Shown: piece by piece, positions 1-64,000 of the stretch
How positions within the stretch are numbered: position 1 is the first letter of the stretch
Layout of the letters: every line of letters starts with the position of its first letter
IMG/VR virus record: IMGVR_UViG_3300033069_001465
DNA from: a virus
Lineage: Duplodnaviria > Caudoviricetes
Reading direction: 5' to 3' (one strand)
Length of the DNA: 64,000 nucleotides
Made by a program: the position numbers and the translations under genes
Notes under the pieces: model-generated
What the model was told of the DNA's origin: nothing
The model's database searches: none
What the model saw: only the letters and a program-made list of their open reading frames with translations

Positions 1-404
1 TGAACAACAAATGGCATTGAACTTGTACCTATGGTTGAATCTGTATAGTTTCCATTAACCTGAAAAGCCTCACTCGGAGTACCACCAACACCTACTTTTT
101 GATTTACCTCATTGAATGCTTTTGGATAAGATATAATGGAGGAACTTGTTAATCCTAATCCAGTCGCATCCCATTTAGATAAATAATTAGCCGTGCCTTG
201 ACCTAAGGTATTAGTATCAAGTGTGTCCCATGAACTACTTGTCTTATTCCATGTATAAGTTATTCTATCATCCAATTGAAAAACTTTCAATCCATCATAT
301 TTATAACTAATGGCGTCTCTTTCAGTTGAACTACTTGCAATAATTCTACTATCTATTGGTAATTCTGAATTTATATTAAAATTGTCTATTAATGGTATTG
401 GCAT
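1..404 (-). CDS. Putative tail fibre/virion protein, 5' part (runs off the window)
   Basis: Hand translation from ATG at 404: MPIPLIDNFNINSELPIDSRIIASSSTERDAISYKYDGLKVFQLDDRITYTW; downstream of a Ser/Thr-rich structural gene on the same strand. Confidence 0.55.
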   Translation of the reverse strand, partial: MPIPLIDNFNINSELPIDSRIIASSSTERDAISYKYDGLKVFQLDDRITYTWNKTSSSWDTLDTNTLGQGTANYLSKWDATGLGLTSSSIISYPKAFNEVNQKVGVGGTPSEAFQVNGNYTDSTIGTSSMPFVV

Positions 405-419
405 TTTCTAATTTATTTT

Positions 420-1889
420 TTAATGTTTAAATGTCCACATAGAATTAACTGTTGTTACGCCACTACCTGCAGTATATGAATAAACACTATACGATGCTGA
501 CCAATATGGCGAACTACTTGTTAAAGATATTCCACTATGTATTTTACTAAAGGATGAGATATAGTTCCATCCAGTTATATTATCTATTGCTGATGTTAAA
601 TCTCCATAACTATTTGGATATAAGAAATAGATATGTGAACTCGTACCAGTTAATGTGACACTTATATCAGATTTTTCGGATATAACTTTATTTAATGATG
701 ATAAAACTCCATTAGATCCAAAATTTATACTATTGGATGTTACACCATAAAAATATGGATAAACATATGTTATTGATGCCGTAGATGACACTGTTCCAGT
801 TCCATCTGAAACAGTTAAGGTATATAACTGTGTTGAAGATGGAATTGAAATAGATGATGTTCCAGATAACCTTGTAGTTGTTGGTGGTAATGATCCACCA
901 GGACTTGCTAAAACGGATGTTATAGGTATTGATTTATTAGTTATATTATAGATATATCTAACTGATGATAAAGCTCCACTTTCTGCTATTACATTTCTAG
1001 ATCCAATACCGGTTACTCCATATGATATACTTGATGTTGCAGTTAATATCATAGATACAACTGGATCAACATACGGATATAATAAAGTATTTAATAGAGT
1101 AACTAATGCAACATTACTAAATGTAGATCCTAATGAAATACCTCCTAATTCAGATAGTATAGGACTAGAATTGGTAAATTCGATGTTGTTACCATTGATT
1201 AGAACTGGACTTCCTGTTATGGAAACAGTAGCTGATGAGTAAATTGTGTCAATGTTCGCACTACCTAATGGCTGCCAATCTAAATAAATATCACCAGCAT
1301 TATCTAAATATTTTAATACATATCCATTAGATGCAGATGCACTTTCGGCCCTTGTTGGAAAAATCAATCCATTAATACTAACATTAGATGCAGAACTATA
1401 AATATTTACATTACCATTTGGACTTACTATATTAAAATCTATGGATGATGATCCAGATATATAAGACGATTCAAAGTAAGGAGCCAAATTGTATTTAGTT
1501 GCATCATCTCCTGCTAATATAGATACTTTGGTTGAATCTTGTGATGAACTATCCGATTTAGTATTAAAAATAAAAATATCAGAATCACTATTTAATAATG
1601 TATCATCCATTATGTCCAATCCAGATAATCTTCTCTTACCTAAATAAATTTTTTCCTTAAGATTTATCCCAGTTTCAGAAGAATCAAGACCAACATATTC
1701 AACAGAGGACGCAGTTACCGTGGTAGGCTTGAAAACATTAGTTGTCCATGCGGTATAAACAGCATCCCTAACATCTTTAGGAGATAACAACTGACTTGTA
1801 TTATCTGGCAATTGATTTAGAACATCGTTAATATTCTCTAGACTACTAGTTTCAAAAATCGTTCCTATATTTATACTATATGTTAGCAT
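420..1889 (-). CDS. Putative virion structural (tail/fibre-associated) protein
   Basis: 489 aa, very Ser/Thr/Gly-rich, beta-type composition; late-type promoter upstream. Confidence 0.5.
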   Translation of the reverse strand: MLTYSINIGTIFETSSLENINDVLNQLPDNTSQLLSPKDVRDAVYTAWTTNVFKPTTVTASSVEYVGLDSSETGINLKEKIYLGKRRLSGLDIMDDTLLNSDSDIFIFNTKSDSSSQDSTKVSILAGDDATKYNLAPYFESSYISGSSSIDFNIVSPNGNVNIYSSASNVSINGLIFPTRAESASASNGYVLKYLDNAGDIYLDWQPLGSANIDTIYSSATVSITGSPVLINGNNIEFTNSSPILSELGGISLGSTFSNVALVTLLNTLLYPYVDPVVSMILTATSSISYGVTGIGSRNVIAESGALSSVRYIYNITNKSIPITSVLASPGGSLPPTTTRLSGTSSISIPSSTQLYTLTVSDGTGTVSSTASITYVYPYFYGVTSNSINFGSNGVLSSLNKVISEKSDISVTLTGTSSHIYFLYPNSYGDLTSAIDNITGWNYISSFSKIHSGISLTSSSPYWSASYSVYSYTAGSGVTTVNSMWTFKH

Positions 1890-1904
1890 TCCACTTTTAA
1901 ATTT

Positions 1905-1918
1905 TAATATATATATTA
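1905..1918. promoter_or_regulatory. Palindromic (bidirectional) putative late promoter TAATATATATATTA
   Basis: Lies between divergent genes; core TAATATATA recurs more than 20 times just upstream of start codons. Confidence 0.65.
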
Positions 1919-1934
1919 AATTCGAATTTTCGAA

Positions 1935-2849
1935 ATGCCAAAAAGATTAAATAGAGATCAATTTATAGAAAAGTCTATAAAGGTGCATAATTTTAAATAT
2001 TCATATAATGATGTGATATATAAAAATAATCGGTCAAAAGTAGACATTAGTTGTCCTTTGCATGGAATATTCAAACAATTGCCACAAAATCACCTAAATG
2101 GATTTGGATGTCCTGAATGTTCTAATAATTTAAAATTAACTAATGAAATTTTCATTAAAAAATCTATAGAAATACACAGAAATAGATATAAATATGACTT
2201 GGTTAATATTTCAAATAATAGTTCAAAAGTTATTATTGAATGTGTAATTCATGGAAAATTTGAGCAATCACCATCATCACATCTTAGTGGTCATGGATGT
2301 TCAAAGTGTTATGGTAATAGTAGATCGAGTACGGAAGATTTTATTCTAAAATCAAAACTAATTCATGGTGATGTATTTAACTATGATAGTGTTAAATATA
2401 ATAACACTAATAAGAAGGTAGAGATAGAATGTAAACTACATGGAATATTTGATCAAACTCCTCATAGTCATCTAAGTGGAAAAGGTTGCCCAAATTGTAG
2501 AACATCAAAGGGTGAAGTAAAAATTCAAAAAATATTAGATGATAACAAAATTAAATATAAAAAACAATACTATTTTAGTGATCTTAAAGATATATCACTT
2601 TTATATTTTGATTTTGCCATTTTTGATCATACTAATAAGTTAATTTTCCTAGTGGAATATAATGGAATTCAACACTATCAATTTACTAAAATTTTTCATA
2701 GATCAGAAGATAATTTTGTAAAGTCAAATAATAGAGATGCTATGAAAATTAAATATTGTTTAGAAAATAAAATACCTTTGTATATCATAAAATATAATGA
2801 AAATATCTATAATAGGGTATGTAACCTAATTAAGACATATTTAATTTAG
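1935..2849 (+). CDS. Homing-endonuclease-like protein: DUF723-type Zn repeats plus Vsr/PD-(D/E)xK nuclease
   Basis: Three C-x2-HG-x-F-x-Q...H-x2-G-x-GC-x2-C repeats, then SKGE...FDF...EYNGIQHY. Confidence 0.75.
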   Translation: MPKRLNRDQFIEKSIKVHNFKYSYNDVIYKNNRSKVDISCPLHGIFKQLPQNHLNGFGCPECSNNLKLTNEIFIKKSIEIHRNRYKYDLVNISNNSSKVIIECVIHGKFEQSPSSHLSGHGCSKCYGNSRSSTEDFILKSKLIHGDVFNYDSVKYNNTNKKVEIECKLHGIFDQTPHSHLSGKGCPNCRTSKGEVKIQKILDDNKIKYKKQYYFSDLKDISLLYFDFAIFDHTNKLIFLVEYNGIQHYQFTKIFHRSEDNFVKSNNRDAMKIKYCLENKIPLYIIKYNENIYNRVCNLIKTYLI

Positions 2850-3542
2850 ATATATTACAAAACTATAATCATCAACATCAATATTCGTATTATATTGTCT
2901 TCCTTCCCTCTCTCGTTCGTAATAAATTGAACTAACATCATACAGTTGGTTTATCCTATTGTATATTCTATCCGCCAATGATTCTAAAAACTCTAAATTA
3001 TATTCCGGTTTTCCGCTACTGATAGGTCCATTAAAGGATATGTAAATCGCCGGTTTTTTAATTGATAGATACTCATCTATAGATATTCTCCCATAAGGTT
3101 TTGCGCATTCCCACATCATGTCACTTAGTATATTACCAATTTCCCACTTAAAATAATCTTTATTATCTAGTTTATTAGAACTTACTCCTATGTGAGATCC
3201 TTTTTTGGATATAGAAAACATAATTCGTGGGGTAAACCTTGGTATTTCATCAAAAAATTCAACCAATCTATCTTCAATATCTACCAATGAATTCTTTCTA
3301 AAAATACTAAATATTCTTTCTAACCACTTTTCTACGATATCATATAGATTATCATACTCCGATATCCTATCCAATTCTTTTTTATCTTCTTCAGTAATTT
3401 CTATTCCGTTTTTTAATTTATCTATAATGCTCGTTACAATATTTTCCTCCATGCTTGTTTTATGTAGAGCTCTCAAATCTCTATTATCATGTCTATTAGA
3501 GAATATTTTATTAAAGTTTTCATATGTTTTTATCCACTTCAT
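2841..3542 (-). CDS. Hypothetical protein with capsid-targeting-like leader (start revised to MKWIKTYENF)
   Basis: TAATATATA motif at 3548-3556 just upstream of ATG 3542; DIEDRLVEFFDE motif. Confidence 0.6.
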   Translation of the reverse strand: MKWIKTYENFNKIFSNRHDNRDLRALHKTSMEENIVTSIIDKLKNGIEITEEDKKELDRISEYDNLYDIVEKWLERIFSIFRKNSLVDIEDRLVEFFDEIPRFTPRIMFSISKKGSHIGVSSNKLDNKDYFKWEIGNILSDMMWECAKPYGRISIDEYLSIKKPAIYISFNGPISSGKPEYNLEFLESLADRIYNRINQLYDVSSIYYEREREGRQYNTNIDVDDYSFVIYLN

Positions 3543-4236
3543 TAGGATATATATTAATTCTGGATAAAGATATATCATAATACTCTTTATCCTTTTCAAC
3601 CAAAATGTAATTTCTATTTAATTCTTTACATGCCACCGCAAGTGTTCCAGATCCACCAAATGTATCCAAAATAATATCTTCCTCATTTGTATGCTTTTCT
3701 ATGATTTCTTTGATCAGACCTAAAGGCTTTTGTGTGGGATGTTTGGTTCTCTCTTTTCCATGACATAGTGGGTAATTATAGATGCCTTTATCGTATGATG
3801 AGTTGAATGTTGGATTGCCTTTTTTGACAAAAGTAAAAAAATACTCTATTGAGTTTGATAAATAATTTACCTTTGAATTAATCGGGGTCGGATTATTTTT
3901 GACCCATTGACCTATTCTTGGTTGTTTAAATCCATTATTCTCAGCTGCTTCTTTTATTTTATTTGATTTCCATATATCATAAAATATTATCAACGTTCCG
4001 CCTTTTTTGAGAATTCGTTTGTAGTGCTTGAACAGTAAATTTAAATTTATTTCTTCTTTATCCCATTCACCAAAATCTAAATTAATATTACTGAATTTAA
4101 TATTTTCAGCACCGCCTTCAAAAAATGATTTTTTTGAAATTATATATGGTGGATCGGTGAGTATTAAATCTATAGAATTATTTTCTATTGTAGGAAGTAC
4201 ATCAAAACAGTCACCATTAATAATCTGGTTTACCAT
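3520..4236 (-). CDS. DNA N6-adenine/N4-cytosine methyltransferase (beta class)
   Basis: GDC, DLILTDPPY, HPTQKP, LDTFGGSGT motifs in beta order. Confidence 0.9.
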   Translation of the reverse strand: MVNQIINGDCFDVLPTIENNSIDLILTDPPYIISKKSFFEGGAENIKFSNINLDFGEWDKEEINLNLLFKHYKRILKKGGTLIIFYDIWKSNKIKEAAENNGFKQPRIGQWVKNNPTPINSKVNYLSNSIEYFFTFVKKGNPTFNSSYDKGIYNYPLCHGKERTKHPTQKPLGLIKEIIEKHTNEEDIILDTFGGSGTLAVACKELNRNYILVEKDKEYYDISLSRINIYPNEVDKNI

Positions 4237-4255
4237 AATTTATATATAATGTGTC

Positions 4256-4633
4256 ATGAACTACCTTTTTAAGAAATATAGAAAATTTACCTTTAAAAGA
4301 GATAAATTTATTTCATCTATAATAGATAATGAAGTAAAAAGGACCAAAGAGTTTGGATTGAATATAGATCAAGAAGATGTTGAGTATGAAAAATTAATAT
4401 TTATTGCGGTTTTTGAATATATATGGGATAGAATAGAAAATTCGGGCTCAGATTTCTCATCATTAAGATTGGTAGCTAGTAGGACAATTAATGAAAAATT
4501 GGCACATTTAATTAAAAAGTATTTCGATATGTCGGTTAAAGAAAATTTAGATGTTAAAAATATGTATAATTGCCATATTGATGAGTGTATGTCTAAATTA
4601 TTTTTAAAAATAAGTAATAAATTATATGATTAA
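4256..4633 (+). CDS. Hypothetical protein
   Basis: 125 aa ORF overlapping the next start codon. Confidence 0.55.
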   Translation: MNYLFKKYRKFTFKRDKFISSIIDNEVKRTKEFGLNIDQEDVEYEKLIFIAVFEYIWDRIENSGSDFSSLRLVASRTINEKLAHLIKKYFDMSVKENLDVKNMYNCHIDECMSKLFLKISNKLYD

Positions 4634-5048
4634 AAAGTTTGAGCAATTTATATTAGAGAATACAGATTCTACAATTGAGATAATCGAAGATTGTTTTCTG
4701 GAATTTTGTGATGAATATGATTTGGATATTGATATAGATAAAGGATATTTACTTGGTAATGGTAGTTATATTCTTCCTAGAATGCTACCTGATGTATTAC
4801 AAATGGCTAAAGATGCAAAAAAAGAAATTAATGTAAAGGATTGTTATCGTGTTCAGTTATATTCTAAAAATAATAGGCGACCTGAATCAGATGAATCAAT
4901 GCCAAGTTTAAAAAACGTGTGGAAGAATTCGATTAATGATGACTTTTTAGCCTGTTTAAATCGATCTATGAGAATGACAAATTTAGAAGTGCAAGAGATA
5001 CCCAAATTAGAAAAGACAAATTGGTCAATAATACTATATATGATATGA
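4626..5048 (+). CDS. Hypothetical protein with capsid-targeting-like leader
   Basis: MIKKFEQFILE leader; IIEDCFLEFCDE motif. Confidence 0.6.
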   Translation: MIKKFEQFILENTDSTIEIIEDCFLEFCDEYDLDIDIDKGYLLGNGSYILPRMLPDVLQMAKDAKKEINVKDCYRVQLYSKNNRRPESDESMPSLKNVWKNSINDDFLACLNRSMRMTNLEVQEIPKLEKTNWSIILYMI

Positions 5049-5515
5049 AGTACTTATATAATTTTTTTGAATCATTTGCTGATAATTTTAATGCAGATGG
5101 CTGGTTGGAGTTTGATGGAACATCAGCATACACTCATCTAACATTTAACTCTTGGGATCATTTTAGGGATGGCAGGAAGCGTATTAATCCACAAGACATC
5201 ATACTTGAACAAGTTAAAGATATATTAGAAAAATATCTAAATAACAAAATAGTAAATTTAAAATGGAAACCAGAATTTAAACAATTATATTGCTATATGT
5301 ATAGTAGTGATAAAACACACATGAGTTATAAAGAGAGAGAGAAATCAAATAGGAAATTACTAATTATTGATTTTTATGATGATAATTGGATATTTTGTAG
5401 TATTATAAATAAAAACGATAGTATCATAAATGTAGAAACACATTTTGTTTGTGATGATATTTTTGGATTTGAAAATTTTATTAAAAATAAAAAAGAATAT
5501 CTAATGAATAGATAG
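5045..5515 (+). CDS. Hypothetical 'CDQ'-family protein (start revised to MKYLYNFFES)
   Basis: ATG at 5045 overlaps the upstream stop; DDNWIF...FVCDDIFGFENFI motif. Confidence 0.6.
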   Translation: MKYLYNFFESFADNFNADGWLEFDGTSAYTHLTFNSWDHFRDGRKRINPQDIILEQVKDILEKYLNNKIVNLKWKPEFKQLYCYMYSSDKTHMSYKEREKSNRKLLIIDFYDDNWIFCSIINKNDSIINVETHFVCDDIFGFENFIKNKKEYLMNR

Positions 5516-5516
5516 T

Positions 5517-6284
5517 TTAGATTTTCCAAATATCCTGTAAATTTATCTTGGTCTTGATTTCTATTGGATCACCATCTATAACTAAAGAATATCCAACAAT
5601 TCCTTTAAATTTTCCTACAATCTTTCTAATTTTTGATATTTCACTATCCTCTAAATCATAGTTGAATATCTGAATTAGATTATCTATTTCAGAGAACTCT
5701 AATTTATCTTTTCCACCTAGGAAAAACATAAAATCATAAGAAACCTTATTTAGATCTTCGATTTCCTTTTTCTCTGACTTTGTTGATAAATATTGGGTTA
5801 ATGAAGTTTCTACTCCTATTGATGGTAAAGAGAATCTATATCCATCTAACACAATTTCTCTAGTCTCTGAATCATAGTTTTTCATGTAATTAGAAAAATT
5901 AAAATAATTAAAGTGATCAATGTCAAAGTTAATAGACTCTTCTATACCTAACCTATTGACATATGGGATTTTAATTTCCTTACTAGTTGTAAATTTTACA
6001 ATTTCTAAAAATATAAATATAATATCTACGCTTTTAATATCTTTATATGAATATGGGTCAGTTAATATTACATTTCTATTAACTATCATCTTAATACATT
6101 CAAGAGCCGATATTATATTATTTTCTACATAGTTATATTCATAAGCAATAATATCCTCGATTTCAGCTTTTTTTATTTTAATAGAAAAATCTTCTTTATA
6201 AAATAGTGCTTGTGATGGAAGTTTTTTTACTTCAATAACTTTTGTTTCTACTAATAAACCTTTTAATATCTCTAACAAACCCAT
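5517..6284 (-). CDS. Putative baseplate hub protein (T4 gp26-like)
   Basis: LPSQALFY near the N-terminus, D-x2-FIFLEI; about 255 aa; late promoter. Confidence 0.45.
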   Translation of the reverse strand: MGLLEILKGLLVETKVIEVKKLPSQALFYKEDFSIKIKKAEIEDIIAYEYNYVENNIISALECIKMIVNRNVILTDPYSYKDIKSVDIIFIFLEIVKFTTSKEIKIPYVNRLGIEESINFDIDHFNYFNFSNYMKNYDSETREIVLDGYRFSLPSIGVETSLTQYLSTKSEKKEIEDLNKVSYDFMFFLGGKDKLEFSEIDNLIQIFNYDLEDSEISKIRKIVGKFKGIVGYSLVIDGDPIEIKTKINLQDIWKI

Positions 6285-6301
6285 TTATAATTTAATATTT
6301 T

Positions 6302-6313
6302 TAATATATATTA
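6302..6313. promoter_or_regulatory. Palindromic putative late promoter TAATATATATTA
   Basis: Between divergent genes. Confidence 0.65.
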
Positions 6314-6334
6314 TAAATCGTTTTGCCCAAATTT

Positions 6335-7192
6335 ATGAATATACTTAGATGGAAACAGTTTCTCGAATCAATAGGTGAAATACCAATTTTTAATATTGAT
6401 ATTTATAATAAAAGAATGGAAGTCGGATGGGAAGACAAACTATTTTTTTTAAATAAAATCAATCCTGATGTGATTGTTGACTTCGGATGTGCTGATGGAT
6501 CTATATTAGTTAAGGTAAAAAATAAAAAACCTGGTATTAAGCTTATCGGATATGAACCAGATGAAAAAATGTTATCTATTGCTAAATCACATTTAGACGA
6601 TGCTTTTTTAACATCTGATTGGAATGAAGTAGTTAAAGAAGTTGCTAAATATAGCAGGCCTGCTATTTTATTATCATCTGTTATACATGAAGTTTATTCA
6701 TACTCAAATCAATCTGATATTGATAAATTTTGGGATCATATATTTTCCGGAATATTTAAATGGATTTGTATTAGAGATATGATGCCTTCTATTCAAATAA
6801 ATAATAATATGGCGAATTTTAGTAATGATATTTCGAATGTTAGAAAAAATATTGATCCACATTTAATAAACTCATATGAAAATGTATGGGGAGAAATTAA
6901 AGATTATAAGTCTCTAATGCACTTACTATTGAAATATAAATATGTTGAAAATTGGAATAGAGAAGTAGAAGAAAACTATTTCCCTTTAATGTTGGAAGAA
7001 CTATATGCTCTTATACCAACTGGATATCAGATAACCTATCAAGAGAGTTTCCTACTTCCACATCTACCAAGTCAATTTAAAAATGATTTTGGAATTGATA
7101 TCAATAAGAAAACACATGCTAAGATGATTATCACAAATAAGAAATTTGATAAAAAAATAAATGAATCAGAAGATACAAAGAAAAAAGATTAG
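6335..7192 (+). CDS. Class I SAM-dependent methyltransferase (start revised to MNILRWKQFLES)
   Basis: VIVDFGCADG motif I, GYEPD motif II, LSSVIHEVYSY. Confidence 0.75.
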   Translation: MNILRWKQFLESIGEIPIFNIDIYNKRMEVGWEDKLFFLNKINPDVIVDFGCADGSILVKVKNKKPGIKLIGYEPDEKMLSIAKSHLDDAFLTSDWNEVVKEVAKYSRPAILLSSVIHEVYSYSNQSDIDKFWDHIFSGIFKWICIRDMMPSIQINNNMANFSNDISNVRKNIDPHLINSYENVWGEIKDYKSLMHLLLKYKYVENWNREVEENYFPLMLEELYALIPTGYQITYQESFLLPHLPSQFKNDFGIDINKKTHAKMIITNKKFDKKINESEDTKKKD

Positions 7193-7210
7193 ACCCAAAT
7201 AATTAGAAAT

Positions 7211-7906
7211 TTAAATAATTTTTTCAAATTGATAATAGTCCTTATCTAATATTAAAATATATTTATAAGGTGATACTGATTTAATTTTTTCATTTATTAT
7301 TTCCATACCACCCTGCAAGTCCAATATCCATTTAGATTTTATCTCTATAATATATTCATCCTTAAATAGAAAATCTGGAAAATGATGAGATTTACTATTT
7401 AAGTATTTAAATGATGGAGATCTTGATACCAGATGTATAACATTATTTTCTTCACAAAATTTTAAAAAGTCATATTCATAACTGCTTTGGTATAAAATGT
7501 TTGTTTTTTTATATCTCTTATTTGCAATTTTCCTTCCCCATTCAAGAATCTCGCCATTAATTGATTTGTATCTTGGTCTACATTTGCAATATTTATTTGG
7601 ACTTCCACGATAAAATCCTACCTCCTTATCACAATTTTTACATTTCGGAATACCATATTTTTTAATATATTCATTTTCTTTAAATTTAAACCCATCATGT
7701 CCTTTAGCATATTTTAAAAATTTACCTCTATATAAATGTGGAACTTCATCACATAGCCCACATTTACATTTTGGTGGAATATTATTATATTCTGTTAAAA
7801 TAATATAATCCACTAGATTGATGTTATGATGTTTTTTTATGTGATTAGTGAGCTGACCACCATTGTTACTAATAAATTCTACTTTACATATAAAACAAGA
7901 AACCAT
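7211..7906 (-). CDS. Homing-endonuclease-like protein (Zn fingers plus PD-(D/E)xK)
   Basis: C2H2 and CxC motifs; YQSSYE...PDF...IEIKS; directly downstream of nrdJ with its own promoter. Confidence 0.7.
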   Translation of the reverse strand: MVSCFICKVEFISNNGGQLTNHIKKHHNINLVDYIILTEYNNIPPKCKCGLCDEVPHLYRGKFLKYAKGHDGFKFKENEYIKKYGIPKCKNCDKEVGFYRGSPNKYCKCRPRYKSINGEILEWGRKIANKRYKKTNILYQSSYEYDFLKFCEENNVIHLVSRSPSFKYLNSKSHHFPDFLFKDEYIIEIKSKWILDLQGGMEIINEKIKSVSPYKYILILDKDYYQFEKII

Positions 7907-7964
7907 ATTCTATATATTAAAATATGGTTTCTACGTTGTTATAAATGATATGATTGCTTATTTA

Positions 7965-10472
7965 TTACTGGCATTTACTATGTGAACATTCATAACATTT
8001 GAAGCATCCTTCTTCAAAGGCTATATTGGTGCTACCACATTCTTCACACTTCTTTTTAGATTCACTAAGTTCTTTAGCATATTTTGAAAGAACTCTAGCA
8101 ATCGCTTTATTAAAGCTAACTACTGTACCATTGGATTTATTTAGCTGATCAACAATAAAATCGATAGAAGATCCATGTCTAAGAGCGGTTGATATCATTC
8201 TTGTTAATGACTCTTCTTCATCGGTCATATTAGCCGTCACATCGTTAATGGTATATTTCTCATTTTTTAATGTGTAACTACCCTTTCCTTCTTTTACAAG
8301 TAATCCCCTTTTAAAGTTTTCGGGAATTTCAGTGACATCATGTTCAACACCAAAACATTCATATGGCTTGTCATCATATAATCCAACAATAACTGTCCAT
8401 TTTTTACCTTTAGCTGTAATTTTAAATACATCACATGGTAATTCTTTTGGTCTTTTTGGAGCGTTATGATAGTGAAATTCATTCTCATTTATCTCTGTAG
8501 TTGAAGATTTTGATAGAACTGCTGCCATTGTACCATCTCTATAAGTAGTACATCCTTTAATTACACCAGTTTCCCAGCATTTAAAATAAACACTCTTAAA
8601 ATCTTCATATGGATAATTTTCTGGAAGATTAATTGTTTTAGACATCGCACTATCTAAGTATTTAGCTAATACCTCCATAGTTTTAACGTGGTCGTCAACA
8701 GTTAATTTATAAGCATTTACAGAATAATCTGCATTTTCATCCCATAATCCTCTTTGTCTTAGCCACCATACACCATAATCTTCTACTTTAATTTCTTTAA
8801 GAAGCCCTCTATTTTTGTCATACTTCCATATTACCCCGTTAAACTCTGTCCACAGCATATTTTCGTCGCCTTCTTTTTTCCATTTCCATTCAGTTGTACT
8901 ATCATAAGTTTTATTTGAAAAGTCAATGTTTTTTGGAACATCCAATCCTTCTGGAGCAAATGGTTGAATAGCTGTTCTGATATAATCAAATAAGAAAATA
9001 GGTTCTCCACCACCACTAACATTGTTTCCAAAGAAGCTTGAGTTACCAGTTGGTTGAATACTTAATAAGTGGCTATTTCTGATACCATGTTTTTTAATTA
9101 ACGCTTTAGTCTCATCACTCAATACATTTTGAATAAATTTAGATTGTAGATATTTATCTTCGTCATATAAAGGAAATGCACCTTTTTCCTTAGCTAAGAA
9201 AGCAGAAGCCTGATAAGCTGTGTTAGCTAAACAAGACATAACCTCATCTGTAAATTTAAGTGCTTTTTCAGAACCATATTTTAATCCCATCATTAAAAGA
9301 GCACTACCATATCCCATTATTCCAAGTCCAATTCTTCTTTTGTTCTGAAGATTTACTTTTTGTGAATCTAATGGAACGTATGAGATATCATTCACATTAT
9401 CCATCATTCTAACAGCTTTAGGGATAAAGTTTTTGAACTTTTCAAAGTCAAATTCTCTGTTATCATTTATAAACTGAGCTAAGTTTAGGCTACCTAATAA
9501 ACAAACACCGCCAATAGGTAATATTTGTTCTCCGCATGGGTTAGTAGCATTAATATACTCACAATACCATAGATTATTTAATCTATTAATCGTATCTACG
9601 AAAAGAACACCAGGTTCATTTCTATTATATGTAGATTTACTAATTAAATCCCATAACTCATTTGCATTTTCATATGTTTTGTAGATTTTTACTGGATAGT
9701 TTTTACTTTCCCATAGTCTGATATTACCATCCCATTCTTTATTATAAAGATCTTTACAATTTTCAAAATCAGGAAATTTTAAGTTCCAAGGTTTGTTGTG
9801 TTTAACTGCGTTCATAAAATCGTCATCACAAAGGATAGACATGTTGAATTTAGTTAATTTGTTCTCAGTTTGTTTAACAGTAATATATTCTTCAATATCT
9901 GGGTGCCAAACACTTTTAGTTACCATTTGGGCGCCTTTTCTAATCTTTTGCTTTCCTTTCTTACTTTTCTTTCCTGATCCTTTTGTGATAACTGCAGATT
10001 GTGTGTCCCACATATCTAACATTTCCACCGAGCCTGGGGATTCATTTCCGATACCTCCGATATAAGCTCCCTTTGGCCTCATAACATCAGAGTTAAATCC
10101 ATACCCACCTTCTGATTTTAATATTAATGCCTGTCTTCTGAGTGTGTCTAGAATTCCTTCCATGGAATCTTGTGATTCACCAGTAAATCCGTCAACAAAG
10201 CAGTTAATATAAGTAGTTCCTTTTAATCCAGTTCCTGCGTTAGATGTTATTCTTCCTCCGGGCATAAAAGAAAAATCTTCTAATATAGTTAGAAAATCAT
10301 TTGTTACCTTTTCTTTATTATCCTCATTTTGTGATAGGTCATTGGCTACTCTGAAGTGAGTATCGTTAATATCATCATCCGCCTTTCTACTTTCATCTCC
10401 GTGAAATTTATAGGTTTGCAAATAGATTTCCTCACTTGCTTCATTAATAAAGCTCGTATTGTTTTTCTTCAT
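7965..10472 (-). CDS. nrdJ: Class II (adenosylcobalamin) ribonucleotide reductase
   Basis: PGGRI, NCFV, TNPCGEQ, CLLGSLNL, RRIGLG, QPTG, SKTIN; C-terminal TSCPD-like domain and Zn ribbon; no ATP cone and no adjacent beta subunit. Confidence 0.9.
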   Translation of the reverse strand: MKKNNTSFINEASEEIYLQTYKFHGDESRKADDDINDTHFRVANDLSQNEDNKEKVTNDFLTILEDFSFMPGGRITSNAGTGLKGTTYINCFVDGFTGESQDSMEGILDTLRRQALILKSEGGYGFNSDVMRPKGAYIGGIGNESPGSVEMLDMWDTQSAVITKGSGKKSKKGKQKIRKGAQMVTKSVWHPDIEEYITVKQTENKLTKFNMSILCDDDFMNAVKHNKPWNLKFPDFENCKDLYNKEWDGNIRLWESKNYPVKIYKTYENANELWDLISKSTYNRNEPGVLFVDTINRLNNLWYCEYINATNPCGEQILPIGGVCLLGSLNLAQFINDNREFDFEKFKNFIPKAVRMMDNVNDISYVPLDSQKVNLQNKRRIGLGIMGYGSALLMMGLKYGSEKALKFTDEVMSCLANTAYQASAFLAKEKGAFPLYDEDKYLQSKFIQNVLSDETKALIKKHGIRNSHLLSIQPTGNSSFFGNNVSGGGEPIFLFDYIRTAIQPFAPEGLDVPKNIDFSNKTYDSTTEWKWKKEGDENMLWTEFNGVIWKYDKNRGLLKEIKVEDYGVWWLRQRGLWDENADYSVNAYKLTVDDHVKTMEVLAKYLDSAMSKTINLPENYPYEDFKSVYFKCWETGVIKGCTTYRDGTMAAVLSKSSTTEINENEFHYHNAPKRPKELPCDVFKITAKGKKWTVIVGLYDDKPYECFGVEHDVTEIPENFKRGLLVKEGKGSYTLKNEKYTINDVTANMTDEEESLTRMISTALRHGSSIDFIVDQLNKSNGTVVSFNKAIARVLSKYAKELSESKKKCEECGSTNIAFEEGCFKCYECSHSKCQ

Positions 10473-10618
10473 AAAAATCTTTATATTTTTTTTATTTTTT
10501 AGCTTGAAATGCTAATATTTTTCTTAAAGTGTTTTTTATATATTGAAGAATTTTTTTAATATTTTTCATCAATCATAAAAAACCAAAAATTTTTTACAAC
10601 CACTTTTTATTGATTTTT

Positions 10619-11581
10619 TTATAAAAAGTCAATATTATTGAGTTTATTCAAGTTGTATTTAAATTTACTATTATTTAATATTTTGGTTACTATTTCAATA
10701 GTAACTAAATAAATGTTTTCATATGAATCAACTTTATACTCAAATATTTCATAATCAACTTCAATAACAACTCCTGTTATTAACTTTAGTTTATTATCAT
10801 TGTCAAGCCATTCAAATTCAATTTCAGTTCCTTTGTGTATGTTTCTTTGAACAACCTCATTTGAATAATTTTTCTTACCGATATGATCCTGTAATTCATT
10901 TATTATCAAATTTCTCCATTTGTTGTCTAATAATTTAAACATATTAAACAAATTATCTGAAAAATAGACGGATAGTTCATTAAACAATTCAATGTTTGTG
11001 AAATTTTCTTTTTTAAGATGTGTCTTCAATAAATAATAATAGTGATTGAAATCTACTCTAGATGGTTTTCTCCTATTATTTAGGAAACTAATATCAGTAT
11101 GAGCGGATAGAACCTCATATACCTTTTCCTTAACTCTTTTTTCTTTGGTATAATTTTCATTATCAATGGATTCAAACCAATATTGAGAGGCCTTATCTAC
11201 TTCAAATTTTTCATTAAAGAACATGGTATCAAAGTCTTCATTATCGGGAGTTTCTTCTTTTTTACCCTTAAAGATAGAGTCATATTTTAAGCTATGTTTC
11301 CCTTCAATTGTGTGTTTAGATAATACTATATCATTAGACTCATCTTTTTCTTCATCATCAATTTCTTCATCATCTTCTTCAATAAATTCCTCTTCCTTTA
11401 TATCAAAGATTAGATCGTCATCTTCAATTTCTATAACAGAATCAACATGGTCGTCCTCTATAGACTCTTCAATTTCAATTGACTCCTCCTCACCTAAGTC
11501 TTCAATTACTTCCTCTAATTCCTCTTTAATTTCCTCTGATTCGTCAATTATTTCTATCTTCTTTTTCTTTGGCATTTCCAA
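10619..11581 (-). CDS. Hypothetical protein with acidic N-terminus
   Basis: 320 aa; first ~85 aa very Glu/Asp-rich; annotated start is TTG, ATG two codons later is an alternative. Confidence 0.6.
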   Translation of the reverse strand: MEMPKKKKIEIIDESEEIKEELEEVIEDLGEEESIEIEESIEDDHVDSVIEIEDDDLIFDIKEEEFIEEDDEEIDDEEKDESNDIVLSKHTIEGKHSLKYDSIFKGKKEETPDNEDFDTMFFNEKFEVDKASQYWFESIDNENYTKEKRVKEKVYEVLSAHTDISFLNNRRKPSRVDFNHYYYLLKTHLKKENFTNIELFNELSVYFSDNLFNMFKLLDNKWRNLIINELQDHIGKKNYSNEVVQRNIHKGTEIEFEWLDNDNKLKLITGVVIEVDYEIFEYKVDSYENIYLVTIEIVTKILNNSKFKYNLNKLNNIDFL

Positions 11582-11619
11582 TAGTTATTTTTTAATTATA
11601 TTATATCTTTAGGTTATGT

Positions 11620-12960
11620 TTACATAGAATCTAAAAAGACATCATTTTCTAACGTTAGATAAACCGGATTTAAATTAATTCTAACTTGGGATTTTAAAAA
11701 GTCACCATCTCTTTGTTTTAATAATTTAAATCTATAGAGATTCTGACGCTTCATTTCCTCTGTTCTTATTATAGCAAAGAAGGTATCCGCTGTTTCAGCA
11801 ATTGCTTTTGACTCAGGAACTTGCTCTAGTGTTATATCATTAGAATTCCATGCATCCTTAGACACTTGAACTCCAGTTATTAATGGTATTTTATATTTCG
11901 CAGCAATTGCTCTTAGCCCTTCAGCCAATGACTTACCTTTGGAGTATAGATTATCTGTACTCATTCCTTTTTGTGGAGCTATTAAAGTAATGTAGTCTAC
12001 AATAACCAAATCAATTTTGATACCTTTTTTCTCCCTTAATTTGGTTATATAACTATCAAATTCATTAACAGTAGCAGTTCCAGCAGCCCAGAACTTTGTC
12101 ATAATTTTTCCAACTTTCTTTTCGAAAATATCATCGCCAATTCCATTGGATGAACTTTTTAAACTCTGTATCTTTCTCTTAATTGATTCTGTATCTTTTG
12201 ATATTCTATCATAGTCGTTAATAGGTATTTTTAATCTCATAGATCCTATCCTTTTAAGGACCTTGCGTTCACTCATCTCTAATGTTATATAAAGAACATT
12301 ATATCCCATATCAGCGGACCTAGCAGCAAAATTTTGCATCCATAGTGATTTACCATTGTTGGTTTCCGCCATAACCACATTGAGCGTTTGAATATCCCAT
12401 CCACCACCCAACATATGGTCTATTGTTTCAAATCCAGATCTAACTTTAAATTTTGCAGTATCCTGTATGTGTGATTCCGCGTCATCAAAATCGGTTCCCA
12501 TATCCTCATCATGTACAAAACTTGTATTAGACATTTGGTCAACAATTCCTTTAATCTTATTTGCTGATAAAACCGCTTCTTCAAAATCAGTTATTGCATC
12601 TAAGTTTCTAGTTTCATCAATAATATCAATAGTTCCACTTTTTATTCTATTGGATAAAATCCATGCATTCATTTTAGGAACAATGAAATTGTTTTCATCA
12701 TAGTCTTTTAATGTTGTAGTTAAAATAGCTTTAAGTATATCTTTAGTAATAAGTCCTTCTTTATCTTCCAAAGAGACCATTTCAAGTATTTGTTTAGGTG
12801 TAGGAATATCTACTTCAATATTTTTAAGCATATATTTCCTAATAACATTATATACAAATTGTATTTCGTTATTTTTAAAATAAAAGGGTTCTACTATCTC
12901 GAAGTATTTTTTATTGTTGAGTATATAAGCGAAAAATATTTTTTCGAGAGATATGGTCAT
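11620..12960 (-). CDS. Replicative DnaB-like helicase (T4 gp41-like)
   Basis: AETNNGKS Walker A, YITLEMSE, IVDYI, LKQRDG. Confidence 0.9.
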   Translation of the reverse strand: MTISLEKIFFAYILNNKKYFEIVEPFYFKNNEIQFVYNVIRKYMLKNIEVDIPTPKQILEMVSLEDKEGLITKDILKAILTTTLKDYDENNFIVPKMNAWILSNRIKSGTIDIIDETRNLDAITDFEEAVLSANKIKGIVDQMSNTSFVHDEDMGTDFDDAESHIQDTAKFKVRSGFETIDHMLGGGWDIQTLNVVMAETNNGKSLWMQNFAARSADMGYNVLYITLEMSERKVLKRIGSMRLKIPINDYDRISKDTESIKRKIQSLKSSSNGIGDDIFEKKVGKIMTKFWAAGTATVNEFDSYITKLREKKGIKIDLVIVDYITLIAPQKGMSTDNLYSKGKSLAEGLRAIAAKYKIPLITGVQVSKDAWNSNDITLEQVPESKAIAETADTFFAIIRTEEMKRQNLYRFKLLKQRDGDFLKSQVRINLNPVYLTLENDVFLDSM

Positions 12961-13077
12961 TCTTTTTGCATAGTTTTTATATTATATAGGTAGAAAAAAT
13001 TTAAGTTTATTATATATTTCTTCCTAAAATGAATGACCGAGATTAATGTCTTATTTTTCTAAAAATCCGAATAAAAA

Positions 13078-15291
13078 TTATTTTGAGGTATCAATTCCTA
13101 AATCTAAATCAGAATATACTTTATATAATTTATCCTTACTATAATTTGATAATAAGTAGGACTTAAAATCAGAAATATCTATTTCTAGTTTTGAATCATT
13201 TATAAGTTTGTCTAAATTTCTATCAAATACACTACGAATCATATTTCTTAATTCATAAATGGTTAATGCTGATGCGACTTCTGCAACATTCCTTGAAATA
13301 GAATCATTTTTTGAATATAAAAAATTTCTCACTTCTCTATATGAAGAGTTCCAACTATCAGTAAGCATATAATATATATATGATAGTGGCATAAGCTTCA
13401 TCATGATTGTTATTTCACCATCATTCAGGCTATTAGATCCGATGTCTTCTAACATACGTTTAAATCTAATTGGATCAATATTTTTTACTACCTCATCAAT
13501 CGAGTTACCTACAATTTCTTTTAATATTTCATATTTCTCTTTACCTATTTTTTTACTTATTTTTTGATCATTTACATTTTGCCTATATGAGCCATCTGTT
13601 TGATATCTAAAATCATGTAACTCCTTCATAAATTCATCATATTTAATTGTTATTTCCTCAGATGCTTTTATTTCATCTTTTATTTTAAGATAATCAAAAT
13701 AAAAATTAATATCTAACCTTTCAATATAGTTAGTAGGATAAACATATCTATCTGTCTCTTCAACCGGAATATTAAAAAAATCTGATGTTTCTTTGGTTAT
13801 AAAATAATCATTTCTTGATGTGTATGGTATTTTAAGTTCGTCAACAATTTTTGAAAATTCATCTTGATCTTTAACTTTATATACCTTAAAGCAAATGAAA
13901 TTTGGATAGTTATATCCCCATATATCAGATATCTTAAGTTTCACATCATAATTTCTAGCAGAATAAACCGGGCTATTTGTAGCACGGAAATATTCATCTC
14001 CATTTTTAAGCATCTCTTCTGATTTTGTACAGGATTGGTAATTACGCATATCATGATAAATACCCAATGTTGTAGTTTTGGTACCAATGTATTCGGTTAT
14101 AACGTCAACTAAGTAGCTGGTAGGTATTACTCCATATTTTGGATGATCCACAGCAATTTTATTAGGAATCCAATCGTCCATTGCTTTAGAGTAAATAACT
14201 TCTTTCTCCAAATAATATGATCCGGTATAATTGCTATATTTTGCATCCTTTTTATAAATATATGAGTCTAATGATTCTATAAAAACAGCATCATCTCTCT
14301 TTATATAAACGTCTAGACTAACTGAATATCTATGTGTTTTTATGTCTTCCCTTCCAGCAGTATCTAATAATTCAGATATAACAAAATTAGGATATTCACT
14401 ACTTTTATTGACATTTGATACCATTCCATCTCCTGTTATTTTACCTCCTTCTAATCTTTTATATAAGCAGTTAAAAGTATCAGCGTAAGGATATTCATCA
14501 AACTTAACATTTTCTAATTTACACATCATTTCGCCACCTCCAATTTTCGAGTGTGACGCAAATATGTTTTCATCTCCTTTGGCAATGTTTTCGAAGACCC
14601 AATCATGCACATATCTATAATCGCTATCATTTTTATAATAGACCCTATCTAAGTATATTTTTTTACCATTTGTTGATTGATCTAATTTCCATAATAAGGC
14701 CCTTGCTATCAATTTATTATCCTCGGTTAGTATGACCATAGATATTTTATTTGGATTAGATGCATATATTTTCATGTATTTATTCTTTTCAGGAAATCTC
14801 ATACATGAGTTGCCTAGTGTTCCACCACTTCCATAATAGTGATCTTGATTATACCAATACAATATCTTATCACCATTAACTATTTCTATTTTTCTATTTG
14901 TAGAATTTCTCTTATCCCACTCTGCCTTAAATTGATTAACAAATTCCTCAATTTGAGCATCTGTTACATTGGATCCATTATCCATTAATAACTGACGAAC
15001 CATTCGACCAATCTTAGATTTGCTTTTGGTTTTAGTCCATGGATTTTCACCCTTTTCTTTAAATCTTTGATATTGACTATCTGGTAGAAATGAAATTTCA
15101 TCATTTTTATCAGATAGTCCTATTAAGTTATAGTTTGTTTTAACATCATGCTTTCCAACAATTACACCATATAGCTTATTACCAATTGCAGTGTTAGTCA
15201 TACCACCTAGAATAGATAGAAAATCAGCAGAACTAACCATCACTGATTCTAATAATTTGTCAATTAAAAAATTACTATATTTACTAATCAT
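13078..15291 (-). CDS. Uncharacterised 'SCM'-motif protein, paralog 1
   Basis: GTLGNSCMR, ARALLW, YLDRVY, YPYADT; leader MISKYSNFL...LLES. Confidence 0.7.
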   Translation of the reverse strand: MISKYSNFLIDKLLESVMVSSADFLSILGGMTNTAIGNKLYGVIVGKHDVKTNYNLIGLSDKNDEISFLPDSQYQRFKEKGENPWTKTKSKSKIGRMVRQLLMDNGSNVTDAQIEEFVNQFKAEWDKRNSTNRKIEIVNGDKILYWYNQDHYYGSGGTLGNSCMRFPEKNKYMKIYASNPNKISMVILTEDNKLIARALLWKLDQSTNGKKIYLDRVYYKNDSDYRYVHDWVFENIAKGDENIFASHSKIGGGEMMCKLENVKFDEYPYADTFNCLYKRLEGGKITGDGMVSNVNKSSEYPNFVISELLDTAGREDIKTHRYSVSLDVYIKRDDAVFIESLDSYIYKKDAKYSNYTGSYYLEKEVIYSKAMDDWIPNKIAVDHPKYGVIPTSYLVDVITEYIGTKTTTLGIYHDMRNYQSCTKSEEMLKNGDEYFRATNSPVYSARNYDVKLKISDIWGYNYPNFICFKVYKVKDQDEFSKIVDELKIPYTSRNDYFITKETSDFFNIPVEETDRYVYPTNYIERLDINFYFDYLKIKDEIKASEEITIKYDEFMKELHDFRYQTDGSYRQNVNDQKISKKIGKEKYEILKEIVGNSIDEVVKNIDPIRFKRMLEDIGSNSLNDGEITIMMKLMPLSYIYYMLTDSWNSSYREVRNFLYSKNDSISRNVAEVASALTIYELRNMIRSVFDRNLDKLINDSKLEIDISDFKSYLLSNYSKDKLYKVYSDLDLGIDTSK

Positions 15292-16087
15292 GTTCTTTAA
15301 TTAATTTATCGTTTTCTATATTATCATAATCTACATCTATATATTCAGGATGTGGATACTTTTTTAATATAGGGTCATCAACATCATTGACATGTTTGAA
15401 TATGTCTTTTTTATTTATTTTTAACTTATCCTTTAGTAAATCAATTAGATAATTCAATCCATGCTTTGCGGCGAGGGTAGTTACTCCTAATCCTAATGAT
15501 AAGAAATTAGATGGCAAGGTTTCTAGATTCATATCATATTTACCAATCATATAAGAAATAGCATTTAATACAGGTATTAAAAGCGATGTATATCCAAACA
15601 TATCAAAGAATCCATTTATAACATGTCTTTTATTTTTGAATAGTATTTTAAATATATTACCCATTGATTTAATACACGATACTAATTTTTTGACAATTCC
15701 ATTTCCGACTCCTCTTAGTTTTAGTTCTTCTAACATGGATTTAGCATCCTTTTCTAACTTTTTTCTTTCTTGTAATTCTTTATGCTCTTCTAAATAGGCA
15801 ATTGTCATTCCAGCAATTGTCATTAAAACAATTGTTTCTGATGTCAAGTCTATATTCAGACTCATATTGGCAACTAATTTGTTTACTACAGGAAACATTG
15901 ACTGCATACCCACCCCAAATGTTAAAACCATTTGAACGTTTAACTTTAAGTCACTTACTATCTTTTTAAGAACAGTATCATATTCTGTCTTTTCAGATTC
16001 ATTTATTGTATCATTTCCAATAATATTTAGAAATTCTTCTGCCATATCTATGGTCTTACTGTGATCAGAATATCTTAAAAGTTTCAT
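15284..16087 (-). CDS. Putative membrane protein with capsid-targeting-like leader
   Basis: Several hydrophobic segments; MKLLRYSDH...TINES; late motif at 16093-16101. Confidence 0.55.
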   Translation of the reverse strand: MKLLRYSDHSKTIDMAEEFLNIIGNDTINESEKTEYDTVLKKIVSDLKLNVQMVLTFGVGMQSMFPVVNKLVANMSLNIDLTSETIVLMTIAGMTIAYLEEHKELQERKKLEKDAKSMLEELKLRGVGNGIVKKLVSCIKSMGNIFKILFKNKRHVINGFFDMFGYTSLLIPVLNAISYMIGKYDMNLETLPSNFLSLGLGVTTLAAKHGLNYLIDLLKDKLKINKKDIFKHVNDVDDPILKKYPHPEYIDVDYDNIENDKLIKEHD

Positions 16088-16160
16088 ATGAGTATATATT
16101 AAGAAAATCTTTTTGATTTTTCAAATCTAATATATAATATACAAAAACAAATAAAAAATT

Positions 16161-16463
16161 ATGAAATATTTAAAAACGTTTGAGACATTCGGAATTAATA
16201 AAGCATACGCAGTTGAAGAACTTTTAGATGAGGAAGTTTTTAATGAAAAATGTCCTGACTGTAATTGCAATTGTGATGAATGTGATTGTGATGAATGTGA
16301 TTGCAAAAATTGTCAAGGGGAGAGTGTTACTGAAAAAAAGAAAGCACCAAAGAAAGAAAAGGAAGATAAAGAAGATAAGCATGTAAAGAAAAAGGGATTA
16401 ACCGCTAAACAAAAGAAATTACCAGAAGCTTTTCAAAAAGCAATTTTAGCTAAACAAAAGTAA
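16161..16463 (+). CDS. Small Cys-rich/Lys-rich protein with capsid-targeting-like leader
   Basis: MKYLKTFETF; CPDCNCNCDECDCDECDCKNC; basic tail. Confidence 0.7.
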   Translation: MKYLKTFETFGINKAYAVEELLDEEVFNEKCPDCNCNCDECDCDECDCKNCQGESVTEKKKAPKKEKEDKEDKHVKKKGLTAKQKKLPEAFQKAILAKQK

Positions 16464-16487
16464 ACTGATAATTTTAAAAATATAACC

Positions 16488-16516
16488 AAGCCACTTTTTT
16501 TAAGTGGCTTTTTTTA
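16488..16516 (+). terminator. Intrinsic terminator
   Basis: AAGCCACTT-loop-AAGTGGCTT followed by a T run, between convergent genes. Confidence 0.75.
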
Positions 16517-16551
16517 TATTAACGTAGTAAATTTCAATTGTGGTAAGTTAA

Positions 16552-18210
16552 TTATTTTACATCTATCTTCTTAATTGACTCCTGTACCCAATTAGGGATA
16601 TACTGAGAACTATATCTTAATACATCAGAGAAAGACCCATCAATAATTATAGTGTCTGCATGGTCTGTTTTACTTCTTACAGAACGACCTGTCATTTGTA
16701 ATAATCCACAAACCGTTTTCCAAGCATACCATTCTGGATTATTTTTTTGCCTTAACTTATTCTTTTGTGAAGCTAAGCTTGGATATGGAATTTTAGCAAT
16801 AATTTGAAATCTACTTTTATCATGGTCAAAAGATACTCCTGTTCCAACAGATGGACTAACAATTACTGTATCATCTTCTGAATCAAAGTGGTTTTGTAAT
16901 GCCTCATTTTTATCCTCTGAAGTATGAAATACTAATCTGCTATTTCCAACATCATTTTTAATCCAATCCGCCAATTCAAATGAATTAGTATGTATGATTC
17001 CTTTTTTACCTTTATATTTATTTAATAATTTATCAATAAATGGAACATACTTTTTAAAAGTTTCTTCTTTTTGAGTATAACTCATTTTTCCAACTGGCAT
17101 ATAATAAATAGGCCTATTTTTTATCGGAAATGGAGAAGACATTGAATAATATGATGTTTTGGATACATCTATACCATTTAAAGTAGTAAATATTTGCTTA
17201 TTTAAAATTGTTCCAGACATCAAAATAACCATATCATAATTACACCAAACATATTTATTTAGGTAATCATAAGCCCATATTGGTTCTAATGATAATTCAT
17301 TTTGATTTGTTTTTGGATTTACAGATGTTTCTAATACCCAATTGTCTGGATTTTCTTTATATTCTTTTAGAAAAATTTCAATTTTTAATTGATATTGCTT
17401 TAAGTCAGATATTATTTGAAATAATTTTAAATCTTGATTAACACCACCAGTTATCTTAGCAATTTTTAAATCCCTTTTATCCGATAATGGACTTCTTCCG
17501 CCTCCCATTGATTTATCAATAGCATCAATTGTTTCGACAATTTCGACATTTAACTGTGTTAGAAATTCTATATAACTTTTAATATTTTTAACCTTATTAA
17601 AATCCTTGATAATTTGATACTCATTAGTAAATTTCATTCTTTTAATTATACCTTCTGTCATTTTAATAGAAATGAAATCACTCATAACATCATCAAATTC
17701 ATGAGCTTCATCCACTATTAATACTTTTGATCCTCTACTTTCTAATATTTTAGGACTATAGATTGCGTATATTAAATATAAATAGAAATTAGTTAAAGAA
17801 ACCTTACCACCAATATATCCTTGTTTGGCACTATCATATGGACAAAAATCACATTTTGTTTTATTGAGTTTGTTAAATTCCATACCTTGAGCACAACTAC
17901 AAGCATATTGACTACATTTATAGTTTTCTTTACCTTTTAAATCACTAATAGATTCATAAAAGTTGGAATATTGATCCTGTAATATTTTGCTCGCGGTTAC
18001 TATATCTATTTTAGCATCTTTATTAATTTTACTAAGATAAAAATCAGATATCATCATGGATAGATGGCTCTTTCCAACTCCTGTTGGTAGGTTTAAAAGA
18101 AAAAATTTCATATCTGGCTTTTTTTCCAAGACATTGGATATAAAATTTAGAACATCTATTTGGCCTTCTCGTGGAGAAAACTTATTTAAATCATTTTTAA
18201 TATTTGACAT
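16552..18210 (-). CDS. DinG/XPD-family SF2 helicase
   Basis: PREGQ Q-motif, PTGVGKS, LKGKENYKC Cys cluster, DEAH, MSGT, QMTGRSVRS. Confidence 0.85.
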   Translation of the reverse strand: MSNIKNDLNKFSPREGQIDVLNFISNVLEKKPDMKFFLLNLPTGVGKSHLSMMISDFYLSKINKDAKIDIVTASKILQDQYSNFYESISDLKGKENYKCSQYACSCAQGMEFNKLNKTKCDFCPYDSAKQGYIGGKVSLTNFYLYLIYAIYSPKILESRGSKVLIVDEAHEFDDVMSDFISIKMTEGIIKRMKFTNEYQIIKDFNKVKNIKSYIEFLTQLNVEIVETIDAIDKSMGGGRSPLSDKRDLKIAKITGGVNQDLKLFQIISDLKQYQLKIEIFLKEYKENPDNWVLETSVNPKTNQNELSLEPIWAYDYLNKYVWCNYDMVILMSGTILNKQIFTTLNGIDVSKTSYYSMSSPFPIKNRPIYYMPVGKMSYTQKEETFKKYVPFIDKLLNKYKGKKGIIHTNSFELADWIKNDVGNSRLVFHTSEDKNEALQNHFDSEDDTVIVSPSVGTGVSFDHDKSRFQIIAKIPYPSLASQKNKLRQKNNPEWYAWKTVCGLLQMTGRSVRSKTDHADTIIIDGSFSDVLRYSSQYIPNWVQESIKKIDVK

Positions 18211-18286
18211 ATCTGTTATATGTTAAAAAGAGATTATGTTTTACAGCAAGTAATTTTTTACATTATCAATATTTAATATATATGGT

Positions 18287-19360
18287 ATGAGAAGAATTGG
18301 AAAAGAGGAATTTTATCTAAGATGTAGTGAATCCCAAAAAAGCAAATATGACTATTCACTAGTAAATTATAAAAATAATAGAACTAATATTATAATAATA
18401 TGTCCAAATCATGGAAAATTTGAACAATTACCATCTGTTCACCTTAGGGGAAATGGATGTCCTAAATGCTCTGGAAATTATAAACATAGCAATGAGGAAT
18501 TTATTGATCGAATAAAATTGATATTTGGTGATAAAATTAAATATCATCTTATAAGATATTCTGGACTCAAAAGTAAGGTAAAAATAGAGTGTCCAACACA
18601 TGGTATTATGGAAAAATTTCCACAGTCATTATTAAAGGGATCTGGATGTAGTATTTGTGAGACAAAAAATTATAAAATAAATACAAAAATATTTATTGAG
18701 AGGTCGATTAATATACATGGATGTAAATATGATTATAGTAGATCACTATATGTAAATGACTCAACACCATTGGATATAATTTGTTCTAAACATGGAGTTT
18801 TTACACAGGTGCCAAATATTCATCTATCTGGACATGGGTGTATTTTTTGTAGTGGTAGATATAGATATACCAATGAAGAATTTATAAAAAGAGCAAACCT
18901 TATACACGGAAATAAGTTCGATTACTCCTTGGTAGACTATAAAAATGCTCATATAAAAATTAAAATAATTTGTAATTTACATGGAATATTTAACCAAAAA
19001 CCAAACGGACATTTATTAGGAAGGGGTTGTCCATCATGTAAAGAAAGTAAGGGAGAAATTAAAATATTAAAATTTTTGAGTGAGAAAAATATAACCTTTG
19101 AAAGGCAAAAAACATTTAAAGAGTGCAGATATAAATCATTATTGTTTTTTGATTTTTTTATTCCATCTAAAAATTTGTGTATAGAATATGATGGGGAGTT
19201 TCACTTTCGTCCGATTTTTGGGAAAAAATTATTTCAATCTATGGTTATTAGAGACTCTATAAAAAATAAATTTTGCGTTGATAATAATATTGAATTATTG
19301 AGAATATCATATAGAAATATAGATGATATAGATAAAATATTATCAAATAAATTGATTTAA
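18287..19360 (+). CDS. Homing-endonuclease-like protein (DUF723-type repeats plus Vsr-like nuclease)
   Basis: Four C-x2-HG repeats; SKGE, FDFF, IEYDGEFH. Confidence 0.75.
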   Translation: MRRIGKEEFYLRCSESQKSKYDYSLVNYKNNRTNIIIICPNHGKFEQLPSVHLRGNGCPKCSGNYKHSNEEFIDRIKLIFGDKIKYHLIRYSGLKSKVKIECPTHGIMEKFPQSLLKGSGCSICETKNYKINTKIFIERSINIHGCKYDYSRSLYVNDSTPLDIICSKHGVFTQVPNIHLSGHGCIFCSGRYRYTNEEFIKRANLIHGNKFDYSLVDYKNAHIKIKIICNLHGIFNQKPNGHLLGRGCPSCKESKGEIKILKFLSEKNITFERQKTFKECRYKSLLFFDFFIPSKNLCIEYDGEFHFRPIFGKKLFQSMVIRDSIKNKFCVDNNIELLRISYRNIDDIDKILSNKLI

Positions 19361-19371
19361 TATATAGACAT

Positions 19372-20781
19372 ATGAAGATAAGAAAATTTTCTCAATTTAA
19401 TGAATCCTCATCTAATTTTTATACTGAACTAACATATGATCAATATTTTGAGAACTTTAATAATTTGGTGAAATTCTATAAAAGTGACTACGAATTTATA
19501 GTTAATCTAATATCCAAAGACTATAAAATAGAATATAGAATAAATAATGCTCATGTTTTTAAAGATGATGAATGTGGATATACTAATCAAGCTCCACAAA
19601 TTATGATGATTGGGAAGGATAAAACTTATGTAATATCTAAAAAAAGGGATGAGTATTTTATAGTTGAAATATGTAATACTGATGACATTAAGTACTCAAA
19701 TAGAAAAGGAACATACTACTATTGTGACCAATTAGATGGATTATCTAAACTTTTAACAATTAAAGGTGTTACCAATAAAGTAAATGAGTCAGTAATAGAT
19801 ACTAAAAATAAATGGTTTGATGATATAAAAGATTTATTTCAAACATATGTTGATGAATATAAATTAAATAAAGTTGGAATATTAACACCAATAAATGATA
19901 TGAAAGAATATGATTATAAATTTATTCCAAAAAAATTCGAGGTGGAAATTATAATAAATGGTAGTATACCAAATATTAAGAATTATGTTAATAGAATAAA
20001 TAAATTTGGATATAAATCAATCATTGAAGAAAATATATCTCCAAGTAAACCATATAATCAAAAATTTAAATTTATTAAAATTTTTGTTATAAATCCATCC
20101 GCAACTAGGGCAAACGTCCGCCATTATTTATTAGAATCAAAAAAGGACGATACTTTATACATATTCGATCTAGATGATACATTAGTTTTAAATCCAAGAT
20201 TTGAAGAGTTGGCAATTGAGTATCTTAAAGAGGATGTTACTATTCGTTCATTACTACAATCATCTAATAGGAAAATTGGAGTAACGATGGATAAATTAAA
20301 ATGGGAAAATGGTAAAATATATGTTGAAGATCCTAATCAAGAAATAGAAATTAAAGGAAACTGGGTTAGAAAGGGAAAAAGAGTTTATCTAATTCCGCCG
20401 GATCGGTTCTACTTTACAAATATGAGTCTACCAATCAATACAACAAATCTATCAGAATTTTATAATAGTGTTGAGAATAAAGCTATAGTTACTGGTAGAG
20501 CAAATGATATCAAACACAAAATAATTGATTCTTTAAATAAATTTGATTTAGAAATGCCAAATTATGGATTACATTGTTATCCAGCAAAAGCACAAACTAG
20601 TGATAAAGTGGCATTATGGAAAGCTAAAACAATAATTGAGCTTATAAAAAATTCAGGATTTAAAAAAGTTGAATTTTATGATGATAACTCAAAATGGGTA
20701 AATAAAGTAACTGCGATGGTTAAAAAAGAGCTACCGGATATAAATTGGAGTGGCATAAAATATAAACATAAAAATGGATAA
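19372..20781 (+). CDS. Multidomain protein: CDQ domain, unknown domain, HAD phosphatase
   Basis: YYCDQLDGL; IFDLDDTLV, VTGR, WKAK, FYDD HAD motifs. Confidence 0.7.
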   Translation: MKIRKFSQFNESSSNFYTELTYDQYFENFNNLVKFYKSDYEFIVNLISKDYKIEYRINNAHVFKDDECGYTNQAPQIMMIGKDKTYVISKKRDEYFIVEICNTDDIKYSNRKGTYYYCDQLDGLSKLLTIKGVTNKVNESVIDTKNKWFDDIKDLFQTYVDEYKLNKVGILTPINDMKEYDYKFIPKKFEVEIIINGSIPNIKNYVNRINKFGYKSIIEENISPSKPYNQKFKFIKIFVINPSATRANVRHYLLESKKDDTLYIFDLDDTLVLNPRFEELAIEYLKEDVTIRSLLQSSNRKIGVTMDKLKWENGKIYVEDPNQEIEIKGNWVRKGKRVYLIPPDRFYFTNMSLPINTTNLSEFYNSVENKAIVTGRANDIKHKIIDSLNKFDLEMPNYGLHCYPAKAQTSDKVALWKAKTIIELIKNSGFKKVEFYDDNSKWVNKVTAMVKKELPDINWSGIKYKHKNG

Positions 20782-21013
20782 TTTTTTAAAGTATTTATAT
20801 GATAAAATACCAATGGAGAAAGAATCTCTCAAATATGATGATAGAAATATTATTAAAATTATAACTAAAAAAATTGGAAAAGGTGAAATATCATATCATC
20901 TAAAAACAATAGCAGAAGTTTATAAAATTTCAGGCGAAATCGTAGAATATTTAGCTAAAGTATCAGAAGTAACCGTTCACATATTAGCTGAGGAGATAAT
21001 TATAGTTTATTAA
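20774..21013 (+). CDS. Hypothetical protein
   Basis: 79 aa ORF coupled to the upstream gene. Confidence 0.5.
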   Translation: MDNFLKYLYDKIPMEKESLKYDDRNIIKIITKKIGKGEISYHLKTIAEVYKISGEIVEYLAKVSEVTVHILAEEIIIVY

Positions 21014-21183
21014 TCTTTTATTGACTTTTCTAATGAGTGTGATATGAAGTCTTTCATCTTCAAATTATTATTCAGACAGTATTCCTTAATTTTTTTATGT
21101 AAACTTTTTGATACCTGAATGTAAGTCTTATCAGAGTTATATCTCTTTCTGGATATTTTTTTAATTTCTTTGTATTTTTCCAT
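21010..21183 (-). CDS. Small ribbon-helix-helix-like protein (not in ORF track)
   Basis: Hand translation, 57 aa: MEKYKEIKK...KTYIQVSKSLHKKIKEYCLNNNLKMKDFISHSLEKSIKD. Confidence 0.55.
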   Translation of the reverse strand: MEKYKEIKKISRKRYNSDKTYIQVSKSLHKKIKEYCLNNNLKMKDFISHSLEKSIKD

Positions 21184-21237
21184 AAGGGAATAAGTTATTT
21201 TTAATATATAATTATAGTACTAAAAAGAAAATAAGTT

Positions 21238-22098
21238 ATGATTTTAAGTAAAGAAATAAAAACGACTATAAGCCATTTCAACATAAATCATTATACATCA
21301 ATTGGATATGATAATATAAAATGTAATCAATCAATTATTGTCCCGATTGAACATCTACCAAAAGAATCAAATTTAAAAATATTGGTGAAATGTGATATTT
21401 GTAATCAGGAAAAGATCATTTTCTATCAAAAATACAATAAAAATATTTCTAAATATGGTATATATACCTGCTCCACAATATGCGCACAATTCAAAATAAA
21501 AAAAACAAATTTAGAGAGATATGGAAATAAAAACTATGTAAATACAAAACTCTTGAAGGAAACCATTAGAGATAAATATGATATTATTACAAATGAAGTT
21601 AAAGAAAGGGGATATATCAATTGTATCAAATGTAATTTAGATAATAGTTTAGATGAATTTTTAGTAAAAAATGGTAGATATAAACATATATGTAGGTTAT
21701 GTAGAAATTCATTACATTACAGTAGGCTTAATAAAAATCCTCATGTAAAAGCATGGAGAAATATACTAAAAGGGTATTTACTTAGGAAAAATATAAAAAA
21801 GAATGATAAAACACTTAATTTACTAAAATATTCAACAGAGGAAATAAAAAATCACTTATCAAATTTGTTTGTTGATGATATGAATTGGGATAACTATGGT
21901 ACAAATTGGCATATAGATCATATAATACATTTGAGCTATTTTAAAGATGATACTCCCTGTGAAATTGTAAACTCTTTAGAGAATTTAAGACCTTATAATA
22001 AAAGAATGAATATATCAAGACATAATAATATGGATAATGATTGTATAGAACTATTGAGTAAATATAAAACTTATATAAAAGAAGAGTATATAAAATAA
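21238..22098 (+). CDS. HNH-type homing endonuclease with Zn-binding N-terminus
   Basis: MNWDNYG, WHIDHII, NLRP...N motifs; CxxC pairs. Confidence 0.75.
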   Translation: MILSKEIKTTISHFNINHYTSIGYDNIKCNQSIIVPIEHLPKESNLKILVKCDICNQEKIIFYQKYNKNISKYGIYTCSTICAQFKIKKTNLERYGNKNYVNTKLLKETIRDKYDIITNEVKERGYINCIKCNLDNSLDEFLVKNGRYKHICRLCRNSLHYSRLNKNPHVKAWRNILKGYLLRKNIKKNDKTLNLLKYSTEEIKNHLSNLFVDDMNWDNYGTNWHIDHIIHLSYFKDDTPCEIVNSLENLRPYNKRMNISRHNNMDNDCIELLSKYKTYIKEEYIK

Positions 22099-22121
22099 AA
22101 AATATAAAATAAAAAATTAAA

Positions 22122-23033
22122 ATGGCTGCACTTACAGGATATTTTGGAGGCAAGAACTCTATGTCAGAATGGATATATTCTTATATTCCAAAGGATATTA
22201 AAACATATGTAGAAGTATTCAGCGGATCTTTTGCAATTTATTTCAATGAGGACTTTTCACATTGTGATAGGATCATTTATAATGATGCTAATAAGTGGCA
22301 GACCAATTTTATGGCTTGTTGTAAAGATCACAATAAGATGATATTCGAAATTGATAAATCATTTAAACCAGGTGGATTTCTTTATTGTAATAAAACTAAT
22401 AAAGATGATATTAAAAAATATTATCGTGATCTGTATACTAATACAAAAAATCCGGAAAAATGTGATTTCTACGACGATCCAAATTTTGATATACCAAACT
22501 ACGAAAAGGGTGTAATTTATTCATTTATGATAACATCAGCGTTTAACGCTTGTCACGCAAGGGGAGCTGGATTTTCAGGATTCTCTAGTTCTGGTAAATT
22601 AAAGCTAACAACACTTATAAATAAATTAAAAAAGGAAGAATTTCAAAAAAAGCTAACGGGTATATCATATATTAAAAATTTAGATTTTGAGGAACTGATT
22701 AATAAATGTGATAGAGAAGATACCTATTTATACTTAGATCCTCCTTACAAATATACGGATGGTATTGGGACACATGATCAAGATTATGGATCTAAAAATA
22801 TATTTGGTGATGAGTCACATGAAAGATTGGCAAAGACATTACAAAAATGTAAGTCAAGATGGTCTTTATCTTACTATTATTTTAAAGAGTTGGAAGAATG
22901 GTTTCCCAAAGATAAATATCATTGGACATCAAAAGAGTTTCATAGATCATCATCATCATTTTCAGAAAATAAGTCCAAGGGTGTTGAACTGTTAATAATG
23001 AATTATAATCCTGAAACAGGTGAAAAGATTTAA
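22122..23033 (+). CDS. Dam-like (D12 class) DNA adenine methyltransferase
   Basis: YFGGK, YVEVFSGS, YND, YLDPPY, ELLIMNY. Confidence 0.9.
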   Translation: MAALTGYFGGKNSMSEWIYSYIPKDIKTYVEVFSGSFAIYFNEDFSHCDRIIYNDANKWQTNFMACCKDHNKMIFEIDKSFKPGGFLYCNKTNKDDIKKYYRDLYTNTKNPEKCDFYDDPNFDIPNYEKGVIYSFMITSAFNACHARGAGFSGFSSSGKLKLTTLINKLKKEEFQKKLTGISYIKNLDFEELINKCDREDTYLYLDPPYKYTDGIGTHDQDYGSKNIFGDESHERLAKTLQKCKSRWSLSYYYFKELEEWFPKDKYHWTSKEFHRSSSSFSENKSKGVELLIMNYNPETGEKI

Positions 23034-24560
23034 TTAGCTACAATCTGGACAATCTATCATACCGTCACCATCACAACGGTTACATGTATGCCTTCCACGG
23101 CCATCACATTCGGAGCAATCAACTTCACCTCCACCACTACATTCATCACAATCAACTTTACCCTTACCTTTACAATCTTCACATTTTACACCATCGTCAT
23201 CCACACCTTCGCCATCACATGAGTCACAATCAACTTTACCCTCTCCATCACAGTCTCTACAATCAACTGTTCGATTGCCATCACATTCGGAACACTCAAC
23301 TCTACCTTCACCATAACATTCATAACATTCAATTCTTCCCTCTCCATCACATCTATCACACCCACTAGACCCATCATATCCACCACTGGTACTTTCTAAG
23401 CATTTTGATCCACGAATATCATCGGTGCTTAATATACCATTATCGCTATCAAAATTTTTTAATGTATCTACATAAGGAAATTTTGTATAAACAATACTAT
23501 TATTAATTTTAACGGATAGTTCATCATGGTAAATTTCTTTTCCTTCTGGAGATATTACTGTTCCTTCAGGACTACTATCGTTTCTTTTTTTACTAAACCA
23601 TTTTTTAGACTTTGCATAATCTTTAAATAATTGTACATCAGAGTCATCTTGTGTGTAGATTCTATCCATAAATATTATTTCAGGATCACTTAATTTCCAA
23701 ACAAGTGCTCTACCTTTTATTTTATCCGGATTATCATCACTTCTAAGTATTAATAAACTACAAACCTCTGGATTTTTTGTATAAATTTGAAAAAATGATA
23801 CAGGGACAGTTGCCATACACGAATTTCCTAATGTTCCTCTATTTGTTCCATGTAAATAATTTTTAGAGTTATAAAAGTGTCCGATATCATCACCAGAGAC
23901 CAACTCGAAGCTTCTAAAAATATCATTCATTCTATCATAGGCTGATTTGTATTTATTGACAAAGTCTTCAATTTCAGCATCTTTAAATGAAGATCCAGAT
24001 GCAGCTAATAATGCTCTTATTCCTCTACCAGTTCGAACCGATTGTCTATTTTTAGACCATACCTCTGTATTTTCATCATAAGTGATGTTTTGCTCATTTA
24101 TTACACACTCACCATCTTCAAACTTAACATATAAGTAGGTTTTCCCACTACTCGGAGATATTGCTTTTTTAATTATTTCTCCCCTTTCTTCATCTTCTGG
24201 CTTATATCCAGTATCACCTTTAGGAATATATCCCAATAACTCAAATATTCTACCATTTTGTTCTATATTATGTGTTAATATAGGACCATTTTTATAAATT
24301 ACATATTTACCTTTAGACTCACCTAAAATTTCTTGAGCTTTTCTATCCGCTATAAAAGATATAGTATCTTTACTATCATCAATATCAAAGTAGTTAGAAG
24401 GTACTTTTAAATCTTTTGTTTCTATATCAACTAATGATTTAGCAACAGGAGATTCAATTTCCTTTAATAACTTTCTAAATTTTTGAGAATAGACAATTTC
24501 TGATTCATTAATCATTGTTAATGCCTGTTCAAGTATAAAATCATCATATTTAGATATCAT
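23034..24560 (-). CDS. 'SCM'-motif protein, paralog 2, with C-terminal DnaJ-type CxxCxGxG repeats
   Basis: GTLGNSCM, GRALVW, FMDRIY, FPYVDT; about 9 CxxCxGxG units. Confidence 0.7.
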   Translation of the reverse strand: MISKYDDFILEQALTMINESEIVYSQKFRKLLKEIESPVAKSLVDIETKDLKVPSNYFDIDDSKDTISFIADRKAQEILGESKGKYVIYKNGPILTHNIEQNGRIFELLGYIPKGDTGYKPEDEERGEIIKKAISPSSGKTYLYVKFEDGECVINEQNITYDENTEVWSKNRQSVRTGRGIRALLAASGSSFKDAEIEDFVNKYKSAYDRMNDIFRSFELVSGDDIGHFYNSKNYLHGTNRGTLGNSCMATVPVSFFQIYTKNPEVCSLLILRSDDNPDKIKGRALVWKLSDPEIIFMDRIYTQDDSDVQLFKDYAKSKKWFSKKRNDSSPEGTVISPEGKEIYHDELSVKINNSIVYTKFPYVDTLKNFDSDNGILSTDDIRGSKCLESTSGGYDGSSGCDRCDGEGRIECYECYGEGRVECSECDGNRTVDCRDCDGEGKVDCDSCDGEGVDDDGVKCEDCKGKGKVDCDECSGGGEVDCSECDGRGRHTCNRCDGDGMIDCPDCS

Positions 24561-25057
24561 AAAATTTCAATTTTAATTTTAACTCTTTTTCCAATAAGAT
24601 TATTAATATCATCATGCTTTAAATTTTCATCCCATGATTGGATTATTGCAAACATGCCAGTTTCCTCATCTGAATTTATAGTTTCAAATTTAAATACATC
24701 ACTAATTAAAGCACATCCACCATCCTCTTTTCGGTCAATTGTAAATATTCCTTCGGATTCTAAAATAGGACTATTAGATTCTACAATTTTGTATTTATGT
24801 CCTTTATCTTTAACTTCAATAGCATCAATATCATCTTCAACTTCTGCTTTAGATAAAGTGTCTATTTTGTGTGTAACCTTATTATATTTAAACTTAGTAT
24901 TGCCTGGAGTTTGATTTTCGGAATCGGGTTTTTTAAAAGATCTATTAACCTTTTTTAATTCTTCCTTTTCTTTACCAATATTTTCTTCAAAGTCATTAAA
25001 ATTAAGAACTCTTGAATTTTTTGTTTGATAATTTGGATCATTTGGATTATATGGCAT
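24557..25057 (-). CDS. Hypothetical protein
   Basis: 166 aa; late motif at 25080-25088; internal IVES/ILES sites. Confidence 0.6.
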   Translation of the reverse strand: MPYNPNDPNYQTKNSRVLNFNDFEENIGKEKEELKKVNRSFKKPDSENQTPGNTKFKYNKVTHKIDTLSKAEVEDDIDAIEVKDKGHKYKIVESNSPILESEGIFTIDRKEDGGCALISDVFKFETINSDEETGMFAIIQSWDENLKHDDINNLIGKRVKIKIEIL

Positions 25058-25085
25058 AATACTTTTTTATTTTATAAACTATATA

Positions 25086-25808
25086 TTATTTTTTTAAAAT
25101 ATTAATTTCATATCTTCTATCTTCTATCTTTCTTAATTGAATTGAATTGTCAAAAACACGAAAAATGCTTCTGACAATTCTATCTACATCTGGTTTATTA
25201 TACATAACCTCAAATGTCACAGATTTATCCTGAACACCTTTTATAATATTAAATATTTTATTGTTAGTTAATACATCCATAACCCTAGCATACGGCATTT
25301 TTCTTTCTATTAAAGCTTTTCTTCTTGGACTTATTTGCCCATAATTTTTAGGTATATCAACATTTATTTTTAATTTAAATTCAAGTCTAATTCCATTATT
25401 AGTTATATCACATTGTTCAGCAACCACTTCTGTGTTGTGTATAGATGATATCCTATCAAAGGCGACTTGGTATTTGTTTACAACATCAGTAAAAAATTCT
25501 AATTTCTTTTTTGTACTATTAAGTGTATTTGTAGATGTTATATCCTTATTTACACGGACTCTATAACAAGGATAACATTGATTTTGAATTATATCCGCTT
25601 TTTGATCAGCTACTCTAAAACTATTTTTCTCACCATATCCAATTAGTAAATCTGTATTAAATGTAAATCCAATATCTCTTAGATCCAAAAAGTAATCCTC
25701 GATCTCATCAGGTGTTATATAGTCTTTTATTAGCTCTATTGCACCTTCTTTTAGCTCGGCTTGCCAATTCTCATTTATATTATAAAATTGATCAAATTTA
25801 GTTATCAT
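25086..25808 (-). CDS. Hypothetical protein with capsid-targeting-like leader
   Basis: MITKFDQFYNINE; EIEDYFLDLRD motif. Confidence 0.6.
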   Translation of the reverse strand: MITKFDQFYNINENWQAELKEGAIELIKDYITPDEIEDYFLDLRDIGFTFNTDLLIGYGEKNSFRVADQKADIIQNQCYPCYRVRVNKDITSTNTLNSTKKKLEFFTDVVNKYQVAFDRISSIHNTEVVAEQCDITNNGIRLEFKLKINVDIPKNYGQISPRRKALIERKMPYARVMDVLTNNKIFNIIKGVQDKSVTFEVMYNKPDVDRIVRSIFRVFDNSIQLRKIEDRRYEINILKK

Positions 25809-26497
25809 TTTAATTTCTCATCTAACATTTTAGCTATAGTAGATCCTATAGTAAAGTGAATATTTTTAAGAGTGTCTACCTCGACAGTTTCATGGTCATC
25901 TAGGAAAGTGAAATGAAGCTTATATGTATCATAATCTTCATCTTCTTTTCTATCCAGCTTCTTAATCGATAAATTTATTGTATAGTTATTATTGATATTA
26001 ATATCAAAATCAAATGTAACTTGATCACATGGAGCAGTTTTAAACTTTGGATCATATGTCACATCAAATATTGAGTAGTCTGTGATATTAGACCTTTTCA
26101 TATAATAATTTAAAAACATAGCTGGAGCTTCAATAAAATCAGATAATATTTGGATATCAAGTCCGAAGTTATTAGATTCAACAATGTCTTCTATTTTAGA
26201 TTTAAGATCTACAACATTGTCAAAATCTACCTTATGATAGACACAGTTGATGTCATATAGATAAATAAAAGATTCATCCGTAACAAAATGCTTATGCTTA
26301 TCTGTTTTGAAGATGAATTTTGTATGTATGATGAGGGTTTCCTTTATTGAAAGATTGTGTATAGATATAACAAGCTTATAATAATCTTCATTATCAGATT
26401 CTTCATAAACTGTTTCCACTGAACTTACTTTACCTTCTTCCTCCTCAAATATTTCCTTAAAGGCTTCTTCTATTTCTGCTATTCTTATGTTTGCCAT
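25805..26497 (-). CDS. Hypothetical protein
   Basis: 230 aa ORF in a tightly coupled operon. Confidence 0.6.
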   Translation of the reverse strand: MANIRIAEIEEAFKEIFEEEEGKVSSVETVYEESDNEDYYKLVISIHNLSIKETLIIHTKFIFKTDKHKHFVTDESFIYLYDINCVYHKVDFDNVVDLKSKIEDIVESNNFGLDIQILSDFIEAPAMFLNYYMKRSNITDYSIFDVTYDPKFKTAPCDQVTFDFDININNNYTINLSIKKLDRKEDEDYDTYKLHFTFLDDHETVEVDTLKNIHFTIGSTIAKMLDEKLK

Positions 26498-26499
26498 AA

Positions 26500-27378
26500 T
26501 TATTTTACTTTTATTTTAATATTTATATTAAGTATCGGCCTGGTTTCACCCCCTCCTAACTGATATTCGCCCTTAAATACTTCATGATCATAAGATATTA
26601 AATCACCTATTGATTTTATTCTCTTTTTTGCAGTGTTTAATATTTTATAGATTTCAAATGTTTCATCGTCTAATAGACTTTTAAATAACCTAGTATTATT
26701 AAGACTATATGATAATTTTATACTTAATTCATCTTTGTTATTAGTATATTCATATTCTAACTTTCCATATTCTTCTATTTCTATAAAGAAATCTACAATA
26801 TCATTCACACATTTGGATATTTTTTTAGATGTATCCTTATTGCTTACTTCTATTTTATCCAATAATTCATCATAATCAATTTTACTTAAACTATTAATAT
26901 AGTTATTTAAATCATAGTTGTATCCATTCGATCCAGTTTCATCTAGCTCTCTAATATTAGAATAATCATTTAATATTAATATAAATCCATATCCACCCAT
27001 TCCATGATATTCATAAAATATAGAGTAATCTTCTTCACATCCATATTCTTTACTTTTTATAACATTAGATTGTGATACTTCTAAATAGTTAACAAATTTA
27101 TCTTCATTGTTTAGTTCAATGTGTGCATAAGTTTTAACATCATCACCAAAGACAATATTGAGTCTAATGTATTTAACAAATTTTGATCCAGTCTTTGGAT
27201 ATATTAGCAGAGATACCCCAGTACCATTTGTATACATCTCATGCCTTCGAATATTAGGGTTTGAGTATAAAAATTTTGATAAAAAAATATCTTTTTTATT
27301 TTGAATCCCTAATTTACCTTTAACTTTTTGTTTTAGTTTATAAAGGTCAATTTCTTCATATGTTTTGATATAATTCAT
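26500..27378 (-). CDS. Hypothetical protein with capsid-targeting-like leader
   Basis: MNYIKTYEE; DIVDFFIEIEE motif. Confidence 0.6.
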   Translation of the reverse strand: MNYIKTYEEIDLYKLKQKVKGKLGIQNKKDIFLSKFLYSNPNIRRHEMYTNGTGVSLLIYPKTGSKFVKYIRLNIVFGDDVKTYAHIELNNEDKFVNYLEVSQSNVIKSKEYGCEEDYSIFYEYHGMGGYGFILILNDYSNIRELDETGSNGYNYDLNNYINSLSKIDYDELLDKIEVSNKDTSKKISKCVNDIVDFFIEIEEYGKLEYEYTNNKDELSIKLSYSLNNTRLFKSLLDDETFEIYKILNTAKKRIKSIGDLISYDHEVFKGEYQLGGGETRPILNINIKIKVK

Positions 27379-28148
27379 TATTTAAATTGTTTATCATAGA
27401 CTTTATTTCTCAAGTTAATTAGTTTTTTAATATATCCATTTCTTCTCATTAACTTAAATACTAAGTTTTCTATTGAAAATTCACCTTCTTTATCTAACCC
27501 CTTTTGTCTGTTTTCTTTAACTTTTTTCCACACTTTTTTAATTTTTTCAGAAATTACACTATATGAGAAGTGATTTTCATAATCTATTTCTAAATCATCT
27601 ATTCTATCCATTATCATGCCAGCTTTTTTCTTTATTAAATCCTCATCAGGTTCAAAATCTTCTTTAGTTGGCTTTTTAACCCATTTGTTTTCTAATATCG
27701 AAAATTGACCACTTGATATATGTGGCTCACTTATATCTTGCGAGTATAATTCTACTTCGTATCCTAAGATTAGGATATCATGTTCTTCATTCCATAACTT
27801 ACCTGCTGCTGATAAATATTTATTGACTAATTCAACATCATCATTAATTTGTGTAAAATCAAAAATAATATGCAAGTCAAAATCAGAATACTCACTCCAA
27901 TTATAATTAGCTAATGATCCGGTTAATATGATATCTTTTATTTCTATATCACCAATATCCATATGCTCTATATAATCATTGGCAATTTGTGATAATTTTT
28001 CCCTAACCTCATCATTGATCTCAAAATCAGTCCATATTTTAGAATTTAATTCATCTTTTAGATAAAAAGATTTAATAGGTTTAAACTCCTCTGGCTGAGC
28101 CTGAGCTGACTCATCTTTAAATTCTAGAAATTTGAATATCATATTCAC
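27378..28148 (-). CDS. Pol-beta-superfamily nucleotidyltransferase
   Basis: LTGSLANYNWSEYSDFDLHI (GS...DxD), third acidic residue in VELY. Confidence 0.8.
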   Translation of the reverse strand: MNMIFKFLEFKDESAQAQPEEFKPIKSFYLKDELNSKIWTDFEINDEVREKLSQIANDYIEHMDIGDIEIKDIILTGSLANYNWSEYSDFDLHIIFDFTQINDDVELVNKYLSAAGKLWNEEHDILILGYEVELYSQDISEPHISSGQFSILENKWVKKPTKEDFEPDEDLIKKKAGMIMDRIDDLEIDYENHFSYSVISEKIKKVWKKVKENRQKGLDKEGEFSIENLVFKLMRRNGYIKKLINLRNKVYDKQFK

Positions 28149-28158
28149 TGCTAAATTT

Positions 28159-28172
28159 TAATATATATATTA
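28159..28172. promoter_or_regulatory. Palindromic putative late promoter
   Basis: TAATATATATATTA between divergent operons. Confidence 0.65.
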
Positions 28173-28190
28173 AAATCATACAACTTAAAA

Positions 28191-30134
28191 GTGAAATTAA
28201 AGACATATAGTGATTTTTTATTAGAATCTGTATTATATACGTCGGATGAGTTTAAAAAGGTTCTTTCATCAATGAATGATGAAACCGCCAGACATTTATT
28301 ATCTCTTATTGATAAAGATATCAAGACAAATTATAATATTCTAAAAACAACTGATGCAAATGATACTATTTCATTTATACCAGATAATCAAGCAATTACA
28401 AAATTAAAGTCCATAAATTTACCAGCTTTATTTTTAAGCAAAGCTAATACAACGTCTATTGGTAGAATATGTAGGTCTATATTAAATGATAACGGAATTA
28501 GCAAAACTGATAAAGAAATGGAAATTTTTGTTAATGGATTTAAAGCGGCTTATGATAAAATTAACACTAAAGAAGATTCAATAAGAATAGTTAGTGGTGA
28601 GGATATTAGATATTGGTATTTTGAGGAAAGATATTGTGATGCTACTAGAAGAAGCAGGGGAAGCTTAGGTAAATCTTGTATGAGATATGATGAAGCTCAA
28701 GATTATCTCAATATTTACGTAAAAAATCCCGATGTATGTAAATTAGTAATACAAGTAGATGAAGGAAATAAACTCTTATCAAGAGCCCTTTTATGGGAAA
28801 CAACAAACAACTCACTTTATTTAGATAGAGTTTACTATACCAATGATTCAGATAATCAATTATTAGCATCTTGGACAAAAGAAAAATTTAAGGATAGAAA
28901 TGTAATTTTTATTGGCACTAGGGAAAAACTCGAAGTTAAGTTAGGACCAATATTAGATTATGTGCAATATCCCTATATGGATTCATTTGTTTATTTTTAT
29001 GCAGGTGAGCAAAAATTATATAACTATGACCCTGATAAGGTGGAAAGAAAAAAGCTATTTTACTTACAAGAAACTGATGGATCAGCAGATAGACAAGATA
29101 ATAGATTTTGTGAATATATTGAAGAAACATGGCCAGAGGATGACTGTGTTTGGTGTGAAAAGATACATAGCTATTTACCCAAACATATGGCTGTTTGGAG
29201 TGAGTATTGCAATTCATTTTTATATAGAGAAAACGCAGTTCAATCAACTATTATTAATGACTATTTAGACTCACAAGATTCTATTTATGTATATATGGAT
29301 AGCAATGGCAGAACAGGAGTTTGGTATCCAGATGATAGTAAATATCGAGGTGAGTATGAACAAGATGAGATGAGTGGTGAATTTTATATTAAAGATTTAC
29401 TGATTCAACATAATGGATCTTACTATCTAAGAGATAAGTCTGTTTTTGTTTATTCTATTTTAGAGGAATCAGAAGCAGAGTATGAAAAAATATACCATTC
29501 TAAATCTTTTATCTCTTCAGAATTGGATAATAAAGTATTTGGATTTAAACTGTCCGAAGATTTTGATGTGGGGTCCAAGTATAATTTCTATCGAAATGTT
29601 TATAAAAATGTTAAATATAAAGAGTTTATGGAAAAATTAAATTCTTTAGAGGGAATTGATAAGAAATATATTGATTTAAAAATTACAGAGCTTAATGATG
29701 CAGATGCTGTCCTTAGAAGAGGTACTGATTTCTATAAAATTAATAATATTCTTTATGAAGAATTTGATACTGATCCTATTCAAATCATGAAAGAATACCG
29801 AAGAAATATAGAATCTGGGTTTGATGAATCATTCGATTTTTTAAAAAATCGAATTGGGTGGCCAGATGTAATTAAATACAGAGATGAGATAAAGTATTTT
29901 TCACTTAATCCTATAATAAATGATAGATATTTATCAAATTTTAGTAGAAATGAATTTCCTATTGTAAAAGAAAAGCTACTTGAAAAGAATAGTGGTATGA
30001 GCTTAGAAGAACAACATCAAATTGCCCATTCAATAGTAGGTACTTGTGAAAGAATTGTAAGTAGGATTTTAAGCACTGAGTATGGATACATAATTTACTA
30101 TTACTTAACACATACAAACCAATTTAAACAATGA
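28191..30134 (+). CDS. 'SCM'-motif protein, paralog 3
   Basis: GSLGKSCMRY, SRALLW, YLDRVY, YPYMDS; leader MKLKTYSDFLLES (GTG start). Confidence 0.7.
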   Translation: MKLKTYSDFLLESVLYTSDEFKKVLSSMNDETARHLLSLIDKDIKTNYNILKTTDANDTISFIPDNQAITKLKSINLPALFLSKANTTSIGRICRSILNDNGISKTDKEMEIFVNGFKAAYDKINTKEDSIRIVSGEDIRYWYFEERYCDATRRSRGSLGKSCMRYDEAQDYLNIYVKNPDVCKLVIQVDEGNKLLSRALLWETTNNSLYLDRVYYTNDSDNQLLASWTKEKFKDRNVIFIGTREKLEVKLGPILDYVQYPYMDSFVYFYAGEQKLYNYDPDKVERKKLFYLQETDGSADRQDNRFCEYIEETWPEDDCVWCEKIHSYLPKHMAVWSEYCNSFLYRENAVQSTIINDYLDSQDSIYVYMDSNGRTGVWYPDDSKYRGEYEQDEMSGEFYIKDLLIQHNGSYYLRDKSVFVYSILEESEAEYEKIYHSKSFISSELDNKVFGFKLSEDFDVGSKYNFYRNVYKNVKYKEFMEKLNSLEGIDKKYIDLKITELNDADAVLRRGTDFYKINNILYEEFDTDPIQIMKEYRRNIESGFDESFDFLKNRIGWPDVIKYRDEIKYFSLNPIINDRYLSNFSRNEFPIVKEKLLEKNSGMSLEEQHQIAHSIVGTCERIVSRILSTEYGYIIYYYLTHTNQFKQ

Positions 30135-30172
30135 CATATATAATCCATATAAATTAAAAATTATTAATAAGT

Positions 30173-30700
30173 ATGGATGACATCTTCCCAAGTAGAAAAG
30201 AAATACTAGAAAGTAAGAAATCACAAGGATATCAAGATACCTTAGTTGAAGAAATTAAATCAATTGATGTGGAAAAGATTGATTTTTCTAAAGGTGATTT
30301 TAAGCCAAGAACAAAAATTGCAGAGAAACAAAAGGTATTTTTTTGGATAAGAGTTTATCTAAATAATGAGGATAAATCTTGTAAACCAGATGATGTTATT
30401 AAAATTAAACATATTCCTTCTGGCGAAATACTAGAAACGAAATTCATATGTTATTCTAAAAAAGGTGTTGACAAAGACTCACAAGATGAAATTGTAAATT
30501 ATAGTACAGAGGATGATAAAAAGGTTCTTTGTTTAATGGTTGACTCTGATAGAATTAATGCCGATAGTAAAGATATACCATTTATAAGGTCCCTTTTCAG
30601 AACAAGTAAGTTTTTCGAATTTAATTTAGTTAAGAGAGATGAATTGCTATTTGTGAATGCAAAAGGCAAGAAATTTGAATATTATGATGTAAGTTTCTAA
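30173..30700 (+). CDS. Hypothetical protein
   Basis: 175 aa ORF upstream of the polymerase fragment. Confidence 0.6.
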   Translation: MDDIFPSRKEILESKKSQGYQDTLVEEIKSIDVEKIDFSKGDFKPRTKIAEKQKVFFWIRVYLNNEDKSCKPDDVIKIKHIPSGEILETKFICYSKKGVDKDSQDEIVNYSTEDDKKVLCLMVDSDRINADSKDIPFIRSLFRTSKFFEFNLVKRDELLFVNAKGKKFEYYDVSF

Positions 30701-30751
30701 CCATTAAAATGTGTAAGGCAATTATCAAAAATAAATAAAAGATTAGAATTT

Positions 30752-32254
30752 ATGTTAGTGGATACCCAATTTTTAACCAATACTAAAAGATTGGTTGTTA
30801 GTTATGTAGATAAATCAGGTGATATCAAGCTTAAATATTATGAGTGGGATAATCCACAAAAATATGTTGTTTGTGATGAAAATGATAAGGATGCGCACCC
30901 ACTATATAAATCATGGGATGGTAAGCATGTTAAACTAATTGAAGTAACACACCCGGATAGATATGCCATTTATGAATTTTTAGACCAACTTCCAGATTCA
31001 GAAAAAGAAGAAATATTTGAATATAATCTACCTGGTATATACTTTGTCGATATTGAAACCGAAATCGTGGATGGATTTCCTGATGCTGAAACAGCTCCTA
31101 CTAGAGTTTTATCTATATCAATCGTTTATGAGGATAAAATTATTTTATTGGGTCTAAGAGATATGCCGGAGGATATGCAGGAAAGAATTAGAACTAATAC
31201 GAATAAGTATTTTGAGAAATTTAATTCTGATTATAAATTTAAATACATCAAATATGATGATGAATTTGATATGTTATATGCATTCTTCAATAAAATGACA
31301 ATTAAGATGCCGATCATTACTGGTTGGAACTTCATTAATTATGACTGGGTTTACTTGGTTAATAGAAGTAAAAAGCTTAAGAAGAATTTTAATGGTAAAG
31401 AATATTCCATAAATCCAGCGGTTTCTTCTCCAACAAAGAGGCTAAATAAGGTTTGGAATTCTACAGAGGAAATTCCAGCACATAGAATGATATTTGATTA
31501 CATGCAACTTTATGAAATATGTGATACTTCAATTAAGGTAAAAGAATCATCATCATTAGACTTTGTTTCTAATAAGTTGGTTGGTGTTGAGAAGATTAAA
31601 TATACTGGATCATTACAAAAACTATATGAAGAGGATTTTGAGACATTTATGTATTATAATGCAGTTGACTCTGTTCTTGTTCAAAAAATACATGAAGCCC
31701 GAAACTATATCTCAATTATATATGCGATTTCTTCATTAGCAAAGATTAAAATTGTTGATGTTATTTCTCAAATGAATAATGCTTTAGGATCACTTGCTAT
31801 TACAGAGGGAGTTTTAAGAAATAGATTTAGAGAACAAGAGAACATAGTCCTATTTAGACCTGAAAAGGATGAATCTAGTAATGGCGGTCATGGTATTGCT
31901 GGTGGATGGGTTAAAGATCCAATTGTTGGTATGAATCAATGGTGTGCAATTTATGACTTCGCTAGTCTTTATCCAACAACACAACGGCAGTTCTATATTG
32001 CACCTGAAAATTTTATTGGAATAAAAGATGATAAGAATCCAGAATATTGTGATAATGGACTTCCTATAGACCCAATTAATCATGTTATTTGTGCTAATAA
32101 CGCTGTTTTCTTAAAAAGAGAATCCCCAACAATAAAAATGTTGAAGGATGTTTATGATGATAGGAAAAAGAATAAGAAGATAATGATGAATAGAAAGGAA
32201 GAATTAAAAGCGGTATTAGATGAAATAAAACAATTAGAAGAAGAATTATTCTAA
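30752..32254 (+). CDS. B-family DNA polymerase, N-terminal half (split gp43-like)
   Basis: FVDIET ExoI, GWNFINYD ExoII, YNAVD ExoIII, GGWV, YDFASLYP motif A; ends in the first fingers helix without motif B or YGDTD. Confidence 0.85.
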   Translation: MLVDTQFLTNTKRLVVSYVDKSGDIKLKYYEWDNPQKYVVCDENDKDAHPLYKSWDGKHVKLIEVTHPDRYAIYEFLDQLPDSEKEEIFEYNLPGIYFVDIETEIVDGFPDAETAPTRVLSISIVYEDKIILLGLRDMPEDMQERIRTNTNKYFEKFNSDYKFKYIKYDDEFDMLYAFFNKMTIKMPIITGWNFINYDWVYLVNRSKKLKKNFNGKEYSINPAVSSPTKRLNKVWNSTEEIPAHRMIFDYMQLYEICDTSIKVKESSSLDFVSNKLVGVEKIKYTGSLQKLYEEDFETFMYYNAVDSVLVQKIHEARNYISIIYAISSLAKIKIVDVISQMNNALGSLAITEGVLRNRFREQENIVLFRPEKDESSNGGHGIAGGWVKDPIVGMNQWCAIYDFASLYPTTQRQFYIAPENFIGIKDDKNPEYCDNGLPIDPINHVICANNAVFLKRESPTIKMLKDVYDDRKKNKKIMMNRKEELKAVLDEIKQLEEELF

Positions 32255-32743
32255 TATCTTATTTAATTTTAGATTTCTGAAGTCTTGTTTTGAAATTTTT
32301 TTACAAGTGATCATATCACATTTACCAAAATCGACTAATTTTTCGTCATGTTGATAGATGTTTACTTCACTACGAATCACTTCCATATATGGATATATAT
32401 TTGGGTCATTCTTAATTAATTTAATTATGTCTGACTCTCTATTATCTTTAATTGCTTGAACTATTTCACCATTAATTTTAATACATCCTTTAAAGCTTGA
32501 AGTATAAGTAAACCTATCAAGTAGTTTTTCAAAATGCCATTTTTTTACTTGTGATTTATCACAACCAAGGTTTCCAAGACCATTTTCAGGATAACTAACT
32601 TTAACAATATTATTAAGCCAAGTAGATTTATAAAAGTAGACCCAATTATCATTTTTTTCATGGATATCACCAATCATAATAATTTTGACAAATTTAGGAC
32701 CAAACTGGTCAGAAAGATAATATATATCACCTACTTTTAACAT
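32246..32743 (-). CDS. Hypothetical early protein
   Basis: Host-type promoter 4 nt before the ATG; C-terminal RNLKLNKIL. Confidence 0.6.
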   Translation of the reverse strand: MLKVGDIYYLSDQFGPKFVKIIMIGDIHEKNDNWVYFYKSTWLNNIVKVSYPENGLGNLGCDKSQVKKWHFEKLLDRFTYTSSFKGCIKINGEIVQAIKDNRESDIIKLIKNDPNIYPYMEVIRSEVNIYQHDEKLVDFGKCDMITCKKISKQDFRNLKLNKILE

Positions 32744-32747
32744 ATTA

Positions 32748-32755
32748 CAAAGATA
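32748..32755 (-). promoter_or_regulatory. Bacteroidota sigma-A -7 element (TATCTTTG)
   Basis: TATCTTTG-TAAT-ATG, identical to the sites at 35799 and 50716. Confidence 0.7.
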
Positions 32756-32759
32756 CTAA

Positions 32760-32995
32760 TTAAATCACTAACTCATTAAGTTTTTCATATCTATTGATTT
32801 CCAATGTTTCAAAACAATTTTTATGATAATAGACAATTTCTCCATTATCATCTTTTATTTTAATCATTGGATCATCTTTAAATTGATTTATAATATTTAG
32901 GCAGTCGTATATTTTACCTATGGTTAGATATAGATATTCTTCTTTTGTTCTTTTGTTCTACCCGGTAATTTTTTACTTATGCAAACTATTTTCAT
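32760..32995 (-). pseudogene. Small gene frameshifted by an 8-nt tandem duplication
   Basis: Removing one AGAACAAA copy (32944-32959) restores a 75-aa ORF MKIVCIS...YLTIGKIYDC...RYEKLNELVI. Confidence 0.65.
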
Positions 32996-33008
32996 AGTTA
33001 AAAATTTT

Positions 33009-33722
33009 TTAATCCCATAACCAATCTGCCCCACTGTAATTATCCTCAAATTCACAGTCTTTTCCATCCATTATATTAAAAAGAGTTTGTTTAGACTTAG
33101 CTCTTTGTGATCTATTTAAAAATTTTCTGAAATGTTTGGGCGCTTTTCTATGTCTTCTGTAATTTTTACATTCATGGTAAAACTTAGTATCAAGAATGTA
33201 TTCAATTTCAGCTTCTTCTTGTTCAAGAATAGTGCTATAAATTTTTACTTTAGTTTTATACTCTTTTTCATATTTGATATCAAAGTAAAAATTTGGTATT
33301 TTACAATAGTAAGATTTTGAATGTCTGTTCCATCCATGTACATGGAATGGAATCTCATCAGTAAACCATTTTTTTATTTGTGGAGGAAGATTAAGATAAG
33401 TCCATTCATTAATTCCATGTATGCGAGGCATATGATAAATCATTGTTTTGTATATAGATTTACCTTTCCTTTCCCAATCAAAAAGTTCAATTTTTTTAGC
33501 AAATGTTTTTGTTCCGAAATTTTGGCAGATATACCAGAATACCCAAGCATCATCACGATTTTGTATATCTTGTCTTGGTTCAAGATAAGCATTGTATCCA
33601 ATAAATTTGGGCTCAGTAAGTTCAGACCAACCTAAACTCCTTTGTGTTTCCCAATTTTTAGCAAGTTGCTTCTGAAGGCGAATGAATTCCTTCTCTTTTT
33701 CAAAGTGTTTGTTTTTTCTCAT
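33009..33722 (-). CDS. Basic hypothetical protein downstream of tmRNA
   Basis: 237 aa, Lys/Arg/aromatic-rich; preceded by a uORF and hairpin. Confidence 0.65.
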   Translation of the reverse strand: MRKNKHFEKEKEFIRLQKQLAKNWETQRSLGWSELTEPKFIGYNAYLEPRQDIQNRDDAWVFWYICQNFGTKTFAKKIELFDWERKGKSIYKTMIYHMPRIHGINEWTYLNLPPQIKKWFTDEIPFHVHGWNRHSKSYYCKIPNFYFDIKYEKEYKTKVKIYSTILEQEEAEIEYILDTKFYHECKNYRRHRKAPKHFRKFLNRSQRAKSKQTLFNIMDGKDCEFEDNYSGADWLWD

Positions 33723-33741
33723 ATATTTTGTTAGTTTTTAA

Positions 33742-33786
33742 CTAACAAAATTTGAGCTCTTTGGTGTAGATGTATATTTTAATCAT
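33742..33786 (-). promoter_or_regulatory. Putative leader uORF (MIKIYIYTKELKFC*) ending inside a 12-bp hairpin
   Basis: Hairpin 33725-33751 ends 2 nt before the downstream ATG; the uORF TAG lies in its 5' arm. Confidence 0.45.
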
Positions 33787-33792
33787 AAAAAG

Positions 33793-33818
33793 AAATAAAC
33801 AGCAGTCCAATTCCGCTG
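33793..33818 (-). terminator. Putative intrinsic terminator of the tmRNA transcript
   Basis: CAGCGG-AATTGGA-CTGCTG followed by TTTATTT. Confidence 0.5.
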
Positions 33819-33832
33819 AGGTTATTAAAAAG

Positions 33833-33912
33833 AAACCAACTCGGCTGACCAGAGAAAACACCTACCTATTTTTTTCAAGGCTGTCCAGCTTTTTATCCTA
33901 CCTTGTTGGTTT
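33833..33912 (-). ncRNA. Structured hairpin RNA B with two YAGG/YUGGWCAG internal loops
   Basis: AAACCAAC/GTTGGTTT base stem; motif shared with hairpin A. Confidence 0.5.
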
Positions 33913-33916
33913 TTTG

Positions 33917-34281
33917 TGGAGGTGGGGAGCTCCGACTCTCCCGTCTTCTTCAGTTAATAATAACTAATCATTTACAAGCTTAGATAATTTTTCTAAAGTA
34001 TCAAAATAGTTAGTTAATTTATACTCACAAATAACTTAACAAAAACCTATCACTATTTACTGTTGTGATTCAGGTGAATTTTTTTATGAAAGTATCAATT
34101 AAGCTACTTCAAGCTCATTCACAATGAGTAAGTTGTTGCGTAGAGCAAATACTAAATCTTCTTTGCTTGCTACTTCGTTTGTTTTGCCGTTTAAAGCGTT
34201 GATGTCAATTTATTAATCGGATAACTCAGCCGATGCTTGCTTAACTACCATTACGATGCGAATCTATTCCAATTCACCCCC
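33917..34281 (-). ncRNA. ssrA: Phage-encoded tmRNA
   Basis: 5' GGGGGTG pairs with 3' CACCTCC-A giving G3-U70; GAC-GGGAG/CTCCC T-arm; 365 nt; internal tag ORF 34188-34099. Confidence 0.88.
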
Positions 34282-34287
34282 ATAATT

Positions 34288-34352
34288 TAAAGAAACTGAC
34301 CAGAAGTGCGTCCTATCTTTTTCAGACTGACCAAAACCTTCCTGTTTCTTTA
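34288..34352 (-). ncRNA. Structured hairpin RNA A (tmRNA 5' leader) with two YAGG/YUGGUCAG internal loops
   Basis: TAAAGAAAC/GTTTCTTTA base stem; starts right after the promoter. Confidence 0.5.
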
Positions 34353-34383
34353 CAAAGATATATATAATATTTGAAAACTCAAA
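34353..34383 (-). promoter_or_regulatory. Bacteroidota-type promoter for the tmRNA locus
   Basis: TTTG-N19-TATCTTTG. Confidence 0.75.
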
Positions 34384-34388
34384 AAAGT

Positions 34389-34685
34389 TTAAATTTCAAT
34401 AGTGAAAAACCAAGGATCTTTCGAATCTTTTGGATATTTAGATTTACCCATGATGATATCAATAAGTTCATTACCATTTATACCAACAATTTTCCTTGCT
34501 AGAATTCCTGTTTTGCCACTATCAATCAGATTTTGAATATTATCCTCAATAGGCAATTCATTAAGTGATTTTGGTTTTCCTGGTTGTGTTGATGCTATAC
34601 GGAAAGCATCTTTTTCATCTTTAGCAATAATAAAGTGTGACTTTGCATTTTTACCTTTATTATGGACATCATAAAATTTATTCAT
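34389..34685 (-). CDS. Hypothetical protein
   Basis: 98 aa ORF in the early operon. Confidence 0.55.
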   Translation of the reverse strand: MNKFYDVHNKGKNAKSHFIIAKDEKDAFRIASTQPGKPKSLNELPIEDNIQNLIDSGKTGILARKIVGINGNELIDIIMGKSKYPKDSKDPWFFTIEI

Positions 34686-34694
34686 ATTTTTATT

Positions 34695-35171
34695 TTAAAT
34701 TGTTAATAGTAAATTTAACTTATTATTTCTTATTATTCTTTCTCTCTCATCTTTTTCTTCACATATTCTATAGACTGAGCAAGAATCGTTACCAACATTC
34801 CAAATAGCATCAACTTCATATTCATTAATATTAATATTGGACTTTGTTTCATTCCAATATATATCATAAGCATTATAATTATGCAAAAGGGTCCCTCGTC
34901 CTTTTACTAAGGTTAAAAATCCTTCATTTTTAACAAGTAATTTATTACTCATTCTTGCAGCATTTTTTATCTCTCTAATAGAGTCTTCATTAAAGCTCGA
35001 AGAAGATTTATCTAAATTGTAAATTTTATTAAAGGTATTTGAAAATTCATACCCAATATCCCAGGATATTTGATTTGCCCAATTTGTATATGTATTATAC
35101 AAAATGAGATAATCATGATTTAACTGATGATCATATAAGAAAACCGAGTATATTTTATAGATTAAGTCCAT
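34695..35171 (-). CDS. Hypothetical early protein
   Basis: C-terminal IRNNKLNLLL. Confidence 0.6.
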   Translation of the reverse strand: MDLIYKIYSVFLYDHQLNHDYLILYNTYTNWANQISWDIGYEFSNTFNKIYNLDKSSSSFNEDSIREIKNAARMSNKLLVKNEGFLTLVKGRGTLLHNYNAYDIYWNETKSNININEYEVDAIWNVGNDSCSVYRICEEKDERERIIRNNKLNLLLTI

Positions 35172-35794
35172 TAGTCAATTTTAATAATCTCATCAGTATA
35201 TTCTCCACCTAAGTGAAATGTCATATATCCAAATCTATGCTGGTCGTCGACCTTAACATAGTATTTTTTGGTCCCAATATCAATTATAAATACACTTTTT
35301 GGTAGTGTATCTGTTTTCTTAAAGTGAACTCTCAGTTTATCCTCTATTAACATCCATAAAATCTTCATAACTCTATATTCTAAATAAGAACACATTTTAT
35401 CAAGTTTATAATATTCTTGACCTAATTCAAATGATTCATCATGTGAAAGAATAAAGTCAAGCTTTTCTTGACGGCCAGCAACTATATCTTTTGAAAATTC
35501 GACTCTGCCCTGTCCGATACTATGTGATCTATATTCAGAGTTATATTTAAAAGTATAATAATAAATATTATTATTATCTTTAGGATGATAATAATAGATA
35601 ACATGTTCATCTTTACTATTTTTTGGAATCTTATCAACTATTTCCTTGATAAATTCAGATCTAGATTTCCATCTTTTATTTGATCTTTCCTTGGCTTTTT
35701 CATAAAGTGCATGAATTTGTTCAATAGTCCACTCTTTAGGCTTTCTATTGAACTTCCTTTCAAATGAATTCGAATAGAGAAAATTATAATTCAT
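35171..35794 (-). CDS. Hypothetical early protein (start revised to MNYNFLY)
   Basis: TATCTTTG-TAAT-ATG at 35806-35792. Confidence 0.6.
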   Translation of the reverse strand: MNYNFLYSNSFERKFNRKPKEWTIEQIHALYEKAKERSNKRWKSRSEFIKEIVDKIPKNSKDEHVIYYYHPKDNNNIYYYTFKYNSEYRSHSIGQGRVEFSKDIVAGRQEKLDFILSHDESFELGQEYYKLDKMCSYLEYRVMKILWMLIEDKLRVHFKKTDTLPKSVFIIDIGTKKYYVKVDDQHRFGYMTFHLGGEYTDEIIKID

Positions 35795-35795
35795 A

Positions 35796-36017
35796 TTACA
35801 AAGATATGACAATTCCACGAATTATCCTAACAATATCTATGGTACTTACTACCAAACACTTATTAGTTATTTCGTCTATTCTCCTTTTGGGTATATCATA
35901 ATGTGTTTTATGAAACCAACATCTTTTAATATTAAGATTATCTGCCATTTTATGTAAGTTTTCAATGGAGTATGGAATGCAAATTAGATGTCTTTTAGTA
36001 TCACAATAATATTTCAT
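35796..36017 (-). CDS. DUF4031-like small protein
   Basis: S-x-ENLHKMA...KRCWFH...HYDI pattern. Confidence 0.55.
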   Translation of the reverse strand: MKYYCDTKRHLICIPYSIENLHKMADNLNIKRCWFHKTHYDIPKRRIDEITNKCLVVSTIDIVRIIRGIVISL

Positions 36018-36038
36018 ATTTAATATATATAATTAATT

Positions 36039-36455
36039 ATGAAATATCTTAAATTATTTGAAAATTTTAGAGAAATAAAAATCGATGAATATAACAAAAT
36101 TGATAAACCAGAAGAACTTAATAAAAGGGAATTAGACCTAGTAAAGAAATTCGCAGATATCAATGAATGGGACCTTTTCTACCTAACAAGAAATTCTGAT
36201 ATTCAATTAGAGTTTTATAAAAGGAATGGTGATTATTTTTATAGAATATCAATAGATAAACAATATGATGAGTATTATTTAGTTTCAGTTGATTTTGAGG
36301 ACTTTGGTAGTCCAAATAAAGATAGCAGCAGATATTTTATATTAGATACATATGAGGAGCTGAATGAATTCTTACTAAAAATTGAAAAATTTTACAAGCA
36401 TAAACGACTGTTTAATACACAATCAATTATACAACCTCCGAAATGGATAATTTAA
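36039..36455 (+). CDS. Hypothetical protein with capsid-targeting-like leader (CDQ-like)
   Basis: MKYLKLFENF; KQYDEYYLV...YFILDTYEEL. Confidence 0.6.
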   Translation: MKYLKLFENFREIKIDEYNKIDKPEELNKRELDLVKKFADINEWDLFYLTRNSDIQLEFYKRNGDYFYRISIDKQYDEYYLVSVDFEDFGSPNKDSSRYFILDTYEELNEFLLKIEKFYKHKRLFNTQSIIQPPKWII

Positions 36456-36772
36456 TCTACAACTACACCAACTTTCTTATAAAATTGTAAATTTTCGGCC
36501 TTATCAACTAATTCTTGGTCAGCTATCGTTTTGTTTCCATACCACCATCCACCAACACCATCATGTCCAAGATAGAACACTTCATCTCCTAATTTAATAT
36601 CTTTTCTTGAAAAAGCATACCTATCTTTTTCTAACTCAAATCCAATTTTATACCCAAGATCCTCACATTCCTTCGAGGTAAATGTTGGAAGAACTATTCT
36701 CTGTGCAGTATGAGATACTTTTTTAATAGTTCTGTCAAAAAATCTTTCGTTAAATTTTTTAATATGTTTCAT
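36452..36772 (-). CDS. Hypothetical protein with capsid-targeting-like leader
   Basis: MKHIKKFNE. Confidence 0.6.
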   Translation of the reverse strand: MKHIKKFNERFFDRTIKKVSHTAQRIVLPTFTSKECEDLGYKIGFELEKDRYAFSRKDIKLGDEVFYLGHDGVGGWWYGNKTIADQELVDKAENLQFYKKVGVVVD

Positions 36773-36786
36773 TATCTAAATTTTTT

Positions 36787-37227
36787 TTAAAATGGAACTT
36801 CGCCTTCAATATCATTTAATGAAGTAGGTGCCGCCACATCTTCATCATAGAAGAATTTAGCTGTTATTAAAGGTTCACCACTTTTGACTTCCCATAAATC
36901 GAACTCAGATTCGTATTGTATTAGGATATCAGTTTCTAGCTTCTTAAGTAGATTCATAATTTTCATAACACTACCTATTTTTTCTGTTTTATTTAAAACA
37001 AATTGAACATTAATGCTGCCTTCATCATCAGTAAATACATAATAATTCTCAAATCCAGAATTTTTTATCATTTTTCTAAGTGTAGATAGTAAGTTTTCAA
37101 TGATATCATCCTGAGCTATTTCTTCAACTTCCTCAAGTTCAGGAATTTCAGGATAGTCATCTAATGGTTGATCTATATCATCAAACCCTTCTCTTTCGTT
37201 AATTTCAAAGTATTTTTTAAGTTTCAT
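36787..37227 (-). CDS. Acidic hypothetical protein (start revised to MKLKKYFEINE)
   Basis: ATG at 37227 immediately after the upstream stop. Confidence 0.6.
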   Translation of the reverse strand: MKLKKYFEINEREGFDDIDQPLDDYPEIPELEEVEEIAQDDIIENLLSTLRKMIKNSGFENYYVFTDDEGSINVQFVLNKTEKIGSVMKIMNLLKKLETDILIQYESEFDLWEVKSGEPLITAKFFYDEDVAAPTSLNDIEGEVPF

Positions 37228-37228
37228 A

Positions 37229-38839
37229 TTATCCAATTTGTATTTTTAAAATGTTACCATCAAATTTTATATCAGGATTACATCTATGCATTAATAAAAT
37301 TGTTTCAATTTGTGATAAATCATCATAAGCATTTCTTAAAGAGACATCATCAAATTCAATTGAAACAACCACTTTACCTTCTACTCCTTTAATAGTAGAA
37401 TCATTGAAAAATATCGACTCTTTTAGATCCCTTATTAAGTCAGACCATTTTTCCAATACTTCAGAATCAAATCCAATTTTTCTCTTTATAGTAAGTTTAT
37501 TCCAATCAGCGGCTACACAAGCTTTGGCTAATCTTTCTAAATAAGTCATATTCTGAATCTCATCGTGTGTATGTTCATTAAAATATCCAACAGATACATT
37601 AGTACACTCTGGAACATAATCAACAAAATTATAGGAATCAGTAAATACACCTGTAGGATCTAGGTTCAATTTTAAACCACTTTTATTTAATTCTTTACAA
37701 AGTGATTCAGCAAACTCATTTGAGCAGCATCTCATTCCCATTTGCTCTGTGATAACAGAAAAGTAGTTTCTTCTATCAAATGAAATTACTTTCTTAATTT
37801 CTTTAAGAAATTCAAATGATTTGAAATCATCAGCCACTTTACCAGATCCAATTCCACCTCTTTCTTCACCTAAGAAGAAATAATAAACTCCTGGAACATT
37901 ATGAGCCATCATATACATCATTACTGCAACTCCAGCTTTATCATCTGCTCCTAGAATAGTTGTACCATCACTCATTATGTAATCTTGTCCATTTTTTGAC
38001 TGTGCTACTAATATAATATCACTTTTATCTCTTGATGCTGTATCTAAGTGTGATGTAAACATAGTATCGGATTTACCAATTATATGGTAAAGATTACCAT
38101 ATTTATCAGTTTGTAATCCTTCTGGTAAATATTTATAAACACCTTCTTCATGACCATGTGGATATGTTTCGGTTGTTAATGATATAAAAGTGGATCTAAC
38201 ATCTTTAGGATTAAATTTGAATTCAGGTACTTGAATCTCATCATCAGATTTATTGAGTGCTCTATTTTTAATTTTATTGTAATCCCTTACAAAGTTATAT
38301 ATTGTTCCTTTGTCAAATTTATTTCCAAAAAATGTTCTTATGAATTCCGCTATTTTAATTAATCCCCTTCTTCCATTTGGATAGTAAACATCAAAGCTGA
38401 AATCTGTATCAGAAACATCTAATTTCTCAATGCCAAATTTATTTTTTATTTCGGGATTTTGCTCAATATCAAGCAGTGCCCAACAAATTTGATCATCTAT
38501 TTTATCCAACATCATTGCGAAGTCATCCGTAAATTTAATTTGGATACTTTCTTTATCAATTTGTTTTTTACCGCTTCCCATATTTTTATTTGATATGTTT
38601 TTAAAAACCTTTAAAAATTCCTCAAACTCTTTCTTGTTGTATTTAGTATATCCTAAAACCTCTTCAAGTACCTTCATAGTAAGACTATCCTTGCCGATAG
38701 TAATTTTTTCAGTATAGTTAGGTGCATTTGAATTAATAGCTTTCAGATCATTAATAAGCCTATTGACTTTTTTTATTCCTAATTTTTCCATAGAGTCAAA
38801 GATATCACTTGCTCCTTTTGTTAAATAAACTCCTGTCAT
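37229..38839 (-). CDS. M20/M28 zinc peptidase with N-terminal extension
   Basis: SHLDT, LGADDKAG, GEE, FDRR, NEHT metal-ligand motifs. Confidence 0.85.
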   Translation of the reverse strand: MTGVYLTKGASDIFDSMEKLGIKKVNRLINDLKAINSNAPNYTEKITIGKDSLTMKVLEEVLGYTKYNKKEFEEFLKVFKNISNKNMGSGKKQIDKESIQIKFTDDFAMMLDKIDDQICWALLDIEQNPEIKNKFGIEKLDVSDTDFSFDVYYPNGRRGLIKIAEFIRTFFGNKFDKGTIYNFVRDYNKIKNRALNKSDDEIQVPEFKFNPKDVRSTFISLTTETYPHGHEEGVYKYLPEGLQTDKYGNLYHIIGKSDTMFTSHLDTASRDKSDIILVAQSKNGQDYIMSDGTTILGADDKAGVAVMMYMMAHNVPGVYYFFLGEERGGIGSGKVADDFKSFEFLKEIKKVISFDRRNYFSVITEQMGMRCCSNEFAESLCKELNKSGLKLNLDPTGVFTDSYNFVDYVPECTNVSVGYFNEHTHDEIQNMTYLERLAKACVAADWNKLTIKRKIGFDSEVLEKWSDLIRDLKESIFFNDSTIKGVEGKVVVSIEFDDVSLRNAYDDLSQIETILLMHRCNPDIKFDGNILKIQIG

Positions 38840-38850
38840 ATAGGTATATA

Positions 38851-39237
38851 TTATTTTTTTTCAATGATTATTTCATCAGCGTTATTATAATCTACTTTAA
38901 CTTGTCCAGCATTCATTCCTTTTGCTTTTTTAACGAATTTTTTCTTACAATAAAGTACTTTAATACTATTATCTTTTGATTTACAATTCTTAGCAGCTAT
39001 TAAAGCCACCTTTTTAATTGTCTCTTGTGTTGGTAGTTTGTCTTTTATTTTCATTACGACGTGACTACCGGGAACACCTTTTGCATGAAACCACATATCA
39101 TTATCATTTGCTACTTCTAATGTAACATAATCATTTGCCTCAGCATCTTTTCCTTGATATATAACAAAATCATCAATTATAATTTTTTTGAAATTAGGAC
39201 CTGATTTTTTTGATTCAAATGTTTTTAAATATTTCAT
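38851..39237 (-). CDS. Stand-alone NFACT-R (DUF814) RNA-binding domain protein
   Basis: GKDAEAND, DMWFHAKGVPGSHVV, G-x2-AGQV. Confidence 0.85.
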   Translation of the reverse strand: MKYLKTFESKKSGPNFKKIIIDDFVIYQGKDAEANDYVTLEVANDNDMWFHAKGVPGSHVVMKIKDKLPTQETIKKVALIAAKNCKSKDNSIKVLYCKKKFVKKAKGMNAGQVKVDYNNADEIIIEKK

Positions 39238-39662
39238 TATCTTGTATAAATATTTTTAAAAGAAAAATCCTGAGTATCATATAATATGATATTTTCATGA
39301 CCGAAAACTACAATAGTATCTTTAAAAAAGCTACATCCATGAATCTCATACATACTTAGAACGGATAACAAATCTTTATTTTTGAATACTAACACAAGAG
39401 ATAAATTATAATTGGCATATAATCTTATGTTATTATTTGTCGTTTTAAACCACAATGATCCATGCCTAATATCTTTTTTTGGTGATGATAAATCTATCGG
39501 ATCATCCAGCTGTGTCGTATTCAAGCGAAGACATTCTATTTTACTAGATATATCATTAATTTTTTTATTTCCATGTATAAAATCAATAGATGGATCATGA
39601 GTAATCTTGTTCCATGTTAGTACATCTTCCCCAGATTCATTTATTCTTTTTATATGTTTCAT
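39237..39662 (-). CDS. Hypothetical protein with capsid-targeting-like leader
   Basis: MKHIKRINES. Confidence 0.55.
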   Translation of the reverse strand: MKHIKRINESGEDVLTWNKITHDPSIDFIHGNKKINDISSKIECLRLNTTQLDDPIDLSSPKKDIRHGSLWFKTTNNNIRLYANYNLSLVLVFKNKDLLSVLSMYEIHGCSFFKDTIVVFGHENIILYDTQDFSFKNIYTR

Positions 39663-41557
39663 ATATATTTTTTTAAATTTTCTAATAATCTATCAGCATT
39701 ATCAAATGGTTTTGATAAATTTTCTAAATCCAAATTAGATGTATAATAATCTTTTCCTTTATTTATATAGAAGGCCTCTATAAGGTCATTAGGGACATTT
39801 ATACCAGAGTATCTACATTGATTTACGATTGGGATTATCGCCTGTTTAGGTGTGAAATTTTCGTCTTTAAATGACTTTGGGAAGTCTTTACCATCATAAT
39901 CATTCGCACCGTCATCACCATGTACATAAAATCCTGCCACTTTTCCCTCTAAATGGTTTTTTAATAAGTCGTTATATTCACCAGATTGTGCAAATTTACC
40001 GGTTATTTCTGAATTTTTCAAATTTCCTTTTCCCAATACTTTAATAGCGTCATCATAGTGTAATGTTTGACTAGCACAAACTAATCTATCAAATAAAGCT
40101 TTTACTTGACTACTAACAGAGTACCAATGTATTGGACTAAATACTAAAAAAGCATCACACTTTTCAAGCTTTGTATATATGTCTCCGTCATACATAAAGT
40201 CTGGCTTTTTTTCATCATTCTTTTTATAACATGTGCAGTACCAATGACAATTATGTACCTCAATACCTTCACATATAAATTTGTGAGAATCACTAACAGA
40301 TATATCATAGACATCCGATGTTTCTATGCTTTCTATGCTTTCAATTTTTCCGAAGGATGTATGCTTTTTAGAATTTCTATATTTAATATATTCAAATTTG
40401 TAGTCTTTGTTAATTATACCGATTTCTCGCATGAATATATTGGCATTTTTACCGCTTATAATCAACATAGAAGACCTTTTAATAAATTTATTAAATCTAA
40501 AAGTTTCTATATGATCTAGATATGATATTGATGATTTTATTCCAAACTTTGATAATAACATTTGACAATCTCTTAGAGAATCTTTACTAACACTTGTTAA
40601 ATTTATCTCATAATATTTATTTCCATTATTATTTCTTAATATAACAGATCCATCAGTAGCAAACCATCCATTTAAAAATTTAGATATTTGTATTTTAGAA
40701 GAATTCATTATTATATCTGGTATTCTTCTACTGTGAATATTTTTAATCTTTTCTGATTTAATTAAAGTGTTTAGCGAGATGTTTATATTTCTATCTTTAA
40801 AAGATATCCAGTTGGTAGTAGTATTTTTTGATATTGGACCTTGTGAAACTGAAATTTCAAAATTAGATGATATAAAATTAAAAAGTTTTTCATCTCTTAT
40901 ATCATAACACAATCTTAATTTTCCACTCTTATATGATCCATCTCCCCATATCATACCAGCAATATGATAAACATTAATGTTATTATCATCGTTAATAAAA
41001 TTTTCATTAAAATTAAATGGAAGTCTATCACCAATTTTGATATCTTTTACATTTTTCCACTTTTCTTCATATCCAATTAATTTTCTCTTATTCCCATTTT
41101 TATATATTGGATTTATTATTTTTATTGGGTGATTGTCGGTAAGTTTTATTTTTCTACCATCCGAAACTATCACTTCAAATACATCAGAGTCTTTTCCTGA
41201 CATCCAAGCATTTTCAACTACTCCAGTAGATAGTTCATCTCCAATTTGAATATCTTCAATTTTCTTAAATCCATACTTTGTTTCTACTCTTTCACCTTTT
41301 GCAATACAATGATATCCACCAGCAGTTGATACACATCCCTTACATGGTTGTATGATTGATTTTTTAGACTGATTTACTGATAAGTCAATCACATCAAAAT
41401 TATAAATGTCAGAATATTTATCAACGACATACTCAACGATTGTATGAGTTTTACTTTCCATATTTGGACAAGTGTCTTTATCCCTTGGAGATCCTTGAAA
41501 GATAATTACCTTAGGCTTACTTTTATTAATATCTTCAAATAGTTTAATATATTTCAT
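39659..41557 (-). CDS. Iron-sulfur flavoprotein/NADPH-dependent FMN reductase family protein, intein-containing
   Basis: QGSPR, PCKGC, SPIHW...KALFDRL, GKVAG. Confidence 0.8.
   Translation of the reverse strand: MKYIKLFEDINKSKPKVIIFQGSPRDKDTCPNMESKTHTIVEYVVDKYSDIYNFDVIDLSVNQSKKSIIQPCKGCVSTAGGYHCIAKGERVETKYGFKKIEDIQIGDELSTGVVENAWMSGKDSDVFEVIVSDGRKIKLTDNHPIKIINPIYKNGNKRKLIGYEEKWKNVKDIKIGDRLPFNFNENFINDDNNINVYHIAGMIWGDGSYKSGKLRLCYDIRDEKLFNFISSNFEISVSQGPISKNTTTNWISFKDRNINISLNTLIKSEKIKNIHSRRIPDIIMNSSKIQISKFLNGWFATDGSVILRNNNGNKYYEINLTSVSKDSLRDCQMLLSKFGIKSSISYLDHIETFRFNKFIKRSSMLIISGKNANIFMREIGIINKDYKFEYIKYRNSKKHTSFGKIESIESIETSDVYDISVSDSHKFICEGIEVHNCHWYCTCYKKNDEKKPDFMYDGDIYTKLEKCDAFLVFSPIHWYSVSSQVKALFDRLVCASQTLHYDDAIKVLGKGNLKNSEITGKFAQSGEYNDLLKNHLEGKVAGFYVHGDDGANDYDGKDFPKSFKDENFTPKQAIIPIVNQCRYSGINVPNDLIEAFYINKGKDYYTSNLDLENLSKPFDNADRLLENLKKYI
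40250..41308 (-). mobile_element. Intein with LAGLIDADG endonuclease (353 aa)
   Basis: Starts CIAKG; block B TDNHP; IAGMIWGDGS and FLNGWFATDGS; ends VYDISV...VHN followed by Cys. Confidence 0.92.
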
Positions 41558-42428
41558 ACATGTCTTTTATAAATTTTATTACACCGTCAAGTTGGTCACA
41601 TTTATACATTTTTTCCTCCCAATTAACAACACTTCCATCATCCATTCCAACACATGCCAAAAACCAATCATCACTACATTTCATTATATCTATAGTTTCT
41701 TTTTCATTATTTGGTTTTATCCTCATAGTAAAATTTTTAACTACTATAACATCATCTTCTGATGTTTCTGATAATTTATGGCTTTTTATACTATCACCAT
41801 CATGTATCCTTATTTCTTCACTCTCAAACCACTTATCTAATCCCCAATTATCTGAGATAAGCCATTCTTTACCACCGGTAATAAGAGAAGCATCTTCAGT
41901 TTCAACCATAAAATCCTTTCCAACAAAATTCTTTAGTGTTAATATTTCACTGTTTGAAAGAAAGTATATATCGGGATTTTGTATAGTATTATCAAATTCG
42001 TCTTGTGTTACTTTATAATAATAGTTATTCTTAACATCTAATGATTCATCAACTTTGTTGGGTAATAGTGTTTTAAGACATTTTATAACACCATTTATTT
42101 GATCGCACTCATAAAAGAATGGATAGTCTGTTACTTGAAACCACTCATCTTTATATTTTTCTACTTTTATATATTTTTTCATAGATGTATCTTTATATGG
42201 AATCCATGTTCCTACACCAATAGGATGCTCATATGATCCTTGTTCTAACTCAAATTTATCAACTCTATATTTTCTTAAAAGTGATTTTATTTGATCAAAT
42301 TCTACATCAGTAAAGATATCTAAGTTAGAAGCAAAAAACTTTTCAACACCTTCACTGGCAGGCCCCCTGGATCCATAAGAAATCTCCCTAAATCCATTAA
42401 ATTTTTCAAATATTTTTAAATATTTCAT
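41544..42428 (-). CDS. Tandem CDQ-domain protein with capsid-targeting-like leader
   Basis: MKYLKIFEKFN; FYECDQINGV and MYKCDQLDGV, separated by VDES. Confidence 0.65.
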   Translation of the reverse strand: MKYLKIFEKFNGFREISYGSRGPASEGVEKFFASNLDIFTDVEFDQIKSLLRKYRVDKFELEQGSYEHPIGVGTWIPYKDTSMKKYIKVEKYKDEWFQVTDYPFFYECDQINGVIKCLKTLLPNKVDESLDVKNNYYYKVTQDEFDNTIQNPDIYFLSNSEILTLKNFVGKDFMVETEDASLITGGKEWLISDNWGLDKWFESEEIRIHDGDSIKSHKLSETSEDDVIVVKNFTMRIKPNNEKETIDIMKCSDDWFLACVGMDDGSVVNWEEKMYKCDQLDGVIKFIKDMYEIY

Positions 42429-42760
42429 TTATTTATAACTTTATTTAGGTATTGCAATCCATAGAATATATCAACAACTCTTAATTTAATAACACCTTGT
42501 ACGGCAGGTGATGTAAAGCTATGCCCCTGCTTTCTAAGTAAAGCTGTTATCCAAATATAATCACCTCTTTTAACCTCTTTGACTGATAAATCCGTATTTA
42601 TGCCAATAGCACCTTCAGTAACAGGTATATCTTTCGGGTCGGTAAATATATCTAAGATTTCTTCGATTTGATACTCACCTTTAAGTTTTTGTATTTCTGG
42701 CTCTAAGTCTTTATTCTCAATATCTGAGGATAATTCGTCGTACTTTTTGATTTTATTCAT
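42425..42760 (-). CDS. Hypothetical protein
   Basis: MNKIKKYDEL; late motif at 42765-42773. Confidence 0.6.
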   Translation of the reverse strand: MNKIKKYDELSSDIENKDLEPEIQKLKGEYQIEEILDIFTDPKDIPVTEGAIGINTDLSVKEVKRGDYIWITALLRKQGHSFTSPAVQGVIKLRVVDIFYGLQYLNKVINK

Positions 42761-42811
42761 AAATTATATATTAAAATAAACAAGTAGTAAAATTTTAATA
42801 TATAACTTAAT

Positions 42812-44143
42812 ATGTCAAAGTTAATAACATTAAACGAAATGACGGATGAACAATTACTCAATGAATTATTTGATAACGAAATAGTCATATTTGAAGATGT
42901 TCAAGGAAGCAAAATCTACGTTAACTGGAATGGAAGAGAGTTTATAATAAAATCAAAATCACTATCTTCTGATCCTATTAACATGATAGATTTAGCTATG
43001 CAAAACTATTATAATCACGCAATTAACTATTTTAATTCACTTGATAATAGGGTTAAAGGATTACTAAATAGAGGATGGTGGTTTTGCTTTGAATATTTTG
43101 CAGATAACCAGCCAGCTAATATTGAATATAATAGAGTTCCGAAAAATAATTTGGTATTGGTATCCATTGCCAAAGGAAGCAAATTCACCTATACTATTGA
43201 TGAAATAGAGGAATATGCTCGTTTATTTGATGTGGATTCTATACCTGTTGTATTTAAAGGTAAATTAAGTGAAAAAGCAGCTGAGGCAATTAAGTATTTT
43301 TTAAACACCTCAGATTCAGATTTGGAATATGTTTTTGGAGATAAATCATTTACATTTTTCTTCTATAAGATTTTAAACCCACAAATAAATAATTCTTTTT
43401 TAATGAATGATGATTTTCAAAAAAACATTGAAAAACTTATTATTCGTGTCAATGGTAAAGATGTATCATTTGAATTATTAAATCCCTTATATAAAAGAAT
43501 TAGTAGTTCCAATTCTACAGAATTTGTAGAAGTTTATAGTCTTATATTAGTGAATTTTCTTAATTTCTGCCAATCTATTGATTTTAATTCAATTAAATTA
43601 AAAGGTGGCAGAAGAGAAGAAGTTTATATTTACCTAATGTGTAAATTATATAATATGTATGTATCTGAAGTAAAAGAAGACTTATTAAATTTTGATTTTG
43701 TAGTTCCAGAATTTTTTGATAAGGATAAATTTAGAATTAATACTGAATTAATAGACAATAAATTAACAAAAGAGTATATTGAAGAAAATAGAAAATTAGA
43801 ATATATTTTAAAAGTGATTCTAGGATCATTTAATAAGAAACGAAAAAAACCAATAGGGGTATTTACAGAAAATACAATTAACATTTTTAATAGATTTGTT
43901 GATTTTATTAGTAAGAAAATTGATGAGTATCTTAACAAAAAAAGTGAAACCGAATTTGTTAAAAAAGGATTAGTTGACTTCTCACAATGGTTTGATATTA
44001 AATATGATAAAGACGGTGAGGGTCAAGTTTACCCTAGTGTATGGGATGAAATAGAATCTGGTGGTGAACAGAAAAAAGGCAAAAAAGGCTCCAAAAAATC
44101 AGTTATATCAGATGAAAAAAATAACATTCAACCTACTAAGTAA
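42812..44143 (+). CDS. RNA-ligase-fold protein, apparently catalytically inactive
   Basis: FEDVQGS at motif I, FEYF, IPVVFKG, EKLII. Confidence 0.5.
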   Translation: MSKLITLNEMTDEQLLNELFDNEIVIFEDVQGSKIYVNWNGREFIIKSKSLSSDPINMIDLAMQNYYNHAINYFNSLDNRVKGLLNRGWWFCFEYFADNQPANIEYNRVPKNNLVLVSIAKGSKFTYTIDEIEEYARLFDVDSIPVVFKGKLSEKAAEAIKYFLNTSDSDLEYVFGDKSFTFFFYKILNPQINNSFLMNDDFQKNIEKLIIRVNGKDVSFELLNPLYKRISSSNSTEFVEVYSLILVNFLNFCQSIDFNSIKLKGGRREEVYIYLMCKLYNMYVSEVKEDLLNFDFVVPEFFDKDKFRINTELIDNKLTKEYIEENRKLEYILKVILGSFNKKRKKPIGVFTENTINIFNRFVDFISKKIDEYLNKKSETEFVKKGLVDFSQWFDIKYDKDGEGQVYPSVWDEIESGGEQKKGKKGSKKSVISDEKNNIQPTK

Positions 44144-44657
44144 GCTAACATTATTTTTAATTACAATTTTTAGTCTTACATCTTGCACAATTTATAAAAT
44201 TGGACAAACACCAGATGATATGTACTATTCTCCACAATTGAATAGATATGTTCAGCAGACTACAAATAACTATACAATTGAAGATATACGTTTAAGACAT
44301 CAGATGTATGATTATAGATTCAGACTACTTGACTATGATGACTGGTATTATCAGAATAGATATACTAATCGAGGATATATTACTTTTGGATATACTTACA
44401 ATTGGAGATATTTAAATTATAATAATTTGTATCATCATAATTGGTATAATCCATACCTCTCATATCGTCCTGTCTATACATATTACAGAGCACAATATAG
44501 TAGTAATAATAATCGAAGAGTTAATACACCAAGAGTAGTTAATCTTAATACTTATAGGCCAGCTAACAATAACAATAGGCCAGCTAACAATAGGCCAGCT
44601 AACAATAACAATAGGCCGTCTAGCAATAATAGATCTGCTCCTATTAGGGTATTTTAA
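44112..44657 (+). CDS. Predicted lipoprotein (start revised to MKKITF)
   Basis: Basic N-terminus, hydrophobic core, LTS-C lipobox; Tyr/Asn-rich; RPANN repeats. Confidence 0.65.
   Translation: MKKITFNLLSKLTLFLITIFSLTSCTIYKIGQTPDDMYYSPQLNRYVQQTTNNYTIEDIRLRHQMYDYRFRLLDYDDWYYQNRYTNRGYITFGYTYNWRYLNYNNLYHHNWYNPYLSYRPVYTYYRAQYSSNNNRRVNTPRVVNLNTYRPANNNNRPANNRPANNNNRPSSNNRSAPIRVF
44554..44618 (+). repeat. Coding tandem repeats ATAGGCCAGCTAAC(AATAAC)
   Basis: About four copies encoding RPANN(NN). Confidence 0.75.
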
Positions 44658-44697
44658 TCGGTAAAAATAAATTTTTTTCATAAACAAACATATACTC

Positions 44698-45921
44698 ATG
44701 AGTATAATTTCTATGAATAAAGTTGTCGAATTTAAAGAGAAAGACTATTTAAGAACTATTGATAAAAAGAAACATAGCTTGCAATTTTTACCAGCCTCAC
44801 TTGAAGAACTGTCTAAAGTAAAAAAAATATCATATGGCGGAGTAGAATTAAAAACCTCCTATATTATAGATATTGTACATAATTTATTACTAAAATATTA
44901 TTTTAAAAAAGATAACTCATTTAATTTATCTGCTACCATCTTGAAAGAAAAATATGGCCACATATACAATTACTATATGGATTATCTAGTCAAGAATGAA
45001 TTCATTATTCTTGTCAGAAAACATCAAAAGGGTAAAAATTCTCGAATATATAAGCTCAACGAAAAGATTATAAAAGGTGAGATAAAACGGTATAAGAATC
45101 AAGATAATGTTTTATTAAAGAAATATCGAAATGCTATTTCAATTGTTGATAGCCCTCATTACGGAAAAGGCATACTAACTGAAGTAAAAAAGAAATTAGT
45201 TAATGATCTATTCTCAATTAATATAGATTATGTAAAATCTATATTTTTCTTAGATAGTACAAATCAAGATAATGATATTTATAATAAAAATAAGTATAGC
45301 GTAGAATGCATTAAAGATAATCACATATTTTATCACTTTGATGATTATGGAAGGATGCATACAAACTTTACCATCTTAAAATCATTTATTCGAAAAAATT
45401 GCCTACTCATAGATGGTGAAGAAACTTGCGAAATAGATATACCGAATAGTCAACCACTGTTTCTATATAAACTCATTAAAGATAATGATATATTTATCGT
45501 TAAAGATGAAGAGTTGGAATTATTTAGGATACTAACTGCTAGTGGTAAATTCTATCAATATTTACTTGATAATTGTGGATCACAAATGAGTAGAAAGGAA
45601 ATTAAAGAGGTTGTTTATAAGGTTTTATTCGGACGTAATTACAAAAATAATGCAGATAATCTATTTAAGAAATTGTTTCCGACTATTCATACATTTATAA
45701 AATCTTATAAAAAAGAAATGGGTGATTATAGAATGTTGTCTTATAATCTACAAAGGGCCGAATCTAACTTAATCTTTAATAGAATTATTAAGACGATAAT
45801 GGAGTTAGATCCCAATATTAAACTGATAACTGTTCATGATAGTATTATTTGTGCTAGAAAACACAAGGAAGCAGTTGAAATAGTATTCAATACACTATTA
45901 AAAGATGAGTTTGATTATTAA
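44698..45921 (+). CDS. Minimal family-A-like polymerase (TV-Pol-like), no exonuclease domain
   Basis: YGRMH, EIDIPNSQP (motif A), RKEIK (motif B), LQRAES, TVHDS (motif C). Confidence 0.7.
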   Translation: MSIISMNKVVEFKEKDYLRTIDKKKHSLQFLPASLEELSKVKKISYGGVELKTSYIIDIVHNLLLKYYFKKDNSFNLSATILKEKYGHIYNYYMDYLVKNEFIILVRKHQKGKNSRIYKLNEKIIKGEIKRYKNQDNVLLKKYRNAISIVDSPHYGKGILTEVKKKLVNDLFSINIDYVKSIFFLDSTNQDNDIYNKNKYSVECIKDNHIFYHFDDYGRMHTNFTILKSFIRKNCLLIDGEETCEIDIPNSQPLFLYKLIKDNDIFIVKDEELELFRILTASGKFYQYLLDNCGSQMSRKEIKEVVYKVLFGRNYKNNADNLFKKLFPTIHTFIKSYKKEMGDYRMLSYNLQRAESNLIFNRIIKTIMELDPNIKLITVHDSIICARKHKEAVEIVFNTLLKDEFDY

Positions 45922-45949
45922 GTCAGTTGATTAATTTAATATATAATTT

Positions 45950-46522
45950 ATGTTCAATTTAACTGATAGGAATATATCATATATTATAGTCTCACCTGAG
46001 AAGGAATCAAATACGCAAATAGATAATAAGTTCTTATGTGATAAGTTGTGTAATATTCTTTACTCTAAAGGATATACAATATTACCCGTAACTGGTCACT
46101 ATGAAGGAAGTTATGAAAGATCTTTTATAGCTGTTTGTGGTGATGGTAACGATATTTTAAGAAAAGACGCTTTTTTCCTAATGGAAGAGTTTGATCAGGA
46201 TTCTATTATAGCAAAATATAAAGGAGAAGAACAAGCTAAGAAAATTCTAAATAATGGATCTGAGAAGCTATTAAGTGTAGCAATTTACGATTCTAATACT
46301 ACAAATAAAACATACTTATATAATGGAGTATCCTTCTCATTCTTAGAGCAAAAAAGATATCATTTTTTAACTGGAAAAGAACAATTGAAAAAGGGAATGA
46401 TTGTTGAATTTTATAATAATGATCAATGGATTGAAAAGGTAGTTGAAAATATTGATGTGGAATATGAAAGACTATATAAATTATTAATTAAATATAACAA
46501 ACTTAGAGTTTGTATGGAATAA
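45950..46522 (+). CDS. Putative SAM lyase-like/DUF3293-like protein
   Basis: YIIVS...N, VTGHYEGSYERSF, FDQDSII resemble the T3 SAMase pattern. Confidence 0.45.
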   Translation: MFNLTDRNISYIIVSPEKESNTQIDNKFLCDKLCNILYSKGYTILPVTGHYEGSYERSFIAVCGDGNDILRKDAFFLMEEFDQDSIIAKYKGEEQAKKILNNGSEKLLSVAIYDSNTTNKTYLYNGVSFSFLEQKRYHFLTGKEQLKKGMIVEFYNNDQWIEKVVENIDVEYERLYKLLIKYNKLRVCME

Positions 46523-46524
46523 AA

Positions 46525-46809
46525 TTAGCTATTTATACTATCAATTTGCATATCACGGTACAAAGATAATACACGAAAGTATTCTTTATTATTTGATGGT
46601 GATACTCTTCTCAATACTGATAAATATCCTTGTAAAATATCAATTAGATTTGAATCAAAAAACTTTCCTTGTTTACTTGTGTCTGGATCCTCTTGTTTAC
46701 TCGTTGCATAATAAACCACCGACTTTAAATATGTGTCATAGTAATAATGAATTACTCCACCACTATATGATTCTTTATATAGAAAGATATTCCACATCAA
46801 TACTTCCAA
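46525..46809 (-). CDS. Hypothetical protein
   Basis: C-terminal YRDMQIDSI. Confidence 0.5.
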   Translation of the reverse strand: MEVLMWNIFLYKESYSGGVIHYYYDTYLKSVVYYATSKQEDPDTSKQGKFFDSNLIDILQGYLSVLRRVSPSNNKEYFRVLSLYRDMQIDSINS

Positions 46810-46816
46810 CTATTTT

Positions 46817-47503
46817 TTATTTTTTAGAATCTTCAGCTGCTTCTTCTAAATCAGCTTTTTTAGCCGCATCAGCTAATACTTGAGATAAATCACACTCTTG
46901 TGCAGAAACACCAGCACTTCTATAAGAAGTTAATGTAGCACTGAATACTTTACTCATTTTCTTAGTTCCTTTGGAATCTGCTGCAAAGTTATAAGAAGCT
47001 CCGATACCTCTGGATGAACCTTCAGCAAATGAATCTTGGTTAGCACCAATATACATAAACTTCCAATTGTAATTCTTTTCTTGATGTTCAATAAGGGTTT
47101 TAACACTTTGTTTTGTATGCTCTTTTGAAGCATTTTCATGTCCATCAGTAATAGATACGATAAGAACTTTTTCTGGCCTTTCGGATTCATCTTTTGCCGC
47201 TAATCTAGCACCAGTTTCATTGATTAACCTAGCCAAGGAATCATTTAAAGGAGTAGATCCTCTTGGGGTATAATTAGATTCGTTTAATAACTTAACCTCA
47301 TTAAGTGGGGAAAAATCATTAATTGTTTCAAATTGTAACCCCATATTCTCATCAAATTGAACTAAAGTAACAGTTAAATCACCTGGTACATTTTTTTGAT
47401 CCTCAATTAGTTGGTTAAAACCACCAATAACATCAGATTTGATACTATTCATTGAACCAGATCTGTCAATTAAAATAGCAACGTGTGTGTAATTGTTTTT
47501 CAT
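46817..47503 (-). CDS. von Willebrand factor A domain protein
   Basis: DRSGSM MIDAS, GSTPL, ITDGHENAS. Confidence 0.9.
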   Translation of the reverse strand: MKNNYTHVAILIDRSGSMNSIKSDVIGGFNQLIEDQKNVPGDLTVTLVQFDENMGLQFETINDFSPLNEVKLLNESNYTPRGSTPLNDSLARLINETGARLAAKDESERPEKVLIVSITDGHENASKEHTKQSVKTLIEHQEKNYNWKFMYIGANQDSFAEGSSRGIGASYNFAADSKGTKKMSKVFSATLTSYRSAGVSAQECDLSQVLADAAKKADLEEAAEDSKK

Positions 47504-47564
47504 TATAAAAACTATTTTTTTATTGCTTTCGCATTATAGAATAAAATTTATAATATATAAATTT

Positions 47565-48512
47565 ATGAAAGTTTACAATGTTTATAAACTATTTGAGAAT
47601 AAAAACATTAATTTTATTAAAAGGTCTATGAGTATTCATAGTAATTTCTATACTTATGATAAAGTTAATTATGTAGATTCAAAGTCTCCAGTTTTAATAA
47701 CATGTCCAAATCATGGTGATTTTTATCAAATTCCATATAACCATCTTATGGGCAAAGGATGTAAAAAATGTTCAGTAGAAAGAAATAAATTAAAATTTAC
47801 CAAAAGTAAAGATAGGTTTATTGATGATTCAAAAAATGTGCATTTTGATACATTTAATTATGATAAAGTAAAGTATATCAATGATTCTACTAAAGTTGTA
47901 ATTACCTGCCCAATTCATGGTGATTTTGAGCAAACTCCAAATAAACATTTGTTGGGCCAAGGATGTCCACTTTGCAAATTTGACAAATCAAAAACATCCT
48001 TTAATAAAAAATATTCAACATCATTTATAGATAAGTCAAATAGAGTTCATAATGGATATTACGACTACTCAAAGGCCAAATATTTAAATGCTAAATACCC
48101 AATTGAAATTATTTGTCCTAAACACGGATCTTTTTTACAACTTCCTTATAATCATCTTATAGGAAGGGGATGTATTAAATGTTCACAATCACAAGGTGAA
48201 AAAGCGATTGAATCTTTTTTAGTTTTAAACAAATTAGAGTATGAGTTTCAAAAAAAATTTCCTGATTGTAAAAATAAAGTACCATTATCCTTTGATTTTT
48301 ATTTACCAAAGTTTGACACACTAATTGAATTTGATGGCCTGCAACATTATAAACCATTGGGATATTTTGGTGGAGACAAGAAATTAGAATTTACACAACT
48401 ATGTGATAAAATAAAAAACGAATATTGTCTAAAAAACAATATTCGTTTGATAAGAATTTCATATAGTGATATTAAAAATATAAATAGAATATTATCAGGA
48501 ATACTGATTTAG
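47565..48512 (+). CDS. Homing-endonuclease-like protein (DUF723-type repeats plus Vsr-like nuclease; start revised)
   Basis: Three CPxHG repeats; SQGE, FDFYL, IEFDGLQHY; late motif at 47551-47559. Confidence 0.75.
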   Translation: MKVYNVYKLFENKNINFIKRSMSIHSNFYTYDKVNYVDSKSPVLITCPNHGDFYQIPYNHLMGKGCKKCSVERNKLKFTKSKDRFIDDSKNVHFDTFNYDKVKYINDSTKVVITCPIHGDFEQTPNKHLLGQGCPLCKFDKSKTSFNKKYSTSFIDKSNRVHNGYYDYSKAKYLNAKYPIEIICPKHGSFLQLPYNHLIGRGCIKCSQSQGEKAIESFLVLNKLEYEFQKKFPDCKNKVPLSFDFYLPKFDTLIEFDGLQHYKPLGYFGGDKKLEFTQLCDKIKNEYCLKNNIRLIRISYSDIKNINRILSGILI

Positions 48513-49241
48513 CATACCTATTTTTCCAACAGTTGCATTGACGTGCATTTGTAGCTTATCTTTATCTAATGATGATAATTGTTGAAGAAGCTGAAAGCTT
48601 TTTTGATATCCTGTCATATCAGCTTGCTCTCTATTATGCCAAAAATGATAGCACCTATATGGCATCTCTTTATAGGTTAGTCCTAGTTTCTTAACCTTAA
48701 CTGTCTGAAAATCATCTTCACATCCCCATCCCTCAAACATTTGACACCACCCACCAATTTTAACAATTGATTCAGCTTTGAAAATAACAATGCCACCACA
48801 AAGATTAATCTTTTGATTGTCATTTTCACCACGTCCAGCTCTTTGTATTTGTGGAAGCATGTTAAATGGATAATTGGTTTCCTCTGGAGTTAAATCTAAT
48901 ACAGAAGAATATGGACTAACCACATCGAAGTTATTTAATTCGTTAATAGAATTAACGAGTTCTTGAGGATCCATAACGATATCACAGTCTCCGAAAATAA
49001 TTACAGGATTTTTATTTCTTTTTAAGGCAACATTAAATGCCCATGATCTATTGTAAGGCTTATCACTTTTTATAAATACATGAGTAGCTCTTAGATTTAG
49101 ATGTGAAATTTTAGAATATTTATCTTGTTCTACGATGATTACATCAACATTATTGAAGCTTGCCAGCCATTCCAATACCTTCCTTAGATTGATTATTCTA
49201 TCCATTCTGTGACGGTATCCGATAACATATGTTACTCTCAT
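48495..49241 (-). CDS. Glycosyltransferase (GT2 with GT7-C-like region)
   Basis: IIVEQ, NRSWAFN, DCD, GGW...GWGCEDD, HFWH. Confidence 0.85.
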   Translation of the reverse strand: MRVTYVIGYRHRMDRIINLRKVLEWLASFNNVDVIIVEQDKYSKISHLNLRATHVFIKSDKPYNRSWAFNVALKRNKNPVIIFGDCDIVMDPQELVNSINELNNFDVVSPYSSVLDLTPEETNYPFNMLPQIQRAGRGENDNQKINLCGGIVIFKAESIVKIGGWCQMFEGWGCEDDFQTVKVKKLGLTYKEMPYRCYHFWHNREQADMTGYQKSFQLLQQLSSLDKDKLQMHVNATVGKIGMLNQYS

Positions 49242-49304
49242 TATAATTGTTTATTTTTAGTTTATATTCTATTTTAATTTGTTTGTTTCTAAGTAAATAT
49301 AAAA

Positions 49305-49336
49305 TTTGGTTATTTATTAAAATATTTTTATATTTG
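49305..49336 (+). promoter_or_regulatory. Bacteroidota-type promoter
   Basis: TTTG-N20-TATATTTG upstream of the peptidase. Confidence 0.7.
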
Positions 49337-49354
49337 TAAAAATAATAGTGTGAA

Positions 49355-50521
49355 ATGAAGATACGTAAGAAGTTTTTACAATTGACAAGAATGACATATC
49401 CCTATGGAACCGAAAAGTTTCTGGAATCTTTCCTGCCTGATGGCGTTCAAATGGATAAGTTCGGAAACTACTACCTTTCTGTTGGTGATAATTACACAAC
49501 AATGTTTACCTGTCACTTAGATACATCTTGTCGTAAGATGGAAAATGTTACTCACAAATTTTGTGGGAGTTATATAATGACAGACGGAACAACAATTTTG
49601 GGTGCTGATGATAAGGCGGGTATGATTGTTGTTCTATATATGATAGAAAAGAAAATTCCTGGTCTTTACTACTTCTTTATTGGTGAGGAAACTGGATGTA
49701 TTGGATCCTCTGACTTATCTGAGGAACTTGAAAAAGACGGTGATGTCCCAGTAGAATTAAAAAGCATTCAAAAAGTAATTTCGTTTGATAGACGAGGTAC
49801 AAATTCTGTTATTACAGAACAATTTTATGGAGTTTGCTGTTCAGATGAATTTGCTAAAGAACTTTGTTCACAATTAAACACAAGTGGTCTTTTACAAATG
49901 GTACCGGATGATACAGGAGTCTTAACTGATTCAGCACAATTTATGGGTATTGTTCCTGAATGTACAAACATTTCTGTTGGATATTATGATGAACATACAC
50001 ATAAGGAAAGACAGGATATAGAACACCTTTATAAGCTTTGTAAATCTATTGAAAAAGTAAATTGGGAAACATTGCCGGTGGCTAGAGATCCTATTAAATA
50101 TTACAGTGAGTACTATGGTGGATGGGGATGGGGATGGGATGGTGAAGATGATTGGGAATCACCAAGAGATAAGAGTGTTTCCAACGCAACTCCTGTTATT
50201 AGTCGAGATACACATTTAAGTGAGTATGCTGATTATTCTGCTGGATTGTACTCATTCGTTAAGAGGGATGGTATAAGAACAAAAGCCTATATTTCACAAA
50301 CATGGATTAATCATGAAAAACTATTAATTATGGAAATGTTCCGAAAACAAGGACGTGCCATTGATGAATTAAGATGGGATGGTACATCATGTTGGGTTAG
50401 GGATGTGGGTGAAACTATTAACGCATATGTTGGTAATAGAAGTGACTTAGTTGAATTTATTGAAAACTTTTCTACAATTCCGGTAGCTCATTTGAAATAT
50501 GACTTAGTGTTCGTATCTTAA
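49355..50521 (+). CDS. M20/M28 zinc peptidase, paralog 2
   Basis: CHLDT, LGADDKAG, GEE, FDRR, DEHT. Confidence 0.85.
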   Translation: MKIRKKFLQLTRMTYPYGTEKFLESFLPDGVQMDKFGNYYLSVGDNYTTMFTCHLDTSCRKMENVTHKFCGSYIMTDGTTILGADDKAGMIVVLYMIEKKIPGLYYFFIGEETGCIGSSDLSEELEKDGDVPVELKSIQKVISFDRRGTNSVITEQFYGVCCSDEFAKELCSQLNTSGLLQMVPDDTGVLTDSAQFMGIVPECTNISVGYYDEHTHKERQDIEHLYKLCKSIEKVNWETLPVARDPIKYYSEYYGGWGWGWDGEDDWESPRDKSVSNATPVISRDTHLSEYADYSAGLYSFVKRDGIRTKAYISQTWINHEKLLIMEMFRKQGRAIDELRWDGTSCWVRDVGETINAYVGNRSDLVEFIENFSTIPVAHLKYDLVFVS

Positions 50522-50676
50522 AGATAATTCTTAGGAGTTCTATACTCCTTTTGTTCTACAATTTCTATTAATTGGCTGGGAGACAAATTTTTTGGATCCC
50601 AGCCTTTTTGTTTGCAGTAGTCACTAATAAATTTCTCTATTAATAACTTGGTATCCAATTTTTTACGCTTTTTCAT
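50518..50676 (-). CDS. Small hypothetical protein (not in ORF track)
   Basis: 52 aa MKKRKKLDTKLLIEKFISDYCKQKGWDPKNLSPSQLIEIV...; late motif at 50682-50690. Confidence 0.6.
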   Translation of the reverse strand: MKKRKKLDTKLLIEKFISDYCKQKGWDPKNLSPSQLIEIVEQKEYRTPKNYL

Positions 50677-50691
50677 GCAGGTATATATTAA

Positions 50692-50723
50692 TTTGATTAT
50701 TTCCTCTAAAAGTCGTATCTTTG
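50692..50723 (+). promoter_or_regulatory. Bacteroidota-type promoter
   Basis: TTTG-N20-TATCTTTG, then TAAT-ATG. Confidence 0.75.
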
Positions 50724-50727
50724 TAAT

Positions 50728-51243
50728 ATGTTATTTAAGATAAAAGGCATATTAGACTTTACTCCACAGGATGTGACTAAGAAGCACAAAAATCAATCCG
50801 CGTGGAAATGTGTTGCAATGATTAAAACAAATTGCGATATATCAGATTACTACGCTTGGTTTTTAAAGACAAGATTTAACTTAACTTTAAATAAGCCACT
50901 TAGAGGTACACACATTACTTTCATATCTGATAGAATGGATAGAGAGTTATTTATGGAAGCATCTAATGTTTTCAATGGTAAAGAAATTACTTTCTACTAC
51001 CAAAATATGCCTCGTTCCAATGGTCAACACTGGTGGTTGAGAGTATGGTCTCCTGAAGCAGAAGATATCAGAGAAGCTCTTGGTTTGGCAAGAGATCCTT
51101 ATTTTGGATTACACCTGACTTTAGGTACTGCTAATGAAAAGAATATAGAACACTCTAAGTATATTTTAGATTGCTGCAAGAAGTTTGAATTATTAAGTTC
51201 TGAACCAAGACAGCCATTAGATAATTATGAAATTTTTAAATAA
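50728..51243 (+). CDS. 2H phosphoesterase
   Basis: Two HxT motifs: GTHITF and GLHLTLG. Confidence 0.7.
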   Translation: MLFKIKGILDFTPQDVTKKHKNQSAWKCVAMIKTNCDISDYYAWFLKTRFNLTLNKPLRGTHITFISDRMDRELFMEASNVFNGKEITFYYQNMPRSNGQHWWLRVWSPEAEDIREALGLARDPYFGLHLTLGTANEKNIEHSKYILDCCKKFELLSSEPRQPLDNYEIFK

Positions 51244-51283
51244 TGGTTTGAGCTTGGATAAATTATAAAATAAGTGAAATAAT

Positions 51284-51733
51284 ATGAATTTATTTAAAAT
51301 AATTTGGTATAAAATTTACTACCATCTCAGTAGATATCTGTTTCACAGTGTGGTAAAATCAAATAAAACCGGAAAATACAAGGTCGCGGGACCTTGGAAA
51401 GTACCAAGAATGAGTCCCACGTCCTTATCAAATACAGATGAGGAAATTTATCAATTATTATCTAAATATGCTAACTTATTTATTACAATCGAAAATTTTA
51501 AATTATCCTACCGTGGTAATGACGATTTTAATGATTTTATAAATCTACCGAATAAAGTATCACTTATCTCATTTGGTGATATAAAAGATCTTAAAGGATA
51601 TGTTATATATCTTGAATGTGAGATAAAAGATAAATATCATACAAAATTTATTTTTCATACCGAAAATGTACCTTACGATGATCCAAAATTGGTATCATTA
51701 ATAAGGGACAAAAGATTAAGCGAATTAGTATGA
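51284..51733 (+). CDS. Hypothetical protein
   Basis: C-terminal IRDKRLSEL. Confidence 0.55.
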   Translation: MNLFKIIWYKIYYHLSRYLFHSVVKSNKTGKYKVAGPWKVPRMSPTSLSNTDEEIYQLLSKYANLFITIENFKLSYRGNDDFNDFINLPNKVSLISFGDIKDLKGYVIYLECEIKDKYHTKFIFHTENVPYDDPKLVSLIRDKRLSELV

Positions 51734-52035
51734 TGTACAATCAAGTAGAACTAAAATTATCTTTTTCTGATAGATACAGAAGCTATGAAGATGGTGAGGA
51801 AGCCGAAGTCGGAATAGAGTTTGAAAGTGTTAGTAAAATGAGAAATTTTATAAATAACGGACAAAGAGTATTCAAAGTTTTAATGAATGATACATATGGA
51901 CGAACCTATCGATCAATGTATACAGTTTTCAAAGTGATAAAAATACACAAAATAAAACACAAGAAAATTGAAGCTACTATTCAGAAAATGAACCTAAGAG
52001 ATTATAACTTAGATACGATACTAGAGGCAATCTAA
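51730..52035 (+). CDS. Hypothetical protein
   Basis: C-terminal LRDYNLDTIL. Confidence 0.55.
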   Translation: MMYNQVELKLSFSDRYRSYEDGEEAEVGIEFESVSKMRNFINNGQRVFKVLMNDTYGRTYRSMYTVFKVIKIHKIKHKKIEATIQKMNLRDYNLDTILEAI

Positions 52036-52049
52036 ACAAAAAGATTTAA

Positions 52050-53036
52050 TTATAAAAAAATCCTATTGCCTTTATAGTCACATATTATAAATTCAAAGTA
52101 CATACCCATTCTATGACAGGCTTCCATTTTTTTCTTGTTTTTTTCTATTTTAGACTGATATGTCCATATTGATTTAGCCTCATAAATCTTATTTATGGAT
52201 TTTATATAAAAATCTGGGTAGTATCTTCTTCTGATATTTTTATCATCCATGTAATAGATTACCCCAGTGACCTTATTTATATCCTTGACTGTGTACAAAA
52301 TATCATCTTCTTTATATTTCAAGAGTAAAATATCCAAGGCTATATTTTCATATCCTTGAATTTTGATTATTTTACCTGATGGTAATGTATAATTTTTAAA
52401 TTTTACTCTCGACCTTAAATTATTTAGAAAGTTTTCTTCTTTTTGCATTGGGTGTCCTCCATATTTTTCAAAATTTGCCTTCCTTACTCTATCTTTTATT
52501 ATATCAGATTGTATTGCGTGTTCCACTCCATATTTTTTAAGGTTAGTCTTTTTAACTTTCTGTTTAACTTCTTCAACCTTCATTGGACTATCTACACTAT
52601 ATTTATCAATAATTGATTTTCTTAATTTATTTTTTGTTGCTTCTGTTTTCATAGGATGTGTTCCATATTTTAATAAAAATGTTTTATTTGAACTTTCATT
52701 CCTTTTTTTATTTACAAATATACACCTATGTGATCCACATGAGGATTGATATCCTCTATTATTATCTAAAAATCTACACAGTCCTCCACACTGACAAATT
52801 ACATCATGATCAATATCATTTAATATTCTAAAAACAGATTCTTTTATTGAATTATTATATAAATAAATACTTTTAACTTTCTGTGAAACACTTTTATTTT
52901 TAATTAAAAAAAATGAAAATGATCTATTATTTTTAATTTCTTCTCTTATCTTCAAAAGTGTAATTTTTAATTCTACTTTATTTTTACAAAGTTCTATCTC
53001 ATTTACATATTGAATAAATGCACTTCTACTTTTCAT
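52050..53036 (-). CDS. Homing-endonuclease-like protein (KYG repeats plus PD-(D/E)xK)
   Basis: Repeated KYG-x2-P units; QGYE, YYPDFY, YEAKS. Confidence 0.7.
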   Translation of the reverse strand: MKSRSAFIQYVNEIELCKNKVELKITLLKIREEIKNNRSFSFFLIKNKSVSQKVKSIYLYNNSIKESVFRILNDIDHDVICQCGGLCRFLDNNRGYQSSCGSHRCIFVNKKRNESSNKTFLLKYGTHPMKTEATKNKLRKSIIDKYSVDSPMKVEEVKQKVKKTNLKKYGVEHAIQSDIIKDRVRKANFEKYGGHPMQKEENFLNNLRSRVKFKNYTLPSGKIIKIQGYENIALDILLLKYKEDDILYTVKDINKVTGVIYYMDDKNIRRRYYPDFYIKSINKIYEAKSIWTYQSKIEKNKKKMEACHRMGMYFEFIICDYKGNRIFL

Positions 53037-53106
53037 AAACTTTTTATATATTTTATATAAAATATATATTAGATTATATAATCTCTGTAGTAAAAATAAT
53101 GTAAGT

Positions 53107-53889
53107 ATGCCAGAATTACCTGAGTGTAAAATAATGTCTGAATATATTAATCAACATAGTAATAACAGGTATGTTAAAATCTACAATGTTGAAAGGGGAA
53201 ATATTCCAAGTGAATATTTAAGTTCCAAGTTTGTAATACATTCTACTAATAATGGAAAAGAACTTAATCTCAAATTATCATTTAGAGATAGGGATCCTAT
53301 TACCATTTTTGTTTTTATGGGAATGAGTGGTAATTGGAAGTATGTTAGAACAAATGAGTGGAATGATACCAAATATGTTCGCTTAAGACTCGATGATGAA
53401 ACTGGGCACTCTTTATTATTACATGGTGGATATATGGGTCCGAAGTATAATATTAATAAACCATTTAGTGGAACAAAACGAGGACCAGATCCGATGAAAG
53501 ATTTTGAAAATTTTAAGAAAAATATCATATCCAACTTAGATAAAAAAGATTTTAATAAACCAATTTATGAAGCATTATTGAATCAAAAATATTTCAATGG
53601 TATAGGAAACTATCTTAGGTCTACTATTCTTTATTATTTAGATGAAAATCCATTTCAAAGTGCTAGGGATATAATTAAAAATAGACCAGAAATACTTGAT
53701 TTGTGTAAGGATATTCCTATAAAATCATATCAATTAAATGGTGGCCAACTAAGAGATTGGAAAAATCCATTTGATACCGATTCACAGTCATTTATAGATT
53801 GGGTTTATTATCAAAAAGGTGACTCTATGAAAGATTCAAATAAAAGAACATTTTGGTTTGATCCAAAGTGGAAAAAATATAAAAAATAA
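53107..53889 (+). CDS. Fpg/Nei-family DNA glycosylase
   Basis: MPELPE, MGMSG, GPD, LLNQ-x2-FNGIGNY. Confidence 0.9.
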   Translation: MPELPECKIMSEYINQHSNNRYVKIYNVERGNIPSEYLSSKFVIHSTNNGKELNLKLSFRDRDPITIFVFMGMSGNWKYVRTNEWNDTKYVRLRLDDETGHSLLLHGGYMGPKYNINKPFSGTKRGPDPMKDFENFKKNIISNLDKKDFNKPIYEALLNQKYFNGIGNYLRSTILYYLDENPFQSARDIIKNRPEILDLCKDIPIKSYQLNGGQLRDWKNPFDTDSQSFIDWVYYQKGDSMKDSNKRTFWFDPKWKKYKK

Positions 53890-54154
53890 TATGATGCAAA
53901 CACTAACTGAGGATCAATCAAGGGAATACAACATATCTTTATCAAAGGATATAGAAGATTGGTGGTCTGATCTTTCAATATCTGAAAAGAAAAGTATATA
54001 TGATTATCATAAACCCATGTTTTTACAAATTAAATGTTCACATGAATTTAATAAAATCAATTTCTATTCAGAAAAAATAGAACATTGTCATAAATGTAAT
54101 TATAATAGATCTATCTCTGATGCTAGGAACGAAAAAATAAATGATTTAATATGA
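53858..54154 (+). CDS. Hypothetical protein
   Basis: C-x-H...CxxC; C-terminal ARNEKINDLI; true start probably the ATG near 53891. Confidence 0.55.
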   Translation: MIQSGKNIKNNMMQTLTEDQSREYNISLSKDIEDWWSDLSISEKKSIYDYHKPMFLQIKCSHEFNKINFYSEKIEHCHKCNYNRSISDARNEKINDLI

Positions 54155-54981
54155 ATAAGGCAGATTTTTACTATAAGGAAAATTTAAAAAAAATTATAAA
54201 TGAGGGGTCATTGGATTCTAATCCTCGACCAAAATATAAAGATGGAACACCAGCACATAGTAAATTTATAACACAAGTTTTTGAAGAATATGATATTTCC
54301 AAGGCAGAGTTCCCAATAACAACATTGAGGAATACTGCCATTAAAACTGGTATAAAGGAAATACTTTGGATATATCAAAAGCAGTCAAACTCTTTAAAAG
54401 ATGCTATGGATATGGGAATTAATTGGTGGAATGAATGGGACATTGGTGATAAAACAATCGGACAACGATATGGTGCAACTATCAGAAAATATGATTTTGT
54501 TAATAATATCCTAAAAAATCTTAAAAATGATCCATTTTCTAGGAGACATATCATAAATCTGTATCAAGAAAATGACCTAAGAGAAACGAAAGGTTTATAT
54601 CCATGTGCTTATGAGACTATTTGGAGTGTTAGAAAAAAAAATGATGACTTACTTTTAGATCTAACTTTAAATCAGAGGTCTAACGATTATATAATGGCGG
54701 GATATATAAATAAAATACAATATGTTTCTTTACAAATGATGTTTGCCTCACACCTGGGATATAAAGTTGGCAAATTCTGTCATTTTGTTCAGAACCTACA
54801 TATATATGATAGACATTATGATGCAGCATTAGAGATATTAAGTAGACCGCCGATTAATGATTGCCCATATATTGAACTGAAATCAAAGAAAGATTTTTAT
54901 GACTTTAGTATTGACGATTTCTATATTAAGAATGTGAATGGAATAAAAAAGTTATCATCAGATATAGAAATTGCTATATAA
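54151..54981 (+). CDS. thyA: Thymidylate synthase
   Basis: SRRHI, LYPCA, QRSND, N, HIYDRH. Confidence 0.92.
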   Translation: MNKADFYYKENLKKIINEGSLDSNPRPKYKDGTPAHSKFITQVFEEYDISKAEFPITTLRNTAIKTGIKEILWIYQKQSNSLKDAMDMGINWWNEWDIGDKTIGQRYGATIRKYDFVNNILKNLKNDPFSRRHIINLYQENDLRETKGLYPCAYETIWSVRKKNDDLLLDLTLNQRSNDYIMAGYINKIQYVSLQMMFASHLGYKVGKFCHFVQNLHIYDRHYDAALEILSRPPINDCPYIELKSKKDFYDFSIDDFYIKNVNGIKKLSSDIEIAI

Positions 54982-55735
54982 ATTTATATTTATACTCCTT
55001 GTATTTTTTATTTTTACTTAAAATTCTCCATCTTATTGTTGTTATTGGTATGTTTAGTTGATTTGAAGCCTCTCCTAATGATGAATATTCAATTTCATTT
55101 ATTATTACAGGTGTGTTCTGTGATCCTTTATACCCTCTAGTTAATGCACTTTTTGACATCTTTTCTATTGATTCTTTAGAGTGTTTCTTGCCAAAAAATG
55201 GATTTTTATCACCAGATTTATCAAAACATTTAATGCATTTATTGGTATTTTGCTTTTTAGTTCTTCCACATTCGCAATAATAAACAATCTTTGATTTTCC
55301 ATTTTGCCAATTCGGATTTTTCTCCATTGGTTTTGAAAATTTAATAATTTTTTCTTCTTTAGTCATATTGGAAAAAGTTAAAATTAGTGATTTACTAATT
55401 TTATCACATATTTCCTTTTTATTTGGATTGTATGATAGATTATCACCACCGGAAGATGAAATTCCTATATTAAATCCATTTATATATGGTTTATATAAAT
55501 CCAAATAGTATTGCTCTCGTATCAATAAAATATTTGTATCACACTTTTCAACTATCTCAAATTTAAAATTATCTATTCCATATTTATTGAATGATCTTTG
55601 CATATATATATTTATATGTTTATCTAAGTTAAGATCATTAATATGTCTATTCCATCTTATCTTTATATTTTTTGCCGATCCAATATATATTCTATTATTT
55701 GGAATACATGTGATTTTATAAATTCCCGTAATCAT
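54974..55735 (-). CDS. GIY-YIG homing endonuclease with NUMOD3 motif (start revised to MITGIYK)
   Basis: GIYKI...YIGS; NPFFGKKHS; late motif at 55741-55749. Confidence 0.9.
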   Translation of the reverse strand: MITGIYKITCIPNNRIYIGSAKNIKIRWNRHINDLNLDKHINIYMQRSFNKYGIDNFKFEIVEKCDTNILLIREQYYLDLYKPYINGFNIGISSSGGDNLSYNPNKKEICDKISKSLILTFSNMTKEEKIIKFSKPMEKNPNWQNGKSKIVYYCECGRTKKQNTNKCIKCFDKSGDKNPFFGKKHSKESIEKMSKSALTRGYKGSQNTPVIINEIEYSSLGEASNQLNIPITTIRWRILSKNKKYKEYKYKFI

Positions 55736-55785
55736 ATTAGTATATATTAAATTAATAGAGATATCCTTCAACTATTTATCTAACT

Positions 55786-55817
55786 AAATAAAAAACCCTC
55801 TCAATTGAGAGGGTTTT
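55786..55817 (-). terminator. Intrinsic terminator after the major capsid gene
   Basis: AAAACCCTCTC-AATT-GAGAGGGTTTT followed by a T run. Confidence 0.85.
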
Positions 55818-55836
55818 GTTATTTCTAATCTGAGGA

Positions 55837-57522
55837 TTAGTTAAGGAATCCACCAGCGTCTGTAACGTTAAGTTGCATATACTGTTTTTGTGGGAACCAA
55901 CCAACTTCAGCTACTGCATATCTTGAACGTAATAACATTCTAGGAGCGAATGTAGCTTCAGAAATGATGCTGATAGATTGTGCCATTAAGTATGGAACAA
56001 AGATAACACCAGGTTGATCAGGGTTGTTCTTTCTACCAAGAACGATTCTGTTGTCGTTATACTTCATGTAAGGATCAACATAAACAGTGATATCACCGAT
56101 TTGACCTACAGGGTATAATTGACCTGAACCATTGATCTTAGATTTAGCAGGGTTAATTGTGTAACCAGCTACATCCATGAAAGCTGCTGCAAGACCTCCG
56201 TTAGTAACTGCAAATTGTGCAGGACCAACACGACCTTCAGTTGCGATGAAGTTAGAAGCGTGTACTAACTTAGTGATAAGTTTTCTTTGTACAGCGTGTG
56301 TAGTTTCACCACCTGGGCCAGAAGTACCAACATAAGATGTGTCTAAGTCAAATAAAGGACTACCACCTCTCGTAGGAGCAGATGTTCTGTTTAATGCACC
56401 TAATTCGAAGATTTTAGCAATGATTTGCTTAGAAATTGTTTGAGATAACTCATTAACAAGGATAGACTCCATCTTTTGAACGATGTCCATACCAGTGTTA
56501 GCTTTGATATCTTCAATTTCACTTCTTCTAAGAGCTGAAGATACTTCAATAGTACCAACTGCGATAGATTTAGAAGAAACTTTAGGTCCGATAACACCAG
56601 CGTAGCTGTTATCATCATCTTGACGAGACATTGGATAAGTACCACCGTTAGTCCAGTTAGATACGAAGCCAGGAATGTGATCTTCAAGAGCAGACACTAA
56701 TTCAACTGTACATGCAGAAACTGCAGTACCACCAAGTAAAGTGATTTGAGCCACCATAGAGGCAGTTGGGTTGAAAGTGTTTTTAGTTTGGTCAAATGCC
56801 CAAGGAGCAGGACCAGTTACACTGCTAGGAGTTACAGCACCGAAAGCGTTAGCTTGTCTGTAAGCCTTAAACATTGGGTAACCATCAATACGAGAGAATC
56901 CTAAGAATTCTGTCCAATATTGTTTAGAAACACCACTAGTTGCTGGGTCAGTTGTTGATGTTGAACCAGTGTTGATGTTCTGGAATAATCTACCACCAGC
57001 TAAACCACCCTGAGTTTGAGTGATTGAAGCACTTACTAAAGCAGCAGTTAAACCTGCAACAACAGCGGCAGCTTCACTAGTGCTAGTAACGTTAACTTTG
57101 AAAACCTGAGGTCTTTCATTGTTATCAAGATTACTATCATCATACTGGAAGTCGATGTAAAGTAAGTCGATTTTTGGACCAGGAGTAGGTTTTACAGCAA
57201 CAAGGTCAAGACCAATTGTTTGAGCTGCAATTTTCATAGCTACTGGTAAAAGGTTTTGGCCTAAATCACCAGAACCGACTTGACCACCATGGCTAGACCA
57301 GTTAGTACCGATAGTACTACCTGCCCAAGTTGAAGGCTGAGGAGCGGTTATTGAACCCATACCTGCGATACCTGCGTTAAGGTATGCATTTTCATTGATA
57401 GAGTGGTACTCAGCATATTCTGATAACCAGTCTAATTTTTCTTCGCTAACAACACCCATGTTCTCCAATACAGGAGCCCATTTCTTGAAAGCTTTTTGTT
57501 TGTCTATTCTAATGTGTGACAT
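55837..57522 (-). CDS. Major capsid protein (T4 gp23-like)
   Basis: KWAPVLE, DLVAVKP, VYVDPY, FVPY, PRMLLRSRYA; biased codon usage; follows the protease. Confidence 0.92.
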   Translation of the reverse strand: MSHIRIDKQKAFKKWAPVLENMGVVSEEKLDWLSEYAEYHSINENAYLNAGIAGMGSITAPQPSTWAGSTIGTNWSSHGGQVGSGDLGQNLLPVAMKIAAQTIGLDLVAVKPTPGPKIDLLYIDFQYDDSNLDNNERPQVFKVNVTSTSEAAAVVAGLTAALVSASITQTQGGLAGGRLFQNINTGSTSTTDPATSGVSKQYWTEFLGFSRIDGYPMFKAYRQANAFGAVTPSSVTGPAPWAFDQTKNTFNPTASMVAQITLLGGTAVSACTVELVSALEDHIPGFVSNWTNGGTYPMSRQDDDNSYAGVIGPKVSSKSIAVGTIEVSSALRRSEIEDIKANTGMDIVQKMESILVNELSQTISKQIIAKIFELGALNRTSAPTRGGSPLFDLDTSYVGTSGPGGETTHAVQRKLITKLVHASNFIATEGRVGPAQFAVTNGGLAAAFMDVAGYTINPAKSKINGSGQLYPVGQIGDITVYVDPYMKYNDNRIVLGRKNNPDQPGVIFVPYLMAQSISIISEATFAPRMLLRSRYAVAEVGWFPQKQYMQLNVTDAGGFLN

Positions 57523-57585
57523 TTTTTTTTGTTTGTTTTTTTGTCTACTTTCGTAGATTAGTTTTTTTTAGTCTATTTTCATAGA

Positions 57586-59772
57586 TTAAATGCTTCTGAA
57601 TCTTTCCATAATTGCGTTAACTTCACTGTCTGAAAGTCTATCTTCTTGTATTAGGCTTTCGTGAGCGACTAACTTCTTAGTTACAGATTCATTTTTCTTG
57701 AGATTTCTAGTTAACCAGAAATGTTCTACTTTTGATTCAGTATTTAATTCTGGGTATAATCTAGCTTGAGATAAGATAGATTTTCTAGATGCTTCATTTA
57801 GCTGACTCCAGATTGGCTTAATGTTTTCAGGCATCAATCTGACTAATTTTTCTTCAATTGATTCATTCTTAACTGAAAGTGCTTCAGAGATTAATTTTAA
57901 AACATCAGAACTTGAGTAATAACTCTTTTCGTTTATGTAAAGTTTAACTTGTTCTTGCTCATCGTTAGAAAGTTCATAATAACTATCAACTTGAGACTTG
58001 TTTAAGAATTTTAAGAAATTTAAATCGTTTGACTCAGAAACTTTACGTTTTTTAGCTTCTTCGATTAGTTTGTCTATTTGTAAAGATAGGTCGCTATCTG
58101 ATTCTCCATTATATTCAGTATTTTCACCAAATACTCTTTCTTCTTCACCAACTTCTTCATTACCACATTCATCACAATCTTCCTGATTATCTAATTGACC
58201 AGGTAAAACTTCTTCACCAGGTAATTCAGAACCTAAGTCCTGATTAGGTAATCCTTCTTCTTCAACAAATTCTTCTTCACCAGGTAATCCTACTTCGGAA
58301 GTATATTCATCAACCAAAGGAAATTCTTCATCATATTCGTCTTCTTCTTCAGGAAGCAATTCAAATCCTGCTTCGTTAAGTGTTGGGAATGATTCACCAC
58401 TATTTTCGAATACTTTACCACCGTTTAATTTCTCAGAAATCATGCCTGCATAAGTTACAGTTTTGTCTAAGTTTTCAGCGATATATTCAGAATAAGCAAT
58501 GTTATCATCTAAATGTTCTGCAATGTATTCGGAATATGCGATATTTCCTTCTACATGCTCTGCTAAATATTCAGAATAAGCAATTGAGTTATCTAAGTGT
58601 TCAGCTAAATATTCAGAATAAGAAATATTCTTATCAAGATTTTCAGCGATATACTCAGAGTATGCAATGTTCTTATCCAAGTTTTCAGCGATATATTCAG
58701 AATAAGCAATATTCTTATCAAGATTCTCAGCTAAATATTCAGAATAAGTAATGTTTTTGTCGATATTTTCAGCTAAATATTCAGAATAAGTAATGTTTTT
58801 GTCGATATTTTCAGCTAAGTATTCAGAGTAAGTAATGTTCTTATCTAAGCTTTCAGCTAAGTATTCAGAATAATTAATAGCTTTTTCTAAATTTTCAGCT
58901 AAGTAGTCATTGTGACTTACTAATTTTTCAGTAGTTGATTTTAATGATTTGTTTTCATTAACTACAACTTGAACTTTTTCTGCTAAGTAATCTAAATACT
59001 TAACAACTTGCTCGTTAGTTTTGTTTAACTCTTCGTAGTACTCTAAAAGTTGCTCTAATTTTTTCGGATTTAAGTTACCAGTTTTTAAGGCAGATTTAAC
59101 TTCCTTTTTAGTAGATGCAATCTCATTGATTATATACTTAGAATAATCTGTCAATTGATCTTTGGTAACGAATTCATTTTTGTTCATGTTGAATAGTTCG
59201 TTAATTTTTGACTCGTCGGACATTTCATATATCCTAAAGTTAGCGTTGTCTGTGTAACCAAATGACTCATTTACTGATGTCAATCTAGCAGAAGCAAAAC
59301 CTGGGTCAGCTACAATGTCGTAAGTGAATAACTTCTTCAATGTAACTGTTCCATTAGCTTCTGTAATACCAGCAGCTCTTGATGAAACGAACATTGGACA
59401 ACCATCATCTACTAATGCTTTTGCTTCTTTACCCCAATAAGTATTTAATAATCTAATTTGACCATCAACCCTATTGCTCTCCTTAACATAAAATGCTTTT
59501 TGAATAAGGTGAGAAGATCTTGATAATGAAGTATCAAATACATCAGGATGATCGAATTCACCATAAACTACACCCATAGTATTTATTCTTTCGTTTAATT
59601 CATCTAAACATGGAATAAATTTGTCTGCAGTGTAAATTCTTTCATTTCTGTTTTTAACACCAAACTCAGTAAATATACCACCTAACACATAGTCTTTCTT
59701 ACTAGCGCCTTCAGCGTTTTCATTCATACTAAGTGGGGTTGTATTGTTTTCAACAATTAATACTGGTTTCAT
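57586..59772 (-). CDS. Prohead protease (gp21-like) fused to scaffold-like region
   Basis: NRNERIY, GEFDHP, VSSRAAG, TYDIVADPG; long coiled-coil/acidic C-terminus. Confidence 0.88.
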   Translation of the reverse strand: MKPVLIVENNTTPLSMNENAEGASKKDYVLGGIFTEFGVKNRNERIYTADKFIPCLDELNERINTMGVVYGEFDHPDVFDTSLSRSSHLIQKAFYVKESNRVDGQIRLLNTYWGKEAKALVDDGCPMFVSSRAAGITEANGTVTLKKLFTYDIVADPGFASARLTSVNESFGYTDNANFRIYEMSDESKINELFNMNKNEFVTKDQLTDYSKYIINEIASTKKEVKSALKTGNLNPKKLEQLLEYYEELNKTNEQVVKYLDYLAEKVQVVVNENKSLKSTTEKLVSHNDYLAENLEKAINYSEYLAESLDKNITYSEYLAENIDKNITYSEYLAENIDKNITYSEYLAENLDKNIAYSEYIAENLDKNIAYSEYIAENLDKNISYSEYLAEHLDNSIAYSEYLAEHVEGNIAYSEYIAEHLDDNIAYSEYIAENLDKTVTYAGMISEKLNGGKVFENSGESFPTLNEAGFELLPEEEDEYDEEFPLVDEYTSEVGLPGEEEFVEEEGLPNQDLGSELPGEEVLPGQLDNQEDCDECGNEEVGEEERVFGENTEYNGESDSDLSLQIDKLIEEAKKRKVSESNDLNFLKFLNKSQVDSYYELSNDEQEQVKLYINEKSYYSSSDVLKLISEALSVKNESIEEKLVRLMPENIKPIWSQLNEASRKSILSQARLYPELNTESKVEHFWLTRNLKKNESVTKKLVAHESLIQEDRLSDSEVNAIMERFRSI
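58450..58911 (-). repeat. 11 x 42-nt coding tandem repeat (SEYLAENLDKNIAY)
   Basis: In frame, varying mostly at synonymous positions. Confidence 0.9.
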
Positions 59773-60000
59773 TTATTTGAATTTATTTTTGTAAAGTATA
59801 TATTCATCTCTAAAAACCTCAAAATTTTAAAGGTGGATTATTTATAGACAAAGGAAAAACTTTACCAAATTTGAATCCTATAATAATCATTAATAATGTA
59901 ATTAAGCTTGAAATTTTCGTAAAAAATGGTGATTTTAATATTTATTAAATTATTTTATAAATAGATACTTTTTTACAGGAACAATTTAAAAACTAAAAAA

Positions 60001-60402
60001 ATGATATTAACAAGAGAAGCTTCCATAAAGATAAACGAGTCCAACTATTCTTATTATGAAGAGTTAGGATACGATGTATCAATTGGTGATAAATTAACAA
60101 TACCAATTGAACTGTTATCAACAGGCAGTCATCAAAAAATAAGTTGCCAATGTGATAAGTGTGGAACTATTAAAGATGTAATTTTTAAAAATTACGTTAA
60201 ATATGGTAATAAATGGGGTGAATACTATTGTCGAAAATGTTCCGAACATAAAAGAAAGAAATCACTGAGCCTTAACTATGGGGTTGATTATCCAATTCAA
60301 AGCAAGGAGATCAAGAAAAAGATACAAAAAACCATGATAGAAAAATGGGGAGTTGACAACCCATCTAAGTCTAAAGAACTTCTAAACAAAAAATATAGGT
60401 AA
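60001..60402 (+). CDS. Zn-binding protein resembling the N-terminus of the 21238 endonuclease, no nuclease domain
   Basis: Y-x2-LGYD...IPIELL...CDKC; KYG/KWG repeats. Confidence 0.6.
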   Translation: MILTREASIKINESNYSYYEELGYDVSIGDKLTIPIELLSTGSHQKISCQCDKCGTIKDVIFKNYVKYGNKWGEYYCRKCSEHKRKKSLSLNYGVDYPIQSKEIKKKIQKTMIEKWGVDNPSKSKELLNKKYR

Positions 60403-62148
60403 TTAGAATTCAAACTCACCGCCACCTTGTGCTGGAGGAGGAGTTTCACCGCCACCTTGTGCTGGAGGAGTTTCACCACCGCCTTCTCCACCAAATTCAC
60501 CACCGCCCTCTCCACCAAATTCACCACCGCCTTCTCCACCAAATTCACCGCCTTGAGGTCCACCAAATTCACCACCGCCCTCTCCACCAAATTCACCACC
60601 TTCTCCACCACCTTGTGCGCTTCCAGCCCCTTTAGATTTAATCCAGTATGCTTTATTCTCTTCTTTTTCTTCTGGGGTTAATTTCATGATTTTATCAATT
60701 AGGTATTCAATATGAAAATAAGGTTGACCTTCAGCAGTTTGAATTCCTAGTAGACTTGATAATATAGATGATCTTTTTTCCATATTAGCCAATTTTTTCC
60801 ATTCTTCAAATATTTGATTTGAATTAAATGAAATATCAATTTGATTTAGGAATATTTCATCATCTTTTAATTCAGGAAATTCCATACACATTTGAAGTCT
60901 AAGAGATTTTACAATAAGCTCTTTAAAGTTAGATCTAATTCTATTAATAAAATTAGAAAATTTAACTTCATCTCTAGTCATCTCGGACGCATCTGAAAAA
61001 ACATTACCTCCTCCGTTTTCCTTTTCAAACCTTGAAAAAGGTATTTTAGATGCTCTTTTCAATGCATTGTAAAACCAAGTTAACATATCACTCTCATTTA
61101 AATTATGTCCCTCTGGTGATACTAGCTCCATGTTTGGAGTACCAGCTTCACCTTCAGGAAACCATATTTGCTTATTATAAGGAAGATGTTTTGTACCATT
61201 TATAGTTAATGTTCCTAAGGAATCATCCCATTCTACCTCTTCAGAATAATCTGATATTAGCTGACCAACTTGCTCCTCAGCTCTTTGTCTAGGTAACCCT
61301 TTGATAGGAATAGTGAACTTCTGATAGACAGTAGCATTAATAACGTTGAACATAATTCTAGTTTGCTCAATTATTTTTAACTGATTATAGGGTTTAATTA
61401 ATCCTTCTACATAAGAAGTTTCGGAATAATCATGCTGGGTTGAATAAGATATAAATACTATTTGAGAATCTAAAAATATTCTTCTTAATTGTGGATCTTC
61501 GGGATATTGAATCCAAAGATTACCAATAGATGGTTCATATGCCGGAACTAATGTTTCTGGTCTCATTCTATTGAAGTGAATAATATTCTTTTTCTTATCA
61601 TCCCATACAATTTCTAATGCAACATATCCATCAATTAGAAAATCCTTCATCATATTCCATGATGTTATACCATCGGAGAATCCAAACTTGTTATATATTT
61701 TTTCAAAATATTCTGTATACTTATCTTTAACATCTTGTGAATAATCATTAGATAATGGTTTTAGGAAACAAAAATCTCTATCATCATTATAAATAATAGA
61801 TTCATCAGCCACAGATGAAATGAAATCTCTTATTTCATCTTTGATAGAATATTCTCTTAAAATTCTTCTTTTATCAGAATACGCTCGATCTAAATATGGT
61901 ATAGACTTTCTATTTAATATTTGAGCAACGGCTTTTTGACTAAAGAAATCATACATTGAGTTCCCTTTTTGAGAATAGGGGTCCTCATTCATACCAACAC
62001 CTACAGTATTCCTGATGATCATATCATCATATTTCATTCCAAATGAACTAAGATTTCTTAACAGTCGATTAAACAATCCTTTATTTTCTACTGAAGAAGC
62101 AATATTTGTAGGTTGTTGCTGTTGGTTCAATGAATTGTATGAAGCCAT
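60403..62148 (-). CDS. Portal protein (T4 gp20-like)
   Basis: FLIDG, IKPYNQL, RASKIPFSRF, RDEVKF; upstream of protease and capsid. Confidence 0.9.
   Translation of the reverse strand: MASYNSLNQQQQPTNIASSVENKGLFNRLLRNLSSFGMKYDDMIIRNTVGVGMNEDPYSQKGNSMYDFFSQKAVAQILNRKSIPYLDRAYSDKRRILREYSIKDEIRDFISSVADESIIYNDDRDFCFLKPLSNDYSQDVKDKYTEYFEKIYNKFGFSDGITSWNMMKDFLIDGYVALEIVWDDKKKNIIHFNRMRPETLVPAYEPSIGNLWIQYPEDPQLRRIFLDSQIVFISYSTQHDYSETSYVEGLIKPYNQLKIIEQTRIMFNVINATVYQKFTIPIKGLPRQRAEEQVGQLISDYSEEVEWDDSLGTLTINGTKHLPYNKQIWFPEGEAGTPNMELVSPEGHNLNESDMLTWFYNALKRASKIPFSRFEKENGGGNVFSDASEMTRDEVKFSNFINRIRSNFKELIVKSLRLQMCMEFPELKDDEIFLNQIDISFNSNQIFEEWKKLANMEKRSSILSSLLGIQTAEGQPYFHIEYLIDKIMKLTPEEKEENKAYWIKSKGAGSAQGGGEGGEFGGEGGGEFGGPQGGEFGGEGGGEFGGEGGGEFGGEGGGETPPAQGGGETPPPAQGGGEFEF
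60415..60615 (-). repeat. Gly/Glu low-complexity repeats (GGEFGGEG; GGGETPPAQ) in the portal tail
   Basis: About 24-nt imperfect tandem units. Confidence 0.85.
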
Positions 62149-62219
62149 TTAAAATTTAAATATTTTTTCATATATATTAAAAAATAGTATATTGTTTATA
62201 TTCTAATATATTAATAAGT

Positions 62220-62912
62220 TTATTGCCCATATTTGTCAAGACTCTTTTGTATCCTTAGTATATGATTTTTTAATACTTTATAGTTATCCAATATATCATC
62301 AGACGCAGTAAAAAAATCATCAATTAATGATTTAGACATTTCTTTATGTCTTTCTCCTTGTTCTCCTATTTTAGCTTCCCATATTTCATATAACTTTTTA
62401 GGATCATATTTATTTATAGGATGTTGTGAGTATAGAAATCTAGGGACCATACTCATAGATATTTTATGTACGGCTTTGACTTGAGCCATATTATATTCAA
62501 CAATAGCATATTCAAATCCATATTTTAGTAATTCGCGATACATACCCTCATATGTTACTTTAAGCAATCTGTCATTTTCAAAATCTTCTTCTATTATAAA
62601 TTTATCAAAAATGGCAGCTCTTACTTCTAATGGTATGAAATTAAAATTAACCCCATGTATAATAATTAGGTTTTCAAATTTTTTAAAATCAATAGTAAAT
62701 ATTGGAGAATATTTCATCCAATTAGAATCATCCATATAATGTAGAAAATAAAACCCACCCAATTGAATTTTACCAATTGGTATATTCATTATATTATCAT
62801 CTGATTTAGAATAGGCATTATAAAAGAACAAAGAATTGTTTTTAAAATTCTCTACTATTCCATCACCGTGGACTAAATTGCTTAATTTTATTCTTTCTAA
62901 CAACTCTGCCAT
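62220..62912 (-). CDS. DNA end-protector-like protein (T4 gp2-like)
   Basis: G-x-FYFLHY...YSPIF...GVNFNFIP-x3-R pattern; near the gp4-like gene. Confidence 0.55.
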   Translation of the reverse strand: MAELLERIKLSNLVHGDGIVENFKNNSLFFYNAYSKSDDNIMNIPIGKIQLGGFYFLHYMDDSNWMKYSPIFTIDFKKFENLIIIHGVNFNFIPLEVRAAIFDKFIIEEDFENDRLLKVTYEGMYRELLKYGFEYAIVEYNMAQVKAVHKISMSMVPRFLYSQHPINKYDPKKLYEIWEAKIGEQGERHKEMSKSLIDDFFTASDDILDNYKVLKNHILRIQKSLDKYGQ

Positions 62913-63337
62913 TAAGTAAATATATTTCTTTTAAATATGTATTCTACTAATTTTAAACCACTTTTATATTCTTTGGACTCATATTTATCAAATTTAATAT
63001 GTGGGTATATATGAGTAATTCTATTTATAAAACTCAACATTATTTTCATAACGGCATTAGTATTAAAATTACTTGAATCTTTAGTAAATGATTCGTCTTC
63101 CGACTTAGCCTGTATTATTATGGAAAATGAATAAGGATCGATGGTAACCGGGATAAAAGATACAATTCGCGCTCTTGTTACTGGATGGTTGTTCATTGAA
63201 CAAACAATCACATCATAGTCATCACTTAACTCTGTTAAATAATCTTCAATATCCTCTATATTAACTTTAAATGTCTTTTGGAACTTTTCCCTTTCGATAA
63301 TAGAAATTGACTCATTAAATTTTTTGAGATACTTCAT
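62912..63337 (-). CDS. Hypothetical protein with capsid-targeting-like leader
   Basis: MKYLKKFNES; DIEDYLTELSD. Confidence 0.6.
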   Translation of the reverse strand: MKYLKKFNESISIIEREKFQKTFKVNIEDIEDYLTELSDDYDVIVCSMNNHPVTRARIVSFIPVTIDPYSFSIIIQAKSEDESFTKDSSNFNTNAVMKIMLSFINRITHIYPHIKFDKYESKEYKSGLKLVEYIFKRNIFT

Positions 63338-63341
63338 AATA

Positions 63342-63353
63342 TAATATATATTA
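63342..63353. promoter_or_regulatory. Palindromic putative late promoter TAATATATATTA
   Basis: Between divergent head genes. Confidence 0.65.
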
Positions 63354-63368
63354 AAAAATTTAAGTGGT

Positions 63369-63878
63369 ATGCTAAATAGTGCCCCCAGACAACCAGGTAA
63401 ATATAAACAAGGTCTTTACACTCCAAAGAATAAAGAAAAACTCATTAAAGCTAATTCATATGGTGGGGTTTTCTACCGATCTGGTTTAGAACATAAGATG
63501 ATGATATATTTAGATTCAAATGAAAGTGTTAAAGTGTGGGGAGCTGAACACTTAAGAATACCATATGAAAAAACTGAATACAATAGTAAGACCAAAGAAA
63601 TGGAAACCACATCACATGGATATTATCCAGATTTTTATTATGAATTAACTAGATCAGATGGATCGGTGTCAAGAGTTGTTGCTGAAGTAAAAGCTTCTAA
63701 TGAAACGGTAGAACCAAAATTACCAATTAAACCAACTGCTAAACAATTGAAAAATTTTGAATATGCTTTGAAAATGTGGAATAAAAACTTATCGAAGTGG
63801 AAATATATGATAGAATATTGTGAGAGAAAGGGATTTGAGTTTATAATAATAACTGAAAAACACCTATCAAAGAATTAA
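63369..63878 (+). CDS. Head completion nuclease (T4 gp4-like, TnsA-N fold)
   Basis: YKQG-x-YTPKN, YRSGLE, WGAE, YYPDF, AEVK, N-x2-KW, ITE. Confidence 0.85.
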   Translation: MLNSAPRQPGKYKQGLYTPKNKEKLIKANSYGGVFYRSGLEHKMMIYLDSNESVKVWGAEHLRIPYEKTEYNSKTKEMETTSHGYYPDFYYELTRSDGSVSRVVAEVKASNETVEPKLPIKPTAKQLKNFEYALKMWNKNLSKWKYMIEYCERKGFEFIIITEKHLSKN

Positions 63879-64000
63879 ATGTATTCCCTTAAGGAATAGA
63901 TATGATAGCAATCCTATACAAACTAAGCTAGAAATCATATCATATACGTCATTAAATTTTCTTGATTTGAAAAATAGTACTAAAAATTTAATAGAAGAAA
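63867..64000 (-). CDS. 3' end of a probable membrane protein (starts outside the window)
   Basis: Open frame ...IKFLVLFFK...ISSLVCIGLLSYLFLKGIHLIL*. Confidence 0.4.
   Translation of the reverse strand, partial: SSIKFLVLFFKSRKFNDVYDMISSLVCIGLLSYLFLKGIHLIL

Follow-up and report, generated by a model that had tools for sequence, protein, structure and literature searches.

Why do so many proteins of one huge phage, unrelated in their bodies, begin with nearly the same short peptide? The window analyzed here, a stretch of 64,000 nt, belongs to an uncultured, T4-related huge phage of Bacteroidota whose relatives have genomes of 462-735 kb. To our knowledge, a role has been assigned to only a minority of huge-phage genes, and nobody can say why such genomes are so large. 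The initial annotation proposed that about 22 unrelated proteins of the window shared a capsid-targeting-like leader. All 19 N-termini that it quoted were found at their positions, and two further ones, MIFKFLEFKDES at 28142 (-) and MNKIKKYDELS at 42760 (-), also fitted the tag. Scoring of the N-termini of 73 genes by motif and position-specific scoring matrix (PSSM) revealed 21 tagged genes (18 clear and three borderline) from at least 19 unrelated families, because outside the first 20 residues only the products starting at 13078, 23034, and 28191 were paralogues. The tag ran from residue 1 to residues 9-14 of the carrier protein and had two forms. These were M-K-[YH]-[LI]-K-x-[FY]-[EN]-E-[FS] and M-I-[KS]-K-[FY]-x-x-F-[IL]-x-E, and together they occurred far above chance frequency among the window genes. 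The aromatic anchor (F/Y) was present in 20 of the 21 window tags and in 65/67 tags of the relative LR745206; position +3 after the anchor was F/I/L in 15/21 and 45/67, respectively, and was Ser in the shorter ...F-(N)-E-S form. Tagged genes made up 27-29% of the window genes, a share for which we know of no precedent, and they formed runs, with seven of the eight genes at 36452-42760 tagged.

Chance, a composition artefact, or a single diverged paralogous family would be a negligible explanation of this pattern. Three of the 21 are indeed true paralogues, but the other 18 showed no similarity past residue 20. A mean top-5 BLOSUM neighbour score of at least 18 was reached by 21 of 71 N-termini in the window, whereas for 500 random draws of internal windows from these proteins the score averaged 0.4 and never exceeded 5. 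The 10-column PSSM divided the genes into two groups, with the 21 tagged ones at 13.5 or higher and the remaining ones at 6.9 or lower, and the top score among 19,120 internal positions was 12.2. Leave-one-out scoring marked the genes at 5045, 6335, and 39237 as weak members. As a cross-check, a model retrained on LR745206.1 picked up 20 of the 73 window genes, and in LR745206 itself none of 156 shadow ORFs and three of 2212 internal Met sites reached the threshold. The null distributions, the similarity test, and these controls refuted the chance or common-descent reading.

The first tagged gene (2841..3542, -; 233 aa; PSSM 19.8) began with MKWIKTYENF and sat just downstream of the motif TTAATATATA at 3548-3557; Pfam and PHROG searches gave no match for its product. 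A 140-aa gene (4626..5048, +; PSSM 24.4) had the T4-like F-I-x-E form, MIKKFEQFILE/N, where the slash, here and below, follows the Glu that closes the tag. Two borderline members followed. MKYLYNFFES (5045..5515, +; 156 aa; PSSM 13.5, leave-one-out 0.9) had a homologue in LR745206 with MRLIKKFENF at an internal start. MNILRWKQFLES (6335..7192, +; 285 aa; PSSM 15.3, leave-one-out -0.9) began a methyltransferase-like protein whose match to Pfam Methyltransf_12 was 24 bits, below the cut-off, and whose orthologue retained the identical N-terminus. The three paralogues were a 737-aa gene with MISKYSNFLIDKLLES (13078..15291, -), whose orthologue in LR745206 begins MLTKYESFLLER; a 508-aa gene with MISKYDDFILE/Q and a Cys-rich BSD2-type zinc finger (23034..24560, -), whose orthologue begins MIKKYLDFIKES; and a 647-aa gene with MKLKTYSDFLLE/S (28191..30134, +), whose GTG start was backed by an upstream promoter-like motif and by alignment of the paralogues from residue 1. 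Between them lay MKYLKTFETF (16161..16463, +; 100 aa; PSSM 19.8); MKIRKFSQFNES (19372..20781, +; 469 aa), with a weak DUF2608 match and a C-terminal half matching an untagged 213-aa protein of LR745206; MITKFDQFYNINE/N (25086..25808, -; 240 aa; PSSM 17.4); MNYIKTYEEI (26500..27378, -; 292 aa; PSSM 18.6); and a 254-aa nucleotidyltransferase with MIFKFLEFKDES (27378..28142, -; phrog_36119), 16 orthologues of which had M-K/R-x-x-K-[FY]-[FY]-E-F N-termini.

Further along were MKYLKLFENF (36039..36455, +; 138 aa; PSSM 19.5), MKHIKKFNE (36452..36772, -; 106 aa; PSSM 17.7), a 146-aa acidic protein with MKLKKYFEINE/R (36787..37227, -), a 128-aa NFACT-R RNA-binding protein with MKYLKTFE/SKK (38851..39237, -; Pfam 1e-12), and the weaker MKHIKRINE/S (39237..39662, -; 141 aa; PSSM 13.9, leave-one-out 4.3). 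A 632-aa FMN reductase-like flavoprotein with MKYIKLFED (39659..41557, -), the first 105 aa of which gave no useful match in a PDB sequence search, adjoined MKYLKIFEKF (41544..42428, -; 294 aa; PSSM 17.2). MNKIKKYDEL (42425..42760, -; 111 aa) led an eight-gene unit with seven tagged members, and MKYLKKFNE/S (62912..63337, -; 141 aa) led the unit containing the portal gene. Of the 20 proteins compared with PHROGs, namely 19 tagged ones and the untagged 62220-62912, all but one were without a match. The list of tagged enzymes given initially stood in part: the NFACT-R protein, the FMN reductase-like protein, and the nucleotidyltransferase reached Pfam cut-offs, while the methyltransferase (with its borderline but conserved tag) and the HAD-like protein stayed below them, and the "SCM" family had no recognisable fold.

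The tags were amphipathic and were followed by acidic or polar residues, and none contained a hydrophobic stretch; thus the tag is not a secretion or membrane signal. A Sec, Tat, or lipoprotein signal peptide needs a hydrophobic core of at least 10 residues after a basic N-terminus, and this candidate was rejected. No tag was found among approximately 16 annotated replication, nucleotide-metabolism, DNA-methylation, capsid, and portal genes (p = 0.004) or among the seven genes behind Bacteroidota-type early promoters, in agreement with the earlier statement that replication genes lacked the leader. That statement had been coupled with another, that most tagged genes lay in operons behind a late motif. 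Units behind the AATATATA-type AT-rich promoter-like motif, which stood ahead of the portal gene too, did hold 19 of 21 tagged genes, compared with 30 of 52 untagged ones (p = 0.007). The motif was present as well before genes for homing endonucleases and before numerous further genes that have no tag, and "late" is a presumptive label. Because the promoter pattern used was a relaxed one, permissive in AT-rich DNA, the "late" association was weak evidence.

The same region raises the question of whether selection acts on the start of the mRNA or DNA instead of on the peptide. Such selection could stem from the way translation begins in a Bacteroidota host with few Shine-Dalgarno sites, from an element close to the promoter, or from a recombination cassette. 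The genome has 28% G+C and the tag codons are AT-rich, the promoter-like motif lies merely 5-35 nt upstream of the tagged genes, and a link between the conserved tag sequence of T-even phages and the polymorphism of their internal-protein locus has been described (Repoila et al. 1994, as cited in PMC9026906). Synonymous codon usage inside 88 tags, however, was the same as in the gene bodies, which largely refutes this explanation: selection acts on the peptide, not on the RNA. Furthermore, substitutions in the tag were conservative at the protein level (I/L, F/Y, E/N/D), the tag shifted by 0-5 residues relative to the ATG, it also occurred internally at fusion seams, and other AT-rich Bacteroidota phages lacked it, with 0/56 in the 50 kb around the head genes of the cultured relative PTm1 and 0-1 of about 100 in Lak-B5. 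Selection on the nucleic acid is therefore very improbable.

What the peptide may do is suggested by T4, whose type of targeting sequence is a propeptide of 10-19 aa at the very N-terminus. In the T4 capsid targeting sequence MKTYQEFIAE, targeting is carried by residues 4 (Tyr) and 7 (Phe) and processing by residues 8 and 10 (PMC9026906). The best-kept column of the tag was aromatic and one of the next-best was a Phe three residues on, with K-[KT] preceding; these two columns correspond to Tyr4 and Phe7. A core model, trained only on the window and obtained by trimming two columns post hoc from the 10-column tag model, was applied to the 1144 ATG starts in all six frames of a 140-kb stretch of T4, and it placed IPI, IPII, and IPIII 2nd, 4th, and 5th (chance 4e-8). 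The full 10-column model did not find the T4 internal proteins because the window tag is 2-3 residues longer at the N-terminus (MKYL...). In LR756500, a more distant huge phage, the sequence was MKYI(K/L)EYEEF(I/L)LE, which is nearer to T4 than the window tag. Both systems share an approximately 10-aa N-terminal peptide on otherwise unrelated proteins and a core K-T-[FY]-x-E-F with both aromatic targeting positions; a hydrophobic-x-Glu before a small residue, as in the T4 cleavage motif (L/I-x-E, cut after Glu), may close the window tag too. As the tag matches the T4 head-loading signal at the critical residues, which confirms the likeness noted in the initial annotation, it is probable that this phage fills its head in advance with a very large set of proteins. 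With moderate confidence, we favor the interpretation that the leader is a massively expanded T4-type capsid-targeting propeptide, through which the carriers would be packaged, cleaved, and injected.

The head machinery expected from T4 was also present in the window. The portal (60403..62148, -) was of the T4-type gp20 family (Pfam Portal_T4, 5.5e-60), and the major capsid protein (55837..57522, -) was of the gp23 family (Pfam Gp23). The prohead protease (57586..59772, -; Pfam Peptidase_S77) belonged to the T4 gp21 family in residues 2-140 and was fused to a coiled-coil scaffold. BLASTP against T4 gp21 showed that GEFDHP and VSSRA were kept and aligned with its His and Ser motifs, and that LIVE aligned with T4 LIE-9. 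The scaffold part contained 10.6 copies of a 14-aa repeat (DNA 58466-58909), each with (L/I)-A-E. The sites reported earlier were all in place, with SINE at residues 41-44 of the capsid protein and SMNE at 15-18 and SVNE at 166-169 of the protease. The capsid protein likely has a propeptide ending HSINE/NAY at residue 44, where cleavage would occur, and INE-NAY was kept in 71 of 72 relatives; the I-N-E could not be placed against the known T4 site because BLASTP against T4 gp23 gave no alignment beyond the C-terminal fold and one weak block near the N-terminus. Within residues 5-16, [LIVFM]-x-E occurred in 73% of tagged and 24% of untagged proteins, and NE[SN] in 24% and 1%, respectively, differences that were partly built into the motif. 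The junction at the tag end, a hydrophobic-x-Glu and then a small residue, was similar to the sites of the capsid and scaffold proteins.

These features suggest how loading might proceed. Late in infection, the short amphipathic N-terminal peptide would dock its carrier, through a hydrophobic face of [YH], [LI], [FY], and [F/I/L], on the scaffold core beneath the assembling capsid shell. The scaffold-fused gp21-family protease would then remove the tag by cutting behind its closing Glu (hydrophobic-x-Glu, then Ser, Gly, or Asn), and like cuts would chop the scaffold at the repeated (L/I)-A-E and shorten the capsid protein at I-N-E. Once released, the carriers would remain inside the head beside the DNA and reach the next cell along with it. 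Over time, the tag may have spread in the phage lineage until dozens or hundreds of accessory genes, unrelated and of mostly unknown function, carried it, and some carriers could be RNA-repair, nucleotide-modifying, and likely anti-defence enzymes.

The relatives bore out, in silico, the earlier proposal that the leader is portable, and it behaved as a detachable N-terminal module. In 48 NFACT-R orthologues the tag was 9-14 aa long and varied in form and length, and in 47 of them it ended in E-S or E-G immediately before the conserved body. The AlphaFold model of NFACT-R had pLDDT below 50 only for residues 1-11 and above 90 for the remainder, so that the tag is unfolded in the predicted structure. 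An NFACT-R homologue adjoined the capsid gene in relatives (50 homologues in 80 loci), and 41 relatives had a homologue of the acidic protein encoded at 36787..37227 in the region flanking the MCP gene, at a distance of 2-4 kb from it. Whole-genome tag counts were taken from LR745206.1: approximately 70-120 genes were tagged in the complete 635 kb relative, the tagged share in the closest complete relative being only 7.5-13.6%, and nine consecutive genes were tagged at ~450.9-458.3 kb of LR745206. Its tagged proteins included an RNA ligase, a NUDIX enzyme, a 2H/Acb1-like phosphoesterase, and an exonuclease, which seem to resemble T4 Alt and IPI in their host-takeover and anti-restriction roles. 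A homologue in LR745206 was found for 10/21 tagged and 34/52 untagged genes, a difference that was not significant (p = 0.19), so no faster evolution is claimed for the tagged genes.

In fused orthologues, the tag lay at the internal seam with an untagged N-terminus ahead of it, which the N-terminal docking model by itself leaves unexplained. A cut-site or linker role would suit such seams, and the tag might address its carriers to another phage-made assembly or partner than the capsid interior. The target could be a different part of the virion, a compartment for replication or assembly, a chaperone, or a protease serving only to activate or destroy the carriers. We consider this unlikely because the tag closely matches the capsid-targeting core of T4 with its two genetically proven targeting residues, and in view of the co-occurrence of the tag with T4-type head machinery, the two tagged genes within the head gene cluster of relatives, and the lack of a hydrophobic stretch, which argues against a secretion or membrane signal.

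The favored capsid-targeting interpretation has precedents from which the window phage differs in degree and form. The T4 genome likewise combines a gp21-family protease, a scaffold core, and a gp23-type shell, and in both phages the carriers are accessory proteins, which in T4 are called fast-evolving. T4 has three tagged proteins, plus gp61.1 with a CTS-like start, whereas about 20 were found here in 64 kb. Here the tag is longer and its two forms are interchangeable; at the third position before the closing Glu, Phe or Tyr frequently stands instead of the T4 Leu or Ile, and several tags permit more than one candidate cut; and the protease-scaffold fusion and the large enzyme carriers set this phage apart from T4. 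In T-even phages, a conserved tag also precedes variable, exchangeable bodies, but at one small locus with few genes (Repoila et al. 1994, as cited in PMC9026906), whereas the tag is genome-wide here and often in runs. The phiKZ-like giants 201phi2-1, phiKZ, and SPN3US have many head proteins; a protease related to gp21 matures ~8-19 of them by cutting after Glu, and their propeptides are considered to direct them to the prohead (PMC5694885). They resemble the window phage as giant phages with many different head-packed proteins, the packing here being presumed. Their propeptides, however, are mostly 80-130 aa long, end in S/A-x-E, and have no common short tag (PMC5694885), while the tag here is 9-14 aa, common, T4-like, closed by a hydrophobic-x-E junction, and on far more genes. 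A phiKZ-type ejection-protein propeptide was rejected on this length and junction. A literature search found no paper joining "capsid targeting" with huge, jumbo, or mega phages, which is not proof of absence.

We take the finding to show that, in age and in spread, the targeting signal of T4 goes far beyond the T-even phages. A bolder and tentative extension, which we hold rather less probable than the propeptide itself, is that in Bacteroidota huge T4-related phages one short, interchangeable peptide might load about a hundred or more proteins, RNA-repair, nucleotide-modifying, and anti-defence enzymes among them, the virion delivering a "starter proteome" with its DNA, and that a large share of the unexplained genes might encode virion cargo instead of intracellular factors. 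If so, a sequence rule would single out between a tenth and a third of the genes as likely to encode head cargo, tell at one stroke where hundreds of orphan proteins belong in the cell, and predict proteins that act in the first seconds of infection, which would be candidate anti-defence or takeover factors. The cargo idea would be checkable by a single mass-spectrometry experiment on virions or a metaproteome. The T4 tag has already been used for loading foreign proteins into capsids, and the present set would offer natural tags for putting them into large ones. Counting against the capsid-targeting interpretation are the unprecedented share of tagged genes in the window, the lower share in the closest complete relative, and the large size of some carriers, one of 737 aa and one of 632 aa; the latter is the flavoprotein at 39659..41557, the coding sequence of which is interrupted by an intein with a LAGLIDADG endonuclease.

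All N-termini quoted in the initial annotation were located at the positions assigned to them in the window (64 kb, 28% G+C, 73 called genes). Pairwise comparison revealed that 21 of 71 N-termini had close neighbours among the others (mean top-5 score of at least 18), whereas internal windows of the same proteins gave a mean of 0.4 such cases and a maximum of 5 in 500 draws; chance as the source of the shared N-termini was largely excluded. A 10-column model split the genes into 21 scoring 13.5 or more and a remainder scoring 6.9 or less, and the highest score among 19,120 internal positions was 12.2. In leave-one-out scoring, the genes at 5045, 6335 and 39237 were the weak members of the tagged set. 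Past residue 20, mutual kinship was found only among the products of 13078, 23034 and 28191, so the tag is carried by at least 19 unrelated proteins. The leader proposed initially for about 22 unrelated proteins was retained for 21 genes, three of which were paralogues. The tag occurred in two forms, M-K-[YH]-[LI]-K-x-[FY]-[EN]-E-[FS] and M-I-[KS]-K-[FY]-x-x-F-[IL]-x-E.

A common start could also be produced by selection acting on the RNA, but the synonymous codon choice in 88 tags from two genomes was the same as that of the gene bodies. The Lys codon AAA made up 70% in tags versus 74% in bodies, the Glu codon GAA 75% versus 73%, and no difference was found for Ile, Asn or Leu in these 88 tags. 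At the protein level the substitutions in the tag were conservative; its offset from the start codon varied between 0 and 5 residues. The tag is a peptide signal rather than an RNA or DNA signal, and RNA-level selection was largely excluded.

The boundary of the tag was analysed on the tagged NFACT-R protein (38851-39237). Among 80 IMG/VR loci that span the region of the capsid gene, from freshwater and other metagenomes, fifty homologues were found, most of them directly after the capsid gene. In 48 of these homologues the conserved block KKDKFPNIKK was identifiable. The tag ahead of this block was 9, 10, 11, 12, 13 or 14 residues long, alternated between the two forms, and had E-S or E-G as its last two residues in 47 of the 48. 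AlphaFold on the NFACT-R alignment gave a mean pLDDT of 90, with values below 50 only at residues 1-11. The tag is a discrete module whose end is defined. In-frame fusion of the NFACT-R gene to an upstream module was seen in 10 of the 48, and the tag persisted at the junction (around 10.1-13.0 kb of the loci), for example ...NNVIKYDQFITEG followed directly by KKDKFP; such products may be polyproteins that are cut in the head. Bodies without the tag were also found, as the C-terminal half of 19372-20781 matched an untagged 213-aa protein of LR745206.1, the genome of an uncultured relative. The form of the tag can differ between orthologues (MKYLKTFESKK in the window versus MIKKYKLFKEGKK in LR745206.1).

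The tag was compared with the capsid-targeting sequence (CTS) of T4 (NC_000866), in which internal proteins IPII and IPIII begin MKTYQEFIAE and IPI begins MKTFKEFTST. The full 10-column model run on T4 did not find the internal proteins, because the window tag is 2-3 residues longer at the N-terminus. In a six-frame scan of 140 kb of T4 for ATG starts, scored with core columns learned from the window only, IPI, IPII and IPIII ranked 2nd, 4th and 5th of 1144, for which the chance was 4e-8 with the columns trimmed post hoc; an eight-column core ranked them 7th, 3rd and 2nd. The best-kept column of the tag and one of the next best were an aromatic position and, three residues further on, a Phe, with K-[KT] ahead, which corresponded to K-T-Y-x-E-F of T4, and the F-[IL]-x-E continuation of the second form was exactly as in T4. 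The tag of LR756500, a more distant huge phage with a capsid protein 36% identical, was MKYI(K/L)EYEEF(I/L)LE, between the window tag and that of T4. Amber-suppressor genetics of IPIII, in Black's work as reviewed, assigned residues 4 and 7 to targeting and residues 8 and 10 to processing, and with these ten T4 residues as the only signal, GFP, beta-galactosidase and other proteins enter the head in 20-200 copies (PMC9026906). The 54-aa hypothetical product of T4 gene 61.1 (18966-19130, minus) begins MKTFKEFIKED and scored as high on the tag core as the internal proteins, which makes it a possible fourth CTS-bearing T4 protein.

The head genes of the window were also of T4 type. Pfam assigned a gp23-type major capsid protein (55837-57522, minus), a T4-type portal (60403-62148) and a 728-aa prohead protease fused to a scaffold (57586-59772), the first 140 residues of which belonged to the T4 gp21 prohead protease family. 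Residues 2-140 aligned with gp21 by BLASTP; the His motif GEFDHP and the Ser motif VSSRA were kept, and L-I-V-E at residue 8 fell opposite the L-I-E-9 site of T4. The remainder was a scaffold-like coiled coil containing 10.6 copies of a 42-nt (14-aa) unit, NI(A/T)YSEY(L/I)AEN(L/I)DK (58466-58909), and every unit contained (L/I)-A-E, the T4 cut motif. The SMNE and SVNE of the protease and HSINE-NAY at residue 44 of the capsid protein, kept in 71 of 72 relatives, are putative cut sites. [LIVFM]-x-E within residues 5-16 was found in 73% of tagged versus 24% of untagged proteins and NE[SN] in 24% versus 1%, both enrichments being partly built into the motif. Repeats of the GGEFGGEGG type, with periods of 24-30 nt, were noted at the end of the portal gene (60416-60600).

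The tag is most likely a T4-type capsid-targeting propeptide that would have been hugely expanded. By analogy with T4, it would dock its carrier on the scaffold core and be cut after its closing Glu, and the tagged proteins would reside in the head and then be injected. Against capsid targeting stood the unprecedented share of tagged genes and its variation from one relative to another, the often aromatic residue three positions ahead of the Glu, and the tags at internal seams behind untagged N-termini. The main rival is that the tag docks on some other target. As to feasibility, the protein load of the head was estimated by scaling from T4, whose internal proteins, by our arithmetic from published copy numbers and masses (PMC9026906), amount to about 1000 copies and 14-17 MDa beside 171 kb of DNA. 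The same ratio would give about 60 MDa of protein for a 640 kb genome; the 21 tagged proteins total 5898 aa, or about 0.65 MDa at one copy each, and this scaling would leave room for a few hundred such proteins in several copies each. A literature search found no paper tying capsid targeting to huge, jumbo or mega phages.

The untagged genes included those for ribonucleotide reductase, a DnaB-type helicase, a second helicase, family B DNA polymerase, two DNA methylases, thymidylate synthase, Fpg glycosylase, SAM lyase, a glycosyltransferase, an M28 peptidase, homing endonucleases, portal, protease-scaffold and capsid. None of 16 such genes was tagged (p = 0.004), in agreement with the initial observation that replication genes lack the leader. 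Among the enzymes listed there as cargo, NFACT-R, a nucleotidyltransferase and an FMN reductase-like protein were recognised, while the methyltransferase and HAD-like matches were weak; the remaining tagged proteins had no match in Pfam or PHROGs. The FMN reductase-like gene (39659-41557, minus) bears an intein (Pfam Intein_splicing and LAGLIDADG_3, residues about 106-436), which carries a LAGLIDADG homing endonuclease.

The motif TTAATATATA occurred 19 times in the window versus 2.8 expected (for example at 1904-1919, 28158-28173, 62171-62180 and 63345-63354). All copies were intergenic and faced a gene start at a distance of 5-35 nt, including that of the portal unit. It is likely a phage promoter element, and its position very near the start codons suggested very short mRNA leaders. 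Units behind a motif of this type held 19 of 21 tagged versus 30 of 52 untagged genes (p = 0.007). The initial claim that most tagged genes lie behind the late motif stood as to position; late expression was weakly supported since the relaxed pattern is permissive. Another element, (G)TATCTTTGTAATATG, was common to the regions upstream of 32743 (minus), 35794 (minus) and 50728 (plus) and fitted the TAnnTTTG -7 element of Bacteroidota, which indicated a Bacteroidota host. The three units are probably transcribed early by the host polymerase; the leader, whose equal frequency on early and replication genes had been named as contrary evidence, was carried by none of their seven genes.

The capsid protein shared 69-70% identity with its counterparts in two uncultured phages (635 and 642 kb), 36-53% with those in 462-735 kb phages, about 32% with those in Lak megaphages and 28% with that in Tenacibaculum phage PTm1. 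In the complete 634,780-bp LR745206.1, 67 of 892 ORFs (7.5%) passed the window model at a score of 10, which was reached by no shadow ORF (156 scored) and by 3 of 2212 internal Met sites. Retrained on this genome, the model converged on 121 ORFs (13.6%), at a threshold that let through 2 of the 2212 null sites, and recovered 20 of the 73 window genes. The tagged set included NFACT-R and a T4-type RNA ligase, a NUDIX enzyme, a 2H/Acb1-like phosphoesterase and a DEDD exonuclease, the last four having a counter-defence flavour; about 60 of the 67 had no match. Nine small tagged genes stood in a row at 450.9-458.3 kb (MKHLKKFNES, MKYLRKYNES and others). The tag frequency was 5.5% in the 80 head-region loci and, in samples of the more distant huge phages, 3% in LR756504, 3% in LR756501 and 8% in LR756500. 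It was 0-1% in Lak-B5 (25.6% G+C) and 0 of 56 in PTm1 (29.5% G+C), so neither AT-rich DNA nor a Bacteroidota host accounts for the tag. In T4, the tag was limited to the internal proteins.

A search of the whole window with ARAGORN reported no tRNA or tmRNA. Other genes encoded a GIY-YIG protein (54974-55735), a TnsA-like protein (63369-63878) and DUF7487 proteins. Three DUF723/treble-clef zinc-finger paralogues (1935-2849, 18287-19360 and 47565-48512, all plus) were 36-46% identical with internal repeats and are probably homing endonuclease-like mobile genes. The products of 37229-38839 (minus) and 49355-50521 (plus), the latter with a weak Pfam M28 peptidase match, were paralogous (50% identity over 224 aa). 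The former gene was flanked by two tagged genes, and this block adjoins the capsid gene in relatives but lies 17 kb from it in the window.

Follow-up and report, generated by a model that had tools for sequence, protein, structure and literature searches.

GNAT-like SCM proteins of phages share an N-terminal module with an M28-like peptidase: candidate partners in a two-enzyme pathway

Why would a phage keep three paralogous proteins around a common S-C-M motif and carry the N-terminal module of those proteins on a peptidase as well? The question is raised by the window analysed here, a 64,000-nucleotide stretch of a Caudoviricetes genome (IMG/VR record IMGVR_UViG_3300033069_001465), in which a preliminary description had noted three such "SCM" open reading frames (ORFs) and a peptidase and had wondered whether one writes and the other removes a modification. 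Do these proteins have the fold of enzymes, is the module really common to both, and do the two work on the same target? We consider it about an even bet (probability roughly 0.5) that the SCM proteins are a GNAT-fold enzyme family, that the peptidase bears a homologous module, and that the pair forms one two-enzyme pathway with a common target.

All four ORFs were found where they had been placed (13078, 23034, 28191, and 37229). The first SCM protein (P0001, 737 aa; 13078..15291, minus strand) consists of an N-terminal module (aa 1-132, nt 14896-15291; N-module HMM, 2.4e-37), a GNAT-like core (aa 133-287, nt 14431-14895; core HMM, 5.5e-45), and a unique C-terminal region (aa 288-737). The second (P0002, 508 aa; 23034..24560, minus strand) has an insertion of ~85 aa inside its module (aa 1-215, nt 23916-24560), followed by the core (aa 216-383, nt 23412-23915) and by C-terminal CxxCxGxG zinc-finger repeats (aa ~400-508, nt 23037-23363; PF25436 BSD2_CRD, E 6e-7). 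The third, on the plus strand, begins with GTG (P0003, 647 aa; 28191..30134) and is made up of module (aa 1-128, nt 28191-28574), core (aa 129-285, nt 28575-29045), and another unique C-terminal region (aa 286-647). Judged by their sequences, 13078-15291(-), 23034-24560(-), and 28191-30134(+) are paralogues: BLASTP relates P0001 to P0003 at E 4e-53 (residues 2-381) and to P0002 at E 2e-30, with an extra N-terminal piece at 1e-4. The motifs reported as common to them (G-x-LG-x-SCM, Y-x2-NP, RAL(L/V)W, (L/M)DR(V/I)Y, and PY-x-D) align in all three, each of which runs from an alpha/beta module of ~125 aa through a core of ~160 aa to a C terminus of its own. The C termini do differ as described; beyond the core, P0001 and P0003 have ~75 aa in common and nothing more.

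The suggestion of a GNAT-like core with a conserved cysteine proved sound. The core (residues 124-290) is predicted to fold like a GNAT from beta1 to beta5, its top structural matches all belong to that superfamily, and the predicted elements follow the GNAT order, beta1-alpha1-alpha2-beta2-beta3-beta4-alpha3-beta5-(alpha4)-beta6. An AF2 model of P0003 residues 1-290 reached a pLDDT of 92.7 and a pTM of 0.87; thus, module and core are modelled as a single compact unit. In the family alignment, C163, M164, and Y176 are present in 326/326 cores, R198, W202, D212, Y215, P261, and D264 in 325 each, and R213 in 321, and the motifs originally named cover some of the family's best-conserved positions. 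The Q/R-x-x-G-x-G/A acetyl-CoA pyrophosphate loop (motif A, beta4-alpha3) is absent from the core: P0003 reads DRVYY-TNDSDN-QLL after beta4, and the family consensus (DRVY...D....LF) has no conserved glycine. Given the absence of this motif of classical GNATs, the name "acetyltransferase" should not be assumed. No GNAT-clan model is among the 25 most often matched of the 56 Pfam families that 62 members match at E<=1, and P0001 to P0003 match no GNAT model in Pfam at E<=0.1 and none in NCBIfam. Could the cysteine instead belong to a Cys-His-Asp triad of the arylamine NAT or papain-like type? This is unlikely, since the invariant and near-invariant core positions of the family alignments include no histidine and the fold is GNAT-like rather than papain-like. 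A PcfJ-like identity (PF14284), for which a protein-language-model neighbour (0.83) was the sole lead, was also set aside, PF14284 being absent from the Pfam matches listed for the 62 members.

Is the module a general property of the family, and is it truly on the peptidase? As proposed, SCM proteins open with it: of 324 family proteins collected, 318 have the module, whose elements run strand, two helices, three strands, two helices; the module-core layout occurs once in 316 of them and twice in tandem in 2. Residues 96-205 of the peptidase (P0004; nt 38225-38554) are homologous to it. An hhalign comparison of 41 SCM modules with 47 peptidase modules (P0004 96-205 and homologues) gave 97.3% and E 2.5e-11 over 88 columns; an HMM built from the peptidase modules alone matched P0002 (E 4e-7) among 432 ORF fragments of the window, and P0004 residues 101-208 were the fourth-best match of the SCM-module HMM (E 0.005). 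The folded P0004 N terminus has its secondary-structure elements in the same order, and in BFVD it and the SCM model match the same uncultured-phage proteins, the best match (E 8e-5) superposing with an rmsd of 2.2 A over 95 columns. Sequence and superposition thus agree that a module of the SCM type precedes the peptidase domain, a sharing that is new here. Of the two copies tentatively proposed, one stands; the second, upstream (aa 1-95, nt 38555-38839), is tentative, as only the last helix-loop-helix of the module is matched there (hhalign 48-67%, 25-31 columns). Most homologous peptidases have one module.

P0004 (536 aa; 37229..38839, minus strand; phrog_4191, 7e-70) continues past this extension and module with a catalytic domain (aa 206-455, nt 37475-38224) and a C-terminal domain (aa 456-536, nt 37232-37474). 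Across 50 homologues, D299, D300, E325, E326, D355, and H423 show no variation, and conservation of H264 and D266 reaches 90% or more; the full set of clan MH metal ligands (H, bridging D, E, D, H) and the general-base Glu (of E-E) is present. The label "M28 peptidase" holds for clan and ligands and not for a Pfam match of its own, there being none at E<=0.1. "M28-like" is fair because phage homologues pass the 21.3-bit cut-off of PF04389 (SU503 gp12, 24.7 bits; Zenivior gp23, 33.0 bits); the LR756501 peptidase falls just below it (21.0 bits). By sequence, the nearest solved relatives of P0004 are peptidase T-type (M20B), over the metal-site motif only, and its local NCBIfam matches are likewise to PepT (M20B).

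How widely do the two occur together? The SCM family is very large, phage-restricted, and unannotated: clustering at 50% identity gives at least 5,694 representatives at E<=1e-3 (4,468 at the stricter E<=1e-10), the family matches nothing in Pfam, NCBIfam, or the named PHROGs, and genomes of large phages carry 3 to 17 paralogues each. The peptidase is present in 12/12 catalogued phage records with the SCM family versus 393/50,697 records overall, in line with the co-occurrence expected of partners. The genes often adjoin, as in Cellulophaga phages and in two assemblies of huge phages, of 735 and 591 kb; the same is probable for Klebsiella and Pectobacterium podoviruses. Among the Cellulophaga phages, phi38:1 gp038/gp037 is such a pair, likewise found in Calle_1. 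In LR756501 the order is pep-SCM-SCM-SCM-pep-SCM, and three SCM genes and a module-bearing peptidase lie inside 17 kb in a 270-kb relative. That SCM and peptidase travel together in other phages suggests that they probably work on one target, and the common module, the shared genomes, and the frequent adjacency make a single two-enzyme pathway the most likely reading. Several observations count against it. In the window, 7 kb separate the peptidase from the nearest SCM gene; across four huge phages adjacency is only modestly enriched, with 4/22 peptidase genes flanking an SCM gene versus ~1.8 expected by a rough estimate; the peptidase family extends beyond the pairing, its members in Thermus P74-26 and Bacillus pW2 having no SCM-like gene within 3.5 kb; and there is no SCM-peptidase fusion among 399 proteins.

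What might such a pathway do? Catalysis, donor, target, and order of steps are what we infer below. The conserved SCM unit of ~280 aa would comprise the N-terminal module and a divergent GNAT-fold core whose invariant set is S-C-M, Tyr, Arg...Trp, Asp-Arg-x-Tyr, and Pro-Tyr-x-Asp. As it has no acetyl-CoA pyrophosphate loop, the core would be a transferase that either takes the acyl group from a different donor or relays it via the invariant cysteine; aminoacyl-tRNA is one possible donor (compare Mom, FemX, and Leu/Phe-tRNA-protein transferase). The paralogue-specific C termini probably set target specificity. ORF 37229 would be an M28-like di-zinc exopeptidase, catalytically complete by sequence, that gained a homologous copy of the module, the latter serving transferase and peptidase alike as a recognition or docking element. 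In one order of action, an amine of a protein or other macromolecule may receive an acyl or aminoacyl group from the transferase, to be taken off or trimmed by the peptidase; in the other, the peptidase may act first and expose the acceptor. A writer (SCM)/eraser (peptidase) scheme is plausible, if hypothetical. We would call it a long shot that SCM is a new GNAT-fold transferase class that works without acetyl-CoA and transfers amino acids or short peptides, supplied by aminoacyl-tRNA or by way of an acyl-Cys163 intermediate, to host or phage macromolecules chosen by the C termini, with the exopeptidase, brought by the module or by gene-level coupling, trimming or erasing it, i.e., reversible aminoacylation from 40-kb podoviruses to 735-kb phages.

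Other explanations have to be weighed. Could the module merely be a localisation or assembly domain that places enzymes in a phage-built structure (replication compartment, replisome, or virion), with no common substrate or pathway? SCM genes do lie among replication genes (DnaB, helicase, and PolB in the window; podoviruses, upstream of primase, helicase, and polymerase), and many peptidase homologues have no module. However, the module is modelled packed onto the core (pTM 0.87) and is duplicated along with it in the tandem proteins, which is more readily expected of a built-in part of the enzyme than of a removable address tag; the HMM search of 432 ORF fragments found no fifth module carrier in the window; and the phi38:1 record marks some genes as structural but not gp037 or gp038. 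We regard this explanation as unlikely.

Equally unlikely is the idea that small molecules, nucleotides, or DNA bases are what the pair modifies, by an acylate-deacylate route (ArgA/ArgE, DapD/DapE) or by Mom-like DNA aminoacylation followed by trimming. The pairing of a GNAT-type N-acyltransferase with a clan MH deacylase, e.g., ArgA/ArgE, is an established metabolic motif, Mom is a phage GNAT-fold enzyme able to put an amino acid on DNA, and the window's SCM/peptidase region is one of DNA replication and nucleotide metabolism, with Dam methylase and RNR adjoining. Yet the number of paralogues in a genome (3 to 17) and their large, differing C-terminal domains, DnaJ-type zinc fingers among them, look like diversification to many macromolecular targets and not to one metabolite, and no other biosynthetic genes were found conserved beside the pair. 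It is very unlikely, finally, that SCM proteins are non-catalytic binders or decoys on a GNAT-like scaffold, uncoupled from the peptidase, the shared module having arisen incidentally as large, fast-evolving phages shuffled domains. The missing acetyl-CoA motif, the lack of any matching family model, and the weak adjacency enrichment in huge phages would suit such decoys, but nine residues (polar, aromatic, or proline) are retained by at least 325 of the 326 cores, 50%-identity cluster representatives included, which is the signature of an active site; co-occurrence is complete (12/12), and adjacency recurs across unrelated phage lineages.

Does the two-enzyme pathway resemble anything known? 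Searches of Pfam, PHROGs, NCBIfam, PADLOC, PDB sequences, and the literature brought up no characterised system of this form, as the preliminary description had supposed. GNAT N-acyltransferases (AAC(3)/AAC(6'), RimI, VipF, and Hpa2; PDB 5u08, 7wx6, 7n1l, and 1qsm) have a fold like that predicted for the SCM core; unlike them, SCM lacks sequence-profile membership, the acetyl-CoA loop, and, in the model, helix alpha4, and has an invariant S-C-M loop between alpha1 and alpha2 and an obligatory ~125-aa module ahead of the core. Mom of phage Mu is a phage-encoded GNAT-fold enzyme that uses Gly-tRNA instead of CoA (PMC13219725), and Mom, FemX, and Leu/Phe-tRNA-protein transferase, like SCM, have the GNAT fold without its CoA-binding motif. 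FemX (4ii9) comes low in the Foldseek list of the core, only at rank 46 (probability 0.51). None of the three has detectable sequence similarity to SCM, for which tRNA use would be pure inference, and the key Mom residues R111, S124, D149, and R151 (PMC13219725) are unmatched in SCM by any alignment. An amino acid attached through an amide bond is what an exopeptidase partner would naturally cleave. Family M28 aminopeptidases and peptidase T/tripeptidase (M20B; PDB 3rza and 3gb0) have the H-x-D, D, E-E, D, H ligand pattern of P0004; the N-terminal extension, SCM-type module, and 80-aa C-terminal domain distinguish P0004 from classical clan MH members. Rac (gp28) of Pseudomonas phage LUZ19/phiKMV is a GNAT coupled to proteolysis of the host RNA polymerase alpha subunit and, as in the SCM-peptidase idea, pairs phage acyl transfer with cleavage in host takeover; unlike SCM, it is a predicted canonical GNAT with an intact acetyl-CoA pocket, its gene lies downstream of the phage RNA polymerase, and it relies on unidentified host proteases rather than a phage peptidase (PMC7552054). 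Rac is an analogy to SCM, not a relative. T4 Alt, ModA, and ModB are paralogous ADP-ribosyltransferases of one phage that are thought to address different host targets. Like SCM, they are several modifying paralogues in one phage (discussed in PMC7824862), with another fold, another chemistry, and no dedicated peptidase partner.

The SCM family is among the larger phage protein families without any annotation and has a strict, active-site-like residue set around one cysteine. A module common to a transferase-like enzyme and a peptidase is a clue of the Rosetta-stone type to one target, and the isolated module offers a handle for finding it. If the chemistry were acyl or aminoacyl transfer without CoA, it would be the second phage case after Mom, and, if the scheme is true, a possible new reversible modification for host takeover. 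Distant SCM members probably lie in the early region of podoviruses that infect Klebsiella, Pectobacterium, and Vibrio; some of these phages are under study for phage therapy, and the pair could be approached genetically in such convenient systems. A protein identical to the 647-aa P0003 is already on record, and the P0003 gene lies two genes upstream of a family-B DNA polymerase, as does its orthologue in the 270-kb relative.

Four ORFs are present where the preliminary description had placed three SCM enzymes and an M28 peptidase, namely P0001 (13078-15291, minus strand), P0002 (23034-24560, minus strand), P0003 (28191-30134, plus strand), and the 536-aa peptidase P0004 (37229-38839, minus strand). 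The three SCM proteins, each built of an N-terminal module of ~125 aa, a GNAT-like core of ~160 aa with an invariant S-C-M, and a variable C terminus, are clear paralogues (BLASTP 4e-53 and 2e-30); the motifs quoted for them all align across the three, and their C termini do differ, with divergence setting in after the core. P0001 and P0003 have ~75 further residues in common past the core before they become different, and the C terminus of P0002 (aa about 400-508; 23037-23363, minus strand) consists of DnaJ/BSD2-type repeats, at least eight tandem zinc-finger units of the CxxCxGxG type. This zinc-finger C-terminal fusion (PF25436) recurs in further members of the family.

A word-indexed search returned 75 SCM relatives of about the same length and 122 that are longer, every one of them “hypothetical”; BSD2_CRD is the sole Pfam domain on any of them, and the longer fused forms carry no informative Pfam domain besides these zinc fingers. 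When the core alone was used in an exhaustive profile search, 5,694 cluster representatives (50% identity) were matched at E<=1e-3 and 4,468 when the threshold was tightened to E<=1e-10, and the nearest clusters in a protein atlas are viral. Searches of Pfam, PHROGs, NCBIfam, and PADLOC with the SCM proteins matched nothing meaningful, a PDB sequence-profile search with the family yielded antibody noise only, and searches of the literature yielded no account of the family. A lead to PcfJ from the protein atlas (0.83) was rejected, being without support from any HMM match.

What the window newly shows is that the SCM module has been incorporated into the peptidase. P0001 and the peptidase do not match in BLASTP, and from sequence comparison the relation is visible at the profile level only; there, the profiles of the peptidase module and the SCM N-module align with a probability of 97.3% (E 2.5e-11) over 88 columns, which cover essentially the whole module. 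Among the window's ORFs, the SCM-module and peptidase-module profiles each retrieve the other family's members, and profile searches found no further carrier of the module there. In a model of P0004 1-212 (pLDDT 88.3), residues 101-195 are predicted to form a strand, two helices, three strands, and two helices, which is the order of the SCM module. The best matches of this model in BFVD are uncultured-marine-phage proteins that top the list of the SCM model too, led by A0A8D9CCN7 (E 8e-5, rmsd 2.2 Å, 95 columns). Thus, the peptidase N terminus superposes on the module, and the original observation of a module common to both families stands. The further suggestion of two copies in the peptidase holds in part: P0004 1-95 resembles the terminal helix-loop-helix, but only that element; a degenerate second copy is possible. 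The peptidase homologues are mostly ~450 aa long and start with one domain of 110-120 aa that corresponds to P0004 96-205. Structure searches identified no known fold for the module, and because it was modelled within longer constructs only, we claim no new fold.

The GNAT-like fold proposed for the SCM proteins is supported by an AlphaFold2 model of P0003 1-290 (62 sequences, pLDDT 92.7, pTM 0.87), although the match is moderate. In the core, a non-conserved loop free of Gly takes the place of the segment with which classical GNATs bind the acetyl-CoA pyrophosphate, and the model has no alpha4 helix. Based on the order of secondary-structure elements, not on coordinates, the S-C-M loop would lie between alpha1 and alpha2. 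The alpha1-alpha2 region of GNATs lines the acceptor site.

P0004 itself matches phrog_4191 (“peptidase”) at 7e-70 and has local matches to PepT-type M20B enzymes; phage homologues exceed the Pfam M28 cut-off of 21.3 bits, and another falls just short of it at 21.0 bits. We class P0004 as an M28-like exopeptidase of clan MH. It looks catalytically competent, and the metal ligands of its family are invariant or nearly invariant. A predicted complex of P0004 with P0003 1-290 scored 0.01, which is uninformative for or against contact.

Are the two families linked in genomes? Of 50,697 phage records, 12 contain the SCM family by tblastn with P0003, 7 of them from Cellulophaga phages and 5 from huge uncultured ones, and the peptidase match list has equal counts to SCM in both groups, with the identity of the records confirmed by accession for the 5 uncultured phages and, for phi38:1 and Calle_1, by locus. 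The peptidase gene lies directly upstream of the SCM gene in Cellulophaga phage phi38:1 and in Calle_1; LR756501 (735 kb) has a cluster that reads peptidase-SCM-SCM-SCM-peptidase-SCM, and on a 591-kb contig the sole separator of the two genes is a 69-aa ORF. In a 270-kb phage related to that of the window, three SCM genes and a module-bearing peptidase lie within 17 kb, and the order SCM, small ORF, PolB of window 28191-32254 is preserved. Genome-wide, SCM cores and peptidases number 17 and 5, 7 and 4, 8 and 5, and 14 and 8 in four huge phages, where only 4 of 22 peptidase genes have an SCM gene as immediate neighbour versus roughly 1.8 expected; adjacency, though real, is therefore not universal. 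In the controls, Thermus P74-26 and Bacillus pW2, the peptidase gene has no SCM-like neighbour up to 3.5 kb away, and no SCM-peptidase fusion was seen among 399 collected proteins. At the inspected loci, the SCM-adjacent peptidases are without the module and the module-bearing ones are not SCM-adjacent, lying a few genes off (270-kb relative) or 7 kb off (window). The best peptidase match in two huge phages starts at about residue 94-100 of P0004, and the nearest SCM core is tens of kilobases away. These loci are too few to support a conclusion.

Two further features of the huge phages were observed. A PPK2 polyphosphate kinase, an ADP-ribosylglycohydrolase, and a DNA-ligase-like gene adjoin the SCM/peptidase cluster at LR756501.1 431477-448733. 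In LR756504.1 (a 636-kb phage), SCM cores and peptidase domains sit in open frames of about 470-870 aa, unusually long versus those of the other huge phages, which may reflect extra fused domains or a different genetic code.

In podoviruses of Klebsiella (Drulisvirus), Pectobacterium, Cronobacter, Vibrio, and Pseudomonas, a protein of 556-713 aa and unknown function (phrog_6980/phrog_13313, here gp11-like) is encoded directly upstream of a homologous peptidase, ahead of the primase. Its distribution partly mirrors that of the peptidase (Klebsiella, 231 versus 230; Vibrio, 42 versus 42; Escherichia, 10 versus 10), and it has the ordered motifs SSCM, Y, RA(I/L), YVRxYG, and PY(L)D in common with the SCM core; the hhalign match to the core is weak (E 0.01-0.016, low probability). 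In BFVD, the SCM model weakly matches proteins of Klebsiella phage KpV48 and Shigella phage Buco, which may be gp11-like. We consider it probable that the gp11-like proteins belong to the SCM family. They, too, have C-terminal Cys-rich CxxC segments.

In total, the interpretation offered in the preliminary description, a modifying enzyme and a removing peptidase docked on one target, is partly supported. The fold, the conservation, the common module, and the gene linkage are observed, and we posit a coupled transferase-peptidase pair with a common targeting module, to which we give a probability of about 0.5. In this model, the SCM unit would be a transferase that departs from the classical use of acetyl-CoA. 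Aminoacyl-tRNA is a possible donor by analogy with Mom, FemX, and L/F-transferase, and an exopeptidase partner would suit an amide-linked amino acid. The variable SCM C termini probably choose different targets, and the peptidase would remove or trim the mark or else prepare the acceptor. A strict writer/eraser relation is doubtful, and the aminoacylation version is less likely still. ARAGORN and Rfam (gathering threshold) detected no RNA family in the window, tRNA and tmRNA included, and no RNA partner can therefore be proposed from it. As functional analogues, Mom (PMC13219725) and Rac (PMC7552054) come nearest, and they are not relatives.

Could the module instead be a localisation domain only? 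The N module precedes the core in 316 of 324 collected family proteins, and the pair is repeated in tandem in two of the 324, both metagenomic (P0274, 910 aa, and P0275, 980 aa); the module thus belongs to the enzyme unit, and a purely localising role seems improbable. Could the SCM proteins be non-catalytic? Over 326 cores, C163, M164, and Y176 are invariant, R198, W202, D212, Y215, P261, and D264 are kept in 325; a non-catalytic role is the reading to which we give least credence. No invariant His was seen in these cores. That the target of a coupled pair is a small molecule or a DNA base strikes us as about as improbable as pure localisation.

The window, AT-rich at ~27% GC, belongs to a large phage and comprises a block of genes for replication and nucleotide metabolism, with a ribonucleotide reductase (7965-10472), a DnaB-type helicase (11620-12960), a DEAD_2/ResIII-type helicase (16552-18210), a Dam-type methylase (22122-23033), a family-B DNA polymerase (30752-32254), and a flavodoxin/FMN-reductase-like protein that is split by an intein bearing a LAGLIDADG homing endonuclease (39659-41557, minus strand). 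A 338-kb metagenomic contig encodes a protein of P0004's length that is identical over the first 230 residues of P0004, and the window's phage is therefore a jumbo phage. The small genes neighbouring the four ORFs show no paralogy among them. Many unrelated ORFs of the window start with an MKYLKxFE-like sequence, for example, those at 16161 and 36039 and, on the minus strand, at 38851-39237, 39659-41557, 41544-42428, and 62912-63337. P0004 is without such a start; the SCM proteins begin with a looser form, M-I-S-K-Y-x-x-F...ES (family consensus F..ES), which lies upstream of the part in common with the peptidase.

Follow-up and report, generated by a model that had tools for sequence, protein, structure and literature searches.

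A probable one-piece tmRNA of a 'Mahaphage' megaphage with a long conserved tag and a non-canonical T-loop

Judged from its sequence, a minus-strand region (Table 1) of the window, by which we mean the whole 64,000-nt (64 kb) stretch of viral DNA analysed here, is a genuine one-piece phage tmRNA, the RNA of ribosome rescue. We estimate with a probability of roughly 0.78 that it is a functional ssrA gene carried by a T4-like megaphage from the 'Mahaphage' clade, for which the predicted host phylum is Bacteroidota (PMC7162821). This reading draws on homology to bona fide tmRNAs, a conserved structure, a coding signature in the tag frame and the co-occurrence of SmpB in related phages. Standard finders mostly miss this tmRNA subfamily, which is known here from phage and metagenome DNA only.

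The Rfam tmRNA model RF00023 was matched end to end in an Infernal search of a 1.2 kb sub-region of the window (model positions 1-374; 30.2 bits, E 4e-10). This score lies below the gathering score of the model (47 bits), at which the window yielded no match, and ARAGORN made no tmRNA call in the 64 kb. Because the sequence falls under the operational cut-offs of both tools, its membership rests on homology through our family model R1. This model gave 316 bits for the window tmRNA, its sole match within the window, and 218 and 206 bits for the homologs L184 and L189, both of which exceed the Rfam gathering score (86.1 and 75.5 bits). ARAGORN calls L184 with a resume codon homologous to that of the window tmRNA, and this was the only call obtained for the window and 14 other family loci (1/15); Rfam at E<=0.01 returned no match for loci L001 and L002. 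A preliminary description, made from the letters of the window, had proposed a phage tmRNA at this position. The end-to-end match, the R1 link to the Rfam-passing L184 and L189 and a total of 37 distinct homologs bear this out. The two programs that it named as a check gave a mixed answer, positive for Infernal at a sub-gathering score and, for ARAGORN, negative on the window and positive on L184.

The 37 homologs come from megaphage and metagenome contigs, and 17 family members were picked up in IMG/VR with R1 (a plain 15-mer scan gave mostly chance matches). Subsets of the family were used below: nine sequences for the covariation alignment, 25 tabulated members, 33 members for pseudoknot PK2 and 21 distinct tags. 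In the homolog of LR756501 the tag frame and PK1 were seen, and a search for its tRNA-like ends did not find them. A gapped-pattern scan of 596 Gb of bacterial genomes gave seven matches, none of which fitted R1, the Rfam tmRNA model or ARAGORN. Since this number is close to our estimate of the chance expectation, it provides no evidence for a bacterial or prophage copy.

Table 1. Features of the tmRNA gene and its surroundings in the window.
Feature	Position (nt)	Strand	Pairing, support or comment
One-piece tmRNA gene	33914-34281	-	368 nt as aligned; full-length RF00023 match
Acceptor stem, 5' strand GGGGGUG, with G3 of G3-U	34275-34281	-	Pairs with 33918-33924
Acceptor stem, 3' strand CACCUCC, and discriminator A (33917)	33917-33924	-	Next bases CAA
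D-loop-like segment ..UUGGAAUAGAU.., GG dinucleotide within	34263-34274	-	GAAUAGAU invariant in alignment A3
Helix 2, 5' strand	34235-34262	-	Pairs with 33947-33979; 25 pairs, 9 changed on both sides
PK1, stem AUCGG/CCGAU and loop GUUA pairing with downstream UGAC	34204-34234	-	Covariation
Frame-setting UAAAC before resume codon (U at -5, A at -4)	34189-34193	-	U-A in 25/25 tabulated members
Tag frame: resume GGC, 29 sense codons (34188-34102), UAA (34101-34099)	34099-34188	-	Coding signature
Covarying hairpin inside tag frame	34140-34173	-	Helices 6-7
PK2, CUG/CAG hairpin, loop AUCAC pairing with downstream GUGAU	34049-34073	-	Covariation
3' hairpin	33983-34002	-	Helix 9; 8 pairs, 5 changed on both sides
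T-arm GGGAG / AGUCGGAG / CUCCC	33925-33942	-	5-bp stem; 8-nt loop 33930-33937
Terminator-like hairpin and T-rich run	33800-33818	-	About 95 nt beyond tmRNA 3' end
5' leader hairpin, promoter box to mature 5' end	34282-34352	-	71 nt; fold -17.2 kcal/mol, z -2.26
Promoter-like box TATCTTTG	34353-34360	-	Fits Bacteroidota -7 box TAnnTTTG; comparison with L192 and L171
149-aa protein, upstream, syntenic	36787-37236	-	tblastn matches in 29 family loci
M20/PepT-like peptidase homolog, upstream, syntenic	37229-38839	-	phrog_4191 237 bits; PepT-like metal motifs; tblastn matches in 31 loci
NFACT-R domain protein, upstream, syntenic with tmRNA	38851-39237	-	NFACT-R_1 49 bits; tblastn matches in 19 family loci

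The nine-sequence alignment supports a common fold. Across its 69 pairs, 94.9% of the cells were paired, against 36-48% with slid partners, and changes on both sides were seen in 31 pairs, where the slid controls had 5-11; none of 500 shuffles matched the observed values. Every major helix shows compensatory changes among homologs. The alanine-type acceptor stem put forward in the preliminary description is present, GGGGGUG facing CACCUCC followed by A. The G3-U pair and the discriminator A are found in all nine aligned sequences and all 25 tabulated members, while acceptor pairs 5 and 6 covary in the alignment (GC/AU/GU and UA/AU). PK1 is counted within the 69 pairs: its stem AUCGG/CCGAU is invariant, and its second stem is 93.8% paired and covaries (GUCA/UGAC, GUAA/UUAC, GUUA/UAAC). 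For the window, a 3-nt deletion made it necessary to set the register of PK1 manually. PK2 covaries additionally and occurs in most of the 33 members, with the compensatory forms UUCAC/GUGAG, UUUAC/GUAAG, CUACA/UGUAG and UAAGU/ACUUA. Owing to the many indels further on, PK3 and PK4 were not delineated by column-wise covariation scans; the 3' hairpin is probably a remnant of PK4.

The T-arm combines a covarying stem, in which five of the six modelled pairs changed on both sides across homologs, with an unusual loop. As had been noted from the letters, the loop is non-canonical and 8 nt long, and CCA is not encoded. The loop AGUCGGAG has G at the places normally taken by U54 and A58, keeps U-C at the 55/56-equivalents and departs from the 7-nt UUCRANY. 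The same loop recurs in four distinct sequences, on T-stems that are not all alike (GGGAG/CUCCC versus CUGGG/CCCAG); in L192 and L171 it sits on a T-stem other than that of the window. Most relatives present GGCRGUR loops, and L184 and L189 the canonical UUCGAAU; the base preceding the conserved D-loop G tracks the T-loop class, GG going with xUC loops, AG with GGC loops and UG with UUC loops. Members with the canonical UUCGAAU loop have this long tag too, so that altered loop and long tag are to be regarded separately. The loop of the window is a third variant beside the alphaproteobacterial-like GGCRGUR loops, with 8 nt and U-C at the 55/56-equivalents. No mention of GGCRGUA turned up in the literature. 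An earlier suggestion that the altered loop evades host RNases found no evidence in our analysis, and G in place of the U341/U342-equivalents (the U54/U55 positions) also occurs in Caulobacter (one G) and in Reclinomonas mitochondria (GG) (PMC1168896). At the 3' end the window reads ACAA, and CCA is encoded in five family members (L070, L181, L184, L165 and L189). The window tmRNA would thus have to acquire its CCA post-transcriptionally, and the mature RNA probably ends with the discriminator (33917) followed by the added CCA. The 8-nt loop, which SmpB, EF-Tu and AlaRS would have to accept, the absent CCA, the sub-gathering Rfam score, the missing ARAGORN call and the failure to find smpB in the window were counted against the functional reading.

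The tag frame carries a coding signature. In the window, UUUAAAC directly precedes the resume GGC, and no ATG, GTG or TTG lies between the upstream in-frame stop and this codon. The U and A of the frame-setting motif are equivalent to U85/A86 of E. coli, of which A86 is essential (PMC2481249). The resume codon GGC and the 29-codon frame, also part of the preliminary description, agree with the position that ARAGORN assigned in L184. Tag length is 29-30 codons in all 25 tabulated members, an in-frame 3-nt insertion included. In nine sequences, all with non-canonical T-loops, the variable sites of the tag number 12, 14 and 20 at the three codon positions. The same sequences contain 144 synonymous codon differences in the tag frame, where the two alternative frames have 82 and 52, no stop against 46 and 17, and milder replacements (mean BLOSUM -0.05 against -1.15 and -1.03). 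Over 21 distinct tags, the core EDLV.AL.NN and hydrophobic residues are conserved beyond the last few residues. The C-termini are EVA, ETA or ATV, that is, apolar Ala/Val endings and not LAA, so that ClpX-type recognition is not implied. Part of this conservation stems from RNA structure, as the hairpin inside the frame couples codons 7-9 with codons 13-15, and all four of its inner pairs changed on both sides (GCAAA/UUUGC versus CCCGU/GCGG). Our comparison of the homologous sequences indicates that the tag peptide itself is under selection.

Partners of such an RNA were found in related phages. In the 64 kb window, tblastn with six phage SmpB sequences gave chance-level matches only, whereas six related megaphage genomes encode SmpB (167-186 bits); the search for a phage smpB that had been recommended thus failed in the window and succeeded in its relatives. 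Three SmpB-encoding close relatives with complete or near-complete genomes contained no second tmRNA candidate. All three encode a CCA-adding-family enzyme, two to three ClpP paralogs, ClpS and a ClpA-like ATPase; searches of them for Lon, a true ClpX and SspB had no result. The SmpB and the ClpP/ClpS/ClpA-like set of the relatives would fit a phage-run pathway, and it is plausible that the window RNA, as first proposed, rescues ribosomes while altering the fate of tagged proteins.

We infer the following course for charging, tagging, CCA addition and degradation of the tagged proteins. The tmRNA would be transcribed from its own promoter, its 5' leader and 3' trailer trimmed and CCA added after transcription. 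Alanyl-tRNA synthetase would charge it with alanine by means of G3-U70 and A73, and a phage SmpB encoded outside the window would bring it to stalled ribosomes. Translation would resume at GGC, set by PK1 and the U-A at -5/-4, and alanine plus 29 residues would be appended before termination at UAA frees the ribosome. The hydrophobic clusters and the apolar C-terminus would most likely pass the tagged fragments to an AAA+ protease, for which the candidates are one of the host or the ClpA-like/ClpS/ClpP set of the phage.

Other readings accept a working tmRNA and see its tag differently. It is possible but unlikely that the tag is not mainly a degron and instead serves as a handle for a phage factor, by which tagged fragments would be sequestered, relocated, marked or cut by the prohead protease. 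The core conserved over 21 distinct tags, well beyond the C-terminus, and the ending that is not LAA-like would suit such a handle, as would a V-x-E/D triplet that is frequent near the tag end. The preliminary description had likened the triplet VNE to a putative head-protease site. However, any 29 residues from the proteome of this phage would contain about 0.5 [LIV]-x-E triplets by chance, homologs also read VGD, VED and VNK at the same position (D or K in three tags), and the triplet is followed by L or P rather than by the S of the proposed xxE|S sites; we rejected this link as unsupported. Further arguments against a handle are that tagging is cytoplasmic, that T4-type head-targeting signals are N-terminal and that a scan of 3.2 million residues, covering the window and every locus fetched, revealed no protein with a matching tag core. 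Its apolar Ala/Val C-terminus and its hydrophobic clusters also make the phage tag resemble that of Mycoplasma, which is read by Lon (PMC8403727).

More radical alternatives deny the RNA its function in tagging. An untranslated decoy, with the RNA or the tRNA-like domain in it titrating SmpB or shutting off trans-translation in the host, would explain the altered T-loop and missing CCA as signs of lost charging, and both a TLD-only phage molecule (of mycobacteriophage DS6A) and an inhibitory TLD have been described (PMC4131195). We regard it as highly improbable, because the coding signature, the constant tag length and the stop are kept in the very lineages with non-canonical T-loops, PK1 and the frame-setting U-A are conserved, and related phages encode their own SmpB. 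Scarcely credible is a tmRNA pseudogene in decay, or a chance resemblance to tmRNA in a structured RNA or a small ORF of unrelated origin. The sub-threshold Rfam score, the missing ARAGORN call and the poorly delineated PK3/PK4 region would be expected of such a look-alike, but compensatory changes in every major helix among 37 distinct homologs, an orthologous locus across the family and the lack of a start codon ahead of the resume codon all argue against it. Moreover, homologs satisfy the standard tools (L184 both of them, L189 Rfam).

A functional tmRNA could also be part of something larger. We propose, as a speculation that we think rather doubtful, that trans-translation and proteolysis form a private pathway in these megaphages, shielded from that of the host and with its own parts and tag reader. 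The remodelled D-loop/T-loop elbow would then be matched to the phage SmpB, CCA would be supplied by the phage's own CCA-adding enzyme, and the conserved tag core would be a specific handle for a phage-encoded reader. Candidates for the reader would be the ClpA-like/ClpS/ClpP set or the products of the tmRNA-adjacent NFACT-R, peptidase-like and 149-aa genes. If such a pathway exists, the phage and not the host would set the fate of truncated proteins during infection.

The window tmRNA shares with E. coli 10Sa and other bacterial one-piece tmRNAs the G3-U stem, the discriminator A, a D-loop-like segment, a long helix 2, PK1, the U-A at -5/-4, a start-less frame running to UAA, PK2, a T-arm and a length of about 370 nt. 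It differs from them in the 8-nt loop in place of the 7-nt UUCRANY, in the lack of an encoded CCA and in a PK3/PK4 region that is reduced or not delineated, and from E. coli in a tag of 29 codons instead of 10 that ends in EVA instead of LAA. The statement that Bacteroidota tags are short, resume on Gly and end in ALAA-like degrons was confirmed in one genome, Flavobacterium sp. JP2137, whose tmRNA (155 bits) is easily detected by ARAGORN and Rfam. It has a G-starting resume codon (Gly), like the phage RNA, and encodes GENNYALAA, so that the phage tag is far longer than this host-type tag (29 codons versus 9). R1 found no match in the tmRNAs of Flavobacterium and Lewinellaceae. Among megaphages of the clade, Lak-B5 and LR756504 (portal proteins 30-55% identical) also encode SmpB and, unlike the window tmRNA, score above the Rfam gathering score (48 and 65 bits). 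The tmRNA of LR756504 is matched by R1 over its full length (67 bits), its tag begins in a similar way (DNVN) and its T-loop contains GUCG like that of the window, but its 24-codon tag ends in VAA and its CCA is encoded. In Lak-B5 the loop is the canonical UUCGAGU, and the tag has 10 codons and ends in MAA. The two-piece permuted tmRNA genes of Caulobacter and Reclinomonas contrast with the one-piece phage family. A parallel in tag character is the Mycoplasma ssrA tag, with 27 residues, many of them hydrophobic, and an apolar non-LAA C-terminus, although it has no sequence similarity to the phage tag (PMC8403727). Lon is the only ATP-dependent protease of the cytosol in the mycoplasmas studied (PMC8403727), whereas in the phage relatives Lon was not found and ClpP, ClpS and a ClpA-like ATPase are present. 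Other phages with their own ssrA are Bacillus phage G, the Bxz1-like mycobacteriophages and DS6A, the last TLD-only (PMC4131195). These resemble our case as large phages and differ in phage group and host, and the accessible text of that source describes neither a conserved long tag nor a remodelled T-loop for them.

Huge phages were already known to carry tmRNA and SmpB, in a survey that assigned tmRNAs by ARAGORN (PMC7162821). Given how few family loci ARAGORN detects, three related megaphage genomes (483-642 kb) seem to have SmpB without tmRNA. Recognising the subfamily closes this annotation gap, and R1 or a seed alignment of the 37 sequences would recover the family. Our results also suggest that a single lineage can accommodate three or more non-canonical T-loop solutions in the tmRNA elbow, one of them resembling the alphaproteobacterial G-substituted loops. 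A tag of 29-30 residues that is conserved in sequence, and not at its C-terminus alone, raises the testable question of whether its reader, a protease or an adaptor, comes from the host or from the Clp machinery of the phage. Metaproteomes could further be searched with the tag for cases of phage-driven tagging.

The tmRNA locus is orthologous across the family. In the six loci read, the NFACT-R, peptidase and 149-aa genes keep their order and strand, with the tmRNA last. Being of the aminopeptidase type, the syntenic M20/PepT-like peptidase was rejected as an evident candidate for reading a C-terminal tag. The box TATCTTTG may act as a promoter, fitting what we take to be the Bacteroidota -7 consensus, TAnnTTTG. 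L192 and L171 present a near-identical box directly upstream of the mature 5' end; the leader hairpin that separates the two in the window is found in L190 as well and is lacking in L192 and L171, and is thus a lineage-specific insertion.

The best reading of our results is that the window RNA works as a tmRNA of the phage, in partnership with a phage SmpB. The preliminary description had named ARAGORN and Infernal as ways of checking a tmRNA in this region, and the two gave different answers. No tmRNA was called in the window by ARAGORN or by Rfam at the gathering score, but a permissive Infernal search of 33500-34700 aligned RF00023 from end to end (30.2 bits, E 4e-10; gathering score 47). 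Agreement with the model was closest at the 5' end and its D-loop-like segment, in PK1, along the CUAAGC..GUA strand of helix 2, and over the T-arm and the 3' end. The elements that had been read from the sequence were borne out: an alanine acceptor stem with a G3-U pair (GGGGGUG/CACCUCC on the minus strand), a CCA that is not encoded (the discriminator A at 33917 is followed by CAA), an 8-nt T-loop (GGGAG / AGUCGGAG / CUCCC), and a 29-codon tag frame that follows UUUAAAC, is translated from 34102-34188 (minus strand) and is closed by UAA. The proposed resume codon, GGC, also agrees with ARAGORN, which places the resume codon of a homolog, L184, at the homologous position.

Homologs were collected in four steps. 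A blastn search found the RNA in LR756502 and LR745206; a gapped pattern derived from conserved blocks then yielded 10 IMG/VR loci and 33 metagenome loci; nine distinct copies served to build a covariance model of the family (R1), which confirmed 26 of these 33; and R1 added 17 IMG/VR loci out of a noisier earlier scan. This resulted in 37 distinct family RNAs, whose contigs reach 483-642 kb. The window holds a single R1 match, and a near-identical copy with the same tag and a 97% identical flanking protein lies on a metagenome contig (L190). Across 596 Gb of bacterial genomes we obtained seven pattern matches, none of which matched R1, Rfam tmRNA or ARAGORN. Because about seven are expected by chance according to our own estimate, the family is seen only in phage and metagenome DNA.

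Four members (L184, L189, L181 and L165) combine a UUCGA-type, canonical or near-canonical, T-loop and an encoded CCA with the same long tag. L184, which ARAGORN calls as a tmRNA, and L189 exceed the Rfam gathering score (86.1 and 75.5 bits), and lower scores were obtained for L181 (44.3), L192 (38.3) and L128 (30.9). R1 unites L184 and L189 (206-218 bits) with the window RNA (316 bits), and the latter is thus a divergent representative of a family in which the less-derived RNAs are recognized by both standard tools. Of 15 family loci tested, 14 went undetected by ARAGORN, the program on which the survey that reported huge-phage tmRNAs relied (PMC7162821).

The predicted fold is conserved by compensatory changes. 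Pairs were counted on a nine-sequence alignment using the consensus from RNAalifold, to which the second stem of PK1 was added. Standard pairs occupied 94.9% of the cells, against 36-48% when the 3' partners were slid by 1-3 columns, and 31 of 69 pairs changed on both sides (5-11 in the slid controls); none of 500 shuffles reached any observed pairing measure. Covariation was found in acceptor stem pairs 5 and 6, helix 2, the 3' hairpin, two hairpins within the tag frame, five of six T-stem pairs and the second stem of PK1 (GUCA/UGAC, GUAA/UUAC, GUUA/UAAC). A PK2-type pseudoknot lies 3' of the stop codon: in the window, the loop AUCAC of a CUG/CAG hairpin pairs with GUGAU 12 nt downstream, and most of 33 members keep this pairing through compensatory changes (UUCAC/GUGAG, UUUAC/GUAAG, CUACA/UGUAG, UCCAU/AUGGG, UAAGU/ACUUA, UGAGU/ACUCA). 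PK3 and PK4 were not resolved between PK2 and the 3' hairpin, where the region is too indel-rich. UAAAC precedes the resume codon in the window, and UAAAU, UAAGC or UAGAC takes its place in other members, so that U at -5 and A at -4 are always present. These match the positions of U85 and A86 in E. coli tmRNA, in which A86 is required both for activity and for choosing the frame (PMC2481249).

The 25 tabulated RNAs encode 21 distinct tags of 29 or 30 codons, which begin with G/D-N/K-V/T, share the core E-D-L-V-x-A-L-Q/R-N-N followed by two hydrophobic residues, and end with V-x-E/D-L/P-x-x-A/V (e.g., EVA, ETA, ATV, AVA, FVA). The core is absent from the ordinary proteins of the window and of all fetched loci. 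Nine aligned sequences, all with non-canonical T-loops, reveal a coding signature in the tag frame: variable sites are distributed 12/14/20 over the codon positions, 144 codon differences are synonymous, compared with 82 and 52 in the two alternative frames, stops are 0 against 46 and 17, and amino-acid changes are more conservative (mean BLOSUM -0.05 versus about -1.1). An in-frame insertion of 3 nt is present in one lineage. Alternatively, the RNA could be a decoy, like the TLD-only ssrA of DS6A (PMC4131195). We disfavor this explanation because the coding signature is present in exactly the lineages with altered T-loops. Tag conservation is nevertheless partly imposed at the RNA level: a hairpin joins codons 7-9 to codons 13-15 and covaries (GCAAA/UUUGC versus CCCGU/GCGG), which forces coupled amino-acid changes (A-S-K with V-F-A versus G-T-R with V-A-A).

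The other tmRNA tags compared are shorter: GENNYALAA in Flavobacterium sp. JP2137, 10 codons ending in MAA in Lak-B5, 24 codons ending in VAA in LR756504 and 19 codons ending in AAA in a distant IMG/VR relative (L048). The long tag is thus the mark of a particular megaphage subfamily. We give little weight to the proposed match between the tag and the site of the head protease. Most members present V-x-E, but three tags have VGD, VED or VNK, the following residue is L or P, and [LIV]-x-E is expected by chance 0.5 times per 29 residues.

Several classes of T-loop were found in the family: canonical UUCGAAU, UUCGUUA, GGCRGUR and the 8-nt loop of the window. GGCRGUR, a 7-nt loop closed by G-C, occurs in most members, including LR756502 and LR745206. 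Besides the window, L190, L192 and L171 have the 8-nt loop, on a different, compensating stem, which indicates that it is selected rather than an error, and the LR756504 loop, (U)GUCGUA(A), resembles it. A non-UUC T-loop has precedent among catalogued tmRNAs, since G replaces one of the U341/U342-equivalent bases in Caulobacter and both in Reclinomonas mitochondria (PMC1168896). In the family alignments, the T-loop class goes along with the base that precedes the conserved G in the D-loop-like segment, with GG accompanying T-loops that keep U-C at the 55/56 equivalents, AG the GGC loops and UG the UUC loops. This hints that the elbow contact may be maintained, or possibly reflects just a few evolutionary events. 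CCA is encoded in 5 of the 25 tabulated members. An enzyme of the PolyA_pol/CCA-adding family is encoded by the three close relatives of the window phage (LR756502, LR745206 and a 483 kb IMG/VR genome), and it differs from the putative nucleotidyltransferase of the window.

The window has a G+C content of ~28% and encodes a T4-type major capsid protein (Gp23 family), a Gp20 portal, an S77-like prohead protease fusion, a family-B DNA polymerase fragment and a ribonucleotide reductase. Its portal is 81% identical to that of LR756502 (642 kb) and 75% to that of LR745206 (635 kb), both labeled "uncultured phage", 51-55% to those of LR756504 and LR756501, and ~30% to those of Lak phages. These portal relatives are "Mahaphage" genomes (Al-Shayeb et al. 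2020), whose largest members have Bacteroidetes as predicted hosts (PMC7162821). The search for a phage smpB found none within the 64 kb window but succeeded in six related megaphage genomes: LR756502, LR745206, the 483 kb genome (98% complete), LR756504, LR756501 and Lak-B5 (167-186 bits). SmpB and tmRNA are ~130 kb apart in LR756502 and LR745206. Beyond a faint trace of the family RNA, RF00023 matched only tRNA-sized fragments in the three close relatives, which leaves the family RNA as the only candidate partner of their SmpB. Each of the three also encodes 2-3 ClpP paralogs, a ClpS, which had no match in a Bacteroides control genome, and a ClpA-like double-AAA+ ATPase of 710-719 aa (up to 725 bits against the ClpA model, under the equivalog cut-off); no Lon, true ClpX or SspB was found in them. 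This set suggests a putative phage-borne ClpAPS-type protease.

Acting with phage SmpB, the tmRNA would append Ala plus 29 residues; we infer its maturation by removal of the leader and addition of CCA, its alanylation, and what becomes of the tagged proteins. Degradation would be the default fate, given that the C-terminus is apolar, that the tag has hydrophobic clusters and that Clp components are phage-borne. These clusters recall the 27-residue Mycoplasma tag, which is read by Lon (PMC8403727), and the conservation of the whole tag suggests that it may have a specific reader. Already known were tmRNAs of phages, including huge ones, as well as long tags and T-loops with G substitutions. 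The megaphage subfamily as a whole was not found in the literature searched; it combines a conserved 29-30-codon tag, several T-loop solutions including one of 8 nt, frequent loss of the encoded CCA, and near-invisibility to ARAGORN and the Rfam threshold.

Features of the window at and around the tmRNA locus
Feature	Position	Strand	Evidence
Putative Pol-beta-fold nucleotidyltransferase, 256 aa	27378-28148	minus	borderline Pfam NTP_transf_2, 22.7 bits
Related UGGUCAG-containing segment 3' of tmRNA	33833-33913	minus	window only
tmRNA	33914-34281	minus	RF00023 aligned over model positions 1-374
71-nt hairpin, repeated UGGUCAG	34282-34352	minus	-17.2 kcal/mol, z -2.26
Small ORF in lineage-specific 2.5 kb insertion	35796-36017	minus	DUF4031, 35 bits
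149-aa protein	36787-37236	minus	tblastn match in 29 family loci
M20/PepT-like peptidase homolog	37229-38839	minus	tblastn match in 31 family loci
Stand-alone NFACT-R domain protein	38851-39237	minus	Pfam 49 bits; tblastn match in 19 family loci

Throughout the family, the tmRNA locus is orthologous. Six loci whose coordinates were read off have the NFACT-R, peptidase and 149-aa genes in window order, on the same strand as the tmRNA and running up to it; in the window, ~2.5 kb of small ORFs is inserted between the last of these genes and the tmRNA. NFACT-R is the RNA-binding domain of the RqcH/NEMF ribosome quality-control factors. A functional link of the three genes to the tRNA-Ala-like tmRNA is possible, and shared gene order is weak evidence of it because the phages are closely related. 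A promoter-like box, TATCTTTG, is located upstream of the tmRNA and fits TAnnTTTG, the -7 box of Bacteroidota. In the window and in L190, the 71-nt hairpin lies between this box and the mature 5' end; L192 and L171 are without it and have the box directly before the 5' end. The UGGUCAG segments look like lineage-specific insertions that would need removal during tmRNA maturation. A terminator-like hairpin lies ~95 nt beyond the 3' end.

LR756501, a phage of 735 kb, carries a partial homolog (718388-718731, minus strand) that scores 49.9 bits against R1 over model positions 42-322; it has PK1 and a tag-like frame of 33 codons that ends in VLA. Its acceptor stem and T-arm were searched for and not found, and it may be permuted, split or degenerate, although this genome encodes SmpB. 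About 180-260 nt from the tmRNA of LR756504 (L151, 2039-2114), ARAGORN predicts, beside a tRNA-Met, a tRNA of undetermined type whose anticodon (tcta) has four bases.
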